Shown one piece after another: positions 1 to 58,864 of a stretch of 58,864 bases of DNA. Below the pieces are notes generated by a model. That model saw only the letters and a list, made by a program, of their open reading frames with translations, was not told where the DNA came from and made no database searches. Both the position numbers and the translations under genes were made by a program. This stretch comes from Candidatus Levybacteria bacterium RIFCSPHIGHO2_01_FULL_37_17 (GTDB taxonomy: Bacteria > Patescibacteriota > Microgenomatia > Levybacterales > UBA12049). The DNA lies in assembly GCA_001782035.1 (NCBI GenBank), contig MFNL01000002.1:1-58864 (forward strand), in the 5' to 3' direction. How positions within the stretch are numbered: the stretch's first letter is position 1; each line of letters opens with the position of its first letter.

Positions 1-915
1 GATCTAAACTGGAACATAAGATCCTTTTTCGAACAGTTTAAAAAAGCAGACTTTCTTGCTCTTTTTATACCCGTAATTTTCTATTTATTTTTACGGTTTT
101 TTGCCAACAGTCATTGGTTTTCCGGGGATTACAATTACGACCTTGTAAAACTCCCTTTTAATGTTGTCGGAAATCTTTTAGGTTATGGCGCAATATCATC
201 ACTAGGCCCTTCGGTTTTAGGAGCTTATGAAAGTATCAGGATATTTCTGCGGGGAAATATTCTGCTATCTATTGTTTTGGTTTTGTCAGGCATTGCTTCC
301 CTTGTATTCCTTATTAGGTCAACAAAATCTTATTTTAATAACAAAGAAAAAAGAGTGTTATTTTTTGGATTTACATTTTTTATAATATCTCTTCTTCCAT
401 TTTTAGGGCTGGGAAATATAACTTTTAGATATAGCTATTTGGCGACTATGGGCATGGTATTTATCTTAGTTGTCTTGTTTAAAAAGGTTTATAATTTTCT
501 TTTGGAGAACGGAAGAAATGTTGCTTTAGTCTCGCTTACCGTTTTGCTTCTTTTATATGGATTATTTCATCTGATTTCTTTCCAGCAAACTGCTGCGAAT
601 TGGGCAGGCGCTTCTTTTAGAGTCAAAAATTTCTTTATAAGCTTTGACTCTTATTACCGAGACTATTGGTCGCAAGATGAGCTTGAATTCCATTTTGTTG
701 ACGTCCCTATAAGAAGAGGTGAGGCATGGATATTTCCAGTAGGGCTTCCAGATGCAGTTTGGTTTGCGGTGCGTAATGATAAGGCAGACGTATTTATTGA
801 CAAAGACGTTAATGCTGCTTTGCAGAATATAGAAAATCCATTGAAAGATAAAATATTCATATTTACAGATCTTGGTATGCTAGAAGAAGTTAAGATAAAT
901 ACAAAAAACAGATAA
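1..915 (+). CDS. Polytopic membrane protein, C-terminal part (5' end outside window); possibly GT-C-type glycosyltransferase
   Basis: Frame 1 is open from nt 1 to the TAA at 913-915. The TTG at 277 in the ORF track is only the first start-like codon inside an ORF that runs off the window edge. Hydrophobic helices are followed by a soluble tail, and the gene abuts (TAA then ATG) a GT39-like gene. Confidence 0.45.
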   Translation, partial: DLNWNIRSFFEQFKKADFLALFIPVIFYLFLRFFANSHWFSGDYNYDLVKLPFNVVGNLLGYGAISSLGPSVLGAYESIRIFLRGNILLSIVLVLSGIASLVFLIRSTKSYFNNKEKRVLFFGFTFFIISLLPFLGLGNITFRYSYLATMGMVFILVVLFKKVYNFLLENGRNVALVSLTVLLLLYGLFHLISFQQTAANWAGASFRVKNFFISFDSYYRDYWSQDELEFHFVDVPIRRGEAWIFPVGLPDAVWFAVRNDKADVFIDKDVNAALQNIENPLKDKIFIFTDLGMLEEVKINTKNR

Positions 916-2355
916 ATGAGATGGCCTCCGAATGCTAACATTCTAATACTCTGCGTCTTACTTTTCTTAGGATTTGCGTTAAGGTTATATAAGTTTGATA
1001 GTCCTGTTGCTGACTGGCATAGCTGGCGTCAGGCAGACACATCTTCTGTTTCCAAAACTTTTGTGCAGGAAGGGTTTAACCTGCTTGTCCCACGGTACCA
1101 CGATTTGTCCAATGTACCATCAGGAAGATACGATAATCCGGAAGGCTTCCGGTTTGTAGAATTTCCCATTTATAACCTATTACAGGGTGGTTTTTACAAA
1201 CTTGTCGGAATTTTAACATTAGAAGAGTGGGGAAGACTCGTAACGATATTTTCTTCGCTAACCGCAGCAGTTTTTTTATATTTAATTTTTTCAGAGCGAA
1301 AGCAAAGGACCCTTGGTTTGACTGCTTCCTTTTTCTTTCTTTTTATCCCATTTAATATTTATTACGCCAGAGTTATTTTGCCAGACATGACAATGGTAAT
1401 GGCAGTGCTTGCGGCAACTTTTTTTTTCCAAAAATGGCTCGGTCAAAAACAATTTACAATTTACAATTTACAATTTACAATTTCGTTAATTTCCATGGCT
1501 TTGGCCTTACTTCTTAAGCCTTACGCCTTATTTTTTACGTTACCGCTAATTTATCTTGCTTACGAAAAATTTGGAAAAGACTTGTACAAAAAGTGGCCAC
1601 TTTGGATATATTCTACAGTTGCTCTAACTCCTCTTTTCTTATGGAGGATATGGATGCTTAATTTTCCGGAAGGTATCCCACAAAGCGTATGGCTCTTAAA
1701 TGGAAACGGGATAAGATTTCGGCCTGCTTTTTTCCGCTGGATAATTTTTGAGAGGCTTATAAAGCTTATTAGCGGATATTTTGGGGCAATTATTTTTGTA
1801 GCAGGAATTTTTTTCTTAGCTAAGCGTAAAGATAAATGGTTGATATTAAGTTTTGCGCTATCCTCAATTGCTTACATAACAGTTTTTGCAACAGGAAATG
1901 TTCAACACGATTATTACCAGATTCTTGTAATGCCGACCGTTTCAATATTTTTTGCCTTAGGTGCTATCTTTCTATTTAAACTTAAATACAATAAGCTTCA
2001 ATTTGGCAAAGTGCTTCTGTTAATAAGCATGATAGGACTTTTTTATTTCGGATGGAGGGAGGTAAAGGACTATTACAATATAAATAATCCCGCAATAATT
2101 TCTGCAGGAAAAGCAGTTGATAGGCTTACGCCTAAAGATGCAAAAGTTATTGCATTGTATAATGGAGACACGACTTTTCTTTACCAAACGCAAAGACGCG
2201 GCTGGGCAAGCTGGCAGGACTCACTGCCTGTTATGATTAAAAAAGGCGCAGAGTATCTAGCTATTGTAAGTCCGAATGAGGCGGAACTGGAATTTGCCAA
2301 TACTTATGCGATAGTTGAAAAGACAGAGATATACGTTATTTATAAATTAAAATGA
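916..2355 (+). CDS. GT-C fold membrane glycosyltransferase (ArnT/PMT, GT39-like)
   Basis: 479 aa with many hydrophobic helices. The first loop 'PVADWHSWRQADTSSVSKTF' resembles the acidic first-loop motif of ArnT/PMT-type enzymes, and there is a soluble C-terminal tail. Contains the heptamer repeat at 1450-1484. Confidence 0.65.
   Translation: MRWPPNANILILCVLLFLGFALRLYKFDSPVADWHSWRQADTSSVSKTFVQEGFNLLVPRYHDLSNVPSGRYDNPEGFRFVEFPIYNLLQGGFYKLVGILTLEEWGRLVTIFSSLTAAVFLYLIFSERKQRTLGLTASFFFLFIPFNIYYARVILPDMTMVMAVLAATFFFQKWLGQKQFTIYNLQFTISLISMALALLLKPYALFFTLPLIYLAYEKFGKDLYKKWPLWIYSTVALTPLFLWRIWMLNFPEGIPQSVWLLNGNGIRFRPAFFRWIIFERLIKLISGYFGAIIFVAGIFFLAKRKDKWLILSFALSSIAYITVFATGNVQHDYYQILVMPTVSIFFALGAIFLFKLKYNKLQFGKVLLLISMIGLFYFGWREVKDYYNINNPAIISAGKAVDRLTPKDAKVIALYNGDTTFLYQTQRRGWASWQDSLPVMIKKGAEYLAIVSPNEAELEFANTYAIVEKTEIYVIYKLK
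1450..1484 (+). repeat. Heptanucleotide tandem repeat (CAATTTA)x4 + CAATTTC, 35 nt, inside a CDS
   Basis: Read directly: caattta caattta caattta caattta caatttc. It encodes QFTIYNLQFTI. The unit length is not divisible by 3. Confidence 0.9.
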
Positions 2356-3539
2356 AAATTTTAATGGTCTCATCATTTTTACCTTTTCCTCTAACTTCAG
2401 GAGGACACATTAGGCTTTATAACCTAATTAAAAACCTTTCCGAAAAACATGATATAACCCTTGTTTGCGAAAAAAGAGAACACCAGACAGAAGAAGATTT
2501 GGAAGAGTTGAAGAAAATCTGTAAAAAAGTTCTTACAGTAGCAAGAAAAAAACAATGGAGCGCCCCAAACATTCTAAAAACGGGTTTTTCAACAGATCCT
2601 TTTCTTCTTGTGGGACATAAAAGCGAGGAAATGAAAAATTTAATTAGAGATGAGCTTGTGCGGGAAAGTTATGATTTAATACATGTTGAAACTTTTTACG
2701 TATTGCAAAACATTCCAAAGACCTCTTTGCCAAAAGTTTTAGTAGAGCACAACATTGAATACCTTGTTTACAAAAAATATTCTGATTTGGCCTCACCCTT
2801 ACTGCGCCCGCTTTTATACATTGATGTTTTGAAAATAAGAAAGAAAGAAGAAGCATCGTGGAGAGCGTCTAATAAGCTGGTTGCGGTGTCCGAAGTTGAA
2901 AAAAAAATAATGAAAAGGCCTGATGTTGTGGTTGTGCCAAACGGGGTTGATGTTAAAAAATTTCTATTTAGAAGTTTTGAAAAAATAGGTGATGAGAAAA
3001 GAGTCCTTTTTATTGGAGATTTTAAGTGGCTGCAGAATAGAGATGCGCTTGATTTTATCTTAAAAGATATTTGGCCAAAAGTTCTGCAAGAGCTTAACCA
3101 GCTAAACAAAAAATTGGATTTAAAGCTCTGGGTTGTTGGGAAAAATATTCCCGAAAATCTTAAAAGTTATGAGTCTGATAGCATTATGTTTGAAAAAAAT
3201 CAGAAAATGGAAACACAGGACATTTTCAGAAAATCTTATTTACTTCTTGCACCACTTAGGGTTGCCGGGGGAACCAGTTATAAAGTTCTTGAGGCTTTTG
3301 CCACTGGAGTTGGAGTAGTAACGACCAACCTTGGTGTAGAGGGACTTGGTGCAAAAGACGGAGTCCATGTTTTAACAGCACAAGATTCAATAAATCTGGC
3401 CAATTGTGTAGTAAACCTTTTACTAGATTCAAGCTTGTACCGAAAGCTTACGCATAATAGCAGAAAGTTTGTAGAAGAGAATTACGATTGGGAAGAAATT
3501 GCCGCAAAGCTGGAGAAGGTATACATGTCGGCTTTATAA
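2352..3539 (+). CDS. Glycosyltransferase family 4 (GT-B)
   Basis: N-terminus MKILMVSSFLPFPLTSGGH. C-terminal 'GGTSYKVLEAFATGVGVVTT' is an E-x7-E-type signature. ATGA overlap with the upstream gene. Confidence 0.8.
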   Translation: MKILMVSSFLPFPLTSGGHIRLYNLIKNLSEKHDITLVCEKREHQTEEDLEELKKICKKVLTVARKKQWSAPNILKTGFSTDPFLLVGHKSEEMKNLIRDELVRESYDLIHVETFYVLQNIPKTSLPKVLVEHNIEYLVYKKYSDLASPLLRPLLYIDVLKIRKKEEASWRASNKLVAVSEVEKKIMKRPDVVVVPNGVDVKKFLFRSFEKIGDEKRVLFIGDFKWLQNRDALDFILKDIWPKVLQELNQLNKKLDLKLWVVGKNIPENLKSYESDSIMFEKNQKMETQDIFRKSYLLLAPLRVAGGTSYKVLEAFATGVGVVTTNLGVEGLGAKDGVHVLTAQDSINLANCVVNLLLDSSLYRKLTHNSRKFVEENYDWEEIAAKLEKVYMSAL

Positions 3540-3568
3540 ATAGAGCGCACTTATCTATAATTAAACTC

Positions 3569-4681
3569 ATGCTTATTGGAATTGACTGCCGACTTTGGAA
3601 CCAGACAGGGGTTGGAAGGTATACAAGAAATCTTGTTCAAAGACTTGAAGAGATTGATAAGCATAATGAATATATATTATTTTTTAGACAGGAAGATAAA
3701 AAAGAATTCAAAATTCAAAATTTAAAATTCAAAATTCAAACCGCTGACTTTGCCTGGCACAGTTTAGAAGAGCAAATTGATTTTCCAAGACTTCTTGGAA
3801 AATATAGCCTTGATTTAATGCATTTTCCTTATTTTAGTGTTCCTTTGTTTTATAAAAAACCTTATGTTGTAACAATTCATGATTTAATTGTTAATAAATT
3901 CAGCACAGGAAAAGCTTCAACTCTTCCATATTTTTTGTACCGACTAAAAAGAGTAGGATATAAAATAGTTGTTTCAAATGCGCTAAAAAACGCTAAAAAA
4001 ATAATTACTCCTTCAAATGCCGTAAAACAAGATATTTTGCAAAATTACAAAAACATTAACTCGGAGAAAATTGACGTAACCTATGAAGGAGGGATTGAGC
4101 AAATTTCCAAACTCAGAGCTTTGAACTTGGAATTACCAAAGGGGAAGTATATTTTGAGAGTTGGGAATTTTTATCCTCATAAAAATATTGAGACATTACT
4201 TTCTGCATTTAAAAGTTTTTCAATAAGTTTTCCTGATTTTAAGCTTGTATTAGTGGGTAAAAAAGACTTTTTCTATAAGAAAATTGAGAAACAAATTGAA
4301 TTACTTGAAATAAAGAGGAGCGTTGAATTTATTGAAAATCCCCAAGATTCCTTGCTTTTTTCTTTATACAAAAATGCAACCGCAACTGTAGTGCCTTCCT
4401 TTATGGAAGGCTTTTCTCTTACAGCGGTTGAAGCGATGGGGGTAGGTTGTCCCCTGATTGTATCCGATATTTCCGTTCACAGAGAAATTTGCGGAAACTC
4501 TGCTTTATTTTTTGACGCAAGCGAAAAAGAAGAATTAACCTTGGCACTAACGGAGATTGTAAGGAACAATAAAATAAGAGAGGAACTAATAAAAAAAGGC
4601 AGAACGCAAGCGAAAAAATACTCATGGGGAAAAATGGCAGAGCAGACTTTAACGATTTATACTTCGATAAACTCAGCATAA
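3569..4681 (+). CDS. Glycosyltransferase family 4 (GT-B)
   Basis: Start moved from 3488 to the in-frame ATG at 3569. This gives MLIGIDCRLWNQTGVGRYTRNL, a typical GT4 N-terminus, and removes a 52-nt overlap. 'VPSFMEGFSLTAVEAMGVGCPLIVSD' motif. Contains the heptamer repeat at 3705-3739. Confidence 0.8.
   Translation: MLIGIDCRLWNQTGVGRYTRNLVQRLEEIDKHNEYILFFRQEDKKEFKIQNLKFKIQTADFAWHSLEEQIDFPRLLGKYSLDLMHFPYFSVPLFYKKPYVVTIHDLIVNKFSTGKASTLPYFLYRLKRVGYKIVVSNALKNAKKIITPSNAVKQDILQNYKNINSEKIDVTYEGGIEQISKLRALNLELPKGKYILRVGNFYPHKNIETLLSAFKSFSISFPDFKLVLVGKKDFFYKKIEKQIELLEIKRSVEFIENPQDSLLFSLYKNATATVVPSFMEGFSLTAVEAMGVGCPLIVSDISVHREICGNSALFFDASEKEELTLALTEIVRNNKIREELIKKGRTQAKKYSWGKMAEQTLTIYTSINSA
3705..3739 (+). 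repeat. Heptanucleotide tandem repeat (AATTCAA)2-AATTTAA-(AATTCAA)2, 35 nt, inside a CDS
   Basis: Read directly. It encodes FKIQNLKFKIQ. The unit length is not divisible by 3. Confidence 0.9.
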
Positions 4682-4688
4682 ATTTAAC

Positions 4689-5750
4689 ATGAAAGTTGCT
4701 CTTGTATACGATCGGGTTAACAAGTGGGGAGGCGCAGAGAGGTTACTGCTTTCACTTCACAAGATTTTTCCTTCAGCAGATCTTTTTACCTCCGTATATA
4801 AGCCAAAAACAGCCCCCTGGGCGAATGTTTTTAAAGTTAAGCATTCATTTCTTCAGAATTTTCCAATAGCCAAAACCGCTCATGAGCTTTATGCCCCTTT
4901 TATGCCCTTGGCTTTTGAAAGCTTTAATTTCGAAGACTACGATTTGGTTATTTCTTTAACAAGCGAGGCCGCAAAAGGCATTATTACAAAACCCGGTACA
5001 CTTCATATTTGCTACTGTTTAACCCCTACAAGATATTTATGGAGTGGTTATGATATTTATTTTAAAAACCTGCTTTTAAGACTATTATCCGCACCCCTAG
5101 TTTCATATCTAAGGAATTGGGATAGAGTTGCATCACAGCGTCCAGATGAATATATCGCAATTTCAGCCGAAGTAAGCAAAAGAATCAAAAAATATTACAA
5201 AAGGTCCTCCCAAGTTATTTTTCCTCCCCTTTCGATTTCTGATGCAACTCCTAAGCTTCCAGAGGCAAGAGACTATTTTCTAATAGTATCCAGACTTGTT
5301 GCTTATAAAAAGATTGATTTAGCCGTAAAAGTGTTTAATAAATTAAAACTACCACTTGTAATTATTGGAACAGGCTGGGAAGAAGCTAGTTTAAAAAGCA
5401 AAGCGAAAGACAACGTCACGTTTTTAAAAAATCTTAGAGACGAAGAGCTTTACGGCTATTATATAAACTCAAAAGCATTAGTTTTTCCCGGTAAGGAAGA
5501 TTTTGGCTTGTCTATGGCTGAAGCTCAATTTTTTGGAAAACCTGTTATAGCATTTGGGGAGGGAGGAGCTTTGGATATAATTAAAGAGGGAATAACTGGT
5601 GTATATTTCAAGTCCGAAGATGAGCTTATGAATATATTGGAAAATTTCAACGCCAGCCTATATAATAAGGAAGCTTGTGTAGAAAATTCGCAAAGGTTTT
5701 CTTTTAAGAATTTCAAAAAAGAACTGCTCAATTTTATAGAAAAAGTATGA
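4689..5750 (+). CDS. Glycosyltransferase family 4 (GT-B)
   Basis: MKVALVYDRVNKWGGAERLL N-terminus and the 'FPGKEDFGLSMAEAQFFGKPVIAF' motif. Confidence 0.8.
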   Translation: MKVALVYDRVNKWGGAERLLLSLHKIFPSADLFTSVYKPKTAPWANVFKVKHSFLQNFPIAKTAHELYAPFMPLAFESFNFEDYDLVISLTSEAAKGIITKPGTLHICYCLTPTRYLWSGYDIYFKNLLLRLLSAPLVSYLRNWDRVASQRPDEYIAISAEVSKRIKKYYKRSSQVIFPPLSISDATPKLPEARDYFLIVSRLVAYKKIDLAVKVFNKLKLPLVIIGTGWEEASLKSKAKDNVTFLKNLRDEELYGYYINSKALVFPGKEDFGLSMAEAQFFGKPVIAFGEGGALDIIKEGITGVYFKSEDELMNILENFNASLYNKEACVENSQRFSFKNFKKELLNFIEKV

Positions 5751-6829
5751 AAGTAATTATTTTTGCAGGAGGTGTTGGAACCAGGCTCTGGCCGCTTTCG
5801 AGGAAAAGTACTCCGAAACAATTCGAGAAAATAATAGGCGATAAATCTACTCTACAGCTTGCAGTAGATAGGCTCCAACCAGATTTTAAATATAAGGATA
5901 TATATGTTTCAACAGGAAAGAAATATAAGGAAATTCTTCTTTCTCACCTGCCTCAAATACCACCTGAAAATTTTATTTTTGAGCCCGAGATGAGGGATGT
6001 TGGGCCAGCGGTAGGGCTTGCCCTATCATTGGTTGGAAAGAAAAATCCTAAAGAGCCTGTTGCAATAATCTGGAGCGACCACTTTGTTAAAAAAGAGAGA
6101 AGGTTTAGGGAAGTTTTGGGTTTTGCCCAAACATTAGTTTCCAAAGATCCGCAAAAGCTTATATTTATAGGCCAAAGAGCTAGATTTGCAAATCAAAACC
6201 TGGGATGGATAGAATTTGGCGATGAGGTTGATAATATAAGGGAGACTAAGGTTTTTCAGTTTAAAAGACTCATTTACAGACCTTCGCTTGAGGAAGCACA
6301 AAAATTTTTAGAAGATCAAACGTTTGCATGGAATCCTGGATATTTTGTTACGACGCCGGAGTTTATACTCTCTCAATATAAAAAATTCTCACCGAAACTT
6401 TGGGAAGGAATTTCCGAAATTCAACAAAGTTATGGAACTGTAGATTTTGAACGCGTTTTTCATAAGGTGTATCCTAGTCTTGAAAAAATAAGTTTTGATA
6501 ACGCAATTCTGGAAAAATTAAACCCGGAAAAAGTATTTGTAATTGCCGCAGATTTGGGGTGGAGCGACGTCGGGGCATGGGAGGCTTTAAAAGAAGCTTT
6601 GCAAATATCAATTCATGAAAATGTAACCCAGGGAAAAGTTATGTTAACTGACAGCAGCGATAATTTAGTTTTTAATTATACTGATCAACTTACGGTTGGC
6701 ATAGATCTAGATAAAATTATTGTTATAAATACCGATGATGTTTTGCTAGTCTGCACCAAAGGCTCTGTCCCAAAAATTAAAAAACTTGTCGAGAGCTTAT
6801 CGGGGACTGAATACGAGGACTTGATCTAA
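5747..6829 (+). CDS. Mannose-1-phosphate guanylyltransferase-like sugar nucleotidyltransferase
   Basis: N-terminal 'IIFAGGVGTRLWPLSRKSTPKQF' nucleotidyltransferase signature as in ManC/CpsB. 360 aa, with no C-terminal isomerase domain. ATGA overlap with the upstream gene. Confidence 0.75.
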   Translation: MKVIIFAGGVGTRLWPLSRKSTPKQFEKIIGDKSTLQLAVDRLQPDFKYKDIYVSTGKKYKEILLSHLPQIPPENFIFEPEMRDVGPAVGLALSLVGKKNPKEPVAIIWSDHFVKKERRFREVLGFAQTLVSKDPQKLIFIGQRARFANQNLGWIEFGDEVDNIRETKVFQFKRLIYRPSLEEAQKFLEDQTFAWNPGYFVTTPEFILSQYKKFSPKLWEGISEIQQSYGTVDFERVFHKVYPSLEKISFDNAILEKLNPEKVFVIAADLGWSDVGAWEALKEALQISIHENVTQGKVMLTDSSDNLVFNYTDQLTVGIDLDKIIVINTDDVLLVCTKGSVPKIKKLVESLSGTEYEDLI

Positions 6830-6831
6830 TT

Positions 6832-7488
6832 ATGGAGACAGAAAAGAGCGGATTTTACGAGAAAACAAAAAGACTTATCGATATAATATTTTCTCTTCTT
6901 CTAATAATTTTATTTTCGCCTCTTATATTAGCTGTATCAGTTTTTATAAAACTAGACTCAAAAGGACCAATTTTAGCCGATACTCCAAAACGGGTCGGAA
7001 AAAATGGCAAGCTCTTTAAAATGTATAAGTTTAGAAGTATGGTACAAAACGCACACAGACTGTTGCGAAGGAATCCAGCATTCTCTGAGCTTTTTCATGA
7101 ATATAAAAAGGGAAGTTATAAATTAAAAGATGATCCAAGGATAACAAAAGTAGGCCGATTTATCAGAAAACATTCTTTGGATGAAGTTCCTCAGTTCTTT
7201 AATATTTTAAAAGGTGAAATGAGCCTGGTTGGCCCCAGAGCTTACTATCCTGACGAGCTTGAGGAACAGCAGAAACAGTATCCTCATACAAGAGGAGCGG
7301 TTGATGTAGTACTATCGGTGAAACCCGGATTAACAGGCTATTGGCAAGTTTCAGGCAGATCGGAGATAAACTTTGATAAAAGAATAGAAATGGATGCACA
7401 TTATGTAAAAAAACGCTCAATTATTTACGATTTGTGGATAATACTTAAGACTCCCTGGGCCATGATTTCCGGAAAAGGAGCTCTGTAG
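6832..7488 (+). CDS. Polyprenyl-phosphate sugar phosphotransferase (bacterial sugar transferase, WbaP/PglC-like initiating enzyme)
   Basis: One N-terminal TM helix, then 'KMYKFRSM', 'DEVPQFFNILKGEMSLVGPRA' and 'GLTGYWQVSGRS', the hallmark motifs of the family. Confidence 0.85.
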   Translation: METEKSGFYEKTKRLIDIIFSLLLIILFSPLILAVSVFIKLDSKGPILADTPKRVGKNGKLFKMYKFRSMVQNAHRLLRRNPAFSELFHEYKKGSYKLKDDPRITKVGRFIRKHSLDEVPQFFNILKGEMSLVGPRAYYPDELEEQQKQYPHTRGAVDVVLSVKPGLTGYWQVSGRSEINFDKRIEMDAHYVKKRSIIYDLWIILKTPWAMISGKGAL

Positions 7489-7490
7489 CC

Positions 7491-7520
7491 TTGACACCTA
7501 CCCGCAATTACCACTACAAT
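7491..7520 (+). promoter_or_regulatory. Sigma70-type promoter TTGACA-N18-TACAAT, 7 nt before GTG 7528
   Basis: TTGACA at 7491-7496 and TACAAT at 7515-7520. The predicted TSS coincides with the start codon. Confidence 0.6.
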
Positions 7521-7527
7521 AATCTGT

Positions 7528-9504
7528 GTGGATTCTATTGATAAAATTAACTTTGACACCCCAACACAAAAAGAAGACTCAACCGTTCTAAATAATAGCG
7601 AGTCTTTTAATACAAATACCTCAATGACACTCAAAAATAAACTCAAAAAGTTTTTTAGCACACGAAGAGGAAGACGCTCTCTTATCGTAACCGTAGTTAT
7701 AATTGCATTTCTTATTCTTGTGACCGTGCAGGGCTTAGCAGTTTATGCTGCAGCCAAAGCTACTTACGCGCAAGCAAAGCTTGCAATAGATGCTGTAAAA
7801 AAACAGAATATTTCGCTTGCCTCTTCTGAGCTTTCAAAAACTAAAGAAAAACTTCTTGTTACTCAAAAAGCGCTTCATTCAATGGTCTATCTTAAATTTA
7901 TTCCTATAGCTTCTTGGTATTACAACGACGCAGATCATTTAGTTAACGCAGGTTTTCATGGATTGGACGGAGCAACTATTTTAATTAAATCTGTTGAGCC
8001 TTATGCAGACCTGTTGGGTCTTAAGGGGCAGGGAAGCTTTGTGGGCGGGACTGCTCAACAGCGCGTAGAAACTGCAGTAAAAACAATGGGAAAAATAACC
8101 CCAAACATAGATAAAATCGCTGATAAATTATCCCTTGCCCAAAAAGAAATTGACCAAGTTAAGCCAGGTCATTACCCCGCAATCGGGCCGGGGGCCAAAG
8201 TAAGAAACGGTCTTGAAAATCTTAAAACCATGGCAGATCAGGGCGTTTCTGTAATAAATAGTTCTAAGCCTCTTATAAAAATTCTTCCTGAACTTCTGGG
8301 AGAGCCTAAAGAGAAAAAGTATTTGATACTTTTCCAAAACGACAAAGAATTACGTCCTACAGGTGGATTTCTAACTGCGTATTCAATTTTTAGGTTAGAT
8401 AGTGGAGTAGTCCACGTAGATAATTCAAGCGACATTTATAATTTAGATGATACAATTTCTGGCAAACAAGCGGCTCCAGAAGTAATCCAAAAATATTTAG
8501 AAGTAAGAAGCCTTAATTTACGTGACAGTAATCTTTCGCCTGATTTTAAAGTTTCTATGGAAGAATTTACTAAGCTTTACAATCGCGCTCCTGGAAAGGT
8601 AGAAGTTGATGGGATAATTGCAGTTGATACCCAGGCTTTGGTTGCTGCTATGAATATCTTAGGTGATATTCAGGCAGCCGGAAAAACCTTTACTACAAAG
8701 GAGGATCCACGGTGCGGAGGATGCCCGCAGGTTATATATGAGCTTGAAGACTATTCGTCCCGTCCGGTTGGTTACGTAAGAACCGAGAGAAAAGATTTAA
8801 TTGGAGTTTTAATGTATGAGATCATGAATAAGGCATTTTCTTCATCTCCTAAAATTTACTGGGGCCCGCTTTTTCAGGCGATGTTAGCACAGATGTCGGA
8901 GAAGCACATTTTATTTAATATGTACGATGCCCAAGCGCAAAAAGGACTTGAAGCTTTTAGTGCCGCAGGGCGAATTATCCCTTTCGAGGGTGACTATTTG
9001 CACATCAATCAGGCTAATTTAGGCGGAGCAAAATCAAACATGTTTGTATCTTGGGAAGTCACTGAGGATTATCAAGTAGGCTCAGATGGGGTAATTACCA
9101 AAACGGTTACACTAGATTATAAAAATCCATATCCGCCATCCGATTGTAATTTAGAGAGGGGTAACCTTTGCCTAAATGCAGTGTTGCGTGATTGGGTAAG
9201 AGTTTATGTACCTAAAGGAAGTAAGTTAGTTGATTCTGTTGGAAGCGAGGTAACCATGAAAACATATGAAGAACTTGGGAAAACAGTTTTTGAAGGCTTT
9301 TTAACAGTCAGGCCGAAGGGAACAGCTAAGTTAAAAATTATATACAAACTACCTTTTAAGCTTGCAGAGGGTTCAACGCTACCTTTGCTTATTCAAAAAC
9401 AACCTGGAACATTGGCTGAACTGCATACTATAAATTCAGGCTCGAAAAAGCTTGAGCAGTTTAGTCTTTCTAGCGACAAGACACTCAATTTGAAAGTAAG
9501 ATAA
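7528..9504 (+). CDS. DUF4012-like secreted/membrane-anchored protein of polysaccharide loci
   Basis: N-terminal TM helix (LIVTVVIIAFLILVTVQGLAVYA) and the 'LFQNDKELRPTGGFLTAYS' motif typical of DUF4012. The start is uncertain: GTG 7528 (leaderless) or ATG 7624. Confidence 0.55.
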   Translation: MDSIDKINFDTPTQKEDSTVLNNSESFNTNTSMTLKNKLKKFFSTRRGRRSLIVTVVIIAFLILVTVQGLAVYAAAKATYAQAKLAIDAVKKQNISLASSELSKTKEKLLVTQKALHSMVYLKFIPIASWYYNDADHLVNAGFHGLDGATILIKSVEPYADLLGLKGQGSFVGGTAQQRVETAVKTMGKITPNIDKIADKLSLAQKEIDQVKPGHYPAIGPGAKVRNGLENLKTMADQGVSVINSSKPLIKILPELLGEPKEKKYLILFQNDKELRPTGGFLTAYSIFRLDSGVVHVDNSSDIYNLDDTISGKQAAPEVIQKYLEVRSLNLRDSNLSPDFKVSMEEFTKLYNRAPGKVEVDGIIAVDTQALVAAMNILGDIQAAGKTFTTKEDPRCGGCPQVIYELEDYSSRPVGYVRTERKDLIGVLMYEIMNKAFSSSPKIYWGPLFQAMLAQMSEKHILFNMYDAQAQKGLEAFSAAGRIIPFEGDYLHINQANLGGAKSNMFVSWEVTEDYQVGSDGVITKTVTLDYKNPYPPSDCNLERGNLCLNAVLRDWVRVYVPKGSKLVDSVGSEVTMKTYEELGKTVFEGFLTVRPKGTAKLKIIYKLPFKLAEGSTLPLLIQKQPGTLAELHTINSGSKKLEQFSLSSDKTLNLKVR

Positions 9505-10040
9505 TGAGATCTTATAAAACCGAGGGCATCGTAATTAAAAGAATTAGTCTGGCCGAGGCTGACAGAATTGTCACCATCTTTTCAAAAACTCACGGTAAAA
9601 TAAGCGTATTTGCAAAAGGCGTTAGAAAAATCACAAGCAGGCGCTCACCCCACATAGAGCTTTTAAATTATTCTAAATTTTCCCTTCACAAAGGGAAAAA
9701 TATGTTTACCTTATCGGAAGCAGAATCAATTCATAATTTCCATTTTTTAAAGAAAGACCTTAAAAAAGTAAGCGTTGCCTATCATGTGTGTGAGTTAATT
9801 GATAGTTTATGTGCAGAAAACGAGCATAGTCCTCAAGTTTTCGAGCTGTTAAAATTAACGCTTGAAAAAGTTGAAAAGGAAGAGAATTCCAACAACGCAA
9901 TTGCTAATTTTGAGATAATACTCCTTAAGCTCCTTGGATTTTTCAGAAATGAGGCAAGCCTAGATTTAAACAGACATAAACTTATTGAAAATATTTTGGA
10001 AAGAAAACTTAAAGCTAAACAGTTTTGGTCCTCTTTTTGA
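9504..10040 (+). CDS. recO: DNA repair protein RecO (short form)
   Basis: 'YKTEGIVIKRISLAEADRIVTIFSKTHGKISVFAKGVRK' is the RecO OB-fold N-terminus. TAATG overlap with the upstream gene. Confidence 0.8.
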   Translation: MRSYKTEGIVIKRISLAEADRIVTIFSKTHGKISVFAKGVRKITSRRSPHIELLNYSKFSLHKGKNMFTLSEAESIHNFHFLKKDLKKVSVAYHVCELIDSLCAENEHSPQVFELLKLTLEKVEKEENSNNAIANFEIILLKLLGFFRNEASLDLNRHKLIENILERKLKAKQFWSSF

Positions 10041-10046
10041 TACAAT
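10038..10046 (+). promoter_or_regulatory. Extended -10 promoter TGaTACAAT, 6 nt before ATG 10053
   Basis: TG at 10038-10039 and TACAAT at 10041-10046. No clear -35 element. Confidence 0.5.
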
Positions 10047-10052
10047 AAACAC

Positions 10053-11336
10053 ATGGATGAGAAGATGCAGCAAATAGTAGCCCTTTGCAAAAGACGGGGT
10101 TTTATTTTTCCAGGAAGTGAAATATACGGTGGACTAACGGGGACTTGGGATTGCGGACCATTAGGCGTTGAGCTTAAAAATAATATAAAGAAGCAGTGGT
10201 GGCTTTCCATGGTTCAAAGTAGGGAAGACGTGGTAGGAATTGACGCCTCAATTGTAATGAATAAAACCGTGTGGGAAAAATCAGGACATCTTAAAGCTTT
10301 TACAGACCCATTAGTTGAATGCAAAATCTGCCATTCACGTTTTAGAGCAGATAAAAAGGAAGAAATAGAGAATCATGAAAAAACTCACAAGGACAAAGTC
10401 TCCTGGACAGAGCCTAAAAATTTTAACTTATTGGTAAAAGCATTATTTGGTGTTTTGGAGGGTGAGCAATCGGAAGTATATCTTAGGGGGGAGATAACTC
10501 AAGGGGCTTTTGTCAATTTTGAAAACGTAGTCTCCTCAACACGCGTTAAAATACCCTTTGGCATAGCTCAAATTGGAAAAGCATTTAGAAATGAAATAAC
10601 TCCGGGTAATTTTACTTACCGAAGCAGAGAATTCGAACAAATGGAGTTAGAGTTTTTTGTTGAAAATAATGATAAAGAAGCTGATAAATGGTTCGATTAT
10701 TGGAAGGAGCAGAGGATGAGCTGGTATGCAGGGCTTGGAATTAATAAAGATAATTTAAGATTTAGAAAACACGAAGACAGCGAGCGAGCTCATTACGCAA
10801 AGTATGCCGAAGATATCGAATATAATGCGCCATTTGGCTGGAGCGAATTTGAAGGAATACATCACAGAGGTGACTACGACCTTAAAGCGCACGCTTTAAA
10901 CTACGTTGGAGAGAATGGCGAAAAGTACACGCCTTGGGTAATTGAGACTTCAGGTGGAGTAGACAGATCTATGCTTTTCTTTTTGCTCGATTCTTTTTCT
11001 AAAGAAGGAGAGCGTACCGTTCTTAAACTCCATCCCAAACTTGCGCCTTACAAAGTTGCGGTATTTCCGCTTCTTGCAAATAAAGAGGATTTGGTAAAGA
11101 GAGCACGCTCAATTTTTGAGAATTTAAAACCACAATTTATGACAGCGTGGGATGATAGAGGAAATATCGGAAAGCGATATCTAGCACAAGATGAAGCCGG
11201 CACCCCCTGGTGTGTAACGGTCGATTTCCAGACACTTGAAGATGAAACAGTTACCGTACGTGACCGCGACACCGCAAAACAGAAAAGAATAAAGGTAGAA
11301 GAGCTATCTCAATATTTTCAAAATAAACTTACTTGA
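10053..11336 (+). CDS. glyQS: Glycine--tRNA ligase (homodimeric class II, GlyQS type)
   Basis: 'ALCKRRGFIFPGSEIYGGLTGTWDCGPLGVELKNNIKKQWW' and 'FRNEITPGNFTYRSREFEQMELEFF' (class II motif 2). Confidence 0.9.
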   Translation: MDEKMQQIVALCKRRGFIFPGSEIYGGLTGTWDCGPLGVELKNNIKKQWWLSMVQSREDVVGIDASIVMNKTVWEKSGHLKAFTDPLVECKICHSRFRADKKEEIENHEKTHKDKVSWTEPKNFNLLVKALFGVLEGEQSEVYLRGEITQGAFVNFENVVSSTRVKIPFGIAQIGKAFRNEITPGNFTYRSREFEQMELEFFVENNDKEADKWFDYWKEQRMSWYAGLGINKDNLRFRKHEDSERAHYAKYAEDIEYNAPFGWSEFEGIHHRGDYDLKAHALNYVGENGEKYTPWVIETSGGVDRSMLFFLLDSFSKEGERTVLKLHPKLAPYKVAVFPLLANKEDLVKRARSIFENLKPQFMTAWDDRGNIGKRYLAQDEAGTPWCVTVDFQTLEDETVTVRDRDTAKQKRIKVEELSQYFQNKLT

Positions 11337-11361
11337 CAGGACTTATTTTTTTCTTTAAGAT
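11333..11361 (+). promoter_or_regulatory. Promoter TTGACA-N17-TAAGAT, 6 nt before GTG 11368
   Basis: TTGACA at 11333-11338 overlaps the glyQS stop codon. TAAGAT at 11356-11361. Confidence 0.55.
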
Positions 11362-11367
11362 TTTATT

Positions 11368-11829
11368 GTGAACGTAGAATTACTTAAAAGCAGAAATTTT
11401 TTAATAGGAACAGTAGTTTTAGTTGTTGTAGCACTCATAGGAGCATTTTTTTTGTTTAGAAGCTCGTCGCCAGCTCAAAACGTGCCACTGGCTCAAGAAG
11501 AGGAACAAATTCCAACTATCTTGGCAGAAGAATTAGGCCTTGAACTTGAAGCAGCTTCCTCGGAAAATGCTGTTTATTTATTAGTTGGCAAACCGGGGGG
11601 AATTAAAGACATGGAATATGAAGTCTCGTATCTTGCGGGTGATATACCCAGGGGAGCTGTAGGCAAAGTAAATCTTGCAAAAAATCCAGTGAGAGAGAGA
11701 ATTTATCTTGGTACTTGTTCGGATGTGTGCCATCCGGATAAGGACATCTCAGACATTAAAGTTGTTGTTAAGCTTGTAAAAGACGGAAAAACTTATCAAT
11801 CCGAAACCTCGCTTTCTAGTTACGAATAA
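11368..11829 (+). CDS. Hypothetical membrane-anchored protein
   Basis: 153-aa ORF with a GTG start, one N-terminal TM helix (FLIGTVVLVVVALIGAFFLF), an acidic linker and a C-terminal domain with no motif I recognise. Confidence 0.5.
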   Translation: MNVELLKSRNFLIGTVVLVVVALIGAFFLFRSSSPAQNVPLAQEEEQIPTILAEELGLELEAASSENAVYLLVGKPGGIKDMEYEVSYLAGDIPRGAVGKVNLAKNPVRERIYLGTCSDVCHPDKDISDIKVVVKLVKDGKTYQSETSLSSYE

Positions 11830-11895
11830 TTTTCCATTTAAACTCTACATTTAGTGACTTGTTAGCTTCTTACACGCTATTTTCCAAAGTTCCTA

Positions 11896-11922
11896 TTGAC
11901 ACATTGTTGTTTTATGTATCAA
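11896..11922 (+). promoter_or_regulatory. Putative dcw (Pmra-like) promoter
   Basis: TTGACA at 11896-11901. The candidate -10 is TATCAA at 11917-11922 (spacer 15) or CAAAAT at 11920-11925 (spacer 18). The -10 is imperfect. Confidence 0.4.
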
Positions 11923-11933
11923 AATGGATTAAA

Positions 11934-11959
11934 GTGGGAAGATAAGGGAAAAGGTGGGA
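11934..11959 (+). promoter_or_regulatory. Putative MraZ operator: three direct repeats GTGGGA / AAGGGA / GTGGGA at exact 10-bp phasing
   Basis: Boxes start at 11934, 11944 and 11954, between the putative promoter and the mraZ SD (GGAGG at 11962-11966). MraZ is known to bind phased GTGG(G/T)-type direct repeats upstream of its own operon. Confidence 0.6.
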
Positions 11960-11972
11960 TAGGAGGCAGGAA

Positions 11973-12413
11973 ATGTTATTAGGGCAATATGAAGCAAGGA
12001 TTGATTCTAAGGGAAGAACGTCATTCCCAAAAAAATTCAGGGAAGCCTTGGGAGACAAATTAATTATAACTTTGGGTTATGAAAACTCACTTATTGTTGT
12101 ATCGGAAAAAAACTGGAAAGCATTACTTGAGGGTACGGAAGGGAGACCATTTATTCATGCCGAAACAAGAGAAACTCAAAGATTTTTACTCGGGGGGGCT
12201 CACAATGTCGAACTTGACAGTAAAGGAAGGTTTATACTTCCACGCTATCTTGCGGAGTTTGGAAGAATTGAAAACGAGGTCGTTTTCATAGGTCTTTCAC
12301 GGTACGTTGAAATTTGGGACAAGAAAATATGGCAAAAGTACAGAGTTGTACTTGCAAGTCGCATTGAGGCTATTTCAAAGAGGCTGACAGAGGACAAGGG
12401 GAAAAATGGATAA
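11973..12413 (+). CDS. mraZ: Transcriptional regulator MraZ
   Basis: 'GQYEARIDSKGRTSFPKKFRE' and a second 'DSKGRFILPRYL' SpoVT/AbrB-like repeat. SD GGAGG lies 6 nt upstream. Confidence 0.9.
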   Translation: MLLGQYEARIDSKGRTSFPKKFREALGDKLIITLGYENSLIVVSEKNWKALLEGTEGRPFIHAETRETQRFLLGGAHNVELDSKGRFILPRYLAEFGRIENEVVFIGLSRYVEIWDKKIWQKYRVVLASRIEAISKRLTEDKGKNG

Positions 12414-13302
12414 GTTCCATAGAAGTGTTCTTTTAAAAGAAGCGCTAGGCTGTCTGAAGGTAAAAAAGGGGAAAAGGTACATAGACGCAACTTTGGGGGG
12501 TGGAGGATATTCGCTTGAGATTTTAAAACGTGGAGGAGAAGTTTTGGGCATAGATGCTGATCAAGATGCAATAGATTATGTTAGAGAAAAACTAAAATCT
12601 CAGGCCTCAAGTCTCAAATTAAGGATAGTAAAAGAGAATTTTAAGAATCTAGGAAAAATTGCAAAAGAGGCGGGATTTGAGAAAGTAGACGGAGCAGTTT
12701 TTGACCTAGGGGTATCGAGTTATCAGATAGACACAGCACAAAGGGGTTTCAGTTTTTTGAAAGACGGACCTTTAGACATGAGAATGGATAGAAGAGAAGG
12801 GGTAAACGCAGAATATTTAATTAATGTTTTAGGAAAGGAAAACTTATATGAATTATTTAAAAAATTTGGTGAAGAAAATAACCCAGGTAGAATTGTTCGC
12901 GCTATTGTACAGAGACGTAAAATGAAGGCAATAAAAACAACAAACGAATTGGTAAGCGTGATAGCAGGTGCAGTTGGAATTAGAGGTATAATTTCGGATT
13001 TTCAAAAAAACCGAATAGCTCAAAAGATTTTTCAGGCATTGCGGATTGCGGTAAATAATGAACTTGAAAACCTGGCCTTGGCGCTTCCTCAAGCCGTAGG
13101 CTTATTAAATTCCAATGGCGTTTTGGCAGTAGTTTCTTTTCATTCGCTGGAAGACACAATTGTTAAAACCTCATTTAAAAACTTTGAGAAAAGCGGGCTT
13201 GGAGAAATAATTACACAAAAGCCAATATCTCCAACGGCTAAGGAAATAAGCTTAAATCTGCGAGCAAAAAGTGCAAAGCTTAGGATATTTAAAAAAAAAT
13301 AA
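12406..13302 (+). CDS. rsmH: 16S rRNA (cytosine1402-N4)-methyltransferase RsmH
   Basis: 'HRSVLLKEALGCL', 'YIDATLGGGGYS', 'DLGVSSYQID' and 'SFHSLEDTIVK' motifs. Confidence 0.9.
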   Translation: MDKFHRSVLLKEALGCLKVKKGKRYIDATLGGGGYSLEILKRGGEVLGIDADQDAIDYVREKLKSQASSLKLRIVKENFKNLGKIAKEAGFEKVDGAVFDLGVSSYQIDTAQRGFSFLKDGPLDMRMDRREGVNAEYLINVLGKENLYELFKKFGEENNPGRIVRAIVQRRKMKAIKTTNELVSVIAGAVGIRGIISDFQKNRIAQKIFQALRIAVNNELENLALALPQAVGLLNSNGVLAVVSFHSLEDTIVKTSFKNFEKSGLGEIITQKPISPTAKEISLNLRAKSAKLRIFKKK

Positions 13303-13586
13303 TGAAAAAACCGTTCCTTATTATTCTAATTCTTTTTGTAATAACAATTGGCCTTGCAATTGTGAGAACTTTTATTTCTAACAATATTGTAACTTCCGGA
13401 ATTGTTTTATCTAGTATTGAGTCCAAGACACAAGAACTTGAAACTCAAAATGCCATTCTTTCGGAAAAATTATATAAGCTAACTTCACTTTCGGAAATTG
13501 CAAAAAAAGCTGAAAAATTAGGTTTTTTTGAAAACCGAAACAATTTTGCTATATTTTCACAAAGACCTGTTGCTCTTAAACAATGA
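13302..13586 (+). CDS. FtsL-like cell division protein
   Basis: 94 aa with a single N-terminal TM helix plus a coiled-coil segment. Occupies the canonical position between rsmH and ftsI. Confidence 0.55.
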   Translation: MKKPFLIILILFVITIGLAIVRTFISNNIVTSGIVLSSIESKTQELETQNAILSEKLYKLTSLSEIAKKAEKLGFFENRNNFAIFSQRPVALKQ

Positions 13587-15265
13587 CATGGAGGCATAAA
13601 TTAGTTCTTTTTTCAATTCTTTTTGCTTTTCTTTTAGTAGTTTTCAGGCTTTTCTACTGGCAAATTATTAAGGCTTCGGAACTTTCTGTTTTAGGCAGAC
13701 TGCAGTATGGAACAGCAATAAAGTTACTTCCAAAACGCGGAGAGATAAAAACCAGTGACGGATTTCCCATAGCAACAAACAAAATAACATATCAAGTTTT
13801 TGCAAACCCCAAGGAAATAAAAGACCTAAAGGGCTCCGCAGAAGAACTAGCAAGTATTCTTGATATTCCGGTATCCTCTGTATCTGGCCAATTAGCTATG
13901 GATAAGTTTTGGGTTCCGATAGATGAGGGGATAGACATAGAAATAAAAAATAAAATTGAAAATCTCAAATTATCAGGGATAGGGTTCGCCGAACAATATA
14001 AACGTTTTTATCCTGAGGCATCTCTTGCTGCCCACCTTCTTGGATTTGTTGGAAAAGACGAAGCAGGTACAGATAAAGGATATTTTGGTCTTGAAGGGTA
14101 TTATGACAGGCTTCTTCGTGGCGAGGAAGGAATTGCAACTCAGGTGAAAGATGCATTGGGCAAGCCAATTCTTGCCAAATTATCGGCAGCGACGGGAGGT
14201 TCAAATGGTAAGAATCTAATTTTATCGATTGATCGCTCAATCCAGTTTTTGGCAGAATCAAAGCTTGAGCAGGGTATAGAAAAATATGGCGCAAGAGGTG
14301 GAATGATAGGAATAATGGATCCTAAAACCGGAAATATACTAGCTCTTTCCTCTTTTCCAACATTTGACCCGAGGTCTTACCAAAAATATTCGGAGGATTT
14401 ATTCAGAAATACTTTCATATCCGATTTATACGAACCAGGATCAACATTTAAACCAATAATTATGTCCTCGGCACTTGATGCAAACGCGGTTACGCCAGAA
14501 ACCAAGTGTAATATTTGCAGCGGCCCAATATCAATTGGTGGTTTTGAAATTCACACTTGGAATGATAAGTATTATCCAAACATTACAATGCTTGAGACCA
14601 TTCAACATTCGGACAACACAGGTATGGTATTTGTTTCACAGAAATTAGGGTTAGATAGGACAATCTCGTATTTAAATAAATTCGGAATGGGGAGAAATAC
14701 GGGAGTAGACTTGCAAGGGGAAGTCTCCGGGGTGCTAAAAGATAGAGATAGTTGGTATACGGTCGATTTGGCAACAACCGCTTTTGGACAAGGTATTTCT
14801 GTAACTCCTATTCAACTTTTAACGGCAGTTGCCGCAATTGCGAATGGCGGAAGACTTATGGAGCCTCATATAGTCAGTGCCGTTGAATACGAATACGGCA
14901 ATCCCATTAAAATACCCCCTAAAACGCTTGGGCAGACTATTAAGCCTGAAACTGCCAAAATTATGACCGATATAATGGTAAATGCGGTAAATAAAGGGGA
15001 AGCCTCCTGGACCCGCCTAAAAGGCTTTAGAATAGCTGGAAAGACAGGGACGGCCTCTATTCCAATTGCTGGACATTATGACCCAAATCAGACCATTGCT
15101 TCATTTATTGGCTTTGCGCCTGCGGAGGATCCAAAATTTGTAATGCTTGTAGTTTTAGATAGACCAACTACCTCTATTTACGGAGCAGAAACAGCCGCGC
15201 CGATTTTTTTCGATATATCGCGGTCTCTTTTGACCCACTTTCGGGTGCCATCAAGTACGGAATAA
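13583..15265 (+). CDS. ftsI: Class B penicillin-binding protein (FtsI/PBP2-type transpeptidase)
   Basis: N-terminal TM helix, then SxxK 'GSTFKP', SxN 'HSDNTG' and 'AGKTGTA' motifs. Confidence 0.85.
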   Translation: MTWRHKLVLFSILFAFLLVVFRLFYWQIIKASELSVLGRLQYGTAIKLLPKRGEIKTSDGFPIATNKITYQVFANPKEIKDLKGSAEELASILDIPVSSVSGQLAMDKFWVPIDEGIDIEIKNKIENLKLSGIGFAEQYKRFYPEASLAAHLLGFVGKDEAGTDKGYFGLEGYYDRLLRGEEGIATQVKDALGKPILAKLSAATGGSNGKNLILSIDRSIQFLAESKLEQGIEKYGARGGMIGIMDPKTGNILALSSFPTFDPRSYQKYSEDLFRNTFISDLYEPGSTFKPIIMSSALDANAVTPETKCNICSGPISIGGFEIHTWNDKYYPNITMLETIQHSDNTGMVFVSQKLGLDRTISYLNKFGMGRNTGVDLQGEVSGVLKDRDSWYTVDLATTAFGQGISVTPIQLLTAVAAIANGGRLMEPHIVSAVEYEYGNPIKIPPKTLGQTIKPETAKIMTDIMVNAVNKGEASWTRLKGFRIAGKTGTASIPIAGHYDPNQTIASFIGFAPAEDPKFVMLVVLDRPTTSIYGAETAAPIFFDISRSLLTHFRVPSSTE

Positions 15266-15268
15266 AGG

Positions 15269-15274
15269 TATAAT
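15269..15274 (+). promoter_or_regulatory. -10 box TATAAT, 7 nt before ATG 15282 (murF)
   Basis: TATAAT read at 15269-15274. No convincing -35 element. Confidence 0.4.
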
Positions 15275-15281
15275 ATAGCTT

Positions 15282-16616
15282 ATGAAAAAAATACTTGTGA
15301 ATTTTATGCTTTTTTACCTTAGAATCGCAGCTTGGTTCCAGCTTAAGAAATTCAATCCATATATACTGGGAGTAGGTGGAGCAAGCGGGAAGACTTCTTT
15401 GTCTAATTTCATTTATATTATTTTTAAAAATAGTTTCATAACCAAACAAGGGAAAGGAAAAAACAGCGAAACGGGAATACCCTTGGACGTATTAGATATT
15501 TCAATAAAAAGTTACTCAACTCTGGAATGGTTGAAAATTTTATTTCTTGTACCCCTAAGGTTATTTTTTAATTGGAAAAGGGTGGAGGTATACATTGCGG
15601 AAATGGGAATAGACAGCCCACTTCCGCCCAAGAATATGAGTTATCTTTTAAAAATAGTAAAGCCAAGTGTTGGAGTCTTGACAAATATATCTTATGAGCA
15701 TAGCCAATATTTCGACCCCCTGGTTGATGAGCGCGATGAAAAAGAACGAGAAAAAGATATCCTTGAACTTACAAAAGAACAGGAAGGCTTACTATTAACC
15801 TCACTTTCTAAAAATGACATTGCTATTTTAAACATAGACGATGAAAATATAGTCGACCTTGAGAATTCTATTTTAGCCAACAAGATTACAGTTTCTGCTC
15901 AAAAACATAACAGTGATTTTTACATTGAAAAAATACAGAATTTTGTCAATAGGTTTGAAACAACTTTCAAATTCCAAGAAAAGAAATACAAAGTTGTAAT
16001 AAAAAACCCATTGCCTGCTCATTTTGCTTATTCTTTTGTCTTAGCAATTGCTGCGTCTAGTACAAAAATTCCGGATATTCAACAATCTATAAACGCTTTA
16101 GAAAGAAATTTTATGCTTCCTGCAGGAAGAATGAGCGTGTTCCAAGGAATTAAAGACACTATCATTTTTGATTCTTCATATAACAACGCTACCTTATCTC
16201 CGATCTTGGATTTACTCGATTTTGTAAAGGAAATTGGAGGACAAAGGAGGCGGACAGGCATAATTGGGGACATGCGAGAGCTTGGAACAATGAGTAAAGC
16301 ACTGCACGAAGAAGTTGCAAGAAAGATTCTAAAAACTTTAGATCAGGTTATTTTAATCGGTCCTCTAACTCAAAAATTTATGGAGCCTATTCTAAAAAAA
16401 GATAATTTCCCTGTATATTCTTTCGTTAATTTCACAGACGCAAAAACTGTAATTTTAGAAGAAGTTAAGCCAAAAGACCTAATACTTATTAAGGGTTCGC
16501 AAAATACTTTATTTTTGGAAAGGGCAGTGGAGCTTCTTTTAAAAGATAAGCAAGATATACAGTATTTGTGCAGACGCGGAGCTTTTTGGGATAACATTAG
16601 AAGCAAGACCTTATAA
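15282..16616 (+). CDS. murF: Mur ligase, MurF-like (UDP-MurNAc-tripeptide--D-Ala-D-Ala ligase), lacking the N-terminal domain
   Basis: P-loop 'GVGGASGKTS' already at residues ~30-39. Also 'GKNSETGIPL', 'AEMGIDSP...VGVLTNISYEH', 'DSSYNNATLSPI', 'IIGDMRELG' and 'ILIKGSQN'. The N-terminus is hydrophobic. Confidence 0.65.
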   Translation: MKKILVNFMLFYLRIAAWFQLKKFNPYILGVGGASGKTSLSNFIYIIFKNSFITKQGKGKNSETGIPLDVLDISIKSYSTLEWLKILFLVPLRLFFNWKRVEVYIAEMGIDSPLPPKNMSYLLKIVKPSVGVLTNISYEHSQYFDPLVDERDEKEREKDILELTKEQEGLLLTSLSKNDIAILNIDDENIVDLENSILANKITVSAQKHNSDFYIEKIQNFVNRFETTFKFQEKKYKVVIKNPLPAHFAYSFVLAIAASSTKIPDIQQSINALERNFMLPAGRMSVFQGIKDTIIFDSSYNNATLSPILDLLDFVKEIGGQRRRTGIIGDMRELGTMSKALHEEVARKILKTLDQVILIGPLTQKFMEPILKKDNFPVYSFVNFTDAKTVILEEVKPKDLILIKGSQNTLFLERAVELLLKDKQDIQYLCRRGAFWDNIRSKTL

Positions 16617-16943
16617 AGAAAACCTCAATATGTTTCCTATTTTCAAATCCAATTTCCGTATCGTTCCCGAAGGAGCTTCTATTATATATGAAAATTTAGG
16701 ATTCCATAAAAATAACCTATTCGGAGGCAAATCTTTCTTTATTTTTACAACTTTCCCAGTAGTGTCTAATATGATCACATCAATTGGAGTCGCAACAAAA
16801 AAAGTATGTATACCAAATCTTGTTTCAAATAGTATTGCTTTGGATAGGCCACTTCCTGTTGCCCCGATTGTTTTCTGCTTCCAGCCTTTTAGAGATATTA
16901 CTCCAATGTCTATTTTCTTTCTATTTGTAGAGTTTTCTAGCAC
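16611..16943 (-). CDS. DUF192 domain protein
   Basis: 'FGIHTFFVATPIDVIILDTTGKVVKIKKDLPPNRLFLWNPKFSYIIEAPSG' fits the DUF192 pattern. The + strand ORF 16630-16983 looks like its antisense shadow. GTG start, exact start uncertain. Confidence 0.6.
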   Translation of the reverse strand: MLENSTNRKKIDIGVISLKGWKQKTIGATGSGLSKAILFETRFGIHTFFVATPIDVIILDTTGKVVKIKKDLPPNRLFLWNPKFSYIIEAPSGTIRKLDLKIGNILRFSL

Positions 16944-16953
16944 CTATTTATTA

Positions 16954-16959
16954 TATAAT
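16954..16959 (+). promoter_or_regulatory. -10 box TATAAT, 7 nt before ATG 16967 (murE)
   Basis: Read directly in the 23-nt divergent spacer between the DUF192 gene and murE. Confidence 0.45.
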
Positions 16960-16966
16960 ACGCTCT

Positions 16967-18151
16967 ATGTGGCAGAGTATTAAAAATATCTACCATTTTT
17001 TTGTCGCTTTAGGGGCAAATATTTTTTTCTTGTTCCCCTCAAGGAGGCTAATTGTCGTTGGAGTAACAGGCACAGACGGAAAAACAACGACTGCAAATTT
17101 AATATTTCATATATTAAAAAAATCCGGTAAAAAAGCTGCAGTTGTTACAAGTATTGGAAGCGAAATTAGAAATAAAAGTTCCAACATAAATTCTCATGTA
17201 ACTACCCCCTCACCTTTTAGCCTACAATGGTTAATTTTTAAAGCATGGATATCAGGCGCAAAATTTCTCGTATTGGAAGTTACCTCACACGCAATTGATC
17301 AATTTCGGATTTTAGGAATCCCGTTCTATGTTTCTATACTCACAAATATTACAAGTGAGCATCAGGATTACCATAAAACCTATGATAATTACTTAAAAAC
17401 GAAAGTTAAATTATTAAAAAAATCCAAATATGCGATTATTAACGAAGATGATGCTTCTTACTCACATGTAAAAAAAATCGTTAATGAAAACGATAAAGTA
17501 AGATTTATAACATATGGGTTATCGGAAATTTCAGATATTAATCCTACCAAATATCCGTTCAACAGTCCTTTTATGGTTGGGGACTTCAATGAATATAATA
17601 CTCTGGCAGCTATAGGAGCAGCAAAAGCGCTAGGTTTGTCCGATAGCAATATACAAGATGCGGTTAAAAGCTTTAAGCCTCCTAAGGGTAGGTTTGACAT
17701 TGTTTACTCTAGTGACTTTACTATAATCGTTGATTTTGCTCACACCCCTAATAGCTTTTCAAATATTCTTTTGGCTGTTAAAGAGATCGCTAAAGGAAAA
17801 ATTATTCACGTGTTTGGCAGCGCTGGAGAGAGAGACAGGTTAAAAAGACCCCTGATGGGAGAAATATCCTCCAAATATAGCGATATAATCATTCTAACTT
17901 CGGAGGACCCAAGAAGTGAAGACGCTTCTGAAATAATTGAACAAATAGCATCAGGCGTCAAAGGAAAAGAACAACTTATTAAAATTATTGACAGAAAAGA
18001 GGCTATTAAAGCAGCAGTACAAATGGCTGAAAAAAATGATGTTCTTTTAATTACAGGGAAGGGGCACGAGAATTCTATAAATTATGGCAAAGGTGAAGAG
18101 TTATGGGATGAATATGAAGTTATTGAGGAAGCGCTAAGCAAAAAAACATGA
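16967..18151 (+). CDS. murE: Mur ligase, MurE-like (UDP-MurNAc-L-Ala-D-Glu--diamino acid ligase), lacking the N-terminal domain
   Basis: P-loop 'GVTGTDGKTTT' at residues ~32-42. Also 'LEVTSHAIDQ', 'TNITSEHQDYH', 'VDFAHTPNS', 'GSAGERDRLKRPLMG', 'TSEDPRSED' (aligns with the DNPR motif) and 'ITGKGHE'. Confidence 0.75.
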   Translation: MWQSIKNIYHFFVALGANIFFLFPSRRLIVVGVTGTDGKTTTANLIFHILKKSGKKAAVVTSIGSEIRNKSSNINSHVTTPSPFSLQWLIFKAWISGAKFLVLEVTSHAIDQFRILGIPFYVSILTNITSEHQDYHKTYDNYLKTKVKLLKKSKYAIINEDDASYSHVKKIVNENDKVRFITYGLSEISDINPTKYPFNSPFMVGDFNEYNTLAAIGAAKALGLSDSNIQDAVKSFKPPKGRFDIVYSSDFTIIVDFAHTPNSFSNILLAVKEIAKGKIIHVFGSAGERDRLKRPLMGEISSKYSDIIILTSEDPRSEDASEIIEQIASGVKGKEQLIKIIDRKEAIKAAVQMAEKNDVLLITGKGHENSINYGKGEELWDEYEVIEEALSKKT

Positions 18152-19551
18152 AAAAGAAAAAAATTCATTTCGTTGGTATAAAAGGAGTAGGAATGACTCC
18201 TCTTGCGATTATTGCTAAAGAAGCTGGTTTTATCGTTTCCGGCTGCGATGTAGATGAGGATTTTATAACTGATGAATCCCTACAAAAAGTAGGAATCGTG
18301 CCTTTTGTAGGATTTGAGCCTAAACACGTTGAGGGCATGGATTTAATAATAACAACAGGCGCTCACGGAGGGTTTGAAAACGTAGAAGTGATCAAAGCTA
18401 AAAGGCTTGGAATAGGCGTTTGGACACAGGGCCAAGCAGTAGGAGAATTTATGAATGGAAAAATATTTGGCAGAGTTTTTGATGGAATTTCTATTGCAGG
18501 AAGCCATGGCAAGACAACAACAACGGCAATAATTGCAACAATATTAAAAGAAGCAAAGTTGGATCCGAGTTTTTTAATCGGGACAGGAAATGTTTTTTCT
18601 CTTGGTACGGTTGGTCATCTCGGAAAAGGTAAATTTTTTGTCGCTGAAGCAGACGAGTATGCGACAGAACCTAAATACGATAAAAAACCGAAATTTTTGT
18701 GGCAAAAGCCTAAAATTCTCGTAATCACGAATATAGAATTAGACCACCCGGATTTATTTGAGAACATAGCACAATTAAGCGAAGCTTTTTTATCTTTAAT
18801 TAATAATACCCAAGGAAGTATAATAGCTTGTTTAGACGATAGGCAGTTTCGAGAAATTAAGAAAAAGATTAGCAAAAATACCATAACATACGGGTTTTCA
18901 AAAGATTCAGATTTTGTAATTGATAAGATAAGCACTAAGAAAGACGGTATATTTTTTTGGGCCTCTAATAAAGGAATAAGTCTTGGAGAATTCATGCTCA
19001 ATGTTACAGGTGAGCATAATGCATTAAATGCTATGTCAGCAGTTATAACCTGCCTTGAATTGGGGATTTCAATTAAAGATATAAAGCGCGGTCTTGCCCA
19101 ATTCATGGGTACAAAAAGAAGGTCTGAGTTTATAAGACAACTTGAAGGCGGTGCATTACTTTTCGATGACTATGCTCATCATCCAACCGAAATAGATAAA
19201 ACACTACGAGCATTTAAGCAAAGTTATCCCGATAAGAAAATTTTATGTATTTTTCAGCCACACACATATTCAAGAACAAAAAAATTATTCGAACACTTTA
19301 CTAACTCATTCTATAATGCGGACGAAGTAATATTTGTGGATATTTATTCCTCATTAAGAGAAAAAGCGGATCCTACGATTTCTTCAAAAACACTTAGAGA
19401 TAAGCTCTTTGAAATGGGAGCAAAGGCGCACTATTTTCCAAAACTTTCCGATGTGGTAGAATACGTCGCTTCCAAAGATTACGATAGAAATTGGATTATC
19501 TTAACTATGGGAGCGGGAGACGTTTATAAAATTGAAGACAGCCTAATATAA
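18148..19551 (+). CDS. murC: UDP-N-acetylmuramate--L-alanine ligase
   Basis: 'IHFVGIKGVGMTPLAIIAKEAGFIVSGCD', 'GSHGKTTTTA' and 'DDYAHHPTEI'. Confidence 0.85.
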   Translation: MKKKKIHFVGIKGVGMTPLAIIAKEAGFIVSGCDVDEDFITDESLQKVGIVPFVGFEPKHVEGMDLIITTGAHGGFENVEVIKAKRLGIGVWTQGQAVGEFMNGKIFGRVFDGISIAGSHGKTTTTAIIATILKEAKLDPSFLIGTGNVFSLGTVGHLGKGKFFVAEADEYATEPKYDKKPKFLWQKPKILVITNIELDHPDLFENIAQLSEAFLSLINNTQGSIIACLDDRQFREIKKKISKNTITYGFSKDSDFVIDKISTKKDGIFFWASNKGISLGEFMLNVTGEHNALNAMSAVITCLELGISIKDIKRGLAQFMGTKRRSEFIRQLEGGALLFDDYAHHPTEIDKTLRAFKQSYPDKKILCIFQPHTYSRTKKLFEHFTNSFYNADEVIFVDIYSSLREKADPTISSKTLRDKLFEMGAKAHYFPKLSDVVEYVASKDYDRNWIILTMGAGDVYKIEDSLI

Positions 19552-20883
19552 ATGGAATACTTTGAGATAACAGGAGGCAGGAGGTTGAAAGGAAAAACCA
19601 ACATATTTGGTTCTAAGAATGTGGCATTAAAAGTTATGGTTGCAGCTTGCCTTTCTGAAATTGAATGTGTAATTGAAAATATACCATTAATTTCAGATGT
19701 TCGAATTATGGCAGACATAATAGAACACTTAGGTGGAAAAGTTGTCTTCAAAGACCATAAGCTTTTGGTAAAAATGGAAAAATTTTCAAGTGACAAAATC
19801 TCTCTTGGAAACGCTGCGGAAATAAGAACATCGTATATGTTTCTTGCGCCCTTGCTTGCAAGAGTGGGTACCGCTATTATTCCAAACCCAGGCGGATGCA
19901 GAATAGGAGCAAGGCCCATTGACAGGGTTATTGATGGTCTTAAAAAGATGGGCGTTGAGATTAAATATCAAAGTAAAGACGGATATTTCCATGCTGTGGC
20001 ACCAAATGGTCTTCACGGGACGGTTTATAAATTTGAAAAAAGTACTCATACAGGTACTGAAACGATGATTCTTGCAGCAGTTTTGGCAAAAGGTACAACT
20101 GTGCTTCAGAATGCAGCTCAGGAGCCGGAAGTAGATGAGCTTATCGCATTTCTAAGACGACTAGGCGCAAAAATTCAGCGCGAAAATAAAAGAACAATAG
20201 TTATTCAGGGCGTAAGCAAGCTTTCTGGAGCAAAATTTAAAGTATTTCCCGATAGAAATGAAATTGTAACCTTAGCAGTTGCCGGAATTATCACGGAAGG
20301 GGACGTATTTATTAAAAATGTACAACAAAAAGGCCTTGAAGAATTTTTAGAGATGTTGAATGAAGTAGGAGCAGGATACAAGATTGAGCTTGACGGAATA
20401 AGATTTTTTTATAAAGGCTCATTAAAGGCGGCAAATGTAGTCACGGGCTACTATCCGGGTTTTATGACGGATTGGCAAGGGCCATGGGCAGTTCTTATGA
20501 CAAAAGCAGAGGGCGTTTCAATCCTTCATGAAAGGGTTTATGAAAATCGATTTACCTACGTAGAGGAACTTAAAAAAATGGGAGCTAACATTGAGCTTTT
20601 TAGTCCAGCCGTTGATAACCCTTCAAAATATTACAACTTTAATATTTCAGATGATAAAAAAATTTTTTATCATGCAGCAAAGATAAAAGGACCAAGCGTT
20701 TTGCATAATGCTGTTATGGATATCTCCGATTTACGAGCAGGAGCCACACTCGTTTTAGCTGCACTATCTGCGCAGGGGAAAAGCATTTTATTCGGCCTTG
20801 AATATCTTGATAGAGGTTATGAACAGTTTGAACAAAGACTCAAAAAATTGGGAGCAAATATAAAAAGGGTACAAGAAAATTAA
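19552..20883 (+). CDS. murA: UDP-N-acetylglucosamine 1-carboxyvinyltransferase
   Basis: 'GSKNVALKVMVAACL' and the active-site loop 'NPGGCRIGARPIDR' with the catalytic Cys. Confidence 0.9.
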   Translation: MEYFEITGGRRLKGKTNIFGSKNVALKVMVAACLSEIECVIENIPLISDVRIMADIIEHLGGKVVFKDHKLLVKMEKFSSDKISLGNAAEIRTSYMFLAPLLARVGTAIIPNPGGCRIGARPIDRVIDGLKKMGVEIKYQSKDGYFHAVAPNGLHGTVYKFEKSTHTGTETMILAAVLAKGTTVLQNAAQEPEVDELIAFLRRLGAKIQRENKRTIVIQGVSKLSGAKFKVFPDRNEIVTLAVAGIITEGDVFIKNVQQKGLEEFLEMLNEVGAGYKIELDGIRFFYKGSLKAANVVTGYYPGFMTDWQGPWAVLMTKAEGVSILHERVYENRFTYVEELKKMGANIELFSPAVDNPSKYYNFNISDDKKIFYHAAKIKGPSVLHNAVMDISDLRAGATLVLAALSAQGKSILFGLEYLDRGYEQFEQRLKKLGANIKRVQEN

Positions 20884-20884
20884 G

Positions 20885-21646
20885 ATGAGAAAGTTAAAAG
20901 CGGCAGGTATTATTTTAGCAGCAGGTCAGGGTAAGAGAATGAATTCTACGATAAGCAATAAGGTGACACTTAACCTAGGAGACAAGCCAATGGTAAAAAA
21001 AACAGTTGAAGTTCTAAGGAAAGCTGGTATAAAGCCTATTGTAATAGTCGTTGGGTTTCAGAAAGAATCGGTTACCAATTTATTTAAGAATCAAAAAGAC
21101 ATTATATTCGCAGAACAGCATGATAGGTTAGGAACTGCTCACGCTGCTCAAGAAGGAATGAGAATGTTGCCAAAAAATGTAAAAGATTTTTTTGTTGTAA
21201 ACGGCGATGATTCTGCATTCTACAAACCTGATATCTTTGACAAGCTTTTTTCAGAACATAAGAAAAACAAGAATGCCATTACTTTTTTGACATTAAGAGT
21301 TAAAAATCCATTTGGGCTTGGAAGAATAATAAGAAGTAGACTGGGTAAAGTAGTTGCAATATTTGAAGAAAAAGACGCGTCGGAAAAGCAGCGAAGAATA
21401 AAAGAAATTAACCCTGGCTGTTATCTTTTTAATATAGATTTTTTTAGAAAAAATATTAGCAAAACCCCTAAAAGCAGTGTAACCGGGGAATTTTATATAG
21501 TATCTTTAATTCCTTTGGCCCTTAAAGATGGTAAAAAAGTCGAAGGCATAGATGCGGGACATATACCATGGCGGGGAGTAAATACAAATGAAGAACTTGA
21601 AGAAGCGACCAAGATTTTTTTAGAATTTCAAAAAAGCGAAAGCTAA
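20885..21646 (+). CDS. GlmU-like sugar-1-phosphate nucleotidyltransferase (N-terminal domain only, no LbH acetyltransferase domain)
   Basis: 'GIILAAGQGKRMNS', 'QHDRLGTAHAA', 'NGDDS' and 'EINPGCYLF' align with the GlmU uridylyltransferase domain. 253 aa in total. Confidence 0.7.
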   Translation: MRKLKAAGIILAAGQGKRMNSTISNKVTLNLGDKPMVKKTVEVLRKAGIKPIVIVVGFQKESVTNLFKNQKDIIFAEQHDRLGTAHAAQEGMRMLPKNVKDFFVVNGDDSAFYKPDIFDKLFSEHKKNKNAITFLTLRVKNPFGLGRIIRSRLGKVVAIFEEKDASEKQRRIKEINPGCYLFNIDFFRKNISKTPKSSVTGEFYIVSLIPLALKDGKKVEGIDAGHIPWRGVNTNEELEEATKIFLEFQKSES

Positions 21647-21676
21647 TTGAATCCTGTAGCAGTAAAAGGCTATAAT
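21647..21676 (+). promoter_or_regulatory. Promoter TTGAAT-N18-TATAAT, 7 nt before ATG 21684 (mraY)
   Basis: TTGAAT at 21647-21652 and TATAAT at 21671-21676. Confidence 0.6.
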
Positions 21677-21683
21677 AATTACT

Positions 21684-22697
21684 ATGTCACAGATTTTGGG
21701 GATTTCTCTTCTTTCCATCATTATTACATTCATCTTAATAATCCCGTTTATTGATTTTCTGTATAAGTTAAAGCTTAGAAGACAGCACCAGCAGACCGTA
21801 GACGTTTTTAATAAACCTACTCCCCTTTTTGACAAATTCAATGCTTGGAAAGTTGGCACGCCGTTTGGGGGAGGGCTTTTAATTATTTTTATAGTATCGA
21901 TTTTATTTCTTTGGTCGTTGGCAATTTTTTCGGTTAATTTTAACTTTTGGCAAACATTCACAATTCTATTTACTCTTATAAGCTTCGGGGCTCTTGGGCT
22001 ATATGATGATGCTAAAAAACTGGTTAATTCATCGGAAAAATATTCGTTTTTTGGGATGAGACTCAGGCACAAATTAATAATACAGTGGATTTTGGCGTTG
22101 GTTCCCGCGGTAATTTTATATTACCAATTAGGCTACAACATTTTATTTATAAGAGGAATAGGAACCATTGATATCGGCCTACTTTATATACCTTTCGCTG
22201 CTTTTGTAATTGTATCGTTTGCAAATGCATTTAATATAGCAGATGGACTTGATGGTCTCGCATCGGGCCTGCTTTTGATTTGCCTTGCGGCTTTTCTTGC
22301 TATTTCCTATTCCATTGTAGACCAAGGCCTCGGTATTTTTATAGCAATATTGATAGGGTCGGTTGGGGCCTTTTTGTATTTTAATATATATAAGGCAAGG
22401 ATATGGCTGGGAGATGTCGGATCTATGTCTCTTGGAGCTTCTCTTGGGATTATAGGGCTTTTAACCGGCAAGCCCCTTGCAATAGCCATAATTGGAGGCG
22501 TTTTCGTTATAGAAATAGGGTCCTCCCTTATTCAGATAGTTAGCAAAAAGTTTTTTAATAAAAAGATCCTTCCCGTTGCCCCCTTTCATCTTTATTTTCT
22601 TAAAAGAGGATGGGATGAGCCAAAAGTGGTGATGCGTGGTTGGTTATTAGGAGTTTTTTTTGCAGTTTTGGGCCTTTTCCTCGCCTTTTCTCAATAA
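21684..22697 (+). CDS. mraY: Phospho-N-acetylmuramoyl-pentapeptide-transferase
   Basis: Polytopic protein with 'NAFNIADGLDGLASG' and 'LGDVGSMSLGA' motifs. Confidence 0.9.
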   Translation: MSQILGISLLSIIITFILIIPFIDFLYKLKLRRQHQQTVDVFNKPTPLFDKFNAWKVGTPFGGGLLIIFIVSILFLWSLAIFSVNFNFWQTFTILFTLISFGALGLYDDAKKLVNSSEKYSFFGMRLRHKLIIQWILALVPAVILYYQLGYNILFIRGIGTIDIGLLYIPFAAFVIVSFANAFNIADGLDGLASGLLLICLAAFLAISYSIVDQGLGIFIAILIGSVGAFLYFNIYKARIWLGDVGSMSLGASLGIIGLLTGKPLAIAIIGGVFVIEIGSSLIQIVSKKFFNKKILPVAPFHLYFLKRGWDEPKVVMRGWLLGVFFAVLGLFLAFSQ

Positions 22698-23765
22698 ATG
22701 AAAAAAACCGATTTAGTGCTTATTGCAAGCGTAATATTTTTAACAATTTTTGGGCTTTTTATGATTTATGACGCTTCTTCCTTTGTTGCTTTTAGAGATT
22801 TTTCGGATAAATATCATTTTGTAAAGGACCAGATTTTCTGGGTATTTTTGGGAATTACATCTTTAATATTTTTTGCAAACTTTGATTATCATAGGCTGTA
22901 TAATCTGGCAATTCCCGCTCTTCTTGCTTCAATTGCACTCCTTTTTATGGTTTTTATTCCAGGCCTTGGATTGAAGCTTTTAGGAGCAAGCAGGTGGGTT
23001 GATTTTAAATTTTTTACGCTGCAACCTTCCGAGGTTGTAAAATTAACTCTTGCAATATATTTATCCGCGTGGTTCTCTAATAAAGAGAAAGGTAGACTTC
23101 GTGCTTTTCTTCTCCTAGTTGGGTTAATTCTTTCTTTAGTTGTTATGCAACCAGATATGGGTACATCAATTATTATCCTTGCCGAAGCAGTGACCGTTTA
23201 CTTTTTATCAGGTGCAAATATTTTGCATCTTTTAATACTTGCACCAATAACTTTTATAATAGGAACTATTGTTGCAATTATAGAGCCTTATAGGCTGCAA
23301 AGAATTTATACATTTTTTAATTCGAATCAAGATATTGCTAATTCTTCATATCATGTCAGGCAGATTTTGATCGCTCTTGGCTCAGGTGGACTTATTGGAG
23401 TGGGACTGGGAAACTCATTACAAAAATATGCATATCTTCCCGAAAACGCAACTGATTCAATTTTTGCAATTATTGCCGAGGAACTTGGGTTTATAGGAGC
23501 CTTGGCGATAATTTTAATTTTTGTAACAGTAATAATTAGAGGATTTAGAATTTCAGCCATGGCCAAAGATTTGTTCGGCAAGCTTTTGTCTGGTGGAATA
23601 TGCGCTTTTCTTGCGACACAAATTATTCTAAATCTCGGAAGCCAGACCGCTTTGATTCCGCTAACTGGCGTGCCGTTACCATTTATATCGCACGGTGGAA
23701 CGTCTCTTATTATTAATTTAACCTCCATTGGAATACTTCTTAATATTAAAAAACAGAGCACATGA
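22698..23765 (+). CDS. ftsW: SEDS-family peptidoglycan glycosyltransferase FtsW
   Basis: 'QPSEVVKL', 'QPDMGT' and 'PLPFISHGGTSL' motifs. Canonical dcw position. Confidence 0.85.
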   Translation: MKKTDLVLIASVIFLTIFGLFMIYDASSFVAFRDFSDKYHFVKDQIFWVFLGITSLIFFANFDYHRLYNLAIPALLASIALLFMVFIPGLGLKLLGASRWVDFKFFTLQPSEVVKLTLAIYLSAWFSNKEKGRLRAFLLLVGLILSLVVMQPDMGTSIIILAEAVTVYFLSGANILHLLILAPITFIIGTIVAIIEPYRLQRIYTFFNSNQDIANSSYHVRQILIALGSGGLIGVGLGNSLQKYAYLPENATDSIFAIIAEELGFIGALAIILIFVTVIIRGFRISAMAKDLFGKLLSGGICAFLATQIILNLGSQTALIPLTGVPLPFISHGGTSLIINLTSIGILLNIKKQST

Positions 23766-24862
23766 AAGTTTTAGTTATAGGAGGACATTTCTCTCCTGCA
23801 ATATCAGTCATAGAAAGTCTGCAAAGCCATAAAATTTATTATATTGGCAGAAAGTATGCCCTGGAAGGGGATAATGCCATTTCCCTTGAGGCGTTGGAGA
23901 TGAGAAAGCGCGCAGTTCCTTTTTTCAATTTAAATACGGGTAGACTTCAGCGTAAGTTTACAACATACACGATTCCCTCTCTTCTTAAACTACCATTAGG
24001 TTTTTACGAAAGTACTAAAATTTTACGCCAGATTAGACCCGATATTGTTTTGGGCTTCGGCGGATACGTTCAGCTTCCCATTATAATGGTGGCAAAGCTT
24101 TTTAAGATACCTTCAGTAATTCATGAACAAACTTTTGACGCGGGCCTTTCCAATAGAGCTATGGGAAGGTTAGTTTCTAAAGTCTGCATTTCTTGGGAAA
24201 CTTCACGAAAATATTTTCCGAAAGGGAAGGTTGTTTTAACAGGTCTGCCAATTAGGAAAAAATTAGCAGATTTGAAAAAAGAAAAATTTGCTAAAAATTC
24301 TCTTCCGCTTTTATATATAACTGGTGGAAGTTTGGGTTCCCATACGATTAACAAGTATGTTCAGTTAAGTTTGAAAGACTTGTTGCAAAAATTCGCAATA
24401 GTTCATCAAACAGGTGATTCGCAAGTTTTTAAAGATTTTGAAAGCTTAACAAATATTAAGAACAATTTTTTGAAAGCAAAATCTAAATCTTATACCATTA
24501 AAAAATTTTTATCGTCAAATGACGCCTCATATTTAATGAGGAAAGCAGATATAGTTATTTCACGTGCAGGAATAAATACAGTTGCAGAACTCTTGTATTT
24601 TGAAAAACCTTCTTTTCTTATCCCAATTTCATATTCTCAAAGTAACGAACAAGTTAAGAATGCTGAGTTTCTTAAGGCACAAGGTTTGGCGGAGGTTTAT
24701 GATGAGAATCACTTGACGCCGAAAGAATTTAAAGAGAAACTCTTTAATATGTATTCAAATCTTTCAAAGTATGAAAAGAAAAAAAATGACTTTAATTTTG
24801 AAACAGCAGCTCAGAAGATTGTAGAGGTACTCGAGGATGTTTATAAAAAAGAAAAGCATTAG
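23762..24862 (+). CDS. murG: UDP-GlcNAc:lipid I N-acetylglucosaminyltransferase MurG
   Basis: 'VLVIGGHFSPA', 'HEQT', 'ITGGSLGSHTIN' and 'ISRAGINTVAELL'. Confidence 0.8.
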   Translation: MKVLVIGGHFSPAISVIESLQSHKIYYIGRKYALEGDNAISLEALEMRKRAVPFFNLNTGRLQRKFTTYTIPSLLKLPLGFYESTKILRQIRPDIVLGFGGYVQLPIIMVAKLFKIPSVIHEQTFDAGLSNRAMGRLVSKVCISWETSRKYFPKGKVVLTGLPIRKKLADLKKEKFAKNSLPLLYITGGSLGSHTINKYVQLSLKDLLQKFAIVHQTGDSQVFKDFESLTNIKNNFLKAKSKSYTIKKFLSSNDASYLMRKADIVISRAGINTVAELLYFEKPSFLIPISYSQSNEQVKNAEFLKAQGLAEVYDENHLTPKEFKEKLFNMYSNLSKYEKKKNDFNFETAAQKIVEVLEDVYKKEKH

Positions 24863-25253
24863 GAGAGAGGGCAAATACTGGAACTTTAAAAACACCTTAG
24901 GACTTCTTATTTTTGCAGTATCGATATCTTTATTTTCTTCTTTTATCTATTTACGTTTTTTCCAAGATAGTGGATTTTACATTAACCCCCTACTTCCTCA
25001 AGGTATTTACTCCAACGAGGTTGTGGAAAAAAAATTGAACGAAAAAAGAATTGAGTTCAAAAAAATTACGCAAGAAGAAGGCGCTGTTAGAGTTATCTTA
25101 AAAGATGATAGCGAGGTAATTTTTTCCTCAAAAAAAGACATTGGGACCCAAGTATCCTCTTTACAACTAACTCTTTCAAGACTTACAATAGATGGGAAGA
25201 AGCTTAAAATCATTGATTTTAGGTTTAGTAATCCTGTAATTTCTTTTAGATAA
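24837..25253 (+). CDS. Short FtsQ/DivIB-like protein
   Basis: 138 aa with a basic N-terminus plus one TM helix and a C-terminal 'IIDFRFSNPVISF' (FtsQ-like). Position between murG and ftsA. Overlaps murG by 26 nt, so the start is uncertain. Confidence 0.45.
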   Translation: MFIKKKSIRREGKYWNFKNTLGLLIFAVSISLFSSFIYLRFFQDSGFYINPLLPQGIYSNEVVEKKLNEKRIEFKKITQEEGAVRVILKDDSEVIFSSKKDIGTQVSSLQLTLSRLTIDGKKLKIIDFRFSNPVISFR

Positions 25254-25255
25254 AA

Positions 25256-26536
25256 ATGAGTGAAGGAAAAATTGTTGTAGGAGTTGATATTGGAACATCT
25301 AAAGTGGTTTCCGTAATTGCCAAGGTTGACGAATATATTAATATTTTAGGAGTTTCCGAAGTGCCCTCGGGTGGGGTTAAGAAAGGACAAATTGTTCACA
25401 TTGAAGATGCTGTTGCGTCTATAAACAGTTCGCTTGAAGCCGCAGAGCGGATGGCAGGATATTCAGCTTCTCATATTATTGCATCAATTAACGGGAGCCA
25501 TATTGAGTCTCAAAATAGTCGCGGAGTTGTTGCAGTTGCAAGGCCGGAAGGAGAAATATCGGATAGCGATCTGTCTAGAGTTATTGATGCCGCTAGAGCA
25601 GTCTCTCTTCCTTCCTCAAGGGAAATCATCCACGTTTTGCCAAGAAGCTATTTTGTCGATGGTCAAGAGGGAATAAAAGATCCAACCGGTATGACTGGAA
25701 TAAGACTCGAGGTTGATACGCATATAATCAGCGCCAACAGCGTTTCGATTCGCAATATGGAAAGAGCATTCTCTGAAGTAGGCGTTGACATGGATGCCGT
25801 AGTTTTTTCTGGCTATGCTAGCTCTCTTTCAGCTCTATCCGATACAGAAAAAGAGCTAGGAGTGGTTTTAGTAGATTTGGGAGCGGGAACAACCAGCATT
25901 ACTATTTATGTTGAAGGGGCAGCTTCTTATTCTTCAGTTATTCCAATAGGAGCGAGACACATAACAAACGACTTGGCCATAGGACTTAGGATTTCCTTGG
26001 AGTCGGCAGAAAAAATAAAACTACATTTTTCAAATCCTAATAAAAAATTAAAACCGGACGAGGAAGAGCCTGTTGAAAGATTTTCCGATGAAATAGATTT
26101 ATCCCCATTAAATTTAGCAGAGGAGTTAAAGAAAGTCTCAAAAAAAACATTAGTGGACGGTATCATAAGGCCGCGACTTAATGAATTGTTTACAATGGTC
26201 GGTATCGAGCTTAAAAAAAGCGGGTTCGCCGGCCAGACCCCGGCAGGTTTAGTTTTAACAGGAGGTGGGGCAAGAACAGTTGGAGCAACTGAGGCTGCCA
26301 AAAGAATGCTTGCAATGCCTGTTAGAGTCGGTTTGCCAAACAACTTAAAGGGGATAATCGATGAAGTTCAGGAACCTTCTTTTTCAACTGTTATTGGTCT
26401 TATAAAGTATGGTGCAAATATAGATATTCCAAGCAATCTTCCTTTTGGAATCTCACTGCCTGCGATCCCAAACCTTCGATTCGATAGTAAAATTATCTCT
26501 AAAATTGTATCTTTTTTTAAATCTTTCCTTCCCTGA
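25256..26536 (+). CDS. ftsA: Cell division protein FtsA
   Basis: Actin-fold motifs 'VGVDIGTSKV', 'VLVDLGAGTTSITIY' and 'LVLTGGGA'. Confidence 0.9.
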   Translation: MSEGKIVVGVDIGTSKVVSVIAKVDEYINILGVSEVPSGGVKKGQIVHIEDAVASINSSLEAAERMAGYSASHIIASINGSHIESQNSRGVVAVARPEGEISDSDLSRVIDAARAVSLPSSREIIHVLPRSYFVDGQEGIKDPTGMTGIRLEVDTHIISANSVSIRNMERAFSEVGVDMDAVVFSGYASSLSALSDTEKELGVVLVDLGAGTTSITIYVEGAASYSSVIPIGARHITNDLAIGLRISLESAEKIKLHFSNPNKKLKPDEEEPVERFSDEIDLSPLNLAEELKKVSKKTLVDGIIRPRLNELFTMVGIELKKSGFAGQTPAGLVLTGGGARTVGATEAAKRMLAMPVRVGLPNNLKGIIDEVQEPSFSTVIGLIKYGANIDIPSNLPFGISLPAIPNLRFDSKIISKIVSFFKSFLP

Positions 26537-26544
26537 TTATGTTC

Positions 26545-26573
26545 TTGCAAATACAAACTATATCTGATAGTAT
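26545..26573 (+). promoter_or_regulatory. Promoter TTGCAA-N17-TAGTAT upstream of ftsZ
   Basis: TTGCAA at 26545-26550 and TAGTAT at 26568-26573. The predicted 5' UTR is ~9 nt with no SD. Confidence 0.5.
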
Positions 26574-26588
26574 TCCTTTAATTTCGTT

Positions 26589-27701
26589 ATGTTAATAAAA
26601 CCTCAGACAACAAATTTTGCAAAGATAAGGGTAATTGGAATTGGAGGAGGAGGTGGAAACGCCCTTAACTCTATGATTTCACAAAGCAACATTGTGGGGG
26701 TAGATTTTATATCCGTAAACACAGATGCCCAATCACTTCTTATGAACCAGGCCGCAACCAAGCTTCAAATCGGAGAAGACCTAACTAAAGGACTAGGTTC
26801 AGGAGGAAATCCGGATGTCGGAAGAGAGGCGGCAGAAGAGTCTTATGAAAAAATCAAAGAATTGATAGATGGAACCGATATGCTTTTCTTGACTGCAGGA
26901 ATGGGTGGCGGAACAGGAACAGGCTCCACTCCTATCATTGCCAAAGCTGCAAAAGAACTTAACATTTTAACTGTTGCAGTGGTAACAAAACCTTTTGCTT
27001 TTGAGGGGACAAGAAGAATGGTGGCAGCAGAAGATGGTATAGAAGAGCTTAAGGATAAAGTCGACACTCTTATTATTATTCCAAATCAGCGAATTTTGGA
27101 TGTTGTGGATAAAAAACTATCCTTACTTGAGGCATTTAAAGTTGCGGATTCTGTTTTAACACAAGGAGTTCAGGGAATTTCAGAGCTTATTACTCAACCG
27201 GGATTAATTAATGTCGATTTTGCAGATGTTAAAACAATAATGCAAAACGCGGGCTCTTCCCTTATGGGAATCGGAACGGGTGTAGGAGAAAACAGGGCCC
27301 AAACTGCGGCTCGTGCTGCGGTTGCCTCTCCGCTTCTTGAGATTTCTATGCAAGGAGCGCGTGGGGTATTATTTAATATTACCGGTGGACCGGATTTAAC
27401 AATGAGTGAAGTTGATGAAGCGGCAAAAATTATTGCATCCGAAGCAGATCCGGACGCAAATATAATTTTCGGCGCAACAATTGATGACTCTATGCATGAT
27501 CAATTAAAAATAACTGTTGTTGCAACAGGCTTTGACCAAACGAGGCAAGTCTTAAAGGAATTTGTAAATCCGAGCTTTACTGCAGAACAGCCTAGTCAAG
27601 TCCAAAACTCATCCGACCAGGTTCCGCCGCCTGTAGAGCCGCCAGTTGAGGAAGAAGACGACGCTTGGGACATCCCCGCATTCTTAAGGAATAAGAACTA
27701 G
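26589..27701 (+). CDS. ftsZ: Cell division GTPase FtsZ
   Basis: '[11 protein letters not shown]' and '[12 protein letters not shown]' tubulin signatures. Acidic C-terminal tail ending 'DIPAFLRNK'. Confidence 0.95.
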
Positions 27702-27751
27702 ATACTTATTAAGTTTAAAATTAAATTCTGTTGTTTTAACCTCGTATTTAC

Positions 27752-27760
27752 TGATATAAT
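27752..27760 (+). promoter_or_regulatory. Extended -10 promoter TGaTATAAT, 6 nt before GTG 27767
   Basis: Read directly. Weak -35 TTGTTT at 27731-27736 (spacer 18). Confidence 0.5.
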
Positions 27761-27766
27761 TTATTT

Positions 27767-28246
27767 GTGAACAGGGGCTTGGCTATCGTTTTTGGTGTTA
27801 TAGGAATATTGTTAGTCGCAATCGTTTTATACAATTCTATTCAAGCCAAAAACATTACTCAAGATAGACAAACTGAGGAAATTTCTCCTGTTCCGACCAA
27901 TTCCATTATGGAAGAAAATCAAAATTTAAAAATAGAAGACATAAAAGAGGGTGAAGGTGAACCCGTTAAAGAAGGGGACACTGTAGAAGTAAACTATACA
28001 GGAACGTTAACTAATGGAATAAAATTTGATAGTTCTTATGATCACGGACAAACTTTTAAATTTGCAGTTGGCTCTGGAGAGGTAATAGAGGGATGGGATA
28101 AGGGGTTGATTGGAATGAAAAAAAGTGGAGTAAGAAAACTTACAATTCCACCAACCTTGGGATATGGTGAACAAGGCGCAGGTAACGTAATCCCTCCGAA
28201 CTCCACCCTTATTTTTCAAATAGAACTTGTTTCAATTAATCCCTAA
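27767..28246 (+). CDS. Membrane-anchored FKBP-type peptidyl-prolyl cis-trans isomerase
   Basis: N-terminal TM helix, then 'VEVNYTGTLTNGIKFDSSYDHGQTFKFAVGSGEVIEGWDKGL...LIFQIELV'. Confidence 0.85.
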   Translation: MNRGLAIVFGVIGILLVAIVLYNSIQAKNITQDRQTEEISPVPTNSIMEENQNLKIEDIKEGEGEPVKEGDTVEVNYTGTLTNGIKFDSSYDHGQTFKFAVGSGEVIEGWDKGLIGMKKSGVRKLTIPPTLGYGEQGAGNVIPPNSTLIFQIELVSINP

Positions 28247-28253
28247 GCATTTT

Positions 28254-31154
28254 ATGTTAAAAATTAAGAGCAATAAGCAAGAAAATTTTAAATTTGTAGA
28301 TTCTCAAACTGACTTTCCTGCTTTGGAACGTGAGTGGTTAACAAAGTGGGAAAAAGAAGGACTGGTTTCTAAATACTTGCATAAAAACGAAAAGGCAAAA
28401 GATAAATTTTCATTTTTAGACGGACCAATTACTGCCAACAATCCAATGGGGGTTCATCACGCTTGGGGAAGAACCTATAAAGATTTTTGGCAAAAGTTTT
28501 GGAACATGAGGGGGAAGAAACAACGGTTCCAGAATGGTTTTGATGAGCAAGGGCTATGGGTAGAAGTCGAAGTTGAGAAAGAATTAGGTTTAAAAAGTAA
28601 AAAAGACATAGAAAATTTGGTGACAGGGGATAAGTTTAAAAGTTTAGAGAAATTTATAAACTTATGCAAGGCGCGAGTTGCAAAGTTTTCCAAAATCCAG
28701 ACTGAACAGTCAAAAAAACTAGGTTACTTTATGGACTGGGAGAATTCTTATCATACTTCATCGGATAAGAATAACTATACTATTTGGGAATTTTTAAAGC
28801 TAATCAACGAAAAGGAATGGTTATACAAGGGGCACGATAGCGTCCCATGGTGTCCAAGATGCGGAACAGCAATTTCGCAAATGGAAATACTGTCTGAAGA
28901 ATATAAAGAGCTATCTCATGAATCTGTTTATTTCAAGCTTCCTGTCTTGGATAGAGAAAATGAGTATTTGTTGGTATGGACGACTACGCCATGGACAATA
29001 CCTTCAAATGTTGCTGTTGCTGTGAATAAAGGTGAAGATTATGTTGCTTACAAGATGAATGGAGAAGTTTTATGGATAATGAAAAAAAGACTCAGAGATC
29101 TAGAATCTCAAAAAATTTTAAAAGGAGATACAACTCCTCCAAAAACTTTAAAAGGCAAAGACTTAATAGGTTGGGAATATGAATCGCCGTTTGATGAACT
29201 GCCTTTAGTAAAGGAAGCACTATTGAGCTACCGTCATAGAGTAATAGATGGAGAAGAAATTGTAACTGATGTAGAAGGGACAGGCCTTTTACACGTAGCC
29301 CCCGGAGCTGGAGAAGAAGATTTTAAATTGGGAAAAAAGAATAAAATTCCAGTAATCTCCTCAATTGAGGAGGACGCATCTTACCTTCCAGCAATGGGAG
29401 AGCTTGCAGGTAAAAATGCCAAAGTTCATCCGGAGTTAGTAATCAATTATTTGAAAAACAAAGAGGCAGGAAAATTTATTTTGACTACACAAATGTACGT
29501 GCATAGATATCCAACCTGTTGGAGATGTAGGACTGAGCTAGTATGGCGTGTGGTTGATGAGTGGTATATAGCAATGGATAAAAAGGACGATAGCGGAAAA
29601 ACATACAGAGAACAAATGGTTGCGGTGGCTAAAAAAATTAAATGGATGCCAGATTGGGGTATTGAAAGAGAGCTGGATTGGCTAAAAAATATGCAAGACT
29701 GGTTAATATCTAAAAAAAGATATTGGGGGCTTGCTTTACCCATATTTGAGTGTAAAGATTGTGGAAATTTTGAAGTCATAGGCGGAAAAGATGAATTGAA
29801 GAAGACAGCAGTGGAGGGATTTGATAAATTTGATGGTCATTCTCCACATAGGCCATGGATAGATCAAGTAAAAATAAAATGTCCAAAATGTGGCGGAATT
29901 GTTTCAAGGATTCAAGATGTTGGCAATCCATGGCTAGATGCTGGAATAGTACCTTTTTCAACCTTGACCTCCGATTGGTTTCCTGCTGATTTTATTACTG
30001 AGTCTTTTCCTGGGCAATTTAAAAATTGGTTCTACTCTTTAATAGCAATGGCCACGGTTCTTAAAAATGAACCCTCTTTTAAAAGAGTTTTAGGCTTTGC
30101 GTCAGTGAGGGATGAAAAAGGAGAAGAAATGCATAAAAGTAAGGGTAATGCGATCGAGTTTAATGAAGCAGCAGACAAGATTGGTGTCGATGTCATGAGG
30201 TGGATGTATTTGCGTCAAGATCCGGAAGTTAATTTAAATTTCGGCTACCATGTAACTGATGAAGTCAGGCGATATTTCCACTTGAGGCTTTGGAATGTTT
30301 ATTCTTTTTTTATTACCTATGCAAATCTTTTTAACTTCAAACCCGCAAAAAAAGAATTGAATATCGAAAATATTTTGGATAAATGGATCATTTCAAGGCT
30401 AAACGGCTCTATCTCAAGCGTTACTGGTTTTATAGAATCTTATCATGCGGATAAAGCGACGCTCGAGATTGAGAGCTTTATAATTAATGATTTATCAAAT
30501 TGGTATGTAAGAAGAAGCAGGGATAGGGTTGCCATTTATAGTGAGAACAATAGCGATAGAGACGCTTGCTTATTGACCTTGTGGTATGTATTGAGCGAAT
30601 ACGCTAAGGTTATTGCTCCTTTTATTCCATTCATCTCCGAAGATATGTATGTAAATTTAACGAATGAAGATTCAGTGCACCTGGTTGATTTTCCAATTTT
30701 TGATAAAAAATTAATAAACCCAAGACTAGAAGAAGAGATGCAAGCAGCAAGAAAACTTGCAGAAGTAGTCCATGCTCTTAGAAAAACAAGGGAAGTTAAA
30801 GTTAGAATCCCAATTCGCCAAGCAAAATATAGCGGACCGTTGGAATTATCCAAAGACATACTGAAGGTTGTAAAAGATGAGACTAATATTTATGAACTTT
30901 TGTATGATAAAAAAATCTCAGAGTACAGCATTGATGCAAGAACAAATGATGAAAATCTGGATTTAAATTTTGGGCTAGCTAGAGATATCGTTAGGAAGAT
31001 TCAAGAGCAAAGAAAAGTGCTTAAAACAAGACCCGATCATAAGATAAATGTTACTCTCCCCTTTTGGCCAAAAGAATACGAAGCATTTATAAAGAAAAGA
31101 GCTCAAGTTAGTCAGTTATCAGAAGGAAAAGAGTTTTCAATCTCAAATGAATAA
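28254..31154 (+). CDS. ileS: Isoleucine--tRNA ligase
   Basis: HIGH-like 'NPMGVHHAWGRT', 'WCPRCGTAIS', 'TTTPWTIPSNVAVAV' and KMSKS-like 'MHKSKGN'. Start set at ATG 28254, just after the FKBP stop codon, rather than 28227. Confidence 0.8.
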   Translation: MLKIKSNKQENFKFVDSQTDFPALEREWLTKWEKEGLVSKYLHKNEKAKDKFSFLDGPITANNPMGVHHAWGRTYKDFWQKFWNMRGKKQRFQNGFDEQGLWVEVEVEKELGLKSKKDIENLVTGDKFKSLEKFINLCKARVAKFSKIQTEQSKKLGYFMDWENSYHTSSDKNNYTIWEFLKLINEKEWLYKGHDSVPWCPRCGTAISQMEILSEEYKELSHESVYFKLPVLDRENEYLLVWTTTPWTIPSNVAVAVNKGEDYVAYKMNGEVLWIMKKRLRDLESQKILKGDTTPPKTLKGKDLIGWEYESPFDELPLVKEALLSYRHRVIDGEEIVTDVEGTGLLHVAPGAGEEDFKLGKKNKIPVISSIEEDASYLPAMGELAGKNAKVHPELVINYLKNKEAGKFILTTQMYVHRYPTCWRCRTELVWRVVDEWYIAMDKKDDSGKTYREQMVAVAKKIKWMPDWGIERELDWLKNMQDWLISKKRYWGLALPIFECKDCGNFEVIGGKDELKKTAVEGFDKFDGHSPHRPWIDQVKIKCPKCGGIVSRIQDVGNPWLDAGIVPFSTLTSDWFPADFITESFPGQFKNWFYSLIAMATVLKNEPSFKRVLGFASVRDEKGEEMHKSKGNAIEFNEAADKIGVDVMRWMYLRQDPEVNLNFGYHVTDEVRRYFHLRLWNVYSFFITYANLFNFKPAKKELNIENILDKWIISRLNGSISSVTGFIESYHADKATLEIESFIINDLSNWYVRRSRDRVAIYSENNSDRDACLLTLWYVLSEYAKVIAPFIPFISEDMYVNLTNEDSVHLVDFPIFDKKLINPRLEEEMQAARKLAEVVHALRKTREVKVRIPIRQAKYSGPLELSKDILKVVKDETNIYELLYDKKISEYSIDARTNDENLDLNFGLARDIVRKIQEQRKVLKTRPDHKINVTLPFWPKEYEAFIKKRAQVSQLSEGKEFSISNE

Positions 31155-32229
31155 AATTGGTCTACTGGATTTTGACTTCGGATTGATTATCCCTATCATT
31201 ATTTTATCATTTTTAAGTTTAGTCACTCTTTACTCTTTAAATCCGCTTTTCTTCCAAGGCCAGTTTGTTCTTTTAATCGTATCAGTTTTTGCTTTTTTGT
31301 TTTTTTCTCAAACAAACGTAAATATTCTAAAACTTTATTCAAAACAAATTTATATTATTTCCCTTCTTATTCTGACTGCTGTATTGCTTATTGGAATTGA
31401 ATCTAGAGGTGCGGTAAGATGGATTGAATTCTTGGGTTTTCGTATTCAATTTTCCGAAATCATAAAACCGTTTCTTGCAGTTAGTTTTGCTGCATATCTT
31501 TCAAATCTTAAGGTTTTTTCAATTAAAGAATTTGTAAAAATCTTAATTCTTCTTTCACCCATATTTTTACTTATTAATTTTCAACCTGATTTGGGAAATG
31601 CCTTAATTTATGGATTTGTATTAATCCTGACCCTTTTGTATATTGGGTTTCCTTTTAGATTCTTTTTATCAATGTTTATATTTTCCGTTATTGCCTTTCC
31701 TTTTTTATTTGCATTTCTACATGATTATCAAAAACAAAGAATATTTACCTTCTTAAATCCAGCGTCGGATCCCTTGGGAAATTCTTACAACGTTATTCAG
31801 TCTACCATAGCCGTTGGCTCGGGTATGATTTTTGGCAAAGGAATTGGGCTGGGCACCCAGTCGGGATTAAAGTTTCTGCCTGAAAGACAAACAGATTTTA
31901 TTTTTGCGACTGTTTCGGAACAACTAGGATTTACAGGCGTTGCTATTCTGCTTATTAGCTTTGGATATATTTTATATAAAATTCTAAGCTATATCTTATC
32001 ATCGGAAGATCATTTTCAAAGAATTTTTCTTTCTATTTCTTTTTTTATTATTCTTGTTCAACTGTTTCTCAATATTGGGATGAATATTGGGATTATGCCA
32101 ATTGTCGGAGTGACCCTTCCATTTGTATCTTATGGCGGAAGCTCGTTACTTTCTAATTTTATATTTCTAGGCCTTATTGCTTCAATTGCCAAGGGATACA
32201 AAAACAAGGAAATTCTTTCAATAAGATAA
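31147..32229 (+). CDS. rodA: SEDS-family protein RodA/FtsW paralog
   Basis: 'QFSEIIKP', 'QPDLGN', 'PERQTDFIFA' and 'TLPFVSYGGSSL'. Overlaps ileS by 8 nt. Confidence 0.75.
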   Translation: MNKIGLLDFDFGLIIPIIILSFLSLVTLYSLNPLFFQGQFVLLIVSVFAFLFFSQTNVNILKLYSKQIYIISLLILTAVLLIGIESRGAVRWIEFLGFRIQFSEIIKPFLAVSFAAYLSNLKVFSIKEFVKILILLSPIFLLINFQPDLGNALIYGFVLILTLLYIGFPFRFFLSMFIFSVIAFPFLFAFLHDYQKQRIFTFLNPASDPLGNSYNVIQSTIAVGSGMIFGKGIGLGTQSGLKFLPERQTDFIFATVSEQLGFTGVAILLISFGYILYKILSYILSSEDHFQRIFLSISFFIILVQLFLNIGMNIGIMPIVGVTLPFVSYGGSSLLSNFIFLGLIASIAKGYKNKEILSIR

Positions 32230-32235
32230 ATTCTT

Positions 32236-32244
32236 TGCTATAAT
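32236..32244 (+). promoter_or_regulatory. Extended -10 promoter TGcTATAAT, 7 nt before GTG 32252 (rplU)
   Basis: Read directly at 32236-32244. Confidence 0.55.
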
Positions 32245-32251
32245 CGTTACC

Positions 32252-32560
32252 GTGAAATACGCGGTAATAAAAACAGGAGGTAAGCAATACAAAGTTAAAG
32301 AAGGCGATGTCATTGAAGTAGATAGGCTTTCAGAAAAAGGACAAAAAATAGTTTTTGATGAGGTGCTCTTATCTGTTACGGATAGTACAGTTAAAATTGG
32401 AAAACCAAAAATTGCAAATGGAAAAGTTGAAGCTCAATTAATTAACAATACTAGGGGAGAAAAAATCAGAGTTTCAAAATTTAAGGCAAAAGTAAGATAT
32501 AGAAAAACCACTGGATTTAGAGCAAATCTTACTAAGGTTAAAATAACAAAAATAATATAG
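32252..32560 (+). CDS. rplU: 50S ribosomal protein L21
   Basis: 'KYAVIKTGGKQYKVKEGDVIEVDRL'. GTG start. Confidence 0.9.
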   Translation: MKYAVIKTGGKQYKVKEGDVIEVDRLSEKGQKIVFDEVLLSVTDSTVKIGKPKIANGKVEAQLINNTRGEKIRVSKFKAKVRYRKTTGFRANLTKVKITKII

Positions 32561-32569
32561 TTTGACCTC

Positions 32570-32598
32570 TTGACACCCGTGAAAAGTCAATATAAAAT
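32570..32598 (+). promoter_or_regulatory. Internal promoter TTGACA-N17-TAAAAT between rplU and rpmA
   Basis: TTGACA at 32570-32575 and TAAAAT at 32593-32598. Flanked by the 8-bp inverted repeat CGTGAAAA (32579-32586) / TTTTCACG (32607-32614). Confidence 0.5.
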
Positions 32599-32621
32599 GG
32601 GGTCAGTTTTCACGAAACATT

Positions 32622-32873
32622 ATGGCACACACAAAAGCACAAGGTGCGGTAAAAGGTAATAGAGACTCAATCGCAAAACGATTGGGTGTAAAAATTTATG
32701 GTGGACAGAAAGCTAAAAAGGGAAGTATATTAGTTCGTCAGAAAGGGACAAAATTCCATCCCGGAAAAAATGTTTCTATGGGAAGAGACTTTACTTTATT
32801 CTCTCTTATTGACGGAGTGGTAAAATTCAAAGAGTTACATTCAAAAAGAGTAATAGAGGTTATAAATGGATAA
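32622..32873 (+). CDS. rpmA: 50S ribosomal protein L27
   Basis: '[29 protein letters not shown]'. No N-terminal propeptide. Confidence 0.95.
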
Positions 32874-33693
32874 TAACGATAGAGTTTTCGAGCTCGAAAC
32901 CAATTTATTGCAAGCAAATCCTCTTCAACCAAGAGGTATTATATCGCCTGACTCCTTGCAGGAGCTTGTGGATTCCATAAGAGAGCAAGGAATTTTGGAG
33001 CCGATAGTTGCGGCTAAAACACCAGCAGGGTATCAAATTATTGCAGGCGAGAGACGCTGGAGAGCTGCAAAAATATTAGGCCTTGAAAAAGTACCGGTTG
33101 TAATAAAAGAAACAACACCACAGGGAATGCTTGAGATGTCAATTGTTGAAAATGTCCAAAGAGAAGATTTAAACCCTATCGAGCGCGCACAAGCATATAA
33201 AAGGTTAATTGAGGAATTCGGCCTTGGGACAAACGAAGTTGCCAGGAGAGTTAGTAAATCCGCTCCGACAGTGTCTAACACAATAAGACTTCTGTCTTTG
33301 CCTGATGCTATTAAGGATGCACTGGTTGCGGGGGTAATAACAGAAGGGCATGTAAGGCCTTTAATTTCTCTTGGAGACCCAAAGCTAATGCTTGACTTAT
33401 TCAAGAGAATTCTAAAAGAAAATAGCACGGTTAGGGAGACCGAAGAAATTGCAAGACAAGTAAAAGGTGAGGTGCAACAAAAAGAACCCCGAACTAAATT
33501 GCACAAACTTTGGGTTCCCGAGCTTGATGAGATGGCCAAGAAAATTCAAGATAAAATAGGTTCTGATGCCTCCATTATGTATCAGACAAGAACTAAGGCA
33601 AGGATAATTATAGAAAAAAAGGGAGATGTAGATATTACGGGCCCCTGGTTAAAGAAGGTTTTTGAATCATTGGCTGCTTCTTATTCCGAGTAA
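32866..33693 (+). CDS. parB: ParB/Spo0J-family partition protein
   Basis: 'LQANPLQPR', '[16 protein letters not shown]' and HTH '[24 protein letters not shown]'. Overlaps rpmA by 8 nt. Confidence 0.85.
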
Positions 33694-34244
33694 GGATTAT
33701 TAATAAATCTTACCTTGTTAATCGGCAAATAAACAATCATAGAAACTCCAATTACGGTATCCTTTCCCACAAATCCCCATTCCCTAGAATCGGAACTTGC
33801 TTGCCTATTGTCTCCCAAAACAAAATACATTTCTTTTGGTACTTTTATCTGTTCATTTTCTTCAAGAAAGGCGCCTTGATAAGTTTTTACGCCACTAGCT
33901 AAATAAGAGGATTCATTAAGTTTTTCTCCATTCAAATAGACATCCCCATTTTTAACGGAAACAGTATCACCAGGTAATGCAACTACTCTTTTTATGTAGT
34001 CTTTCTCAGGCTCTGCTGGAGACTTAAAAACTACTACATCTCCTCTCTTTGGATCGCTTAATCTTAGCGTAATTAAACTAGTTAAGACATACTCTTTGTC
34101 ATGAAAATTAGGGAACATAGAATCTCCTTTGACCTCATAAGGCCTAAATAAAAATAAGTAAATGACTAAAAAAATTGCAGCGGCTATTAAAAAGGTTTGA
34201 ACACTGTCAATTAAAAAGTTATAAATGCGGCGGAGTATTAACAC
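33681..34244 (-). CDS. lepB: Signal peptidase I
   Basis: N-terminal TM helix, 'VKGDSMFPNF' (catalytic Ser), 'YIKRVVALPGD' (catalytic Lys) and 'GDNRQASSDSREWGFV'. GTG start. Confidence 0.9.
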   Translation of the reverse strand: MLILRRIYNFLIDSVQTFLIAAAIFLVIYLFLFRPYEVKGDSMFPNFHDKEYVLTSLITLRLSDPKRGDVVVFKSPAEPEKDYIKRVVALPGDTVSVKNGDVYLNGEKLNESSYLASGVKTYQGAFLEENEQIKVPKEMYFVLGDNRQASSDSREWGFVGKDTVIGVSMIVYLPINKVRFINNPYSE

Positions 34245-34250
34245 TATCTA

Positions 34251-34279
34251 ATTTTCCCAACTTTTAAAAGTAAAGTCAA
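34251..34279 (-). promoter_or_regulatory. Promoter TTGACT-N17-GAAAAT (minus strand), 6 nt before lepB GTG 34244
   Basis: On the + strand, agtcaa at 34274-34279 and attttc at 34251-34256. The -10 is imperfect (G at position 1). Confidence 0.4.
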
Positions 34280-34288
34280 TTAAGTATT

Positions 34289-34297
34289 TGCTATAAT
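34289..34297 (+). promoter_or_regulatory. Extended -10 promoter TGcTATAAT, 8 nt before the tRNA-Val 5' end
   Basis: Read directly at 34289-34297. Confidence 0.55.
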
Positions 34298-34305
34298 AAC
34301 TGCAC

Positions 34306-34377
34306 GGACTCGTAGTTCAGTGGTAGAGCGCTTCATTCACATTGAAGATGTCAGAGGTTCGAATCCTCTCGAGTCCA
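34306..34377 (+). tRNA. tRNA-Val (anticodon CAC)
   Basis: Hand-folded cloverleaf: acceptor GGACTCG/CGAGTCC, D arm GTTC-AGTGGTA-GAGC, anticodon arm CTTCA-TTCACAT-TGAAG, variable loop ATGTC, T arm AGAGG-TTCGAAT-CCTCT, discriminator A. 72 nt, no encoded CCA. Confidence 0.9.
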
Positions 34378-34378
34378 C

Positions 34379-35440
34379 ATGAAAGTTTTATTTTTAACTC
34401 GTTCTTTTTATCCCAATGTTGGAGGAGTAGAGAAGCACATATATAAACTTTCTGAAGTACTACTCAGAAACGACATAGAAGTCACAATTGTTACGGAAAA
34501 ATCTTATAGTAATTATTATCACTCTGATTTTGCTAGCGCTAATAACTTGGGGTCAAATCAAATAAATGTAATTGAAATTGAGCCAGGAAGAAATGATTGG
34601 TTTAAAAAATTTCGTATTTGGAAAGAACTTGCATTTAAGATTTCTTATATAAAGAATGCAGACATAGTTCATTGTCATGACGTATACTTTTGGTACATAC
34701 CATTTAGACTTTTATTTCCGCTAAAGAGGAACTTTGTAACATTTCATGGCTACGAAGGCAATAAAATTCCTAACTTCAAAGCAGTTTTTATGCACAAGCT
34801 TGCAGAATTTTTAAGCAACGGGAATATTTGCGTAGGCAATTTTTTAGAAAAATGGTACGGTACCAAACCAGATATTGTTACATACGGGGCAGTCGATAAA
34901 AAATTACTACAAAATAAAAAAAAAGATAATATTAAAATTAAAAAAGGTATTTTTATAGGCAGACTTGAATATGAAACTGGTATCCTAGAGTATTTGAAAG
35001 CAATTAGTAATATAAAAAAAGAAGGAATAAATATTCAGCTTGATGTTTTTGGTAATGGATCGTTGAAACGAAAAGCTATTCGTTTCGCAAAAATTAATGA
35101 ATTATCAGTAAATTTTAAAGGCGCAGTTATAAATTTGGAAAATCAATTGACAGGTTATAATTTTGCTTTTGTTTCTAGATATCTTGCTATCCTTGAAGCC
35201 ATGGCGATAAAATTGGCAGTTCTTGCGCACTACAACAATAAAATAAAAAAAGATTATCTCGAAATGACTCCTTTTGCAAACTACATTACCATATCGAATG
35301 ACCCAGGGATTATTGCGAAGGAGGTTAAAGAACGCCTTGAGAATAAAGACGAAAGAGTTGAGAAAGCATATCAGTGGGCAAAAAAACAAACCTGGGAAAA
35401 TTTGGCAAAGATTTATTTAAGGCTTTGGAATAGTTATTAG
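34379..35440 (+). CDS. Glycosyltransferase family 4 (GT-B)
   Basis: 'MKVLFLTRSFYPNVGGVEKHIYKL' is a canonical GT4 N-terminus. The ATG begins 2 nt after the last tRNA-Val nucleotide. Confidence 0.75.
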   Translation: MKVLFLTRSFYPNVGGVEKHIYKLSEVLLRNDIEVTIVTEKSYSNYYHSDFASANNLGSNQINVIEIEPGRNDWFKKFRIWKELAFKISYIKNADIVHCHDVYFWYIPFRLLFPLKRNFVTFHGYEGNKIPNFKAVFMHKLAEFLSNGNICVGNFLEKWYGTKPDIVTYGAVDKKLLQNKKKDNIKIKKGIFIGRLEYETGILEYLKAISNIKKEGINIQLDVFGNGSLKRKAIRFAKINELSVNFKGAVINLENQLTGYNFAFVSRYLAILEAMAIKLAVLAHYNNKIKKDYLEMTPFANYITISNDPGIIAKEVKERLENKDERVEKAYQWAKKQTWENLAKIYLRLWNSY

Positions 35441-35446
35441 GCTACA

Positions 35447-35475
35447 TTGAATAAGTCAACCATATAGGATAGAAT
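35447..35475 (+). promoter_or_regulatory. Promoter TTGAAT-N17-TAGAAT upstream of the methyltransferase gene
   Basis: TTGAAT at 35447-35452 and TAGAAT at 35470-35475. The predicted 5' UTR is ~20 nt with no SD. Confidence 0.5.
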
Positions 35476-35501
35476 CTATCACTATCTGCTTTAGTTCATT
35501 C

Positions 35502-36380
35502 ATGAAAGATAAATGTCCGGTATGTAGTTTACAAAAAACAATCCAACTCTATCCTGCAGACGTTGATGTTAAAAAGTTATCATTTACATATGTGAAAACT
35601 CCAAATTCGGGAAAAACCTTTCGTTCGGTGAAATGCTTAAACTGCACACATGTTTTTTGCTCACCCATACCTAAAAATATATATAAGAATTATGAAGATG
35701 TTGTTGATAGTGAATACTTAAAATATACAAAGTCCATAAGAGAATCGGCTAAAATTATTCTCCCAATTATTAAAAAGCATGTTACAAGCGGATTAATTCT
35801 TGACGTAGGCTGTGCAACTGGAGAATTTTTAAGCATTGCTAAACAATTTGGATACGAAGTGGAGGGTTTAGAGTTATCAAAATGGTCTTCAGAAATTGCA
35901 AGAAAGCGAAAACTTAAAGTTTATAATACACTGCTAAAAGTCCTTGCGAAAAAACATACAAATAAATATGATATTGTAACCTTGTTCGGTGTTATAGAGC
36001 ATTTCCAAGACCCAAGATTAGAAATGAAATCTTTGCAAAAGTTATTAAAACCTGGCGGGTTGCTTGTCGTATGGACAGGAGACGTTGATTCAATTAGCAG
36101 TAAATTGCTGGGCAAAAATTGGTGGTATTGGCAAGGTCAACATATTCAGTATTTTAGTGAAAAAAGTTTAAATCATCTTGCATTCAATTATGGAGTAAGG
36201 CATATACAGTCTAAAATCTATCCTTTTGTTGCATTTTATGGTCTTGTAGAAAACTCGTTAAGCAGGTATAAAATAAGACCTTTAATTATGGCGCTGTTGA
36301 CACCTTTATTTTTATTGAAACCTAGATGGACATTCTATATACCAGGTGAAATGTTATGGTTTGGTGTTAAAAAAACTTAG
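35502..36380 (+). CDS. Class I SAM-dependent methyltransferase with N-terminal Cys4 zinc ribbon
   Basis: 'CPVCS...CLNCTH' ribbon, motif I 'ILDVGCATGEFL', 'FGVIEHFQDP' and 'LKPGGLLVV'. Confidence 0.75.
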   Translation: MKDKCPVCSLQKTIQLYPADVDVKKLSFTYVKTPNSGKTFRSVKCLNCTHVFCSPIPKNIYKNYEDVVDSEYLKYTKSIRESAKIILPIIKKHVTSGLILDVGCATGEFLSIAKQFGYEVEGLELSKWSSEIARKRKLKVYNTLLKVLAKKHTNKYDIVTLFGVIEHFQDPRLEMKSLQKLLKPGGLLVVWTGDVDSISSKLLGKNWWYWQGQHIQYFSEKSLNHLAFNYGVRHIQSKIYPFVAFYGLVENSLSRYKIRPLIMALLTPLFLLKPRWTFYIPGEMLWFGVKKT

Positions 36381-38119
36381 TACTTTTTCATAAAATATTT
36401 AATTAAAAAAATGGTAATTAATATAGACAAAAGAGTAAAGCAGATTTTTTTTAACAAATCATATGTCGGAATATCCTTATATCTAAGTTCGATATAATAA
36501 TTTCCAGTAGGTAGTTTCGCATTTATTATGCCTCTATTTCCTGGGTAAATATCAATTTGCTTTCCATTAGCCGTCATTGTCCACCCGGGAAAATATAATG
36601 TATTTTCTCTAATTACGATGGGCGTTTTTGATTGTATATTATAGGAATGCATGATTGAAGTTCTTTCAACTTCTTTAACCATCGCAGCTCCTTCGATGAT
36701 TTCTAGGTGGGTTTTGGGTGGTTCAGAAAACCAAAAGTTATTGATATCTGCCCACTTATTATTTAAAAAATACGCAGTTTTTCCTTCTGTTAGGGTGCTT
36801 TTCCCTAGGTTTTGTATTAAAGTATTGTCGGAGATCTCAGGTATTACTCTTCTATGTCCCCAGTTTAATATCGTATATCCAATAGTTAATAGAATAACTA
36901 AAAGTATAATTATTTTATTTTTAGTTTGGTTTTTAAGGTTTAAAACAAAATAAGCGGCAACGATTGAGGTACAAAAAGCGACTATTACCAGTAATCTTCC
37001 AAACGGTAAAAGCATCCAAAACAGCGGGAAAGGCTTCCAAATGAAAGTTGATATTGGATGCATAATAAATAATATAGAAAAAAATATAATTAACCAAAAA
37101 ATTACACCATTTTTGAGAGTTCTTTTTAATTTTTTCGTAAAGAGAGAAACTGTCATTATTGATATTATTGCTACCTGTGTATATCCAATAATTTGAGCGA
37201 GTTCTCCGTTTGGACCTTGAAAAAGAAATCCAAGTCTCCAGGGAGAAAAAAATAGATACTTAAATTCATAAAATATGGGCTCAGCTGAAGAAATGGTGTA
37301 CATAAAAGGAGAATAAATCAAAAAAGATGACCATACATAAGCGGATGACAATACTCCTAAAACTAAACTGAAAATAACTGAAACGCTATGTTTATACTTT
37401 TTACTTTCTAGTCCTAAGAATATTGCGTAAAAAATTAATAAAATTGAGTAACATATTGCGATTAAAGGGTGAGCCATAACAAGTAATATTATCAAAATAC
37501 TATTTAGGATTAAGAAGTAAGACTTGTTGGTTCTAAAATACTTATGTATAGACAAAAAAACCAGAGGGGCAATTAAAAATACTGTTGATTCGCCTAAAGT
37601 TGCCCTAAAATGAACATCAATTAAATGATAAGGGTTAAAAACATAAAATATTGCTGCAATAAACGCTGCGAGCTTGTTTGAGGTAATTTCTCTAATTGCA
37701 AAATACATTGTTATCGATGATAAGTACAACGTCAGTCCTAAGAATAATTTAGTACTATCTATAAAACTCAGTCCTAAGGTGTGAAAGAAAGATATAACAT
37801 AATATGGTAAAGAATAGTTAAAAATAAATAAGGGATTGCCGTATGAGGAGTTAAGATCTGCTGCCCAAGACGGAATTAGTATTCCCTCTTTTAATGAATT
37901 ATAGAACGATATTATTCTGAAAACGTGAATATTAAAATCACCGCTTTCATAGGTTCCAGCTCGAAAAATGCTTAAAACCGGAAGAAGCGATATTAGCAAA
38001 AGTAAGATAAATAAGTTCACTTTCTTTTTGGGGTATATGTATGCATAAACGAACCAGGACAAGAAAACCACCATGCAACCAACTATATTGACAACGATCA
38101 TTCTATAGGGATCTATCAT
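36377..38119 (-). CDS. Large polytopic membrane protein with C-terminal extracytoplasmic domain (YfhO/GT-C-like, putative glycan transferase or polymerase)
   Basis: 580 aa with more than 10 hydrophobic helices. First loop 'GTYESGDFNIHVFRIISFYNSLKEGILIPSWAADLNSSYGNP'. Soluble ~130-aa domain followed by a terminal TM helix. The family assignment is tentative. Confidence 0.5.
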   Translation of the reverse strand: MIDPYRMIVVNIVGCMVVFLSWFVYAYIYPKKKVNLFILLLLISLLPVLSIFRAGTYESGDFNIHVFRIISFYNSLKEGILIPSWAADLNSSYGNPLFIFNYSLPYYVISFFHTLGLSFIDSTKLFLGLTLYLSSITMYFAIREITSNKLAAFIAAIFYVFNPYHLIDVHFRATLGESTVFLIAPLVFLSIHKYFRTNKSYFLILNSILIILLVMAHPLIAICYSILLIFYAIFLGLESKKYKHSVSVIFSLVLGVLSSAYVWSSFLIYSPFMYTISSAEPIFYEFKYLFFSPWRLGFLFQGPNGELAQIIGYTQVAIISIMTVSLFTKKLKRTLKNGVIFWLIIFFSILFIMHPISTFIWKPFPLFWMLLPFGRLLVIVAFCTSIVAAYFVLNLKNQTKNKIIILLVILLTIGYTILNWGHRRVIPEISDNTLIQNLGKSTLTEGKTAYFLNNKWADINNFWFSEPPKTHLEIIEGAAMVKEVERTSIMHSYNIQSKTPIVIRENTLYFPGWTMTANGKQIDIYPGNRGIINAKLPTGNYYIELRYKDIPTYDLLKKICFTLLSILITIFLIKYFMKKY

Positions 38120-39966
38120 AAATCAATTTTGTAAAGGTAATAGTACGGATATACTAAATAACTAGAAATCAGTGAATAGTTTTTGCAATCATTTATGCTG
38201 AGCTTAGAGCAAAACCATAAAATATCTCCTCCCCGTATCATTAATTTGGTTACTCCTACCTCTCTTAATTTTTCCATAGATTTATTATTACTTTCAAAGA
38301 TACTATTCACGTCCATAAAATTAAAGTCAGCATAATAATACCCATGAAAGTTATACATGGCAACAATGTCGTTCTTCTGAATAAATTTATCAAATTTATA
38401 ATCAAAATCGAAATAGCTTGAATTGTCCCGTGTTAAGACCCTTGATAAATACTTATTTTTATCTGATAGGCCAAATGCGTAGGGTAATACAAAAACAGAT
38501 GAAATAAAATAATATGCAAACGTTATAAATACTAGTAAATATAACGCGTATTTTATTCTAGACACTTGTTGTAGGGCAAAATAAATTCCTAACGAGGCTA
38601 TAAATAATAATAAAACATACACTCCTAACAGATATCTTCCGTATGGATAATTTATAAATAAATATATCAACGAAACGATAAGGGTCATTTGAAAGATTGG
38701 ATAGTTTTTAATTGTTAAGATAGCTTCTTTAATTTTAGAAAATAAAAGTGCTATTCCCAAAAACAAAAAGGGACTATAAACATTTATACTAGAGAGTGGG
38801 TTTAAAAAATTTGTGTTAATGGTAAAATACCTTTGAATGTTATAGGTGTATTTCAATCCATTAAGGGTTTCAAAGGTTTGAAATGCGGGGAAAAAAGGAT
38901 TGCCAGTCGATAAATAAGCCCTAAAAAACCATATTCCAGAAACAAAAATTACTCCGAGTGCGTATATCCCAATAATTTTAAACCTACTTTCAATTTTAGC
39001 ATTCTTAGACAAGAAAATAAAAAACAACGCAATTATAGGAATTAATATGATTGTCCACAACTTTGTCGCAACCATTCCGCCGATAAATAAACCTACTAGA
39101 AATACAGTTTTGTTAGTTAACTTTCTATTTGCAAAAAGTAATAAAATTGAAAGTATAAGTAAAAAGATCCATTGGAAGTCAACATACATTGACGATGTTT
39201 CCCTAATAATTTCAGGAGTCGTTACAAAAACTAACGGTATAAATTTTGCAAAAGCAAAATTTTTTATTTTTGCAAAACTAACGAGCGATAAAATGCATAA
39301 AATATAAAATAAAAAATGAATGTACCTTGCTGTTTCTTTCGACAGTAAAAATATGCCAGGTATATAGTACATCTCTGCGAGCATGGAGCTTCCCGATACA
39401 TGCAGGTCTTCGCTTGGCGGTATCATTATTGTCTGTTCGCGCAAGTAAATTCTTGGAAAATCAACGTGATATTGGTCTTCCCTTGTTTCAGGATTTATTA
39501 AGTTGACTGAAGCTACTAGAACAAAAAGGAAGACACCTATAAATACTAAATTATTTCTCTTAAGTAAAATCATGCAAGATATTAACTGTTTCTTAAACTC
39601 ACCAAGGTTCAGGCACAACTTTTTAAAGGGATATATAGCAATAAATATTATTGTAAAAATATAAAAACATAAAATTGCTGGTTTTAATAAAGAAAAAAAG
39701 CCTAGCAGGGTTATTCCTGTTGAAATCGCAATATAACCCAAAGCAGTTGATACAAGAAAATCAAATTCGATAATTTTTTTAGGATAAAAAACGTCTTTAA
39801 GCCTTTTTCCTAGTAAATAAGAGATGAGAGAAATAAATATTGCATAAAGTAGGTAAGTAGCAAAAATTAATAAGGGCGAAAAATCAACTGGTTCTCTCGT
39901 GTAGTCTGAAATTACATAATCAAACTTTGAAACAAGATTTCTAATAAGGTTGAAGAATAAATGCAT
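38116..39966 (-). CDS. GT-C-like polytopic membrane glycosyltransferase (ArnT/PMT-like)
   Basis: 616 aa and highly hydrophobic, with a loop 'PETREDQYHVDFPRIYL' after the early helices and a soluble C-terminal domain. 4-nt overlap with the downstream gene. Confidence 0.5.
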   Translation of the reverse strand: MHLFFNLIRNLVSKFDYVISDYTREPVDFSPLLIFATYLLYAIFISLISYLLGKRLKDVFYPKKIIEFDFLVSTALGYIAISTGITLLGFFSLLKPAILCFYIFTIIFIAIYPFKKLCLNLGEFKKQLISCMILLKRNNLVFIGVFLFVLVASVNLINPETREDQYHVDFPRIYLREQTIMIPPSEDLHVSGSSMLAEMYYIPGIFLLSKETARYIHFLFYILCILSLVSFAKIKNFAFAKFIPLVFVTTPEIIRETSSMYVDFQWIFLLILSILLLFANRKLTNKTVFLVGLFIGGMVATKLWTIILIPIIALFFIFLSKNAKIESRFKIIGIYALGVIFVSGIWFFRAYLSTGNPFFPAFQTFETLNGLKYTYNIQRYFTINTNFLNPLSSINVYSPFLFLGIALLFSKIKEAILTIKNYPIFQMTLIVSLIYLFINYPYGRYLLGVYVLLLFIASLGIYFALQQVSRIKYALYLLVFITFAYYFISSVFVLPYAFGLSDKNKYLSRVLTRDNSSYFDFDYKFDKFIQKNDIVAMYNFHGYYYADFNFMDVNSIFESNNKSMEKLREVGVTKLMIRGGDILWFCSKLSINDCKNYSLISSYLVYPYYYLYKIDL

Positions 39967-39994
39967 TTATTCTAATGTATTCTAAACTACAAGA

Positions 39995-40003
39995 TGTTAT
40001 AAT
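39995..40003 (+). promoter_or_regulatory. Extended -10 promoter TGtTATAAT, 11 nt before ATG 40015
   Basis: Read directly in the 48-nt divergent spacer. Confidence 0.5.
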
Positions 40004-40014
40004 TTCAACAAATA

Positions 40015-42600
40015 ATGGCTCTAATAAAAACCTCTTTAATTTGCACTGTACTAAATGAAGAAGAATCTGTTCAAGAACTTATTGATTCTATTATAAATCA
40101 ATCTGTAATGCCAGATGAAATTATTATTGTTGATGGCGGTAGCACAGATAGTACTACGGAAGTTATAATGGCCAAAATAAAAAATGATTCCAACTTAAAC
40201 CTCAAGCTGTTTATTAAAAAGGGTAATAGATCAATAGGAAGAAATAAAGCAATAGAAGAAAGTTCGGGAGATATTATCCTGTCCACTGATGCGGGTTGTA
40301 TCCTTGAAAAAAACTGGGTAAAAAACATTCTTGAACCATTTAAAAACAAAAAGACGGATATTGTCGCAGGATACTATAAAGGGACAGGTAGGAATTCATT
40401 TGAAAAATCGCTTATACCTTATGTGCTCGTTATGAAGGACAGAGTTGTCTCTAATGATTTTCTACCGGCAACGCGTTCTGTGGCTTTTAAAAAGAGCGTA
40501 TGGAGAAAAGTTGGTGGTTTCGATAAAAATCTTTCTCATAATGAAGATTATGCTTTCGCAAATAAGATAAAGCGTCAAGGTTTTAAAATTTACTTTCAAA
40601 AATCTGCAGTTGTTAACTGGATACCCCCAAGGAGTATATTTAAGGCTTTTAAAATGTTTTTCAGCTTTGCATATGGGGACATTGAAGCACATTTGATAAG
40701 AGATAAGGTGATTTACATTTTTCTAAGATATTCATTTGGAATTTATTTACTTATTTTAGCATTGATTATGAAATCAATTTATTTAACCTCTTTAGTGACT
40801 GTTCTAGGATTAAGCTATGTAGCATGGTCAATAAAAAAAAATTATAAATATGTGAAAAATTATGAGGGTTTTTTATTTTTACCCTTAATTCAAATTACAT
40901 CAGATATCGCCGTAGTTTCGGGCTCTATACTTGCCCTGCTCAATAAGGTTTCTATAAAAAAGATTATGGGAAAACTTATCCAGAATAAAGGAATAACAGT
41001 TTTGGTACTAATTTACGCCGGAATAATGGTCTCAATGATTAATTGGGGTATACCAAATATTAGTCATCCATTCAATTATTTTATGGATGAATGGCATCAA
41101 GCGCAATCTATAAGAAATTTATTTACTCAAGGCACGATTAATATAGAGGGATCTGCTAATGGCTCAATTTTTCATTTTTTCCTATCAGGACTTTTTTTAG
41201 TACCGTTTTATTTGTTGGGAATAATTAATCCTTTTGCAATTGAGTCCTCAGTTTCTAATCTTGAACTTCAAGGAAACCTGTTTGTAGTTTTAAGATTGAA
41301 TACTTTGCTTTATGGATCAATGTCAATAATAATTTTTTATTATATTTGTAAGAAATATTTTAATCTTAACCCTTTGATATCAAGTATGGTGTTTATTTTT
41401 AATCCCGCCTGGATTATGCTAAGCAACTATTTTAAGTATGATATCGCATTAATGTTTTGGACACTGTTAAGCTTTCTTATTATGTTGAAATATATAAATA
41501 ACCCAACCTTTATAAGTTTATTATTGGCAGCTATTATATCGTCGATTTCATTATCTGTTAAATTACAACCCTTTTTCTTCCCAATACTTTTAATTATAAT
41601 ATTTTTAAAATTTACTCCCGATTTCAAGCAAAAGTTAAAATGGATTTTTATTTCGCTTTTTGTTTATGCAATTGTTTTTATTTCTTTGGGAATACCCGAT
41701 ATCCTTCTTGCAAAAGGCGATTTATCCGAATATTTGTCTTCAGTCCTTATAAGAACGCCTGAGCATAATGTTTCAAATATAATAATCAACGAAAATATAT
41801 GGCAATATCTTGTTACAAATATTTACCCAACTTTATTTGGTATTGTTTTATTCTTTGTGAGTGCTCTATTTATATTTATTATCTTAATGAGAATCGTCGT
41901 TGTAAGTATCATGCGAAAGAGCAAGGAACAGTTTTTTACGAAAGAGGAGCTTTTTTTGATTATAGCATTCGGTTTATTCACATTAAGTCTTATTCCCTTA
42001 AGACTCGATGCAACTGGCAATAGGGCATTAATTCTTCTACCATTCTTTGCAATATTTTTTGCTCTTTTTTGGCAAATTGCATTCAGGCTTATCAATAAAA
42101 AAATCGTTTTATTACTGCTTGTTGTTTTTTTATTGATACAAACCATTCAGACAATTGTATGGATTGAGCAAAAAATATTGGAAGATCCTCGAAAACTATC
42201 TTCTGAGTGGATTTTGAACAATGTTCCAAAAAATTCTACAATCGGGGTAGAAAATATTCCCATTTACCAGATGCTGCCCGATATAGTTTTAAGAGAGTAT
42301 TATCTAAAGAAACAAAATTTAAATTTTAAAACTTATTATAATTATAAAGTTATAAACAAAAATGAAAATATGTATCCTAAATTTGTCGTTTTAACAAATG
42401 GAAGTATAGTGGGTAAGTATTTTAGAAAATCAGAGAAAACCCAGATTAAAAAAACGTTAAAAAAGAAAGGGTATAGAGAAGTTGCAGTTTTTTCTCCCAA
42501 TTTTTCAAACTTAAAATTCTTCACGAGCGATATTCAATATTATCAGTCCGCAATTATTCAGGTACCTATTAATTTAGCTATCTATGAAAAAAATGATTAA
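40015..42600 (+). CDS. Fusion protein: N-terminal GT2 (GT-A) glycosyltransferase + C-terminal GT-C (ArnT/PMT-like) membrane glycosyltransferase
   Basis: Residues ~1-230: 'SLICTVLNEEESVQELIDSIINQS', 'IIVDGGSTDST' and 'DAGC' (GT2, DxD-like). These are followed by more than 10 TM helices with the loop 'FMDEWHQAQSIRNLF' (GT-C first-loop acidic motif) and a soluble C-terminal tail. Uninterrupted 861-codon ORF. Confidence 0.7.
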   Translation: MALIKTSLICTVLNEEESVQELIDSIINQSVMPDEIIIVDGGSTDSTTEVIMAKIKNDSNLNLKLFIKKGNRSIGRNKAIEESSGDIILSTDAGCILEKNWVKNILEPFKNKKTDIVAGYYKGTGRNSFEKSLIPYVLVMKDRVVSNDFLPATRSVAFKKSVWRKVGGFDKNLSHNEDYAFANKIKRQGFKIYFQKSAVVNWIPPRSIFKAFKMFFSFAYGDIEAHLIRDKVIYIFLRYSFGIYLLILALIMKSIYLTSLVTVLGLSYVAWSIKKNYKYVKNYEGFLFLPLIQITSDIAVVSGSILALLNKVSIKKIMGKLIQNKGITVLVLIYAGIMVSMINWGIPNISHPFNYFMDEWHQAQSIRNLFTQGTINIEGSANGSIFHFFLSGLFLVPFYLLGIINPFAIESSVSNLELQGNLFVVLRLNTLLYGSMSIIIFYYICKKYFNLNPLISSMVFIFNPAWIMLSNYFKYDIALMFWTLLSFLIMLKYINNPTFISLLLAAIISSISLSVKLQPFFFPILLIIIFLKFTPDFKQKLKWIFISLFVYAIVFISLGIPDILLAKGDLSEYLSSVLIRTPEHNVSNIIINENIWQYLVTNIYPTLFGIVLFFVSALFIFIILMRIVVVSIMRKSKEQFFTKEELFLIIAFGLFTLSLIPLRLDATGNRALILLPFFAIFFALFWQIAFRLINKKIVLLLLVVFLLIQTIQTIVWIEQKILEDPRKLSSEWILNNVPKNSTIGVENIPIYQMLPDIVLREYYLKKQNLNFKTYYNYKVINKNENMYPKFVVLTNGSIVGKYFRKSEKTQIKKTLKKKGYREVAVFSPNFSNLKFFTSDIQYYQSAIIQVPINLAIYEKND

Positions 42601-43294
42601 TTTTGCAGTAATTATTCCTTCTTATAACGAACATAAATCTCTCAATGTATTGCTGAAGAAAATAAGAATAAAATACAACAATCCGGTTTACGTAATTGAT
42701 GATTCTTTGTCTCCGCAGAAAGAACAAATAAAAGCACTACAAAAGAAGTTTTCAAAAGTTTATGTCACATCAAGAAATTTTAAAAAAGGAAGAGGAAGCG
42801 CAGTGCTGGTAGGATTTAAAAAGGCAGTTAAAAACTTAAATAATGATTATTTATTAGAAATGGATTCTGATCTTGCTCATGATCCATACGAAATACAAAG
42901 GTTCTTAAGCAAGGCTGATGAGGGTAGTTACGACTTAATTATTGGTTCGAGGTATTTTCCTGGAGGTAAAATTAAGAATATAGAGAAAGAAAGGACAATA
43001 TTAAGCAGGCTTATAAATTATTTTTTAAAAATTTGGTTAGGTATTAATGTGACTGATTTCACAAGTGGTTTCAGATTATATAGTAGAAAAGCAATAGAAA
43101 TCGTTTTAAGCAATAAAATACAATCTAAAGGCTTTATAACGTTGTCTGAAACTTTATATATTATTCATAGAAATAAATTATCAATAGGAGAGGTTCCAAT
43201 AACCTGGAATTACAGGAGGTTTGGAAAATCAAATGTCAACAGCAGGGAGCTGCTTATTTCCCTCTACTTTGTGCTTAAGATGAAGCTTTTTTAA
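42584..43294 (+). CDS. Polyprenol-phosphate sugar synthase (Dpm1/Ppm1/ArnC-like GT2)
   Basis: 'FAVIIPSYNEHKSL', 'RGSAVLVGF', 'MDSDLAHDP' and 'GSRYFPGG' match the dolichyl/polyprenyl-phosphate mannose synthase pattern. Confidence 0.75.
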   Translation: MKKMINFAVIIPSYNEHKSLNVLLKKIRIKYNNPVYVIDDSLSPQKEQIKALQKKFSKVYVTSRNFKKGRGSAVLVGFKKAVKNLNNDYLLEMDSDLAHDPYEIQRFLSKADEGSYDLIIGSRYFPGGKIKNIEKERTILSRLINYFLKIWLGINVTDFTSGFRLYSRKAIEIVLSNKIQSKGFITLSETLYIIHRNKLSIGEVPITWNYRRFGKSNVNSRELLISLYFVLKMKLF

Positions 43295-44501
43295 CAATTT
43301 GCATTTTAGGCAGAGGAAAAATAAATTTTCCCCCGCTACTTAGATATTGCTTTTCTCTATGTAGAAACTCTTTTTTAAAAAACCAAGGCAAGACAAGCAT
43401 ATATTCGGGCTTATCGACCCTTGCTCGCTCTTCTGAAATAATAGGAATTCCTACAGAAGCAATTTTTTTACCCCACTTTTCAGGATTTCTTTCAACTGCG
43501 AAGGGAACAAGGTTCTTATCAATTCCAAAAAATTGTAATAGCGTATTGCCTCTAGTTGATGCACCATAAAGATAAACCTTTTCTCCTCTACTTGTTATTT
43601 TATTAATAAGTTTTAAAGTTTCTACTTTATTATTAATTATCTCTCTTGCAAAATTTATGTACACCTTTTTATTATCTAAGCCAATTTTTTTTTCATTTCT
43701 CTTCATTCTTAATACCTTTTCTGAAATTTTTCTTTTACCCATCTTTGAAATGTAAGTTCTAAAACTTCCACCGTTTAGAGCTCTAATATCGGCGTCAAAT
43801 ACTTCAAGACTATGTCTTTTTAGAAGATTTGTTAGAGAAAGTAAAGAATAATATTCGAGATGTTCGTGTACAATATTATCAAATGCATTTTTTTTTAACA
43901 TCTCTGCTAAATAATTTTGCTGGATTACAATGATTGATTCTTCTTTCATAATTTTCTTAACATCTTTTATAAACTGGTTTGGATCGTCCATATCATAAAA
44001 ACAAGATATTATAGTTATAATATCTGCCTTTCTATCTCCAATTTTTTTAAAATATGATTTGAAATTGAAATAGTCATTAATTACAATATTGGAATATTTA
44101 TTTGCTTCCCTCGCATATTTCCTAATTGGCTCGACAGACACTCTAAAAACACTTTTAGGGTAATAGCTCAGTAGAGTGCCATCATTTGCGCCAATATCCA
44201 CCGCAACAAGCTTTTTTTTATTCTTTACCTTATTTAATGCCTGATTAACAATATGTTTTAGCTCGTCTCTCATCGTCTGGTTAATGCCCGATTTGTAACC
44301 ATATCGTTCGGTATAAAGGAACTTAGATGGAGTCGTGTAATCAAGTTGGACTAGTTTGCAATTTTTACAAATTATAATATTTAAAGGGAATGCCTTAGGT
44401 TTTTTATTCGTCTTCACAAAATCTGATAAATATTGCTTTCCTAAGTAAAGTATTGGGGATAAGCTTTTTGAACCGCATGATCTGCATTTTTTAAGTCTCA
44501 T
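43275..44501 (-). CDS. NDP-hexose C-methyltransferase-like SAM methyltransferase (Zn-ribbon + MTase + C-terminal domain)
   Basis: 'CRSCGS...CKNCKLVQL' N-terminal zinc-binding domain, motif I 'VAVDIGANDGTLL' and a ~150-aa C-terminal domain with 'GASTRGNTLL'. This is the architecture of TylC3-type sugar C-methyltransferases. Confidence 0.65.
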   Translation of the reverse strand: MRLKKCRSCGSKSLSPILYLGKQYLSDFVKTNKKPKAFPLNIIICKNCKLVQLDYTTPSKFLYTERYGYKSGINQTMRDELKHIVNQALNKVKNKKKLVAVDIGANDGTLLSYYPKSVFRVSVEPIRKYAREANKYSNIVINDYFNFKSYFKKIGDRKADIITIISCFYDMDDPNQFIKDVKKIMKEESIIVIQQNYLAEMLKKNAFDNIVHEHLEYYSLLSLTNLLKRHSLEVFDADIRALNGGSFRTYISKMGKRKISEKVLRMKRNEKKIGLDNKKVYINFAREIINNKVETLKLINKITSRGEKVYLYGASTRGNTLLQFFGIDKNLVPFAVERNPEKWGKKIASVGIPIISEERARVDKPEYMLVLPWFFKKEFLHREKQYLSSGGKFIFPLPKMQIVKKASS

Positions 44502-44512
44502 TTATCTTGGGT

Positions 44513-44541
44513 ATTATATCCTCTGACTAGAAAGATTTCAA
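44513..44541 (-). promoter_or_regulatory. Promoter TTGAAA-N17-TATAAT (minus strand), 11 nt before ATG 44501
   Basis: On the + strand, tttcaa at 44536-44541 and attata at 44513-44518. Confidence 0.55.
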
Positions 44542-44571
44542 TATTTTTCTGATATACTTAAATAGATATAT

Positions 44572-45795
44572 ATGGGATATACCAGAGATACTCTGAGGGG
44601 CGTTTCATGGATGTCTGCACTAAGACTCGCAACTCGAGCCGCCTCGTTTCTAAAAATTGCAGTATTAGCAAGATTTCTTTCTCCCGCCCAATTTGGATTA
44701 TTCGGTGTTGCTTCGATAGCTTTATCTTTATTAGAAGTTCTTACTCAAACAGGTATAAATATATTCCTTGTTCAATCCAAAAAAGAAATTGAAGAATATG
44801 TAGATTCTGCATGGGTAGTTTCTATTTTAAGAGGTGCTTTTATTGGACTGCTTATTATTTTATTATCTCCATTCCTTGCAGAGTTTTTTAATACACCTGA
44901 GGCTTTAAATATATTACTTCTTATTAGTATAGTGCCATTTATTAAAGGCTTTATAAATCCTTCAGAAATAAAATTTCAAAAAAATTTAAATTTTGCATAT
45001 GAGTTTTGGTTTAGGTCTATTATTTTTGTAGTTGATGCGGCTATAGCAATAATTTTTTCTGTTTTAACCCAATCGGTTTATGGTTTGGTCCTTGGTCTTA
45101 TTGCCGGGGCAGTGCTTGAAGTTGTTTTATCCTTTGCAATCATTAAACCTTGGCCAAGGTTTAATGTTAATTTTAGTCACGTAAGAGAGATTTTGCATAG
45201 AGGAAAATGGGTTACCGCTTATTCAGTTTTTGATTATTTTGGAGAGAATTTGGACGATATATTAGTTGGTAGAGTTTTAGGAACTCCCGTACTTGGAATT
45301 TACCAAGTAGCTTATAGAATATCAACTATGCCCATATCGGAAATAGCAAATGTCGTCAGTCCAGTAGTTTTCCCTGTTTATGCAAGAATTGTTGAAGACA
45401 ATAAAAGATTAATCCGTGCGTTTCTAAAAACTTCATTTTTAACCGCTTTGGCAGCAGTTGTAATGGGTACTATAATTTTTGTCTATCCTAGAGAAATAGT
45501 TCTAATAGTCTTAGGTGAGCAATGGTTAAGCGCCATACCAGTATTACAGCTGTTATCAATTTATGGTGTATTACGAGCAATCGTATCTCCATCTTATGCT
45601 GTTTTTTTGGCAAAAGGAGAACAGAAACATGTAACTTTGGTGATTCTTGTTCGGCTCTTGGCTCTCTCGCTTTTCATTTATCCTTTTATAAAAACTTTTG
45701 GCTTAGTAGGTGCGGGATATGCTGCAATTTTTTCAATAATAGCAGAAATACCGTTCGTTATTTATTTCCTACTATTTACTTTCAAAAATAAATAA
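44572..45795 (+). CDS. Wzx-type oligosaccharide flippase (MOP superfamily)
   Basis: 'LRGVSWMSALRLATRAASFLKIAVLARFLSPAQFGLFGVA' is a typical polysaccharide-biosynthesis-protein N-terminus. About 12 TM helices. Confidence 0.75.
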   Translation: MGYTRDTLRGVSWMSALRLATRAASFLKIAVLARFLSPAQFGLFGVASIALSLLEVLTQTGINIFLVQSKKEIEEYVDSAWVVSILRGAFIGLLIILLSPFLAEFFNTPEALNILLLISIVPFIKGFINPSEIKFQKNLNFAYEFWFRSIIFVVDAAIAIIFSVLTQSVYGLVLGLIAGAVLEVVLSFAIIKPWPRFNVNFSHVREILHRGKWVTAYSVFDYFGENLDDILVGRVLGTPVLGIYQVAYRISTMPISEIANVVSPVVFPVYARIVEDNKRLIRAFLKTSFLTALAAVVMGTIIFVYPREIVLIVLGEQWLSAIPVLQLLSIYGVLRAIVSPSYAVFLAKGEQKHVTLVILVRLLALSLFIYPFIKTFGLVGAGYAAIFSIIAEIPFVIYFLLFTFKNK

Positions 45796-46907
45796 TGAAA
45801 ATAGCAGTCTTTTATAACATAGATTTCAGTGGCGCAAAACGTGTAGTTAAAGAACATGTCAAGGGATTAAAACAGCATGGTCATGCTGTGGATTTATATA
45901 CAACAGATGAAGCCTTTGATATTTTCCATCCAAAACCATATTCTGACAAGACTTTCATATACTCCTTTTCTCCTTTTGTAATTAATTTACCCGTATTAAG
46001 AAGAGTTAAGAGCGATTTTATAGATACATTTATTCTCCTAAGAAGGCTTCACGAAAAGATAGCAAGAGATATAGATAATAATCGCTATGATTTAGTTTTG
46101 GTCCATACAGATATTTATACACAAGCACCTTTTCTTCTTCGATTTCTTAAAACTAAAAATGTTTATTACTGCCTTGAACCCTTAAGGAATGCATATGAAT
46201 ATTCCTTAAGGCTAAAAAGTGGAAATTTATTAAACAAATTGTATGAAAATTTAAATAGGTGGATTAGAAAGAGGATAGATTTGAAAAATGTTCTATCGAC
46301 AAATGAGTTACTAACTATCTCGTTATTCTCAAGGGAAAGAATTATCGCAGCTTATGATAGAATCGCTGAAGTTTCATATATCGGCGTAGATGAAAATATC
46401 TTTAAGCCTGTAAAAGTCAATAAAAAGAATCAGGTGTTATTTGTCGCAGATAAAGACCCAATTTATGGTTATGATCTTGCGGAAAAAGCAATTAACCTTA
46501 TTCCAACAGAATTTAGGCCTACGTTAAAAGTTATTACCTGGAAAAAAGAGAACTCCCAACGATTAAGCGATAAGGAATTAATTATGACATATAACGAATC
46601 ATTAGTTACTCTTTCCTTAAGTAAGCTTGACACCTTCGGATTGGTAAGCTTGGAATCACTATCTTGTGGTGTTCCCGTTATCGCATTAAATGTTGCAGGA
46701 TATCGGGAAATAATCGAAGACGGAAAATCGGGATTTCTTGTGGATTTTAGGCCTGAAGAAATTGCAGAGAAAATATTATTTTTTATAAAAAACAAAGAAG
46801 CTGCGGAAAAAATGGCGATAGAATCGCGAAAAATCATTTTAGCCAAGTGGAAATGGCAAAGTTTGATAAAGAAGCTAGACAATAAATTAAGAATATTAAG
46901 CAAATGA
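45795..46907 (+). CDS. Glycosyltransferase family 4 (GT-B)
   Basis: 'MKIAVFYNIDFSGAKRVV' and 'LDTFGLVSLESLSCGVPVIALNVAGYREII'. Confidence 0.75.
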   Translation: MKIAVFYNIDFSGAKRVVKEHVKGLKQHGHAVDLYTTDEAFDIFHPKPYSDKTFIYSFSPFVINLPVLRRVKSDFIDTFILLRRLHEKIARDIDNNRYDLVLVHTDIYTQAPFLLRFLKTKNVYYCLEPLRNAYEYSLRLKSGNLLNKLYENLNRWIRKRIDLKNVLSTNELLTISLFSRERIIAAYDRIAEVSYIGVDENIFKPVKVNKKNQVLFVADKDPIYGYDLAEKAINLIPTEFRPTLKVITWKKENSQRLSDKELIMTYNESLVTLSLSKLDTFGLVSLESLSCGVPVIALNVAGYREIIEDGKSGFLVDFRPEEIAEKILFFIKNKEAAEKMAIESRKIILAKWKWQSLIKKLDNKLRILSK

Positions 46908-49105
46908 ATAAGCCAAAAGTCTCTGTTGTAATAGTTAATTATAAAAATGAAATAGATATTTTTGAATGCCTAGACTCTATATATAAGACGAAGTCAAGAT
47001 CTTTATTAGAAATCATAATTGTAGACAACAGTGGGGAAGATTCTCTAAGAGGTAAATTAAACAAGTATAAAAACATAAAATATATTCTTTCTTCAACTAA
47101 CCTTGGATACGGTGCAGGAATGAACCTAGGAGTGAAGCATGCAAAAGGTGACTATTTATTTATTTTGAATCCAGACACAATTTTTACTGGGAATATTATT
47201 GATAGATTGGTAACAGTCATAGATAAAGATAAAAAAATAGGGATAGTAGCGCCTTTGCTTATTACAAAAAAGGGAGAAATATTTGAGCAGGGGGCAAAAA
47301 AATTAACCCCATTAACGGCAATTTTCAAATTATCTTTCATTGATAAAATCTGGAAATCGAACCCCATTTCTCAAAATTTCTGGGCTAGTAACTGGGAAAA
47401 AACACTAAAGAAAGTTGATAATGTGCCCGGGTCAGCTTTTATTATTCGAAAAGACTTATTTAAAAAACTAAGTGGATTTGATGAGCATTTTTTCCTATAT
47501 TTCGAAGAATTTGATTTATGCAATAGAGTAAGAGCGCAAGGATACAGAATATTTATAGATCCTGCTTCTAAGCTAATTCATAAATGGGGGACTACTACGA
47601 AAATGCTAAAAAATAGAGATGAAATTTTTAGGAAAAGTAGATTTTATTACTTTAAAAAGCACTTTGGAGTTTTGAAAGCATTAGGCGTTGATTTTTTTTT
47701 AAGTATTAACCTCTCGTATTTTGCACTATTCCCAATTGTTCTTGTTGCAGCATTAATTCGTTTCTATAAAATAGATGAGTTAATTCCTTTCTATCCCGAC
47801 ATCGGTTGGTTTTATATTTCTGCAAGAGACATGTTGGTTAGTGGGCAAATTCCATTAGTTGGAATAACATCTAGCCATCTTTGGTTACATCAAGGCCCGA
47901 TTTGGACATATGTTTTGGGAACTCTTTTTTATTTTTATAGCTTTAGTCCAATTATTCCTGCTATTTTTACCGCTATATTAGATTTATTTACCTTAGTTCT
48001 AGTATATAAGTTAGTGAAATATATTTTTGACAGAAAAACCGCATTACTCGCTTCTACTCTTTATGCTTTTTCTCCTATTGTGATTCTTAGCTCTAGAACG
48101 CCTTATCATACTTCTCTCATTCCTTTTTTTGTTACTCTTTTCTTTTACTGCCTTTTTAAATGGATTGACGGGAAAAAATACTATTTTCCTCTTTTGATGT
48201 TTACTTTAGCAGTTTTGTATAATTTAGAGCTTCAATCTGTAATTTTTATATTAATTTTTGCTGTAGTTTTCTTTTATGGTGTTTACAAAGAGAAAAATTG
48301 GATTATGGAAATTAAAAATTCAAAAGTGATCCTGCTTTCGCTATTTGCATTTTTAGTTCCTATGCTTCCAGTTTTTCTCTATGACATTAGGAATGGATTC
48401 CCACAAACAATAGTATTTGCTGGCTGGCTTGTTTATAAACTATTTTCCCCAATAATTTCTAACAGTCCAATGAATTACGGAGCTGATGCTACTCAAATGC
48501 TAAATTATTTTTATATTTTTTTTCAAAAACTCTTGTTTCTTCCTAGTGCTTTTGTGGCAACTATGATGATTTTTCTTTCACTTTTTTTTCTTGTTTTTAA
48601 AGCAATAAAAAATAATAAGGAAAAGCATATTTATGCTATTCTTTTCTTCTCTATTTTGACTCTATTAGCTTCCACATATCTAACTAAAAGTCCTGCAGAC
48701 GCATATCTTATGTCAATGTTTGTTCTCATTCTTATCCCCGTTTCTTTACTGTTAAAGTCTATCGCTTCAAAGACAAACTATTTTCTTATTTTCTTTGTTG
48801 TTCTGATTATTTCAGCTATCAATTATTACTGCTTAATCTCGAATAACTACTTACTAGGATTTAACAAGGGATATGGTGCAACATTTAAAGACAGAATGGG
48901 TACCGCTTCCTACATTGTGGAGAGCTCGGGAAATAAAAAGTTTTCAATCCAAGGAAGAGGAGAGGGAAGTGAGTTTGAAAGCTTCACAATGGGCTACGAT
49001 TTCCTTACATGGTATATAGGGAAAGGCCCAAGTGATGATTTCGATTTGCTTTACATTATAGAGGAAAGCCCGAACGAAATAAGAATAGAGAGGAAAGAAT
49101 TATGA
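46904..49105 (+). CDS. Fusion protein: N-terminal GT2 (rhamnosyltransferase-like GT-A) + C-terminal GT-C (ArnT/PMT-like) membrane domain
   Basis: 'VSVVIVNYKNEIDIFECLDSI', 'IIVDNSGED', 'NLGYGAGMN', 'LNPDT' and 'PGSAFIIRKDLF', followed by more than 10 TM helices starting with 'PFYPDIGWFYISARDML' and a soluble tail. Uninterrupted 733-codon ORF. Confidence 0.7.
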   Translation: MNKPKVSVVIVNYKNEIDIFECLDSIYKTKSRSLLEIIIVDNSGEDSLRGKLNKYKNIKYILSSTNLGYGAGMNLGVKHAKGDYLFILNPDTIFTGNIIDRLVTVIDKDKKIGIVAPLLITKKGEIFEQGAKKLTPLTAIFKLSFIDKIWKSNPISQNFWASNWEKTLKKVDNVPGSAFIIRKDLFKKLSGFDEHFFLYFEEFDLCNRVRAQGYRIFIDPASKLIHKWGTTTKMLKNRDEIFRKSRFYYFKKHFGVLKALGVDFFLSINLSYFALFPIVLVAALIRFYKIDELIPFYPDIGWFYISARDMLVSGQIPLVGITSSHLWLHQGPIWTYVLGTLFYFYSFSPIIPAIFTAILDLFTLVLVYKLVKYIFDRKTALLASTLYAFSPIVILSSRTPYHTSLIPFFVTLFFYCLFKWIDGKKYYFPLLMFTLAVLYNLELQSVIFILIFAVVFFYGVYKEKNWIMEIKNSKVILLSLFAFLVPMLPVFLYDIRNGFPQTIVFAGWLVYKLFSPIISNSPMNYGADATQMLNYFYIFFQKLLFLPSAFVATMMIFLSLFFLVFKAIKNNKEKHIYAILFFSILTLLASTYLTKSPADAYLMSMFVLILIPVSLLLKSIASKTNYFLIFFVVLIISAINYYCLISNNYLLGFNKGYGATFKDRMGTASYIVESSGNKKFSIQGRGEGSEFESFTMGYDFLTWYIGKGPSDDFDLLYIIEESPNEIRIERKEL

Positions 49106-49860
49106 TAAGTGTGGTTATACTAACAAAAAATGAAGAAGAAAATATTATTGATTGTCTTGAGAAAATCTTATGGGTTGATGAGATTATAATAATCGACGAT
49201 AATTCTGAAGATAGAACTATTGAGGTAATAAAATCACTAAATAATGGGAAAATTAAAATTTATGAAAGATGGCTAAACAATAATTTTTCTGAACAGAGGA
49301 ATTTTGGTTTATCAAAATCGACAAAAGAATGGGTGTTGTTTATTGATGCAGACGAAAGAGTATCTGAAGAGCTGAAGGATGAACTCAATTCAATTGTTAT
49401 AAATAAAGATAGGAAGAGTATTGGATTTTTAATAAAAAGAGTAGATTATATATGGGGTAAGAAGTTAAAGTATGGAGAGGTTGGGAACTTAAAACTTCTG
49501 CGCTTTGCTAAGCGAGGCTCAGGATCGTGGGTAGGAAGCGTTCACGAAGAATGGCAGATTGACGGAGACGTGAGCGAATTAGAAGCCGAGCTCTTACACT
49601 ATCCCCATCCGAATGTAAAAGAATTTTTATGGGAGATAAATTTTTATTCCTCACTGAAATCAAAAGAGTTATTTGAAAATAAAATCAAAATGAGCCCACA
49701 GGATACATTACTGTACCCCTTAGGTAAATTTATTAGAAACTATTTTTTTAAATTAGGTTTTTTTGACGGATTAGAGGGTTTAGTATTTGCAATAATGATG
49801 AGCTTTCATTCGTTTCTTGTTAGGGGAAAACTTTGGCTTTTATGGAACAAAAAATTATAA
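49102..49860 (+). CDS. Stand-alone GT2 glycosyltransferase
   Basis: 'ISVVILTKNEEENIIDCLEKILWVDEIIIIDDNSEDRT' and 'IDADER'. ATGA overlap with the upstream gene. Confidence 0.75.
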   Translation: MISVVILTKNEEENIIDCLEKILWVDEIIIIDDNSEDRTIEVIKSLNNGKIKIYERWLNNNFSEQRNFGLSKSTKEWVLFIDADERVSEELKDELNSIVINKDRKSIGFLIKRVDYIWGKKLKYGEVGNLKLLRFAKRGSGSWVGSVHEEWQIDGDVSELEAELLHYPHPNVKEFLWEINFYSSLKSKELFENKIKMSPQDTLLYPLGKFIRNYFFKLGFFDGLEGLVFAIMMSFHSFLVRGKLWLLWNKKL

Positions 49861-49933
49861 ATTTATTCTTTTTTATTTGGTCTTTTTTCATTCTTCTTTT
49901 GTACCTATCCTACCTTTTTTGTAGGGCAGATTT

Positions 49934-51493
49934 ATGTTTACTGTTGCGTTTTTAACAGGTATATACAGTTATATAATATTTATTTTAGGAATTTTAAATA
50001 AGCTTTATAGTGGCCATATCTTACTTTTCACATTTGCATATTTAGTTTTGTGCGTCGTTTTGTTTAGAATAAGAATCAAGGATTTTTATTTAAAGATAAA
50101 GAAAAGAACAATTCGTCTACATAACTTACCTAAATTATTTTTCTCTTTAATAATAATTCAGTGTTTAATAAATTTTATCGGCGCTTTGGGCCCGGAGCTT
50201 TCTTTCGATGCGCTTTGGTATCATCTAACATTACCTAAACTGTTTTTTGAGCAACATTCAATATTTTTTATTCAGGGAAACCTACTTTATTATTCATTGT
50301 TTCCAAAACTTGGTGAAATGCTTTATATTGCTTCTCTTTCGATAAACGGAGAAATATTAGCAAAGATTTTACATTACACTTTCGGCATATTGACGCTACT
50401 TGTTATTTATAAAATATCTAAAAAATTTCTTAATAACGTATTCTCAACACTTGCATGTTTAATATTTTCATCAAACCTAGTTTTTGCTTGGCAGTCTACC
50501 ACAGCCTATATTGATCTATTTAGAACTTTTTTTGAAGTATTAGCATTATGGGCTTTTTTAAATAAAGATACTGTTAAATCTGCGGTTTCCTTAGGTTTTG
50601 CAATTTCGACGAAGCTTTCGGCGATTGGATCTATTCCAATTTTTGCAGTACTGTATCTAATTTTTGATAAAAAAAACTTCAGATCCATAATTTTATTCAC
50701 ATTGCTTGCACTAATAATTCCTTCCCCTTGGTTTATATTTTCTTTTATAAACTCCGGCAGACTGTTTTATCCACTTTTCACAGATTTGTACCCAGATCAA
50801 CTTATACTCAACGTTAGTCCCCTCGATATCGTTGTTGATTTTTTCAAATTATTTTTATACTCTCCCGATCCTATTTCTCCGCTTTATTTAATATTATTGC
50901 CCGTAGTTTTTATTTTATATAAAAAGCTGAATAGACACTTAAAAATTCTTGCAGTTTACAGTTTATTAAGCTTAATAATCTGGTATTTTATACCAAGAAC
51001 CGGCGGTGGAAGATTTATCCTCCCTTATTTGCCTGCATTTTCTATTCTCTCTGCAGGAGTAATTTTTTACCTAGACATGAGAATGCGAAAATTTTTATTA
51101 ATAATTGCTGTCTTAATTGCTTTAACAACTATTTTTTATAGAGGAGCTACGAACGCGAAATTTGTGCCCGTGATAATAGGAAGTGAAACAAAAGAGCATT
51201 TTCTCTCCGTCAGGCTCAATTTTAATTTTGGAGACTTCTATGATATAGATAGCTATTTTGCTAAAAACTTAACAAGCTCTGACAGAGTTCTCTTATATGG
51301 CTTTCACAATTTGTATTATGTTGAATTCCCTTTTATTGATTCATCGTGGATAAAAAGGGGAGATAGGTTTAATTACATTGCCACTCAAAACATACAACTT
51401 CCAGACAGATTTAAAGATTGGATGCTTATTTACTATAATAAAGTAACAGGTGTAAAACTTTTCACTCATAATAAAACTGTATGGATATACTAA
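49934..51493 (+). CDS. GT-C (ArnT/PMT_2-like) membrane glycosyltransferase
   Basis: 519 aa, polytopic, with a first loop 'GPELSFDALWYHLTLPKLF' and a soluble C-terminal domain. An in-frame TAG at 49922 fixes ATG 49934 as the first possible start. Confidence 0.6.
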   Translation: MFTVAFLTGIYSYIIFILGILNKLYSGHILLFTFAYLVLCVVLFRIRIKDFYLKIKKRTIRLHNLPKLFFSLIIIQCLINFIGALGPELSFDALWYHLTLPKLFFEQHSIFFIQGNLLYYSLFPKLGEMLYIASLSINGEILAKILHYTFGILTLLVIYKISKKFLNNVFSTLACLIFSSNLVFAWQSTTAYIDLFRTFFEVLALWAFLNKDTVKSAVSLGFAISTKLSAIGSIPIFAVLYLIFDKKNFRSIILFTLLALIIPSPWFIFSFINSGRLFYPLFTDLYPDQLILNVSPLDIVVDFFKLFLYSPDPISPLYLILLPVVFILYKKLNRHLKILAVYSLLSLIIWYFIPRTGGGRFILPYLPAFSILSAGVIFYLDMRMRKFLLIIAVLIALTTIFYRGATNAKFVPVIIGSETKEHFLSVRLNFNFGDFYDIDSYFAKNLTSSDRVLLYGFHNLYYVEFPFIDSSWIKRGDRFNYIATQNIQLPDRFKDWMLIYYNKVTGVKLFTHNKTVWIY

Positions 51494-52659
51494 AAATTTC
51501 TCTAATATTTCTGCTCCTACTGTTTCCTATTGCAGAGTTGGGCAAATTCCATCTAGGGTTAATTTCATTTTCTATCAACGATTTATTAATGGGATCGGTG
51601 GTAATTGCGTGGATATTTAAGCATAAGTTTTCCTTACAAAACGTTCTTTTAAAGGAGCCCATGCTTGTGGTCTTTGCTACATTCTCAACGTCTTTGCTTT
51701 TAAATATAGGTTGGCTGGAATTACCTGATTTTTTTATATCGTTGCTATACCTAATTAGATTGCTTTTGTATGCTTCTTTATATGCAATTATTTTATCGCT
51801 TGACAAGAAGTTCATTCAAAAATTAAAGCTCTTTCTGATTATTCCAATTTCGTTATTCCTTATATCTGGATATATTCAGTTTTTTCTATATCAAAACCTA
51901 AGAAATTTATATTATTTAGGTTGGGATGAACACCTTTATAGATTATTTTCTACTTTTCTTGATCCAAACTTTGCCGGGACTTTCTTTGTGCTTACTTTTA
52001 TATATCTATTATATCTTGTCTTTTCAAATTTAGAGAACAGATTTTTATTTATATCTTTATCTTTTTTATCTATAGCAAATTTTATAGCCATATTTTTAAC
52101 TTACTCAAGAAGCGCTCTTATTATGCTTTTTGTTTCCTTATTTACCTTCTTGGTCTTGATTAGAAGAAAGAGTCTGCTGGTAATGGTTGGAGTAGCCATC
52201 ATAATATTTTTAGTAATTTCTCCTAAATCTTTTCGAACAGAAGGAACAAACATTTTTAGAATTGCATCATCTGAAGCAAGATTAGATTCAGCTAGGGTTG
52301 CAATAGAGATTTTCAGCAAAAACCCTATATTTGGAGTCGGTTTTAACGCTTATAGGTTTGCACAGCATAGGTATGGATATCTCGCGGGAGGCGATTGGAG
52401 GCTTACTCATTCGGGTGCCGGAACAGACAATAGTTTCCTTTTTATTCTAGCTACAACAGGACTGGTTGGTTTTGCTGCTTATATTTATTTAATTTACAAG
52501 ATTATACGGATGGCAATTAAAAAGAATAATTTTATAGCAAAAGTGTTAATTGCGTCTCTAGCTGGACTTTTAATAAACTCATTATTTATAAATAGCTTGT
52601 TTTTTATATATATTATGATGTGGATATGGATTATGGTCGCATTTACGGAGAGTAGTTGA
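51481..52659 (+). CDS. O-antigen ligase / Wzy_C family membrane protein (polymerase, ligase or O-oligosaccharyltransferase)
   Basis: Polytopic protein with 'LTYSRSALIMLF', an external loop 'RIASSEARLDSARVAIEIFSKNPIFGVGFNAY' and 'HSGAGTDNSFL'. This is typical of WaaL/Wzy_C/PglL-type proteins. Confidence 0.7.
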   Translation: MDILKISLIFLLLLFPIAELGKFHLGLISFSINDLLMGSVVIAWIFKHKFSLQNVLLKEPMLVVFATFSTSLLLNIGWLELPDFFISLLYLIRLLLYASLYAIILSLDKKFIQKLKLFLIIPISLFLISGYIQFFLYQNLRNLYYLGWDEHLYRLFSTFLDPNFAGTFFVLTFIYLLYLVFSNLENRFLFISLSFLSIANFIAIFLTYSRSALIMLFVSLFTFLVLIRRKSLLVMVGVAIIIFLVISPKSFRTEGTNIFRIASSEARLDSARVAIEIFSKNPIFGVGFNAYRFAQHRYGYLAGGDWRLTHSGAGTDNSFLFILATTGLVGFAAYIYLIYKIIRMAIKKNNFIAKVLIASLAGLLINSLFINSLFFIYIMMWIWIMVAFTESS

Positions 52660-53353
52660 CGTGTATTATTTTTTCAGCCCTGTTTCCTGCTAGGTCAACT
52701 GAAGCTACTTTAATTTCATTATCTCCATCATGCAGCGTAAGAAAGTAAGAGAAGGAGTTAGACTCGTCTATAATAGCGTAAAATCCGCTTACCATGACTG
52801 TTGTGTTGGCATCAGTTGTGCCCGTAACCTCTATAACTTTATCTTCTTTTTTAAAACTGTCTCCATCGTTTGGATTTGTTATCTCAAGTGAGGGAGGAGA
52901 TTTTTTAAAAATTATAACTAATGGAGAAGAGAAATCACTTTTTTTATTATCTATAACTTGCCTTGCTGTAAAAGTATTTTCTTCTTCATTTAATACTACT
53001 TCGAATTCAAATTTTCCTTCAGAGTCTGTATCTTGCTGATCTATCTTCTTGGCATTTTGATAAAGTTCGACATTTGAGTCCTCTTCTGCCTTTCCCGCGA
53101 CCTTTATTTTTGCGCTATTGGTTGCTGAGACCGAAGCATTAAAAATAGGATAGGGAATAAACTGTAGCTTGTTTTGGCCTTCAGATAGAGGTGTTCCTTT
53201 ATTACCAGCTATAAAAAGACTTAAGTTAATTAAAGCAGGAAGTCCGAATTTAAACAGAAGGAAGAGTAAAACAATTATTCCCAAAATACTTAGAAACAAG
53301 GTTTTCTTCTGTTTTCTTTCGGTATATCTAGATAATCTAGTTTTTCTCGTCAT
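52643..53353 (-). CDS. Membrane-anchored secreted protein with Ig-like repeats
   Basis: Basic N-terminus plus a TM helix (LFLSILGIIVLLFLLF), followed by two beta-rich modules ('KVAGKAEEDSNVELY...GKFEFEV' and 'EVTGTTDANTTVMVSG...GDNEIKVASVDLAGN'). Confidence 0.5.
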   Translation of the reverse strand: MTRKTRLSRYTERKQKKTLFLSILGIIVLLFLLFKFGLPALINLSLFIAGNKGTPLSEGQNKLQFIPYPIFNASVSATNSAKIKVAGKAEEDSNVELYQNAKKIDQQDTDSEGKFEFEVVLNEEENTFTARQVIDNKKSDFSSPLVIIFKKSPPSLEITNPNDGDSFKKEDKVIEVTGTTDANTTVMVSGFYAIIDESNSFSYFLTLHDGDNEIKVASVDLAGNRAEKIIHVNYSP

Positions 53354-53357
53354 ATTG

Positions 53358-53429
53358 AGCCGAAGGTGAGATTTGAACTCACGACTTGCTCTTTACGAAA
53401 GAGCTACTCTACCACTGAGTTACTTCGGC
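53358..53429 (-). tRNA. tRNA-Thr (anticodon CGT)
   Basis: Hand-folded from the reverse complement: acceptor GCCGAAG/CTTCGGC, D arm ACTC-AGTGGTA-GAGT, anticodon arm GCTCT-TTCGTAA-AGAGC, variable loop AAGTC, T arm GTGAG-TTCAAAT-CTCAC, discriminator T. 72 nt, no encoded CCA. Confidence 0.9.
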
Positions 53430-53437
53430 ACGTGTTT

Positions 53438-53466
53438 ATTTTATGAAATTCAGAGGGTATAATCAA
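53438..53466 (-). promoter_or_regulatory. Promoter TTGATT-N17-TAAAAT (minus strand), 8 nt before the tRNA-Thr 5' end
   Basis: On the + strand, aatcaa at 53461-53466 and atttta at 53438-53443. Confidence 0.55.
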
Positions 53467-53469
53467 ACT

Positions 53470-56094
<2,625 letters not shown>

Positions 56095-56098
56095 ATTT

Positions 56099-57607
56099 TT
56101 ATTTGAAAATTTTTTTAAATTCCGAGACAGTTTTTTCTAGTTGTAAGATTAATTTTTCATCAGGTTTCTGACCTTTTGTAAGTGAATCTAGAATTTTGGG
56201 ATATTTCTTTTCAATGAATTTATGATATTCTTTCTCAAAAGTTTGTATTTGCGAAAGGTCAATATCATCTAAATGCCCACTAGTTACGAGCCACAAACTC
56301 ATAAATTCAAGGTTTTCTAAAAGTGGTTGATATTGGGACTGCTTTAGAATTTCGATTGTCCGCTTGCCTCTTTCTAACTGTTTTAGAGTAGCTTCATCGA
56401 GCTCACTTCCAAACTGTGCAAAAGCAGCCAAGTTGTTATATTGGGCAAGCTCTAGTCTCATTTTACCAGCAACAGACTTAATAAGTGGTGTTTGAGCAGC
56501 GCCACCAACACGCGAAACAGAATTTCCTGCATCTATCGCAGGCCTTTGGCCGCTATAGAAAAGATCGGTTAGAAAGAAAATTTGTCCATCTGTAATAGAT
56601 ATTACATTAGTGGGAATATATGCTGATATGTCGTTTGCTTGTGTTTCAATTATTGGCAAGGCAGTAATAGATCCACCACCATTTTCTTTATTCATTTTCA
56701 CAGCTCTTTCTAAAAGCCTTGAGTGCAAATAAAAGATATCGCCAGGGTATGCTTCTCGACCCGCAGGTCTTCTGAGAACAAGAGAAATTTGTCTATATGC
56801 CCAAGCGTGTTTTGTCAAATCATCATAAACAACCAAAACGTCTTTGCCCTCTTCCATAAAGTATTCTGCAATAGCAACTCCTGTATATGGAGCAAGATAT
56901 AGCAGGGAAGCAGGATCGGAAGCCGAAGCAGAAACAACAATGGAATAACCTATCGATTTTGTTTCTTTTAGTCTCTCAATAACTTGGGCGATAGTGCTTT
57001 TCTTCTGCCCAATGGCAACGTATACGCATATAACTTTTTTCTGCTCATTCTTTTGGTTGATGATGGTGTCTATAGCCACAGCTGTTTTACCTGTTCCTCG
57101 GTCCCCAATTATTAATTCCCTTTGACCTCTTCCTATTGGTATCATTGAGTCAATTGCTTTGATGCCTGTTTTTAGCGGAGTATTGACAGGCTCTCTCTCA
57201 ATTACGCCGGCGGCAATTCTTTCAAGGGGCATGTTTTTACCATTTTCAACCTTATTTTTACCATCTAGCGGGTTTCCTAACGGGTCTATTATTCGTCCTA
57301 AGATATTTTCCGAAACATTAATACTTAACAGTTTTCCGCTGGCTTTAACCTTATCGCCTTCTTTAATTTCCGTACCGTCTCCAAGAAGAATTATAGAAAC
57401 GCTGTCTTCGTCTAGGTTTAAAACAACTCCTTCTGTGCCATTATTGAAGGAAACAATCTCTCCCATTTTAACATTAGTGAGTCCGGAAGCAGTAATAACA
57501 CCATCTGTGTTTTTGTATACAGTACCGATATTTGATACTGTTTTTGAATCTGTGAAGTTTTTCAGTTTCTTTTCCAAGTCATTTATTATTTGTTCAGAGG
57601 TTTTCAT
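56099..57607 (-). CDS. atpA: F1 ATP synthase alpha subunit
   Basis: Walker A 'GDRGTGKTA', 'VVYDDLTKHAWAYRQISL' and 'PGDIFYLHSRLLERA'. Confidence 0.95.
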   Translation of the reverse strand: MKTSEQIINDLEKKLKNFTDSKTVSNIGTVYKNTDGVITASGLTNVKMGEIVSFNNGTEGVVLNLDEDSVSIILLGDGTEIKEGDKVKASGKLLSINVSENILGRIIDPLGNPLDGKNKVENGKNMPLERIAAGVIEREPVNTPLKTGIKAIDSMIPIGRGQRELIIGDRGTGKTAVAIDTIINQKNEQKKVICVYVAIGQKKSTIAQVIERLKETKSIGYSIVVSASASDPASLLYLAPYTGVAIAEYFMEEGKDVLVVYDDLTKHAWAYRQISLVLRRPAGREAYPGDIFYLHSRLLERAVKMNKENGGGSITALPIIETQANDISAYIPTNVISITDGQIFFLTDLFYSGQRPAIDAGNSVSRVGGAAQTPLIKSVAGKMRLELAQYNNLAAFAQFGSELDEATLKQLERGKRTIEILKQSQYQPLLENLEFMSLWLVTSGHLDDIDLSQIQTFEKEYHKFIEKKYPKILDSLTKGQKPDEKLILQLEKTVSEFKKIFK

Positions 57608-57608
57608 A

Positions 57609-57953
57609 TTATTTGGTTAGAAATTTAGATATGTTTTCTATTTTACTTTTAAGGTCATACTCATAAAGATTATCGAAGTCTAAAATTCTGATTCCGGCTA
57701 GTAATGCTTTATCTTCATTTATAACGACATTTTTATTTTTAAAAATTTTTCTAATATCATTAATGATTTTTTTGTCAGTATTTCTATCTACAAGTGTAAC
57801 CATAATCGTGTTTTTACTTTCGAGTAATTTTATCTTTTTTAAATAAAATTTAATTTCTTTTCTTGATAACTTATTTACAATTCTTAAAATCTTTTTATTA
57901 TCTAGCTTATTATCCGTGTAGCTCGCTAAAGCAAGTTGCTTTATATTTTTCAT
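57609..57953 (-). CDS. atpH: ATP synthase delta (OSCP)-like subunit, unusually short
   Basis: Sits in the atpH position between atpF and atpA. The C-terminal 'ALLAGIRILDFDNLYEYDLKSKI' resembles the OSCP C-terminal domain. Only 114 aa. Confidence 0.55.
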   Translation of the reverse strand: MKNIKQLALASYTDNKLDNKKILRIVNKLSRKEIKFYLKKIKLLESKNTIMVTLVDRNTDKKIINDIRKIFKNKNVVINEDKALLAGIRILDFDNLYEYDLKSKIENISKFLTK

Positions 57954-58444
57954 TTTATTTTTTTAATAGCGTTTTGTAGTATTTTTTTCTGGTCTGTTTT
58001 ACCTAGTTCGTTTTCAAGTGTTTTTTGAAGTAACTCCCTTGCTAATCTTATCGTATACTGTGATAATCTTTTTTCAGTTTCAAAGGTCTCTTTTTCAATC
58101 TGCTGCTTAGCGTCGTTAATGAGTCTTTCTGTTTCTGCTTTAGCATCTTCGTTAATATTTTTAGATAGCTCTAGCGCAGTATCTTTAGCATCGTCTATTA
58201 TGCTTTTAGCGTCATCTTTGGCTTTGATTAAAATTTTTACTCTCTCTTCTTGAGCTCTATCCAAGTTTTTTTTAGCATCTTCTATCTGCACAAGACTTTT
58301 TTTTACACTCTCTTGTCTATCGTTAATTATTTTCAAGATAGGCTTGTACAAAAATCTTTTTAAAAGATAGAGTATGATTAAAAAATTTATAATTTGAGCA
58401 ACCAGAATTACAGGATCAAACCCAAATTTTTCAAGAATTTCCAT
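57950..58444 (-). CDS. atpF: Fo ATP synthase subunit b
   Basis: One N-terminal TM helix (ILVAQIINFLIILYLL) followed by a long charged coiled coil. Operon position fits. Confidence 0.85.
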   Translation of the reverse strand: MEILEKFGFDPVILVAQIINFLIILYLLKRFLYKPILKIINDRQESVKKSLVQIEDAKKNLDRAQEERVKILIKAKDDAKSIIDDAKDTALELSKNINEDAKAETERLINDAKQQIEKETFETEKRLSQYTIRLARELLQKTLENELGKTDQKKILQNAIKKIK

Positions 58445-58447
58445 AAT

Positions 58448-58654
58448 TTACTTTAAGAAAGCGAAAATCAATGAATAAATAGCTATAGCTTCAGCAAATG
58501 CCATAGCTAAAAGCATTGCAGGAAGAATCCTCCCGAAAGCCTCGGGATTTCTTCCTATAGCCTCCATTGCCTTCATTCCTATTAAGCCTATGGCGAGTGC
58601 AGCCATTTGGCCTCCAATTGCAATAATCAATCCCCCTGATACGCTAAAAGACAT
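58448..58654 (-). CDS. atpE: Fo ATP synthase subunit c
   Basis: 68-aa helical hairpin with a 'GRNPE' loop and carboxylate in 'AFAEAIAIYSL'. Strong SD AAGGAGGTG upstream. Confidence 0.9.
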   Translation of the reverse strand: MSFSVSGGLIIAIGGQMAALAIGLIGMKAMEAIGRNPEAFGRILPAMLLAMAFAEAIAIYSLIFAFLK

Positions 58655-58656
58655 AA

Positions 58657-58864
58657 TTAACGACTCACCTCCTTAGAACTCTCACTGTGTGGTGTTGTAA
58701 GTATGGTCATGAATGCCATCGTCAACATAGCAAAAACCAATGCTTGAACTAATCCAACGACAGTTTCAAGCATTAAGAAGGGAACAGGAAAAAGGAAAGC
58801 AAACAGCGCTGAAATGGTACCTAAAACTACCTCGCCGGCAAAAATATTTCCAAAAAGTCTAAAC
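58657..58864 (-). CDS. atpB: Fo ATP synthase subunit a, C-terminal part (5' end outside window)
   Basis: Not in the ORF track because it has no start in the window. The reverse-strand translation reads '[53 protein letters not shown]...', which contains the conserved subunit-a RLFGN motif. Stop TAA at 58657-58659. Confidence 0.85.

What the first reader, a model, noticed from the sequence alone, without database searches (positions are those of the whole stretch)
36377..52659. System-level hypothesis: a multi-GT-C lipid-linked sugar relay, possibly protein or cell-wall O-glycosylation with methylated sugars
The window encodes about seven GT-C-type membrane transferases, several of them assigned only tentatively: 1-915?, 916-2355, 36377-38119?, 38116-39966, 40015-42600, 46904-49105 and 49934-51493. 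It also encodes a Dpm1-like polyprenol-P-sugar synthase (42584-43294), a GDP-mannose-forming enzyme (5747-6829), a Wzx flippase, and a Wzy_C-family protein (51481-52659). The Wzy_C family includes the PglL/PilO O-oligosaccharyltransferases that glycosylate pilins. Two Zn-ribbon SAM methyltransferases are present (35502-36380 and the C-methyltransferase-like 43275-44501). No outer-membrane or LPS core genes are seen, so the acceptor is probably a surface protein (pilin, S-layer, or the adjacent Ig-like protein 52643-53353) or a wall polymer. This density of GT-C paralogs in a small compact genome is unusual, and their acceptors are unknown.
Basis: inference. Interest (0 to 1): 0.68.

Follow-up and report, generated by a model that had tools for sequence, protein, structure and literature searches.

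The report
Multi-GT-C surface glycan locus in Levybacteria
A tiny uncultured groundwater bacterium (Candidate Phyla Radiation, Levybacteria) carries a conserved gene cluster that most likely builds a cell-surface sugar polymer by passing lipid-linked sugars across the membrane; two of its enzymes are unusual fusions of the inside and outside halves of that relay, and the final acceptor is still unknown.

Summary
The observation largely holds. Six of the seven proposed GT-C transferases are supported by family, profile or fold evidence: 916-2355, 36377-38119, 38116-39966, 40015-42600, 46904-49105 and 49934-51493. The seventh (1-915) is the C-terminal tail of a 1053-aa Wzy_C-like protein, and its GT-C status is unproven. 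The Dpm1-like GT2, ManC, Wzx, Wzy_C and both Zn-ribbon methyltransferases are confirmed.

In relatives the two halves of the first fusion are separate genes. They are adjacent, or they flank the Wzx flippase (GT2-Wzx-GT-C). This is the gene logic of known multicomponent transmembrane glycosylation systems such as GacIJKL, WpsA/G/J and CsbB/YfhO.

The locus sits between signal peptidase and the ATP synthase operon across Levybacteria (8 genome loci and 41 metagenome loci). A minimal core is GT4, membrane GT2, Wzx, GT2 and Wzy_C. The GT-C genes, the Dpm1-like GT2 and the C-methyltransferase are accessory.

The lipid-linked relay reading is supported by inference. The acceptor (wall or surface glycopolymer, protein or lipoglycan) cannot be decided here, and nothing specifically supports a PglL-type protein O-glycosylation. 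I class it as a new variant of a known kind, of moderate interest.

The parts
34379..35440 (+). GT4 (GT-B) cytoplasmic glycosyltransferase. First gene of the conserved locus and part of the minimal core.
   Evidence: Pfam Glyco_transf_4 and Glycos_transf_1. Ortholog present after signal peptidase in 7 of 8 related genome loci and in the minimal loci L061, L093, L077 and L082.
35502..36380 (+). SAM methyltransferase with an N-terminal Zn ribbon (CPVC...CLNC). Accessory gene.
   Evidence: Methyltransf_23, 103 bits. Sequence read. Ortholog only in L008 among the genome loci.
36377..38119 (-). GT-C 'C': PTPS_related/YfhO-like polytopic transferase.
   Evidence: PF10131, 46.9 bits against a cutoff of 26.4, plus a weak YfhO C-terminal hit. 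About 10 hydrophobic segments. hhalign to the G family gives E 2.5e-4. Ortholog present in all 7 loci that cover the position.
38116..39966 (-). GT-C 'D': divergent ArnT-like transferase with no family hit of its own.
   Evidence: BLASTP 2.6e-21 to gene I. hhalign 96.7% to the GT-C domain of E. AF2 pLDDT 90.5. Foldseek best match is ArnT 5f15 (TMt 0.55 over 580 columns), followed by PglB, STT3, AftA, ALG9 and Pmt. Invariant P159, D164, Y166 and H167 in the loop after TM.
40015..40974 (+). E-N: membrane-embedded GT2 module (GT-A domain, interface helix and about 3 TM helices) of fusion protein E.
   Evidence: Glycos_transf_2, 78 bits. Invariant D40, D45, D92 and E177-D178. Best structural match is PcManGT 6yv7 (TMt 0.63 over 338 columns), and also hyaluronan synthase. 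Occurs as a standalone gene of about 313-322 aa in L019, L021, L061, L077, L093 and L103.
40975..42600 (+). E-C: PMT-like GT-C domain of fusion protein E, with a C-terminal soluble domain.
   Evidence: PMT, 35.5 bits against a cutoff of 22.7. Invariant M357-D358-E359-W360-H361 in the first outside loop. AF2 pLDDT 88 for the whole protein. Only 400 relatives among 1.84 billion representatives, both fused and standalone.
42584..43294 (+). F: Dpm1/DPMS/ArnC-like polyprenol-phosphate sugar synthase without TM helices. Overlaps the end of E by 17 nt.
   Evidence: PDB DPMS 5mlz E 1e-19 and ArnC E 2e-11. NCBIfam AglJ, ArnC, PgfS and PpgS. MDSDLAHDP and GSRY motifs. Co-occurs with D in related loci.
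43275..44501 (-). Zn-binding NDP-sugar-type C-methyltransferase.
   Evidence: Methyltransf_14 (158 bits) and Methyltransf_13 (44 bits). The most conserved gene of the locus, at 60-70% identity in 7 of 8 genome loci.
44572..45795 (+). Wzx/MOP-family flippase. Core gene.
   Evidence: Polysacc_synt_3, 230 bits. MOP flippase, 189 bits. Lies between the standalone E-N and E-C genes in L019.
45795..46907 (+). GT4 cytoplasmic glycosyltransferase.
   Evidence: Glycos_transf_1, 77 bits. Present in 6 of 8 genome loci and 18 of 41 metagenome loci.
46904..49105 (+). G: second GT2-GT-C fusion, a WbbL/rhamnosyltransferase-like GT2 plus an ArnT/PMT_2-like GT-C.
   Evidence: Glycos_transf_2 (74 bits) and PMT_2 (28.4 bits). 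TIGR01556, 65 bits. Invariant N89-P90-D91, D193-E194, E201 and D204 in the GT2 part, and D299/W302 in the GT-C part. 725 relatives, mostly full-length fusions in Levybacteria/Microgenomates. The GT2 half occurs alone in L036.
49102..49860 (+). H: small GT2. Core gene.
   Evidence: Glycos_transf_2, 75 bits. Present in 39 of 41 metagenome loci.
49934..51493 (+). GT-C 'I': PMT_2-type paralogue of D.
   Evidence: PMT_2, 26.6 bits against a cutoff of 26.1. D-family HMM gives 4e-89 and shares the P-E-x3-D-x-x-Y-H loop motif. Present in 35 of 41 loci.
51481..52659 (+). J: Wzy_C-family membrane protein (polymerase or ligase). Core gene.
   Evidence: Wzy_C, 67 bits against a cutoff of 31.7. PEP_O_lig_1 at 31 bits, repeat-unit polymerase at 22.7 bits and TfpM at 16 bits are all below their cutoffs. 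156 relatives found in metagenomes.
52643..53353 (-). Membrane-anchored protein with two Ig-like domains, convergent with J. Its association with the system is uncertain.
   Evidence: Glucodextran_B, 61 bits. N-terminal TM anchor and no Ser/Thr-rich region. Adjacent to J in 39 of 41 loci, but atpC/atpD are equally syntenic.
1..9504 (+). Second, upstream glycan cluster: tail of a 1053-aa Wzy_C-like protein (1-915), GT-C 'B' (916-2355), three GT4 genes (2352-5750), ManC (5747-6829), a WbaP-type phosphoglycosyl transferase (6832-7488) and a DUF4012 protein (7528-9504).
   Evidence: Just outside the window, upstream, lie a GT4 and a WcaF-like acetyltransferase.

Best explanation
This is a lineage-conserved cell-surface glycan assembly locus of a Levybacteria (CPR/Patescibacteria) genome. 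It works through polyprenol-phosphate-linked intermediates.

Core pathway (inferred):
- Three enzymes build a short lipid-linked glycan on the cytoplasmic face: the membrane-embedded GT2 module E-N, the GT4 at 34379 and the small GT2 H.
- The Wzx flippase moves the glycan outward.
- The Wzy_C protein J polymerises it or ligates it to its acceptor.

Accessory layer (inferred):
- The Dpm1-like GT2 F charges polyprenol phosphate with a hexose. This is plausibly mannose from GDP-mannose made by ManC.
- The GT-C enzymes C, D, E-C, G-C and I (and B upstream) transfer single sugars or short glycans from such lipid donors onto the glycan outside the membrane.
- The C-methyltransferase and the second methyltransferase tailor a sugar.

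Two GT-C enzymes are covalently fused to their cytoplasmic GT2 partner. This ties the inside step and the outside step of one relay into one polypeptide.

Shown here: the family or fold identity of each component, conservation of catalytic motifs in both halves of both fusions, the split, adjacent and fused architectures, and the synteny.

Inferred: the order of the reactions, the donors, and the acceptor. The acceptor is most likely a wall-associated or surface glycopolymer rather than a protein.
For: - Component identities.
- GT-C fold of the unassigned paralogue D.
- Homology among D, I and the GT-C domains of E and G.
- Conserved catalytic residues in both halves of E and G across 39 and 32 orthologues.
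- The E-N module best matches the membrane GT2 PcManGT, including its TM helices.
- Rosetta-stone evidence. L019 carries a GT2 (47.5% identity to E 1-320), then Wzx (43%), then a GT-C (43% identity to E 321-861). L103 has the two genes 27 nt apart. L021 has them in one locus..
- About 20 fused and about 45 unfused clusters among the best 150 relatives of E-C.
- The minimal loci contain GT4, E-N, Wzx, H and J.
- F and D co-occur.
- Genes are tightly overlapping, which suggests co-translation.
- GC is lower than in the flanks, as is typical of surface-glycan loci.
- The mechanism has a precedent in three- and four-component systems and in the lactococcal Wps pathway: PMC9574508.
Against: - There is no biochemical or glycan data for any CPR organism.
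- By sequence, E-N and G-N are closer to TarS, TarP, WrtF and WbbL-type GT2s, which act on glycan acceptors, than to Dpm1/GtrB-type lipid-phosphate GT2s. They may therefore be ordinary elongating transferases rather than donor synthases.
- No GtrA-type flippase or GacJ-type activator ORF is present.
- No LCP ligase, Wzz or backbone polymer genes (rml/rgp, tag/tar) occur in the window.
- The only phosphoglycosyl transferase is 27 kb away.
- Wzy_C proteins normally use diphosphate-linked donors, which would need that PGT.
- The whole neighbourhood is syntenic, so gene adjacency carries limited functional information.
Confidence: 0.6

Rival explanations
1. Protein O-glycosylation. Und-P-sugars made by F (and by E-N) are used by PMT/YfhO-like GT-Cs to glycosylate Ser/Thr of surface or membrane proteins, as in the streptococcal Pgf/PgtC and actinobacterial PMT systems. 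Alternatively, J acts as a PglL-like O-oligosaccharyltransferase on pilin, an S-layer protein or the adjacent Ig-like protein.
For: - E-C hits Pfam PMT and has an invariant PMT-like D-E-x-H loop motif.
- F's NCBIfam matches include PgfS.
- GT-C-mediated protein O-glycosylation in monoderm bacteria is established (PMC12041528).
- The Ig-like membrane protein is next to J in 39 of 41 loci.
Against: - No MIR or PMT_4TMC domains occur in any of the proteins.
- J gives no PglL_A or Wzy_C_2 hit, and TfpM scores only 16 bits against a cutoff of 600.
- No pilin gene, and no Ser/Thr/Pro-rich extracytoplasmic segment in any window protein, including the Ig-like protein.
- The presence of Wzx, three or four cytoplasmic GTs and a Wzy_C protein fits an oligo- or polysaccharide better than a monosaccharide protein modification.
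Confidence: 0.18
2. Lipoglycan assembly of the actinobacterial LM/LAM type. GDP-mannose (ManC) and cytoplasmic GT4 mannosyltransferases start a membrane-anchored glycolipid. A Ppm1-like enzyme (F) makes polyprenol-P-mannose. A series of GT-C mannosyltransferases (like PimE, MptA, MptB and MptC) extend it outside the membrane.
For: - ManC, five GT4 genes, a Dpm1/DPMS-like GT2 lacking TM helices (as in PpgS and Ppm1 D2), and six GT-Cs are all in one 59-kb window.
- AftA and ALG9 are among the structural matches of D.
Against: - No GT87, GT53 or PimE-type Pfam hit.
- No PI synthase or PimA equivalog.
- The presence of Wzx and Wzy_C is not part of the LM/LAM scheme.
- The sugar identity is untested.
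Confidence: 0.12
3. An ordinary Wzx/Wzy capsule or exopolysaccharide locus. Here E-N and G-N are simply repeat-unit glycosyltransferases, and the fusion to GT-C domains has no mechanistic meaning beyond co-expression. Some of the weakly scoring GT-Cs would then be non-catalytic or do unrelated jobs.
For: - A WbaP-type PGT is present at 6832-7488.
- Wzx and Wzy_C are present.
- The GT2 domains of E and G resemble glycan-elongating GT2s by sequence.
- Several PMT_2 scores are barely above the cutoff.
Against: - Catalytic loop acids are invariant in the D, E and G families.
- The fusion is maintained in hundreds of orthologues at 40-60% identity.
- The unfused halves stay adjacent or flank Wzx.
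- A Dpm1-like enzyme has no role in a pure Wzx/Wzy scheme.
Confidence: 0.1

Closest known systems
Four-component and 'complex' transmembrane glycosylation systems of rhamnose-rich wall polysaccharides: S. pyogenes GacI/J/K/L, and L. lactis WpsA/B, WpsC-F, WpsG, WpsI/H, WpsJ (PMC9574508)
   Same: A GT-A enzyme loads sugar on C55-P. Cytoplasmic GTs extend it. A Wzx-family flippase (not GtrA) exports it. GT-C enzymes polymerise or transfer it outside. The gene order GT2-Wzx-GT-C seen in L019 mirrors gacI-(J)-K-L.
   Different: - The GT-A and GT-C components are fused in one polypeptide (twice).
- The fused GT2s are not GacI/GtrB-like by sequence.
- There is no GacJ/WpsB activator.
- There are no rhamnan (rml/rgp) or LCP genes nearby.
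- There are five to six GT-Cs in one locus.
- The organism is a CPR bacterium with unknown envelope chemistry.
Three-component systems: GtrA/GtrB/GtrV, CsbB/GtcA/YfhO, ArnC/ArnT, CsdA/CflA/CsdB
   Same: A Dpm1/GtrB-type GT2 (F) is paired with an ArnT-like or YfhO-like GT-C (D, C). F and D co-occur across loci, like ArnC/ArnT or CsbB/YfhO gene pairs.
   Different: There is no GtrA-type small flippase ORF. F lacks the C-terminal TM helices of GtrB, ArnC and PfDPMS. The acceptor is unknown.
PcManGT (Pyrobaculum calidifontis membrane GT2, PDB 6yv7), a 'minimal cellulose-synthase-like fold'
   Same: It is the best structural match of the E-N module over the whole chain including the TM helices (TMt 0.63). 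From memory of the original paper (J Mol Biol 2020, not held here), it is a GDP-mannose-, dolichyl-phosphate- and Mn-dependent mannosyltransferase with three TM helices.
   Different: Sequence identity is 15%. It is archaeal and is not fused to a GT-C. Its exact product is itself unsettled.
Protein O-mannosyltransferases (GT39) and the streptococcal Pgf/PgtC systems (PMC12041528)
   Same: Pfam PMT match and a D-E-x-H loop-1 motif in E-C. Polyprenol-P-sugar donors.
   Different: There are no MIR domains and no PMT_4TMC domain. No identified Ser/Thr-rich targets were found.
Mycobacterial Ppm1 / PimE / MptA-C / Emb / Aft lipoglycan and arabinogalactan GT-C series
   Same: Many GT-C paralogues are fed by a soluble-type polyprenol-P-sugar synthase. 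Ppm1 is itself a fusion of a synthase with a membrane domain.
   Different: No GT87, GT53 or GT85 family hits. Ppm1's partner domain is Lnt-like, not a GT-C.

Membership tests
GT-C glycosyltransferase superfamily (fold level) | Polytopic membrane protein with 8-13 TM helices | tested here: met
   Hydropathy scan of B, C, D, E, G and I. DSSP of the AF2 models of E and D.
GT-C glycosyltransferase superfamily (fold level) | Conserved acidic residue(s) in the first extracytoplasmic loop (modified DxD) | tested here: met
   E family has invariant D358-E359. D family has invariant D164 plus E160/E163. I keeps P-E..D..YH. G family has invariant D299. B and C were read only in the single sequence, so they are inconclusive.
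GT-C glycosyltransferase superfamily (fold level) | Structural similarity to solved GT-C enzymes | tested here: met
   The top 18 Foldseek hits of the D model are all GT-C enzymes or the GT-C-like GPI transamidase subunit PIG-U (ArnT, PglB, STT3, AftA, ALG9, ALG3, Pmt1/2, Pmt4, GPI-MT-I). The GT-C domain of E was not searched separately, because GT2 hits fill the list.
GT-C glycosyltransferase superfamily (fold level) | Use of a polyprenol-phosphate-linked donor | not testable with these tools
   Needs an enzyme assay.
GT39 protein O-mannosyltransferase (PMT) | Pfam PMT N-terminal domain with a loop-1 DE motif | tested here: met
   Met by E only: PMT 35.5 bits and the motif MDEWH.
GT39 protein O-mannosyltransferase (PMT) | Luminal MIR domains and a PMT_4TMC C-terminal domain | tested here: not met
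   No MIR or PMT_4TMC hit at E <= 0.01 in any of the proteins.
Dpm1/GtrB/ArnC polyprenol-phosphate glycosyltransferases (GT2) | Sequence similarity to characterised members, with the (M)DxDLxHxP and GSR(Y) motifs | tested here: met
   F: DPMS 5mlz E 1e-19 and ArnC E 2e-11; motifs read. All NCBIfam equivalog scores are below their cutoffs, so F is not an orthologue of any named enzyme.
Dpm1/GtrB/ArnC polyprenol-phosphate glycosyltransferases (GT2) | Same test applied to the fused GT2 domains E-N and G-N | tested here: inconclusive
   DPMS, GtrB and ArnC score lower than TarS, TarP and K4CP. However, the whole E-N module including its TM helices best fits PcManGT.
Three/four-component transmembrane glycosylation system | GT-A lipid-sugar synthase, flippase and GT-C encoded together | tested here: met
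   F/E-N, Wzx and several GT-Cs lie in one locus. The order GT2-Wzx-GT-C occurs in L019.
Three/four-component transmembrane glycosylation system | GtrA-family small flippase or GacJ-type activator | tested here: not met
   No free small ORF in 34.2-53.5 kb; the genes abut or overlap.
Three/four-component transmembrane glycosylation system | Identified acceptor polymer pathway (O-antigen, WTA/LTA, rhamnan) | tested here: not met
   No rml/rgp, tag/tar, ltaS or LCP family was hit in any window ORF scanned. The rest of the genome was not examined.
Wzx/Wzy-dependent polysaccharide pathway | Initiating phosphoglycosyl transferase, Wzx and Wzy | tested here: inconclusive
   A WbaP-type PGT lies at 6832-7488, 27 kb from the locus. 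Wzx is confirmed. J is in the Wzy_C family but cannot be resolved as polymerase or ligase. No Wzz/PCP was found.
PglL/PilO/TfpM O-oligosaccharyltransferase | Wzy_C domain plus PglL-specific regions, with a pilin or target protein nearby | tested here: not met
   Wzy_C is present. There is no PglL_A or Wzy_C_2 hit. TfpM scores 16 bits against a cutoff of 600. There is no pilin gene in the window.

The most novel reading that the evidence does not exclude
The GT2-GT-C fusions are self-contained trans-membrane glycosylation machines. In this reading, the PcManGT-like half-channel TM module of the GT2 makes a polyprenol-P-sugar. It then hands the sugar across the bilayer directly to its own fused GT-C domain. 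Synthesis, translocation and transfer would be coupled in one polypeptide without a dedicated flippase. This would address the long-standing question of how polyprenol-monophosphate sugars are flipped.
Probability: 0.1. Interest if true: 0.85.

Novelty: new variant of a known kind. Interest (0 to 1): 0.5.

Why it matters
CPR/Patescibacteria are a large part of bacterial diversity. They live attached to other cells, and almost nothing is known about their surface chemistry. A phylum-wide conserved locus with a small core and a variable set of extracytoplasmic GT-C decorators is a concrete candidate for the glycan that mediates envelope integrity, host attachment or phage recognition in Levybacteria.

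The two fused GT2-GT-C proteins, together with naturally split versions that flank a flippase gene, offer a compact experimental handle. One can ask how the cytoplasmic and extracytoplasmic halves of lipid-linked glycosylation are coupled. They also give an automatic pairing of a GT-C with its donor-forming partner, which is usually hard to infer.

Tried and rejected
- Sequence searches of D, C, J and the DUF4012 protein against PDB chains found nothing useful. A D-family profile also found nothing. Only the fold search resolved D.
- The E-family profile against PDB returned GT2 hits only. The fold search with the whole E model was also dominated by GT2 hits. The GT-C half of E therefore rests on Pfam PMT, the loop motif and hhalign to D.
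- Gene A (1-915) could not be settled. Pfam and NCBIfam give only weak Wzy_C/IctB hits. hhalign and hmmsearch to my GT-C profiles are not significant.
- Literature searches for CPR, Patescibacteria or Levybacteria combined with GT-C or glycosyltransferase terms, and for GT2-GT-C fusions, found no paper describing this locus or these fusions. The PcManGT paper is not held.
- I considered that the apparent split of G in one assembly (L004) was a natural disruption. It is a 10-N scaffold gap.
- I considered the Ig-like neighbour as a glycosylation target. It has no Ser/Thr-rich region, and its synteny is no stronger than that of the atp operon.
- A teichoic-acid or known capsule orthology was rejected, because every NCBIfam equivalog hit is far below its cutoff.

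Full report
**Source and context.** The window is 100% identical to NCBI MAG contig MFOU01000002.1 (GCA_001782495.1). It is also identical to contigs from JGI, ENA and Logan assemblies of aquifer samples. The closest genomes are Candidatus Levybacteria (Patescibacteria/CPR), with 45-60% protein identity in the locus.

The window is compact with about 35% GC. It carries a dcw peptidoglycan cluster (PBP, Mur ligases, MurA, MraY, FtsW, MurG, FtsA, FtsZ) and an F1Fo ATP synthase operon. No outer-membrane or LPS-core family was detected. The region from 36 to 52 kb has lower GC (0.30-0.33) than its flanks.

**Checking the observation.** All ORFs are present as listed.

| Gene | Coordinates | Evidence for GT-C status |
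|---|---|---|
| B | 916-2355 | PMT_2 above cutoff; hhalign to the G-family GT-C domain |
| C | 36377-38119 | PTPS_related above cutoff; weak YfhO C-terminal hit; weak hhalign to the G family |
| D | 38116-39966 | No family hit; see below |
| E | 40015-42600 | PMT above cutoff |
| G | 46904-49105 | PMT_2 above cutoff |
| I | 49934-51493 | PMT_2 above cutoff |

Gene D is a clear paralogue of I (BLASTP 2.6e-21). Its family profile aligns to the GT-C domain of E at 96.7% probability. Its AlphaFold model (pLDDT 90.5) matches ArnT best (TMt 0.55 over 580 columns), followed by PglB, STT3, AftA, ALG9 and Pmt1/2/4.

Loop acids expected of GT-C catalysis are invariant:
- MDEWH in the E family.
- P..E..D.YH in D and I.
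- IGDQGWFY in the G family.

The seventh proposed GT-C (1-915) is only the tail of a 1053-aa protein. Its N-terminus is weakly Wzy_C/IctB-like. A PMT_2-like second half, with an FNGDDFTW motif after a TM helix, is suggestive but not significant.

The other components hold up:
- F is Dpm1/DPMS/ArnC-like.
- ManC, Wzx, Wzy_C, the C-methyltransferase and the Zn-ribbon methyltransferase are confirmed.

E and G are fusions. Each has an N-terminal cytoplasmic GT2 domain with intact nucleotide-sugar and base motifs, a few TM helices, and then a GT-C domain.

Both fusions are maintained full-length in hundreds of Levybacteria/Microgenomates orthologues at 40-66% identity. The E-N module, including its TM helices, best matches the membrane GT2 PcManGT and also resembles hyaluronan synthase. 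From memory, PcManGT is a dolichyl-phosphate-dependent mannosyltransferase.

**Fusion and split evidence.** The GT-C domain of E has only about 400 relatives among 1.84 billion representative proteins. About 20 of the best clusters are fused and about 45 are standalone. The contexts of standalone members are informative:

| Locus | Arrangement |
|---|---|
| L019 | PTPS_related (-), then GT2 (47.5% identity to E 1-320), Wzx (43%), GT-C (43% identity to E 321-861) |
| L103 | GT2 and GT-C genes side by side, 27 nt apart |
| L021 | Both genes in one locus, with Wzx, a GT4, a G-like fusion, an F-like GT2 and a C-methyltransferase |

A GT-A gene, a Wzx-family flippase and a GT-C gene in a row is the signature of the four-component GacIJKL and lactococcal Wps systems (PMC9574508). 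This is the strongest support for a lipid-linked relay.

**Conservation and modularity.** In eight genome loci, the order is GT4-(MT)-C-D-E-F-CMT-Wzx-GT4-G-H-I, kept with losses and rearrangements.

In 41 metagenome loci of 10 kb or more that carry a J orthologue, the gene counts are as follows:

| Gene | Loci with the gene (of 41) |
|---|---|
| H | 39 |
| I | 35 |
| Ig-like gene | 39 |
| atpC | 33 |

Minimal versions (L061, L093, L077) contain only GT4, standalone E-N, Wzx, H, (I) and J. The core therefore looks like a small oligosaccharide pathway ending in a Wzy_C enzyme. C, D, E-C, F, the C-methyltransferase, the second GT4, G and I are accessory decorators. F and D are present or absent together in the genome loci, which suggests an ArnC/ArnT-like pair.

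**Mechanism and its limits.** My best reading (confidence about 0.6) is a surface glycopolymer assembled on polyprenol phosphate, exported by Wzx and handled by J. Outside the membrane it is decorated by several GT-Cs that use polyprenol-P-sugars made by F and perhaps by the fused GT2 modules.

Several points weaken this reading:
- By sequence, the fused GT2 domains resemble glycan-elongating GT2s more than Dpm1-type enzymes.
- No GtrA or GacJ homologue exists.
- No backbone or ligase genes are in the window.
- The general synteny of this chromosomal region weakens inferences from adjacency.

The rivals are protein O-glycosylation, an LM/LAM-like lipoglycan, and a plain Wzx/Wzy exopolysaccharide with incidental fusions. 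All remain open. For protein glycosylation specifically I found no positive sign. There are no MIR domains, no PglL-specific hits, no pilin, and no Ser/Thr-rich extracytoplasmic segments in window proteins.

**Novelty.** No held paper describes this locus or GT2-GT-C fusions in CPR. The components and the logic are known. The fused architecture, the number of GT-C paralogues in a genome of this kind, and the phylum-wide core-plus-accessory layout are a new variant. Interest is moderate. The finding is a good experimental entry point rather than a surprise.

Noticed in passing
window 1-915; L016:1501-4662: The first ORF is the tail of a 1053-aa membrane protein. It has a Wzy_C/IctB-like N-terminal half, a large loop, and then a second TM module. 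That module begins with FNGDDFTW and carries a weak PMT_2-like stretch. It may be a Wzy_C-GT-C fusion.
   Followed up: partly
window 36000-52000: GC content drops to 0.295-0.33, against 0.35-0.39 in the flanking housekeeping genes. This is typical of surface-polysaccharide loci.
   Followed up: no
L061:4035-9221, L093, L077: Relatives carry a minimal version of the locus (GT4, standalone E-N GT2, Wzx, H, J) without any PMT-type GT-C. The GT-C genes are therefore accessory.
   Followed up: partly
window 38116-39966 and 42584-43294; L008-L014, L088: The ArnT-like GT-C D and the Dpm1-like GT2 F are gained and lost together across related loci. This suggests a donor-synthase/transferase pair.
   Followed up: partly
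window 52643-53353 (-): A membrane-anchored protein with two Ig-like domains is convergent with the Wzy_C gene, overlapping it by 17 nt. This arrangement is kept in 39 of 41 loci. It also gives a very weak hit to the CPR pilus protein PamR model (19.9 bits against a cutoff of 300).
   Followed up: partly
window 20885-21646: A 253-aa nucleotidyltransferase (NTP_transferase) sits inside the dcw cluster between murA and mraY.
   Followed up: no
window 7528-9504: A 658-aa single-TM DUF4012 protein directly follows the WbaP-type phosphoglycosyl transferase. It has no NCBIfam or PDB match. It could be the chain-length or ligase partner of the upstream cluster.
   Followed up: partly
L020, L021, L103: Related loci place other sugar-tailoring genes next to the C-methyltransferase: a split transketolase pair, a carbamoyltransferase, a DegT aminotransferase, a GDSL esterase and extra methyltransferases. 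This implies chemically diverse, heavily modified sugars across the lineage.
   Followed up: no
window 22698-23765 and 31147-32229: There are two SEDS (FtsW/RodA) genes. The second one follows IleRS, outside the dcw cluster.
   Followed up: no
L004:12577-14780: The G gene appears split into two ORFs in one ENA scaffold. This is caused by a run of 10 N and is not a real disruption.
   Followed up: yes
L007-L009, L011, L012 record titles: Several related MAG contigs are titled 'uncultured Gammaproteobacteria bacterium'. They nevertheless carry this Levybacteria-type locus at 46-50% identity, so the record titles are probably generic or wrong.
   Followed up: no

Follow-up and report, generated by a model that had tools for sequence, protein, structure and literature searches.

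A GT2::GT-C Fusion Gene in a Putative Levybacteria Cell-Envelope Glycan Locus: A Candidate Two-Sided Membrane Glycosyltransferase Next to a Separate Predicted Polyprenyl-Phosphate Sugar Synthase

Results

The Fused Gene and Its Locus

A gene encoding a genuine fusion of a GT2 and a GT-C glycosyltransferase (hereafter fusion A), a combination of known enzyme kinds that is common in the databases, was found in the window, i.e., the whole analyzed stretch of Levybacteria DNA (58,864 bp). Its product may be a two-sided bifunctional membrane glycosyltransferase acting in a conserved Levybacteria cell-envelope glycan locus (Table 1). An earlier note on this DNA had described one uninterrupted ORF with the motifs NEEESV, DGGSTDST, DAGC, and FMDEWHQ; the ORF list confirmed the continuous frame, and the motifs were located at aa 14–19, 40–47, 92–95, and 356–362, respectively. 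Among several independent assemblies (including GCA_001782495.1, ENA ERZ27254756, and ERZ4903137), 19 contigs encoded the identical 861-aa product, the neighbours of fusion A being unchanged on each of them, and a species-level survey of domain architecture, as the note had proposed, revealed the uninterrupted GT2::GT-C ORF in 55 of 76 related loci. Since the same continuous ORF recurs in these 19 contig copies and 55 loci, an artefactual fusion can be discounted. The GC content of the DNA was about 30%, and a 2.6 kb ORF is far beyond chance there. In addition, the AF2 model of the full-length protein (pLDDT 90.4, pTM 0.86) was confident through the junction, with no segment of pLDDT below 50. 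The explanation that an assembly or frameshift artefact joins two genes is thus effectively refuted already.

Table 1. Coordinates of fusion A, its domains, and neighbouring genes in the window
Feature	Position	Strand	Basis
Two polytopic membrane proteins, 580 aa (PTPS_related/YfhO-like) and 616 aa	36377..39966	-	Pfam, hydropathy, synteny
Fusion A, GT2::GT-C ORF, 861 aa	40015..42600	+	ORF list; ATG start, uninterrupted
GT-A catalytic domain of the GT2 module, aa 1–205	40015..40629	+	PF00535, invariant columns, Foldseek
Membrane domain of the GT2 module	40636..40947	+	AF2 secondary structure, Foldseek, stand-alone orthologues
GT-C transmembrane module, aa 314–736	40954..42222	+	Pfam PMT, AF2, Foldseek
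First extracytoplasmic loop, aa 341–384	41035..41166	+	Invariant M357-D358-E359-W360-H361 starting the loop helix
C-terminal alpha/beta domain, aa 742–861	42238..42597	+	AF2 secondary structure, invariant columns
Stand-alone polyprenyl-phosphate sugar synthase (predicted DPM1/ArnC class), 236 aa	42584..43294	+	NCBIfam, PDB matches, motifs
NDP-sugar C-methyltransferase-like gene, between synthase and Wzx	43275..44501	-	Pfam Methyltransf_14 3e-46
Wzx-type (MOP) flippase gene	44572..45795	+	Pfam Polysacc_synt_3 3.1e-68
Fusion C, second GT2::GT-C, rhamnosyltransferase-like GT2 and PMT_2, 733 aa	46904..49105	+	Pfam, NCBIfam

More than 100 full-length homologues of fusion A (44–61% identity) were found in Levybacteria/Patescibacteria, where public CPR genomes label the architecture only "glycosyltransferase". 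No paper on a GT2::GT-C or GtrB::GT-C fusion was found in the literature, nor relevant work on CPR GT-C enzymes; the earlier statement that no characterized enzyme of this architecture was known is supported as regards published descriptions, although the architecture itself is common in public CPR genomes. Five loci carry the A-type GT2 as a gene of its own within the same cluster, and in L061 and L068, it lies directly beside the Wzx gene. Representatives of 590–640 aa, which were considered as a form consisting of the linker helices and GT-C without GT2, are most likely truncated gene calls (P0130 starts at internal Met214 and P0121 at the position aligned with R229) and were left out of the analysis.

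The genes coding for the 580- and 616-aa proteins, the latter without a Pfam match, are transcribed divergently from fusion A and are conserved beside it in relatives, in which the C-methyltransferase-like gene is also syntenic. Fusion C (PF00535, 1.4e-20; PMT_2, 28.4 bits, above the cut-off; TIGR01556, 4e-18) is likewise conserved in related loci. The window also holds a phosphoglycosyl transferase gene (Bac_transf, 6832–7488), several GT4 genes, and a Wzy_C-like gene. In most related loci, either fusion A or a separate A-type GT2 gene precedes the Wzx gene. A search of the locus for a GtrA-like flippase revealed no ORF of 80–220 aa with at least three hydrophobic segments, barring an unrelated ORF at 277–915; the note's remark that no such small flippase gene is nearby was correct for ORFs of this size, but a Wzx-type gene is conserved in the operon.

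N-Terminal GT2 Module

The presence of a complete GT2 domain, as previously claimed, was supported by the match to Pfam Glycos_transf_2 (PF00535; aa 7–131, E = 9.5e-22, 78.1 bits vs. a cut-off of 23.3) and by the GT-A fold seen in the AF2 model (pLDDT of about 90 over aa 1–205) and in Foldseek. The best 50 listed PDB matches of the full-length model were all glycosyltransferases, mostly of the GT2-type GT-A fold (probability 1.00), with PcManGT, WrtF, TarP, and RmlT at the top for this module. Residues D40, D92, and E177-D178 were invariant among 53 homologues, and D92-(A/S)-G94, with a single Asp, replaces DXD family-wide.

In structure, the N-terminal 340 residues came closest to PcManGT of Pyrobaculum calidifontis (PDB 6YV7–6YV9; "minimal cellulose-synthase-like" fold), with E = 1.6e-10, a TM-score of 0.63 normalized to PcManGT, and 340 columns over the 345-residue chain. 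The likeness extends over the GT-A domain, the interface helix, and the membrane helices, with a sequence alignment running through the acceptor half, where D178 of fusion A aligns with the Asp pair (DD) around PcManGT Asp223, a residue named as the general base (PMC12595478). PcManGT differs in being a stand-alone archaeal enzyme without GT-C, in which GT-A begins at about residue 44 and D-A-D stands in place of the D-A/S-G of the family. The stretch before residue 44 is presumably an N-terminal TM helix. On this evidence, the N-terminal module is a membrane-anchored GT2 resembling PcManGT, which has a candidate catalytic base and whose nucleotide-sugar site appears intact.

Comparison with NCBIfam models gave matches of the fused GT2 to EpsD (5.5e-18), TIGR04283 (1.2e-16), PgaC (6.4e-16), and AglG (1.2e-10), the last being a model of a GT2 that glycosylates glucosyl-dolichyl phosphate, whereas the synthase models ArnC (aa 4–94) and AglJ each reached only 8e-5. 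Similarly, the profile of 53 family sequences matched TarS, TarP, and chondroitin synthase in the PDB at about 1e-11, while the weak matches to GtrB (1.2e-4, aa 3–94) and ArnC (1.6e-3) were confined to the nucleotide-binding N-terminal ~95–130 residues. Matches spanning the acceptor half, in both sequence and profile searches, were hydroxyl-acceptor GT2s (TarP, PcManGT, and chondroitin synthase). The motifs G(S/T)RY..GG and D-x-(T/S)-SGF-(R/K), which we take to mark the polyprenyl-phosphate sugar synthases, align with PfDPMS, and ArnC is without them at those positions; neither GSRY nor D-x-TSGF-R occurred in the fused GT2 or in any of the 53 aligned family members. As judged from these sequence comparisons, the fused GT2 is outside the DPM1/GtrB/ArnC/PpgS class of polyprenyl-phosphate-sugar synthases.

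One peculiarity of the copy in the window is a Ser (R217S, codon AGC) in place of the Arg found in 94% of homologues, in the interface helix equivalent to QxxRW. Taken together with D-A-G in place of DXD, this substitution would agree with a GT2 half that is catalytically degenerate here and serves as a mere cytoplasmic scaffold or regulatory domain for GT-C. Such a role is most improbable, as D40, D92, E177-D178, R229, R238, and D297 are all kept, D-(A/S)-G is the state of the whole family and no lesion of this copy, and the identical protein recurs on 19 contigs that come from independent assemblies of several samples.

Membrane Helices and Topology

In the AF2 model, the membrane domain of the GT2 module consists of four helices: an amphipathic one at the interface (aa 208–224), carrying the degenerate QxxRW-like sequence MFF[R>S]FAYGD, and hydrophobic ones at aa 230–252, 255–280, and 285–311. 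Invariant residues of this domain are R229, R238, Y268, W271, K275, N276, P290, Q293, and D297. Stand-alone GT2 orthologues of 288–388 aa keep the same helices and the same invariant residues; consequently, the so-called linker helices belong to the GT2 module, as its conserved membrane domain, and are not a translocation device specific to the fusion, which the earlier note had thought they might be. In locus L061, a 16-residue deletion within the helix pair was observed.

Three helices precede TM1 of GT-C, and a GT2 domain inside with an active-site loop outside demands an even number of crossings. According to family-wide counts, K/R clusters flank helix 285–311 at both ends; these hydropathy and charge statistics, which are of suggestive value only, suggest that both ends of this helix may be cytoplasmic, with two crossings and one interfacial or re-entrant helix.

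GT-C Module and C-Terminal Domain

The profile searches proposed in the note gave matches above the cut-off for Glycos_transf_2 and PMT (PF02366; aa 399–562, E = 1e-8, 35.5 bits vs. 22.7), but PMT_2 remained below it (19.1 vs. 26.1). The PMT match covers only positions 58–230 of the 245 in the profile, and no Pfam match to MIR or PMT_4TMC was found in fusion A, i.e., the full GT39 PMT architecture is absent. Searches of PDB sequences with the single sequence and with the 53-sequence profile revealed no GT-C enzyme at E ≤ 1, and the GT-C assignment could therefore be tested by fold only. As the best 50 Foldseek rows for the full-length model were matches to the GT2 side, a second model was built for aa 312–861 alone (pLDDT 91.7, pTM 0.92); its ranks 1–42 in the PDB were all GT-C enzymes, including ALG12 (1.9e-7, TMt 0.59), ArnT (6e-5), and Pmt4 (4.7e-4, TMt 0.55), as well as ALG9, STT3, AglB, PglB, Emb, AftB, PimE, and Pmt1-Pmt2. 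Both the predicted folds and the GT-C nature of the C-terminal part, as put forward earlier, were thereby upheld.

The module starts with a K-rich amphipathic helix (314–323) followed by TM1 (325–340). The acidic first-loop motif noted earlier was found to be invariant: D358-E359, 18 residues past TM1, is present in 53 of 53 sequences and presumably corresponds to the DE motif of yeast Pmt1. Stand-alone GT-C orthologues start with MKSK-TM1-WG(I/V)PN..HPF.YHMDEWHQ, in which a Lys cluster precedes TM1; this pattern suggests that TM1 is oriented N-in and that the loop lies outside. The C-terminal module was thus shown to be a GT-C of the PMT/ArnT type in which the Asp-Glu of the first external loop is invariant, sharing with PMT (GT39) and the ArnT-like GT83/PMT_2 enzymes the Pfam PMT match, the loop-1 Asp-Glu, and the folds of Pmt4, Pmt1-Pmt2, and ArnT; it differs from PMT in its partial profile match and in having ALG12 as the best fold match. 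Judging by the modelled fold, its donor would be a lipid-phosphate-linked sugar. The terminal alpha/beta domain (invariant G744, I748-P749, Y751, and P755) had no Pfam match and is presumed to be extracytoplasmic.

The appearance of STT3, AglB, and PglB among the top fold matches, the conserved Wzx gene immediately 3' of either fusion A or the separate A-type GT2 gene, and the Bac_transf, GT4, and Wzy_C-like genes of the window would also be compatible with en-bloc transfer, in which GT2 adds a sugar, perhaps the last, to a polyprenyl-PP-oligosaccharide, Wzx flips it, and GT-C transfers or polymerizes the oligosaccharide. GT-C would then resemble an oligosaccharyltransferase or polymerase and not a user of polyprenyl-P-monosaccharides. 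This mode of action is quite unlikely: Pfam assigned the module to PMT/PMT_2 rather than STT3, the loop motif is the PMT-like Asp-Glu, ALG12, ALG9, ArnT, and Pmt4, which use lipid-P-monosaccharide donors, match equally well or better, and a translationally coupled synthase of the DPM1 class is adjacent.

Neighbouring Synthase and Related Fusions

The synthase gene shares 17 nt with the 3' end of fusion A, spanning its stop codon. Its product matched the NCBIfam models AglJ (3.5e-17), ArnC (2.3e-16), and PpgS (7e-13), and in the PDB only PfDPMS (1e-19) and ArnC (2e-11), over aa 6–228; it carries the motifs GSRY and DFTSGFR. By sequence, this neighbour is predicted to be a genuine DPM1/ArnC-class synthase and likely makes the donor of GT-C. 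Since such a classic donor synthase is the very next, overlapping gene, donor synthesis need not sit in fusion A, and the fused GT2 is probably not the donor maker. The claim that the fusion couples donor synthesis to donor use was consequently not supported, the fused GT2 being off-class by HMM, PDB profile, and motifs. A synthase orthologue was directly adjacent in 19 of the 55 fused loci, and a distant DPM1-like gene was found within 7 kb in 17 more; in the remaining 19, several of which lie on short contigs, no DPM1-like gene was present within 7 kb. With at least five GT-C-type proteins in the locus, the adjacent synthase may serve GT-Cs other than that of fusion A.

The next operon position is taken in relatives by fusion B, a DPM1-class synthase fused to a PMT-type GT-C, which was found in L001–L004 and L054 (e.g., L001:10564–12822, 752 aa) and has at least 45 full-length homologues. 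Like fusion A, it has a cytoplasmic GT2 N-terminal to GT-C; unlike in fusion A, this GT2 belongs to the true polyprenyl-P-sugar synthase class, with the GSRY and D-x-TSGF-R motifs, and joins TM1 of GT-C directly, without extra helices. It is fusion B, and not fusion A, that has the architecture described in the earlier note. A tblastn search of the window for the B-type GT-C half found none, the window holding the synthase domain only; the 519-aa PMT_2 protein at 49934–51493, considered as a relocated half of fusion B, gave no match at BLAST sensitivity. The lineage also fuses GT-C to an N-terminal GT4 (P0368) and to a rhamnosyltransferase-like GT2. Neither of these domains matched polyprenyl-P-sugar synthase models, and we know of no such synthase among GT4s or rhamnosyltransferase-like GT2s; the existence of these fusions means that a GT-C fusion alone does not imply donor synthesis.

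Discussion

The results agree with a reading in which the GT2 module, at the cytoplasmic face, would transfer a sugar from an NDP-sugar to an acceptor embedded in the membrane. Rather than bare polyprenyl phosphate, this acceptor would most likely be a glycan linked to polyprenyl-(pyro)phosphate, an intermediate of the Wzx-dependent pathway of the same operon. The GT-C module, at the outer face, would use a polyprenyl-phosphate sugar from the separate DPM1-class synthase, with flipping by Wzx or another flippase. The fusion would then tether inner-face and outer-face steps of one glycoconjugate pathway and would not be a self-contained make-and-use relay. We give this reading as a whole, i.e., a separate synthase supplying the GT-C donor and a GT2 extending a lipid-linked glycan, about an even chance.

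The self-contained relay proposed in the earlier note, in which the fused GT2 loads polyprenyl phosphate, the helices aid the crossing, and the fused GT-C uses the sugar, appears unlikely. The GT2 does possess membrane helices that face the lipid and hold the invariant polar residues P290, Q293, and D297; PcManGT, its closest structure, is reportedly dolichyl-phosphate-dependent, so a PcManGT-like GT2 may act directly on polyprenyl phosphate; fusion B shows that such logic is under selection in the same lineage; about one-third of the fused loci have no DPM1-like gene within 7 kb; and GtrA is absent. Set against this, the fused GT2 lies off the DPM1/GtrB/ArnC class, a class-typical synthase overlaps the 3' end of the gene, the helices belong to stand-alone GT2 enzymes too, the diversity of stand-alone GT-C orthologues is no smaller than that of the fused ones, and GT-C fusions to GT4 and rhamnosyltransferase-like GT2 occur without a donor-synthase domain.

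As in GtrB/GtrA/GtrC, ArnC/ArnEF/ArnT, CsbB/GtcA/YfhO, and Ppm1/Pmt, the synthase gene adjoins GT-C genes; by analogy, since a gene of the DPM1/ArnC class lies beside GT-C genes, the three-component relay logic very probably applies to the locus overall. The difference is that here the synthase is separate, GT-C is fused to another kind of GT2, and a Wzx-type flippase replaces one of the GtrA/ArnEF type. In Mycobacterium tuberculosis Ppm1, an Lnt-like domain is fused to a polyprenyl-P-mannose synthase, a precedent for joining such a synthase domain to a polytopic membrane domain, although its membrane partner is acyltransferase-like and not GT-C; two distant matches (P0382 and P0384) share the Pfam pair of Ppm1, CN_hydrolase and GT2. 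In haloarchaea, the Dol-P-sugar GT2 AglD carries a large membrane domain at its C-terminus.

It is conceivable, though very unlikely, that the GT2 helices, with the polar stripe P290, Q293, and D297, and the GT-C bundle form one intramembrane path for a lipid-linked sugar. If so, a sugar made or extended inside would reach the GT-C site within one polypeptide, i.e., by a flippase-independent glycosylation relay, and fusion B (DPM1::GT-C) of relatives would be another, simpler case of it.

The payoff of fusion A is below what the earlier note had hoped for, since the neighbouring gene most likely encodes the donor synthase. In most three-component systems, the crossing of polyprenyl-phosphate sugars and the coordination of the inner and outer faces are poorly understood, and these fusions, being compact and modelled with confidence, lend themselves to cryo-EM and to the reconstitution of coupling and flipping. 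Levybacteria offer natural fusions of GT-C to a PcManGT-like GT2, a DPM1-class synthase, a rhamnosyltransferase-like GT2, and a GT4, together with matching split forms; these fused and split pairs are Rosetta-stone pairs by which partners can be assigned in a CPR envelope pathway that otherwise lacks annotation.

Continuity and Genomic Context of the Fusion A Gene

Fusion A, the GT2::GT-C protein under study, was encoded by one uninterrupted ORF in DNA of ~30% GC, and the four motifs quoted for it in the earlier note were all found there. The identical protein was predicted on a total of 19 contigs, which came from several independently built assemblies (NCBI GCA_001782495.1 and ENA) and all had the same 616-aa gene upstream and the same 233/236-aa gene downstream. 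The database search yielded 433 homologues; the best 120 of these were nearly all 840–890 aa long (identity 43–61%, coverage 96–100%), and those that were named came mostly from Levybacteria or Patescibacteria. When each species was represented by a single genome, the same continuous ORF was present in 55 of 76 related loci. The 19 contigs with the identical protein, the 433 homologues, and the 55 continuous loci rule out an assembly artefact joining two genes, and an artefactual fusion can practically be dismissed.

Mapping of the window locus proteins onto the 76 loci revealed a conserved core of two divergently transcribed polytopic membrane proteins, followed by fusion A, Wzx, a GT4, and fusion C (a second GT2::GT-C protein of the window), with a DPM1-like gene and a minus-strand sugar C-methyltransferase often located between fusion A and Wzx. 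The 616-aa and 580-aa genes were kept divergently upstream of fusion A in most loci, and their products may be further GT-C-type enzymes; a weak DUF8201 match was observed for the orthologue of the 616-aa protein in related locus L002. A stand-alone GT-C orthologue of fusion A occurred in 16 loci, and the A-type GT2 was a separate gene of 288–388 aa in the same cluster in five (L060, L061, L062, L066, and L068), lying directly upstream of Wzx in L061 and L068. The exhaustive search of representatives with the GT-C half gave 401 proteins, fused (~850 aa) and stand-alone (~500–570 aa) forms both being well represented. It should be noted that L003, L004, L008, L011, L014, and others belong to MAGs titled 'uncultured Gammaproteobacteria' or 'Pseudomonadales', yet are syntenic with Levybacteria, and the taxonomy given in these titles seems to be mistaken.

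No GtrA-like small polytopic ORF was present in the window, as the earlier note had stated. The window also contained several GT4s and two more PMT_2 proteins; its glycan and cell-wall genes are listed in the table. The order IleRS-FtsW-L21-L27-ParB-signal peptidase was common to the window and L001. The Glucodextran_B/Ig-like protein may be a surface protein and, therefore, a candidate glycosylation target.

Features of the window and of the fusion A protein
Feature	Position	Strand	Characteristics
Separate glycan cluster	1-9504		includes three GT4s, nucleotidyltransferase, and the next three entries
PMT_2 protein	916-2355
Bac_transf phosphoglycosyl transferase	6832-7488		small
DUF4012 protein	7528-9504
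dcw-type cell-wall cluster	12406-26536 and 31147-32229		upstream of glycosylation locus; MraW, PBP transpeptidase, three Mur ligases, MurA-like EPSP_synthase fold, MraY, FtsW/RodA, MurG; second FtsW/RodA paralogue
Polytopic protein	36377-38119	-	580 aa; PTPS_related/YfhO-like
Polytopic protein	38116-39966	-	616 aa; no Pfam or NCBIfam match
Fusion A	40015..42600	+	861 aa; single ATG-initiated ORF
Fusion A, motifs	aa 14-19; 40-47; 92-95; 356-362		NEEESV; DGGSTDST; DAGC; FMDEWHQ
Fusion A, amphipathic helix (AF2)	aa 208-224		degenerate QxxRW-like MFF(R)FAxGD
Fusion A, three hydrophobic helices (AF2)	aa 230-252, 255-280, 285-311
Fusion A, K-rich amphipathic helix (AF2)	aa 314-323
Fusion A, GT-C TM1 (AF2)	aa 325-340
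Fusion A, codon 217	40663-40665		Ser (AGC)
DPM1-like synthase	42584..43294	+	236 aa; no hydrophobic segment
Wzx-type flippase	44572-45795		Polysacc_synt_3 3.1e-68; conserved in operon
Fusion C	46904-49105	+	733 aa; rhamnosyltransferase-like GT2 (TIGR01556 4e-18) + PMT_2 (28.4 bits, over cut-off)
Wzy_C/O-antigen-ligase-like protein	51481-52659
Glucodextran_B + bacterial Ig-like domains	52643-53353	-	236 aa; just after Wzy_C-like gene

Fold Assignment of the Two Halves

Pfam Glycos_transf_2 matched aa 7–131 of fusion A (E = 9.5e-22) and PMT (PF02366) matched aa 399–562 with 35.5 bits (curated cut-off 22.7), while PMT_2 remained below threshold (19.1 vs. 26.1). The AF2 model of the full-length protein, built with 53 homologues, had a pLDDT of 90.4 and a pTM of 0.86, with no segment under pLDDT 50; among the PDB matches listed for it, all belonged to the N-terminal half. 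The first was PcManGT (340 columns aligned to its 345-residue chain; E = 1.6e-10), followed by WrtF, TarP, RmlT, and the Chlorella-virus hyaluronan synthase. Since sequence-level searches gave no GT-C among the PDB matches of fusion A, aa 312–861 were modelled separately (pLDDT 91.7, pTM 0.92). The 42 best PDB matches of this model were GT-C enzymes without exception, namely, ALG12 (1.9e-7), ALG9, STT3, AglB, ArnT, Pmt4, Pmt1-Pmt2, PglB, ALG3, Emb, AftB, ALG6, and PimE. The C-terminal 550 aa is therefore a GT-C module. The refuting condition named in the earlier note, profile searches that show no GT-C relationship for this part, does not hold, and the earlier description of one ORF uniting GT2 and GT-C is borne out by Pfam and fold matches of both halves.

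Residues invariant among the homologues were D40, D92, and E177-D178 in the GT2 half and M357-D358-E359-W360-H361, K474-Y475-D476, and N669-R670 in the GT-C half. One chain combines a PcManGT-like membrane GT2 with a PMT/ArnT-like GT-C, with conserved catalytic residues in both. The sequence alignment with PcManGT extended to residue 206 of the fused GT2 and placed E177-D178 opposite the PcManGT Asp pair, the general base of that enzyme being Asp223 (PMC12595478). Residue 217, Ser in fusion A and Arg in 94% of 52 homologues, lies in the QxxRW-equivalent interface helix (MFFRFAxGD) and may play a part in binding the acceptor. The R217S substitution in the window copy would fit a degenerate GT2 half, which is nonetheless considered highly improbable. 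R205 was displaced by one position (WIPPRS vs. WIPRKN in homologues).

Class of the Fused GT2 and the Neighbouring Synthase

The best NCBIfam models for the fused GT2 were EpsD (5.5e-18), the TIGR04283 MftF-like family (1.2e-16), PgaC (6.4e-16), and AglG (1.2e-10), whereas ArnC and AglJ scored only ~8e-5. The family profile matched TarS, TarP, and chondroitin synthase in the PDB at ~1e-11, and GtrB (1.2e-4) and ArnC (1.6e-3) with alignments confined to the generic nucleotide-binding N-terminus. The GSRY..GG and D-x-x-SGF motifs of the DPM1 class were absent in all 53 family members analyzed. In its sequence, the fused GT2 thus bears little resemblance to the polyprenyl-phosphate sugar synthases.

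The 236-aa neighbour, whose start codon lies 17 nt within the 3' end of the fusion A ORF, does resemble these synthases: its sole PDB matches were PfDPMS (1e-19) and ArnC (2e-11), over the whole length, and both motifs were aligned with those of PfDPMS. An orthologue (46–63% identity) started −60 to +150 nt from the fusion A stop in 19 fused loci, and a distant DPM1-like gene occurred within 7 kb in a further 17. Some fused loci had no DPM1-like gene nearby, and PcManGT is reportedly Dol-P dependent; both points lend some plausibility to the proposal of the earlier note that the fused GT2 makes the polyprenyl-P-sugar which the fused GT-C then uses. Given the weak synthase-model scores and the missing class motifs, that proposal is unlikely.

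In L001 (the same record as L009), L002, L003, L004, and L054, the DPM1-like domain formed the N-terminus of a ~750-aa protein with a PMT/PMT_2 C-terminal part (fusion B), for which at least 45 full-length homologues were found, some named 'dolichol-phosphate mannosyltransferase' by JGI. The window synthase was 63% identical to the N-terminal domain of L001:10564-12822 and 52% to that of L002:10621-12885 (752- and 754-aa fusions, respectively). The window retains the synthase domain alone, and no B-type GT-C half was detectable there by tblastn; this half was either lost in the window lineage or gained in relatives. Thus, the synthase::GT-C architecture described earlier is real in relatives, but it belongs to the neighbouring gene family and not to fusion A.

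Membrane Helices and Topology

The stand-alone A-type GT2 proteins end just past the third hydrophobic helix and retain all helix invariants (R229, R238, Y268, W271, K275, N276, P290, Q293, and D297). Consequently, the three helices are the GT2 module's own membrane domain, such as PcManGT also carries, and not the fusion-specific translocating linker envisaged earlier. Stand-alone GT-C orthologues start with 'MKSK-TM1-WG(I/V)PN..HPF.YHMDEWHQ', which places TM1 N-in and the DE loop outside, so that the chain of fusion A must cross the membrane an even number of times before it reaches residue 325. Counts of K/R across the family placed both flanks of helix 285–311 on the cytoplasmic side, as would be expected if a TM hairpin were combined with a single interfacial or re-entrant helix ahead of TM1. 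In fusion C, one hydrophobic segment separates the GT2 domain from the first long loop, and the PMT profile of fusion B begins at aa 302, a short distance past the synthase domain; either layout would allow the same orientation. A stand-alone A-type GT2 of Amesbacteria (L061:10996-11865, minus strand) had a 16-residue deletion within the first two membrane helices that takes out the greater part of one of them, which bears on whether the two helices form a genuine TM hairpin or are re-entrant.

Proposed Mechanism and Related Fusions

In the likeliest mechanism, in which we place about even confidence, the GT2 would glycosylate a lipid-linked intermediate of a Wzx-dependent pathway at the inner face, and the GT-C would act at the outer face, its polyprenyl-P-sugar being supplied by the neighbouring DPM1-class enzyme. 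An alternative in which the GT2 completes the donor and the Wzx-flipped glycan is then transferred en bloc is doubtful, somewhat more so than donor synthesis by the fused GT2 itself.

The N-terminal cytoplasmic partners of GT-C in this lineage comprised the PcManGT-like GT2, DPM1-class synthase, rhamnosyltransferase-like GT2, and GT4. Fusion C, apparently without extra helices ahead of GT-C TM1, was conserved in related loci. Further fusion proteins of Levybacteria/Patescibacteria were a GT4 (GT-B fold)::PMT_2 GT-C protein (P0368, 891 aa), a DPM1-like GT2::YfhO-type GT-C protein (P0378, 979 aa), and a DPM1-like GT2 with a GtrA-type membrane domain (P0381, 429 aa). The GT4 and rhamnosyltransferase-like GT2 domains had no match to polyprenyl-P-sugar synthase models, and to our knowledge no such synthase is known among them. 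Since GT-C is also fused to these domains, a GT-C fusion alone cannot mean that donor synthesis is coupled to donor use.

No publication on GT2::GT-C fusions was found in the literature, which was incompletely covered. Public CPR genomes contain many proteins of this architecture, annotated with generic names. Fusion A is an uncharacterised variant of known enzyme kinds and not a new kind of system; fusion B of the relatives is better suited than fusion A to asking whether proteins of this kind can work without a dedicated flippase.
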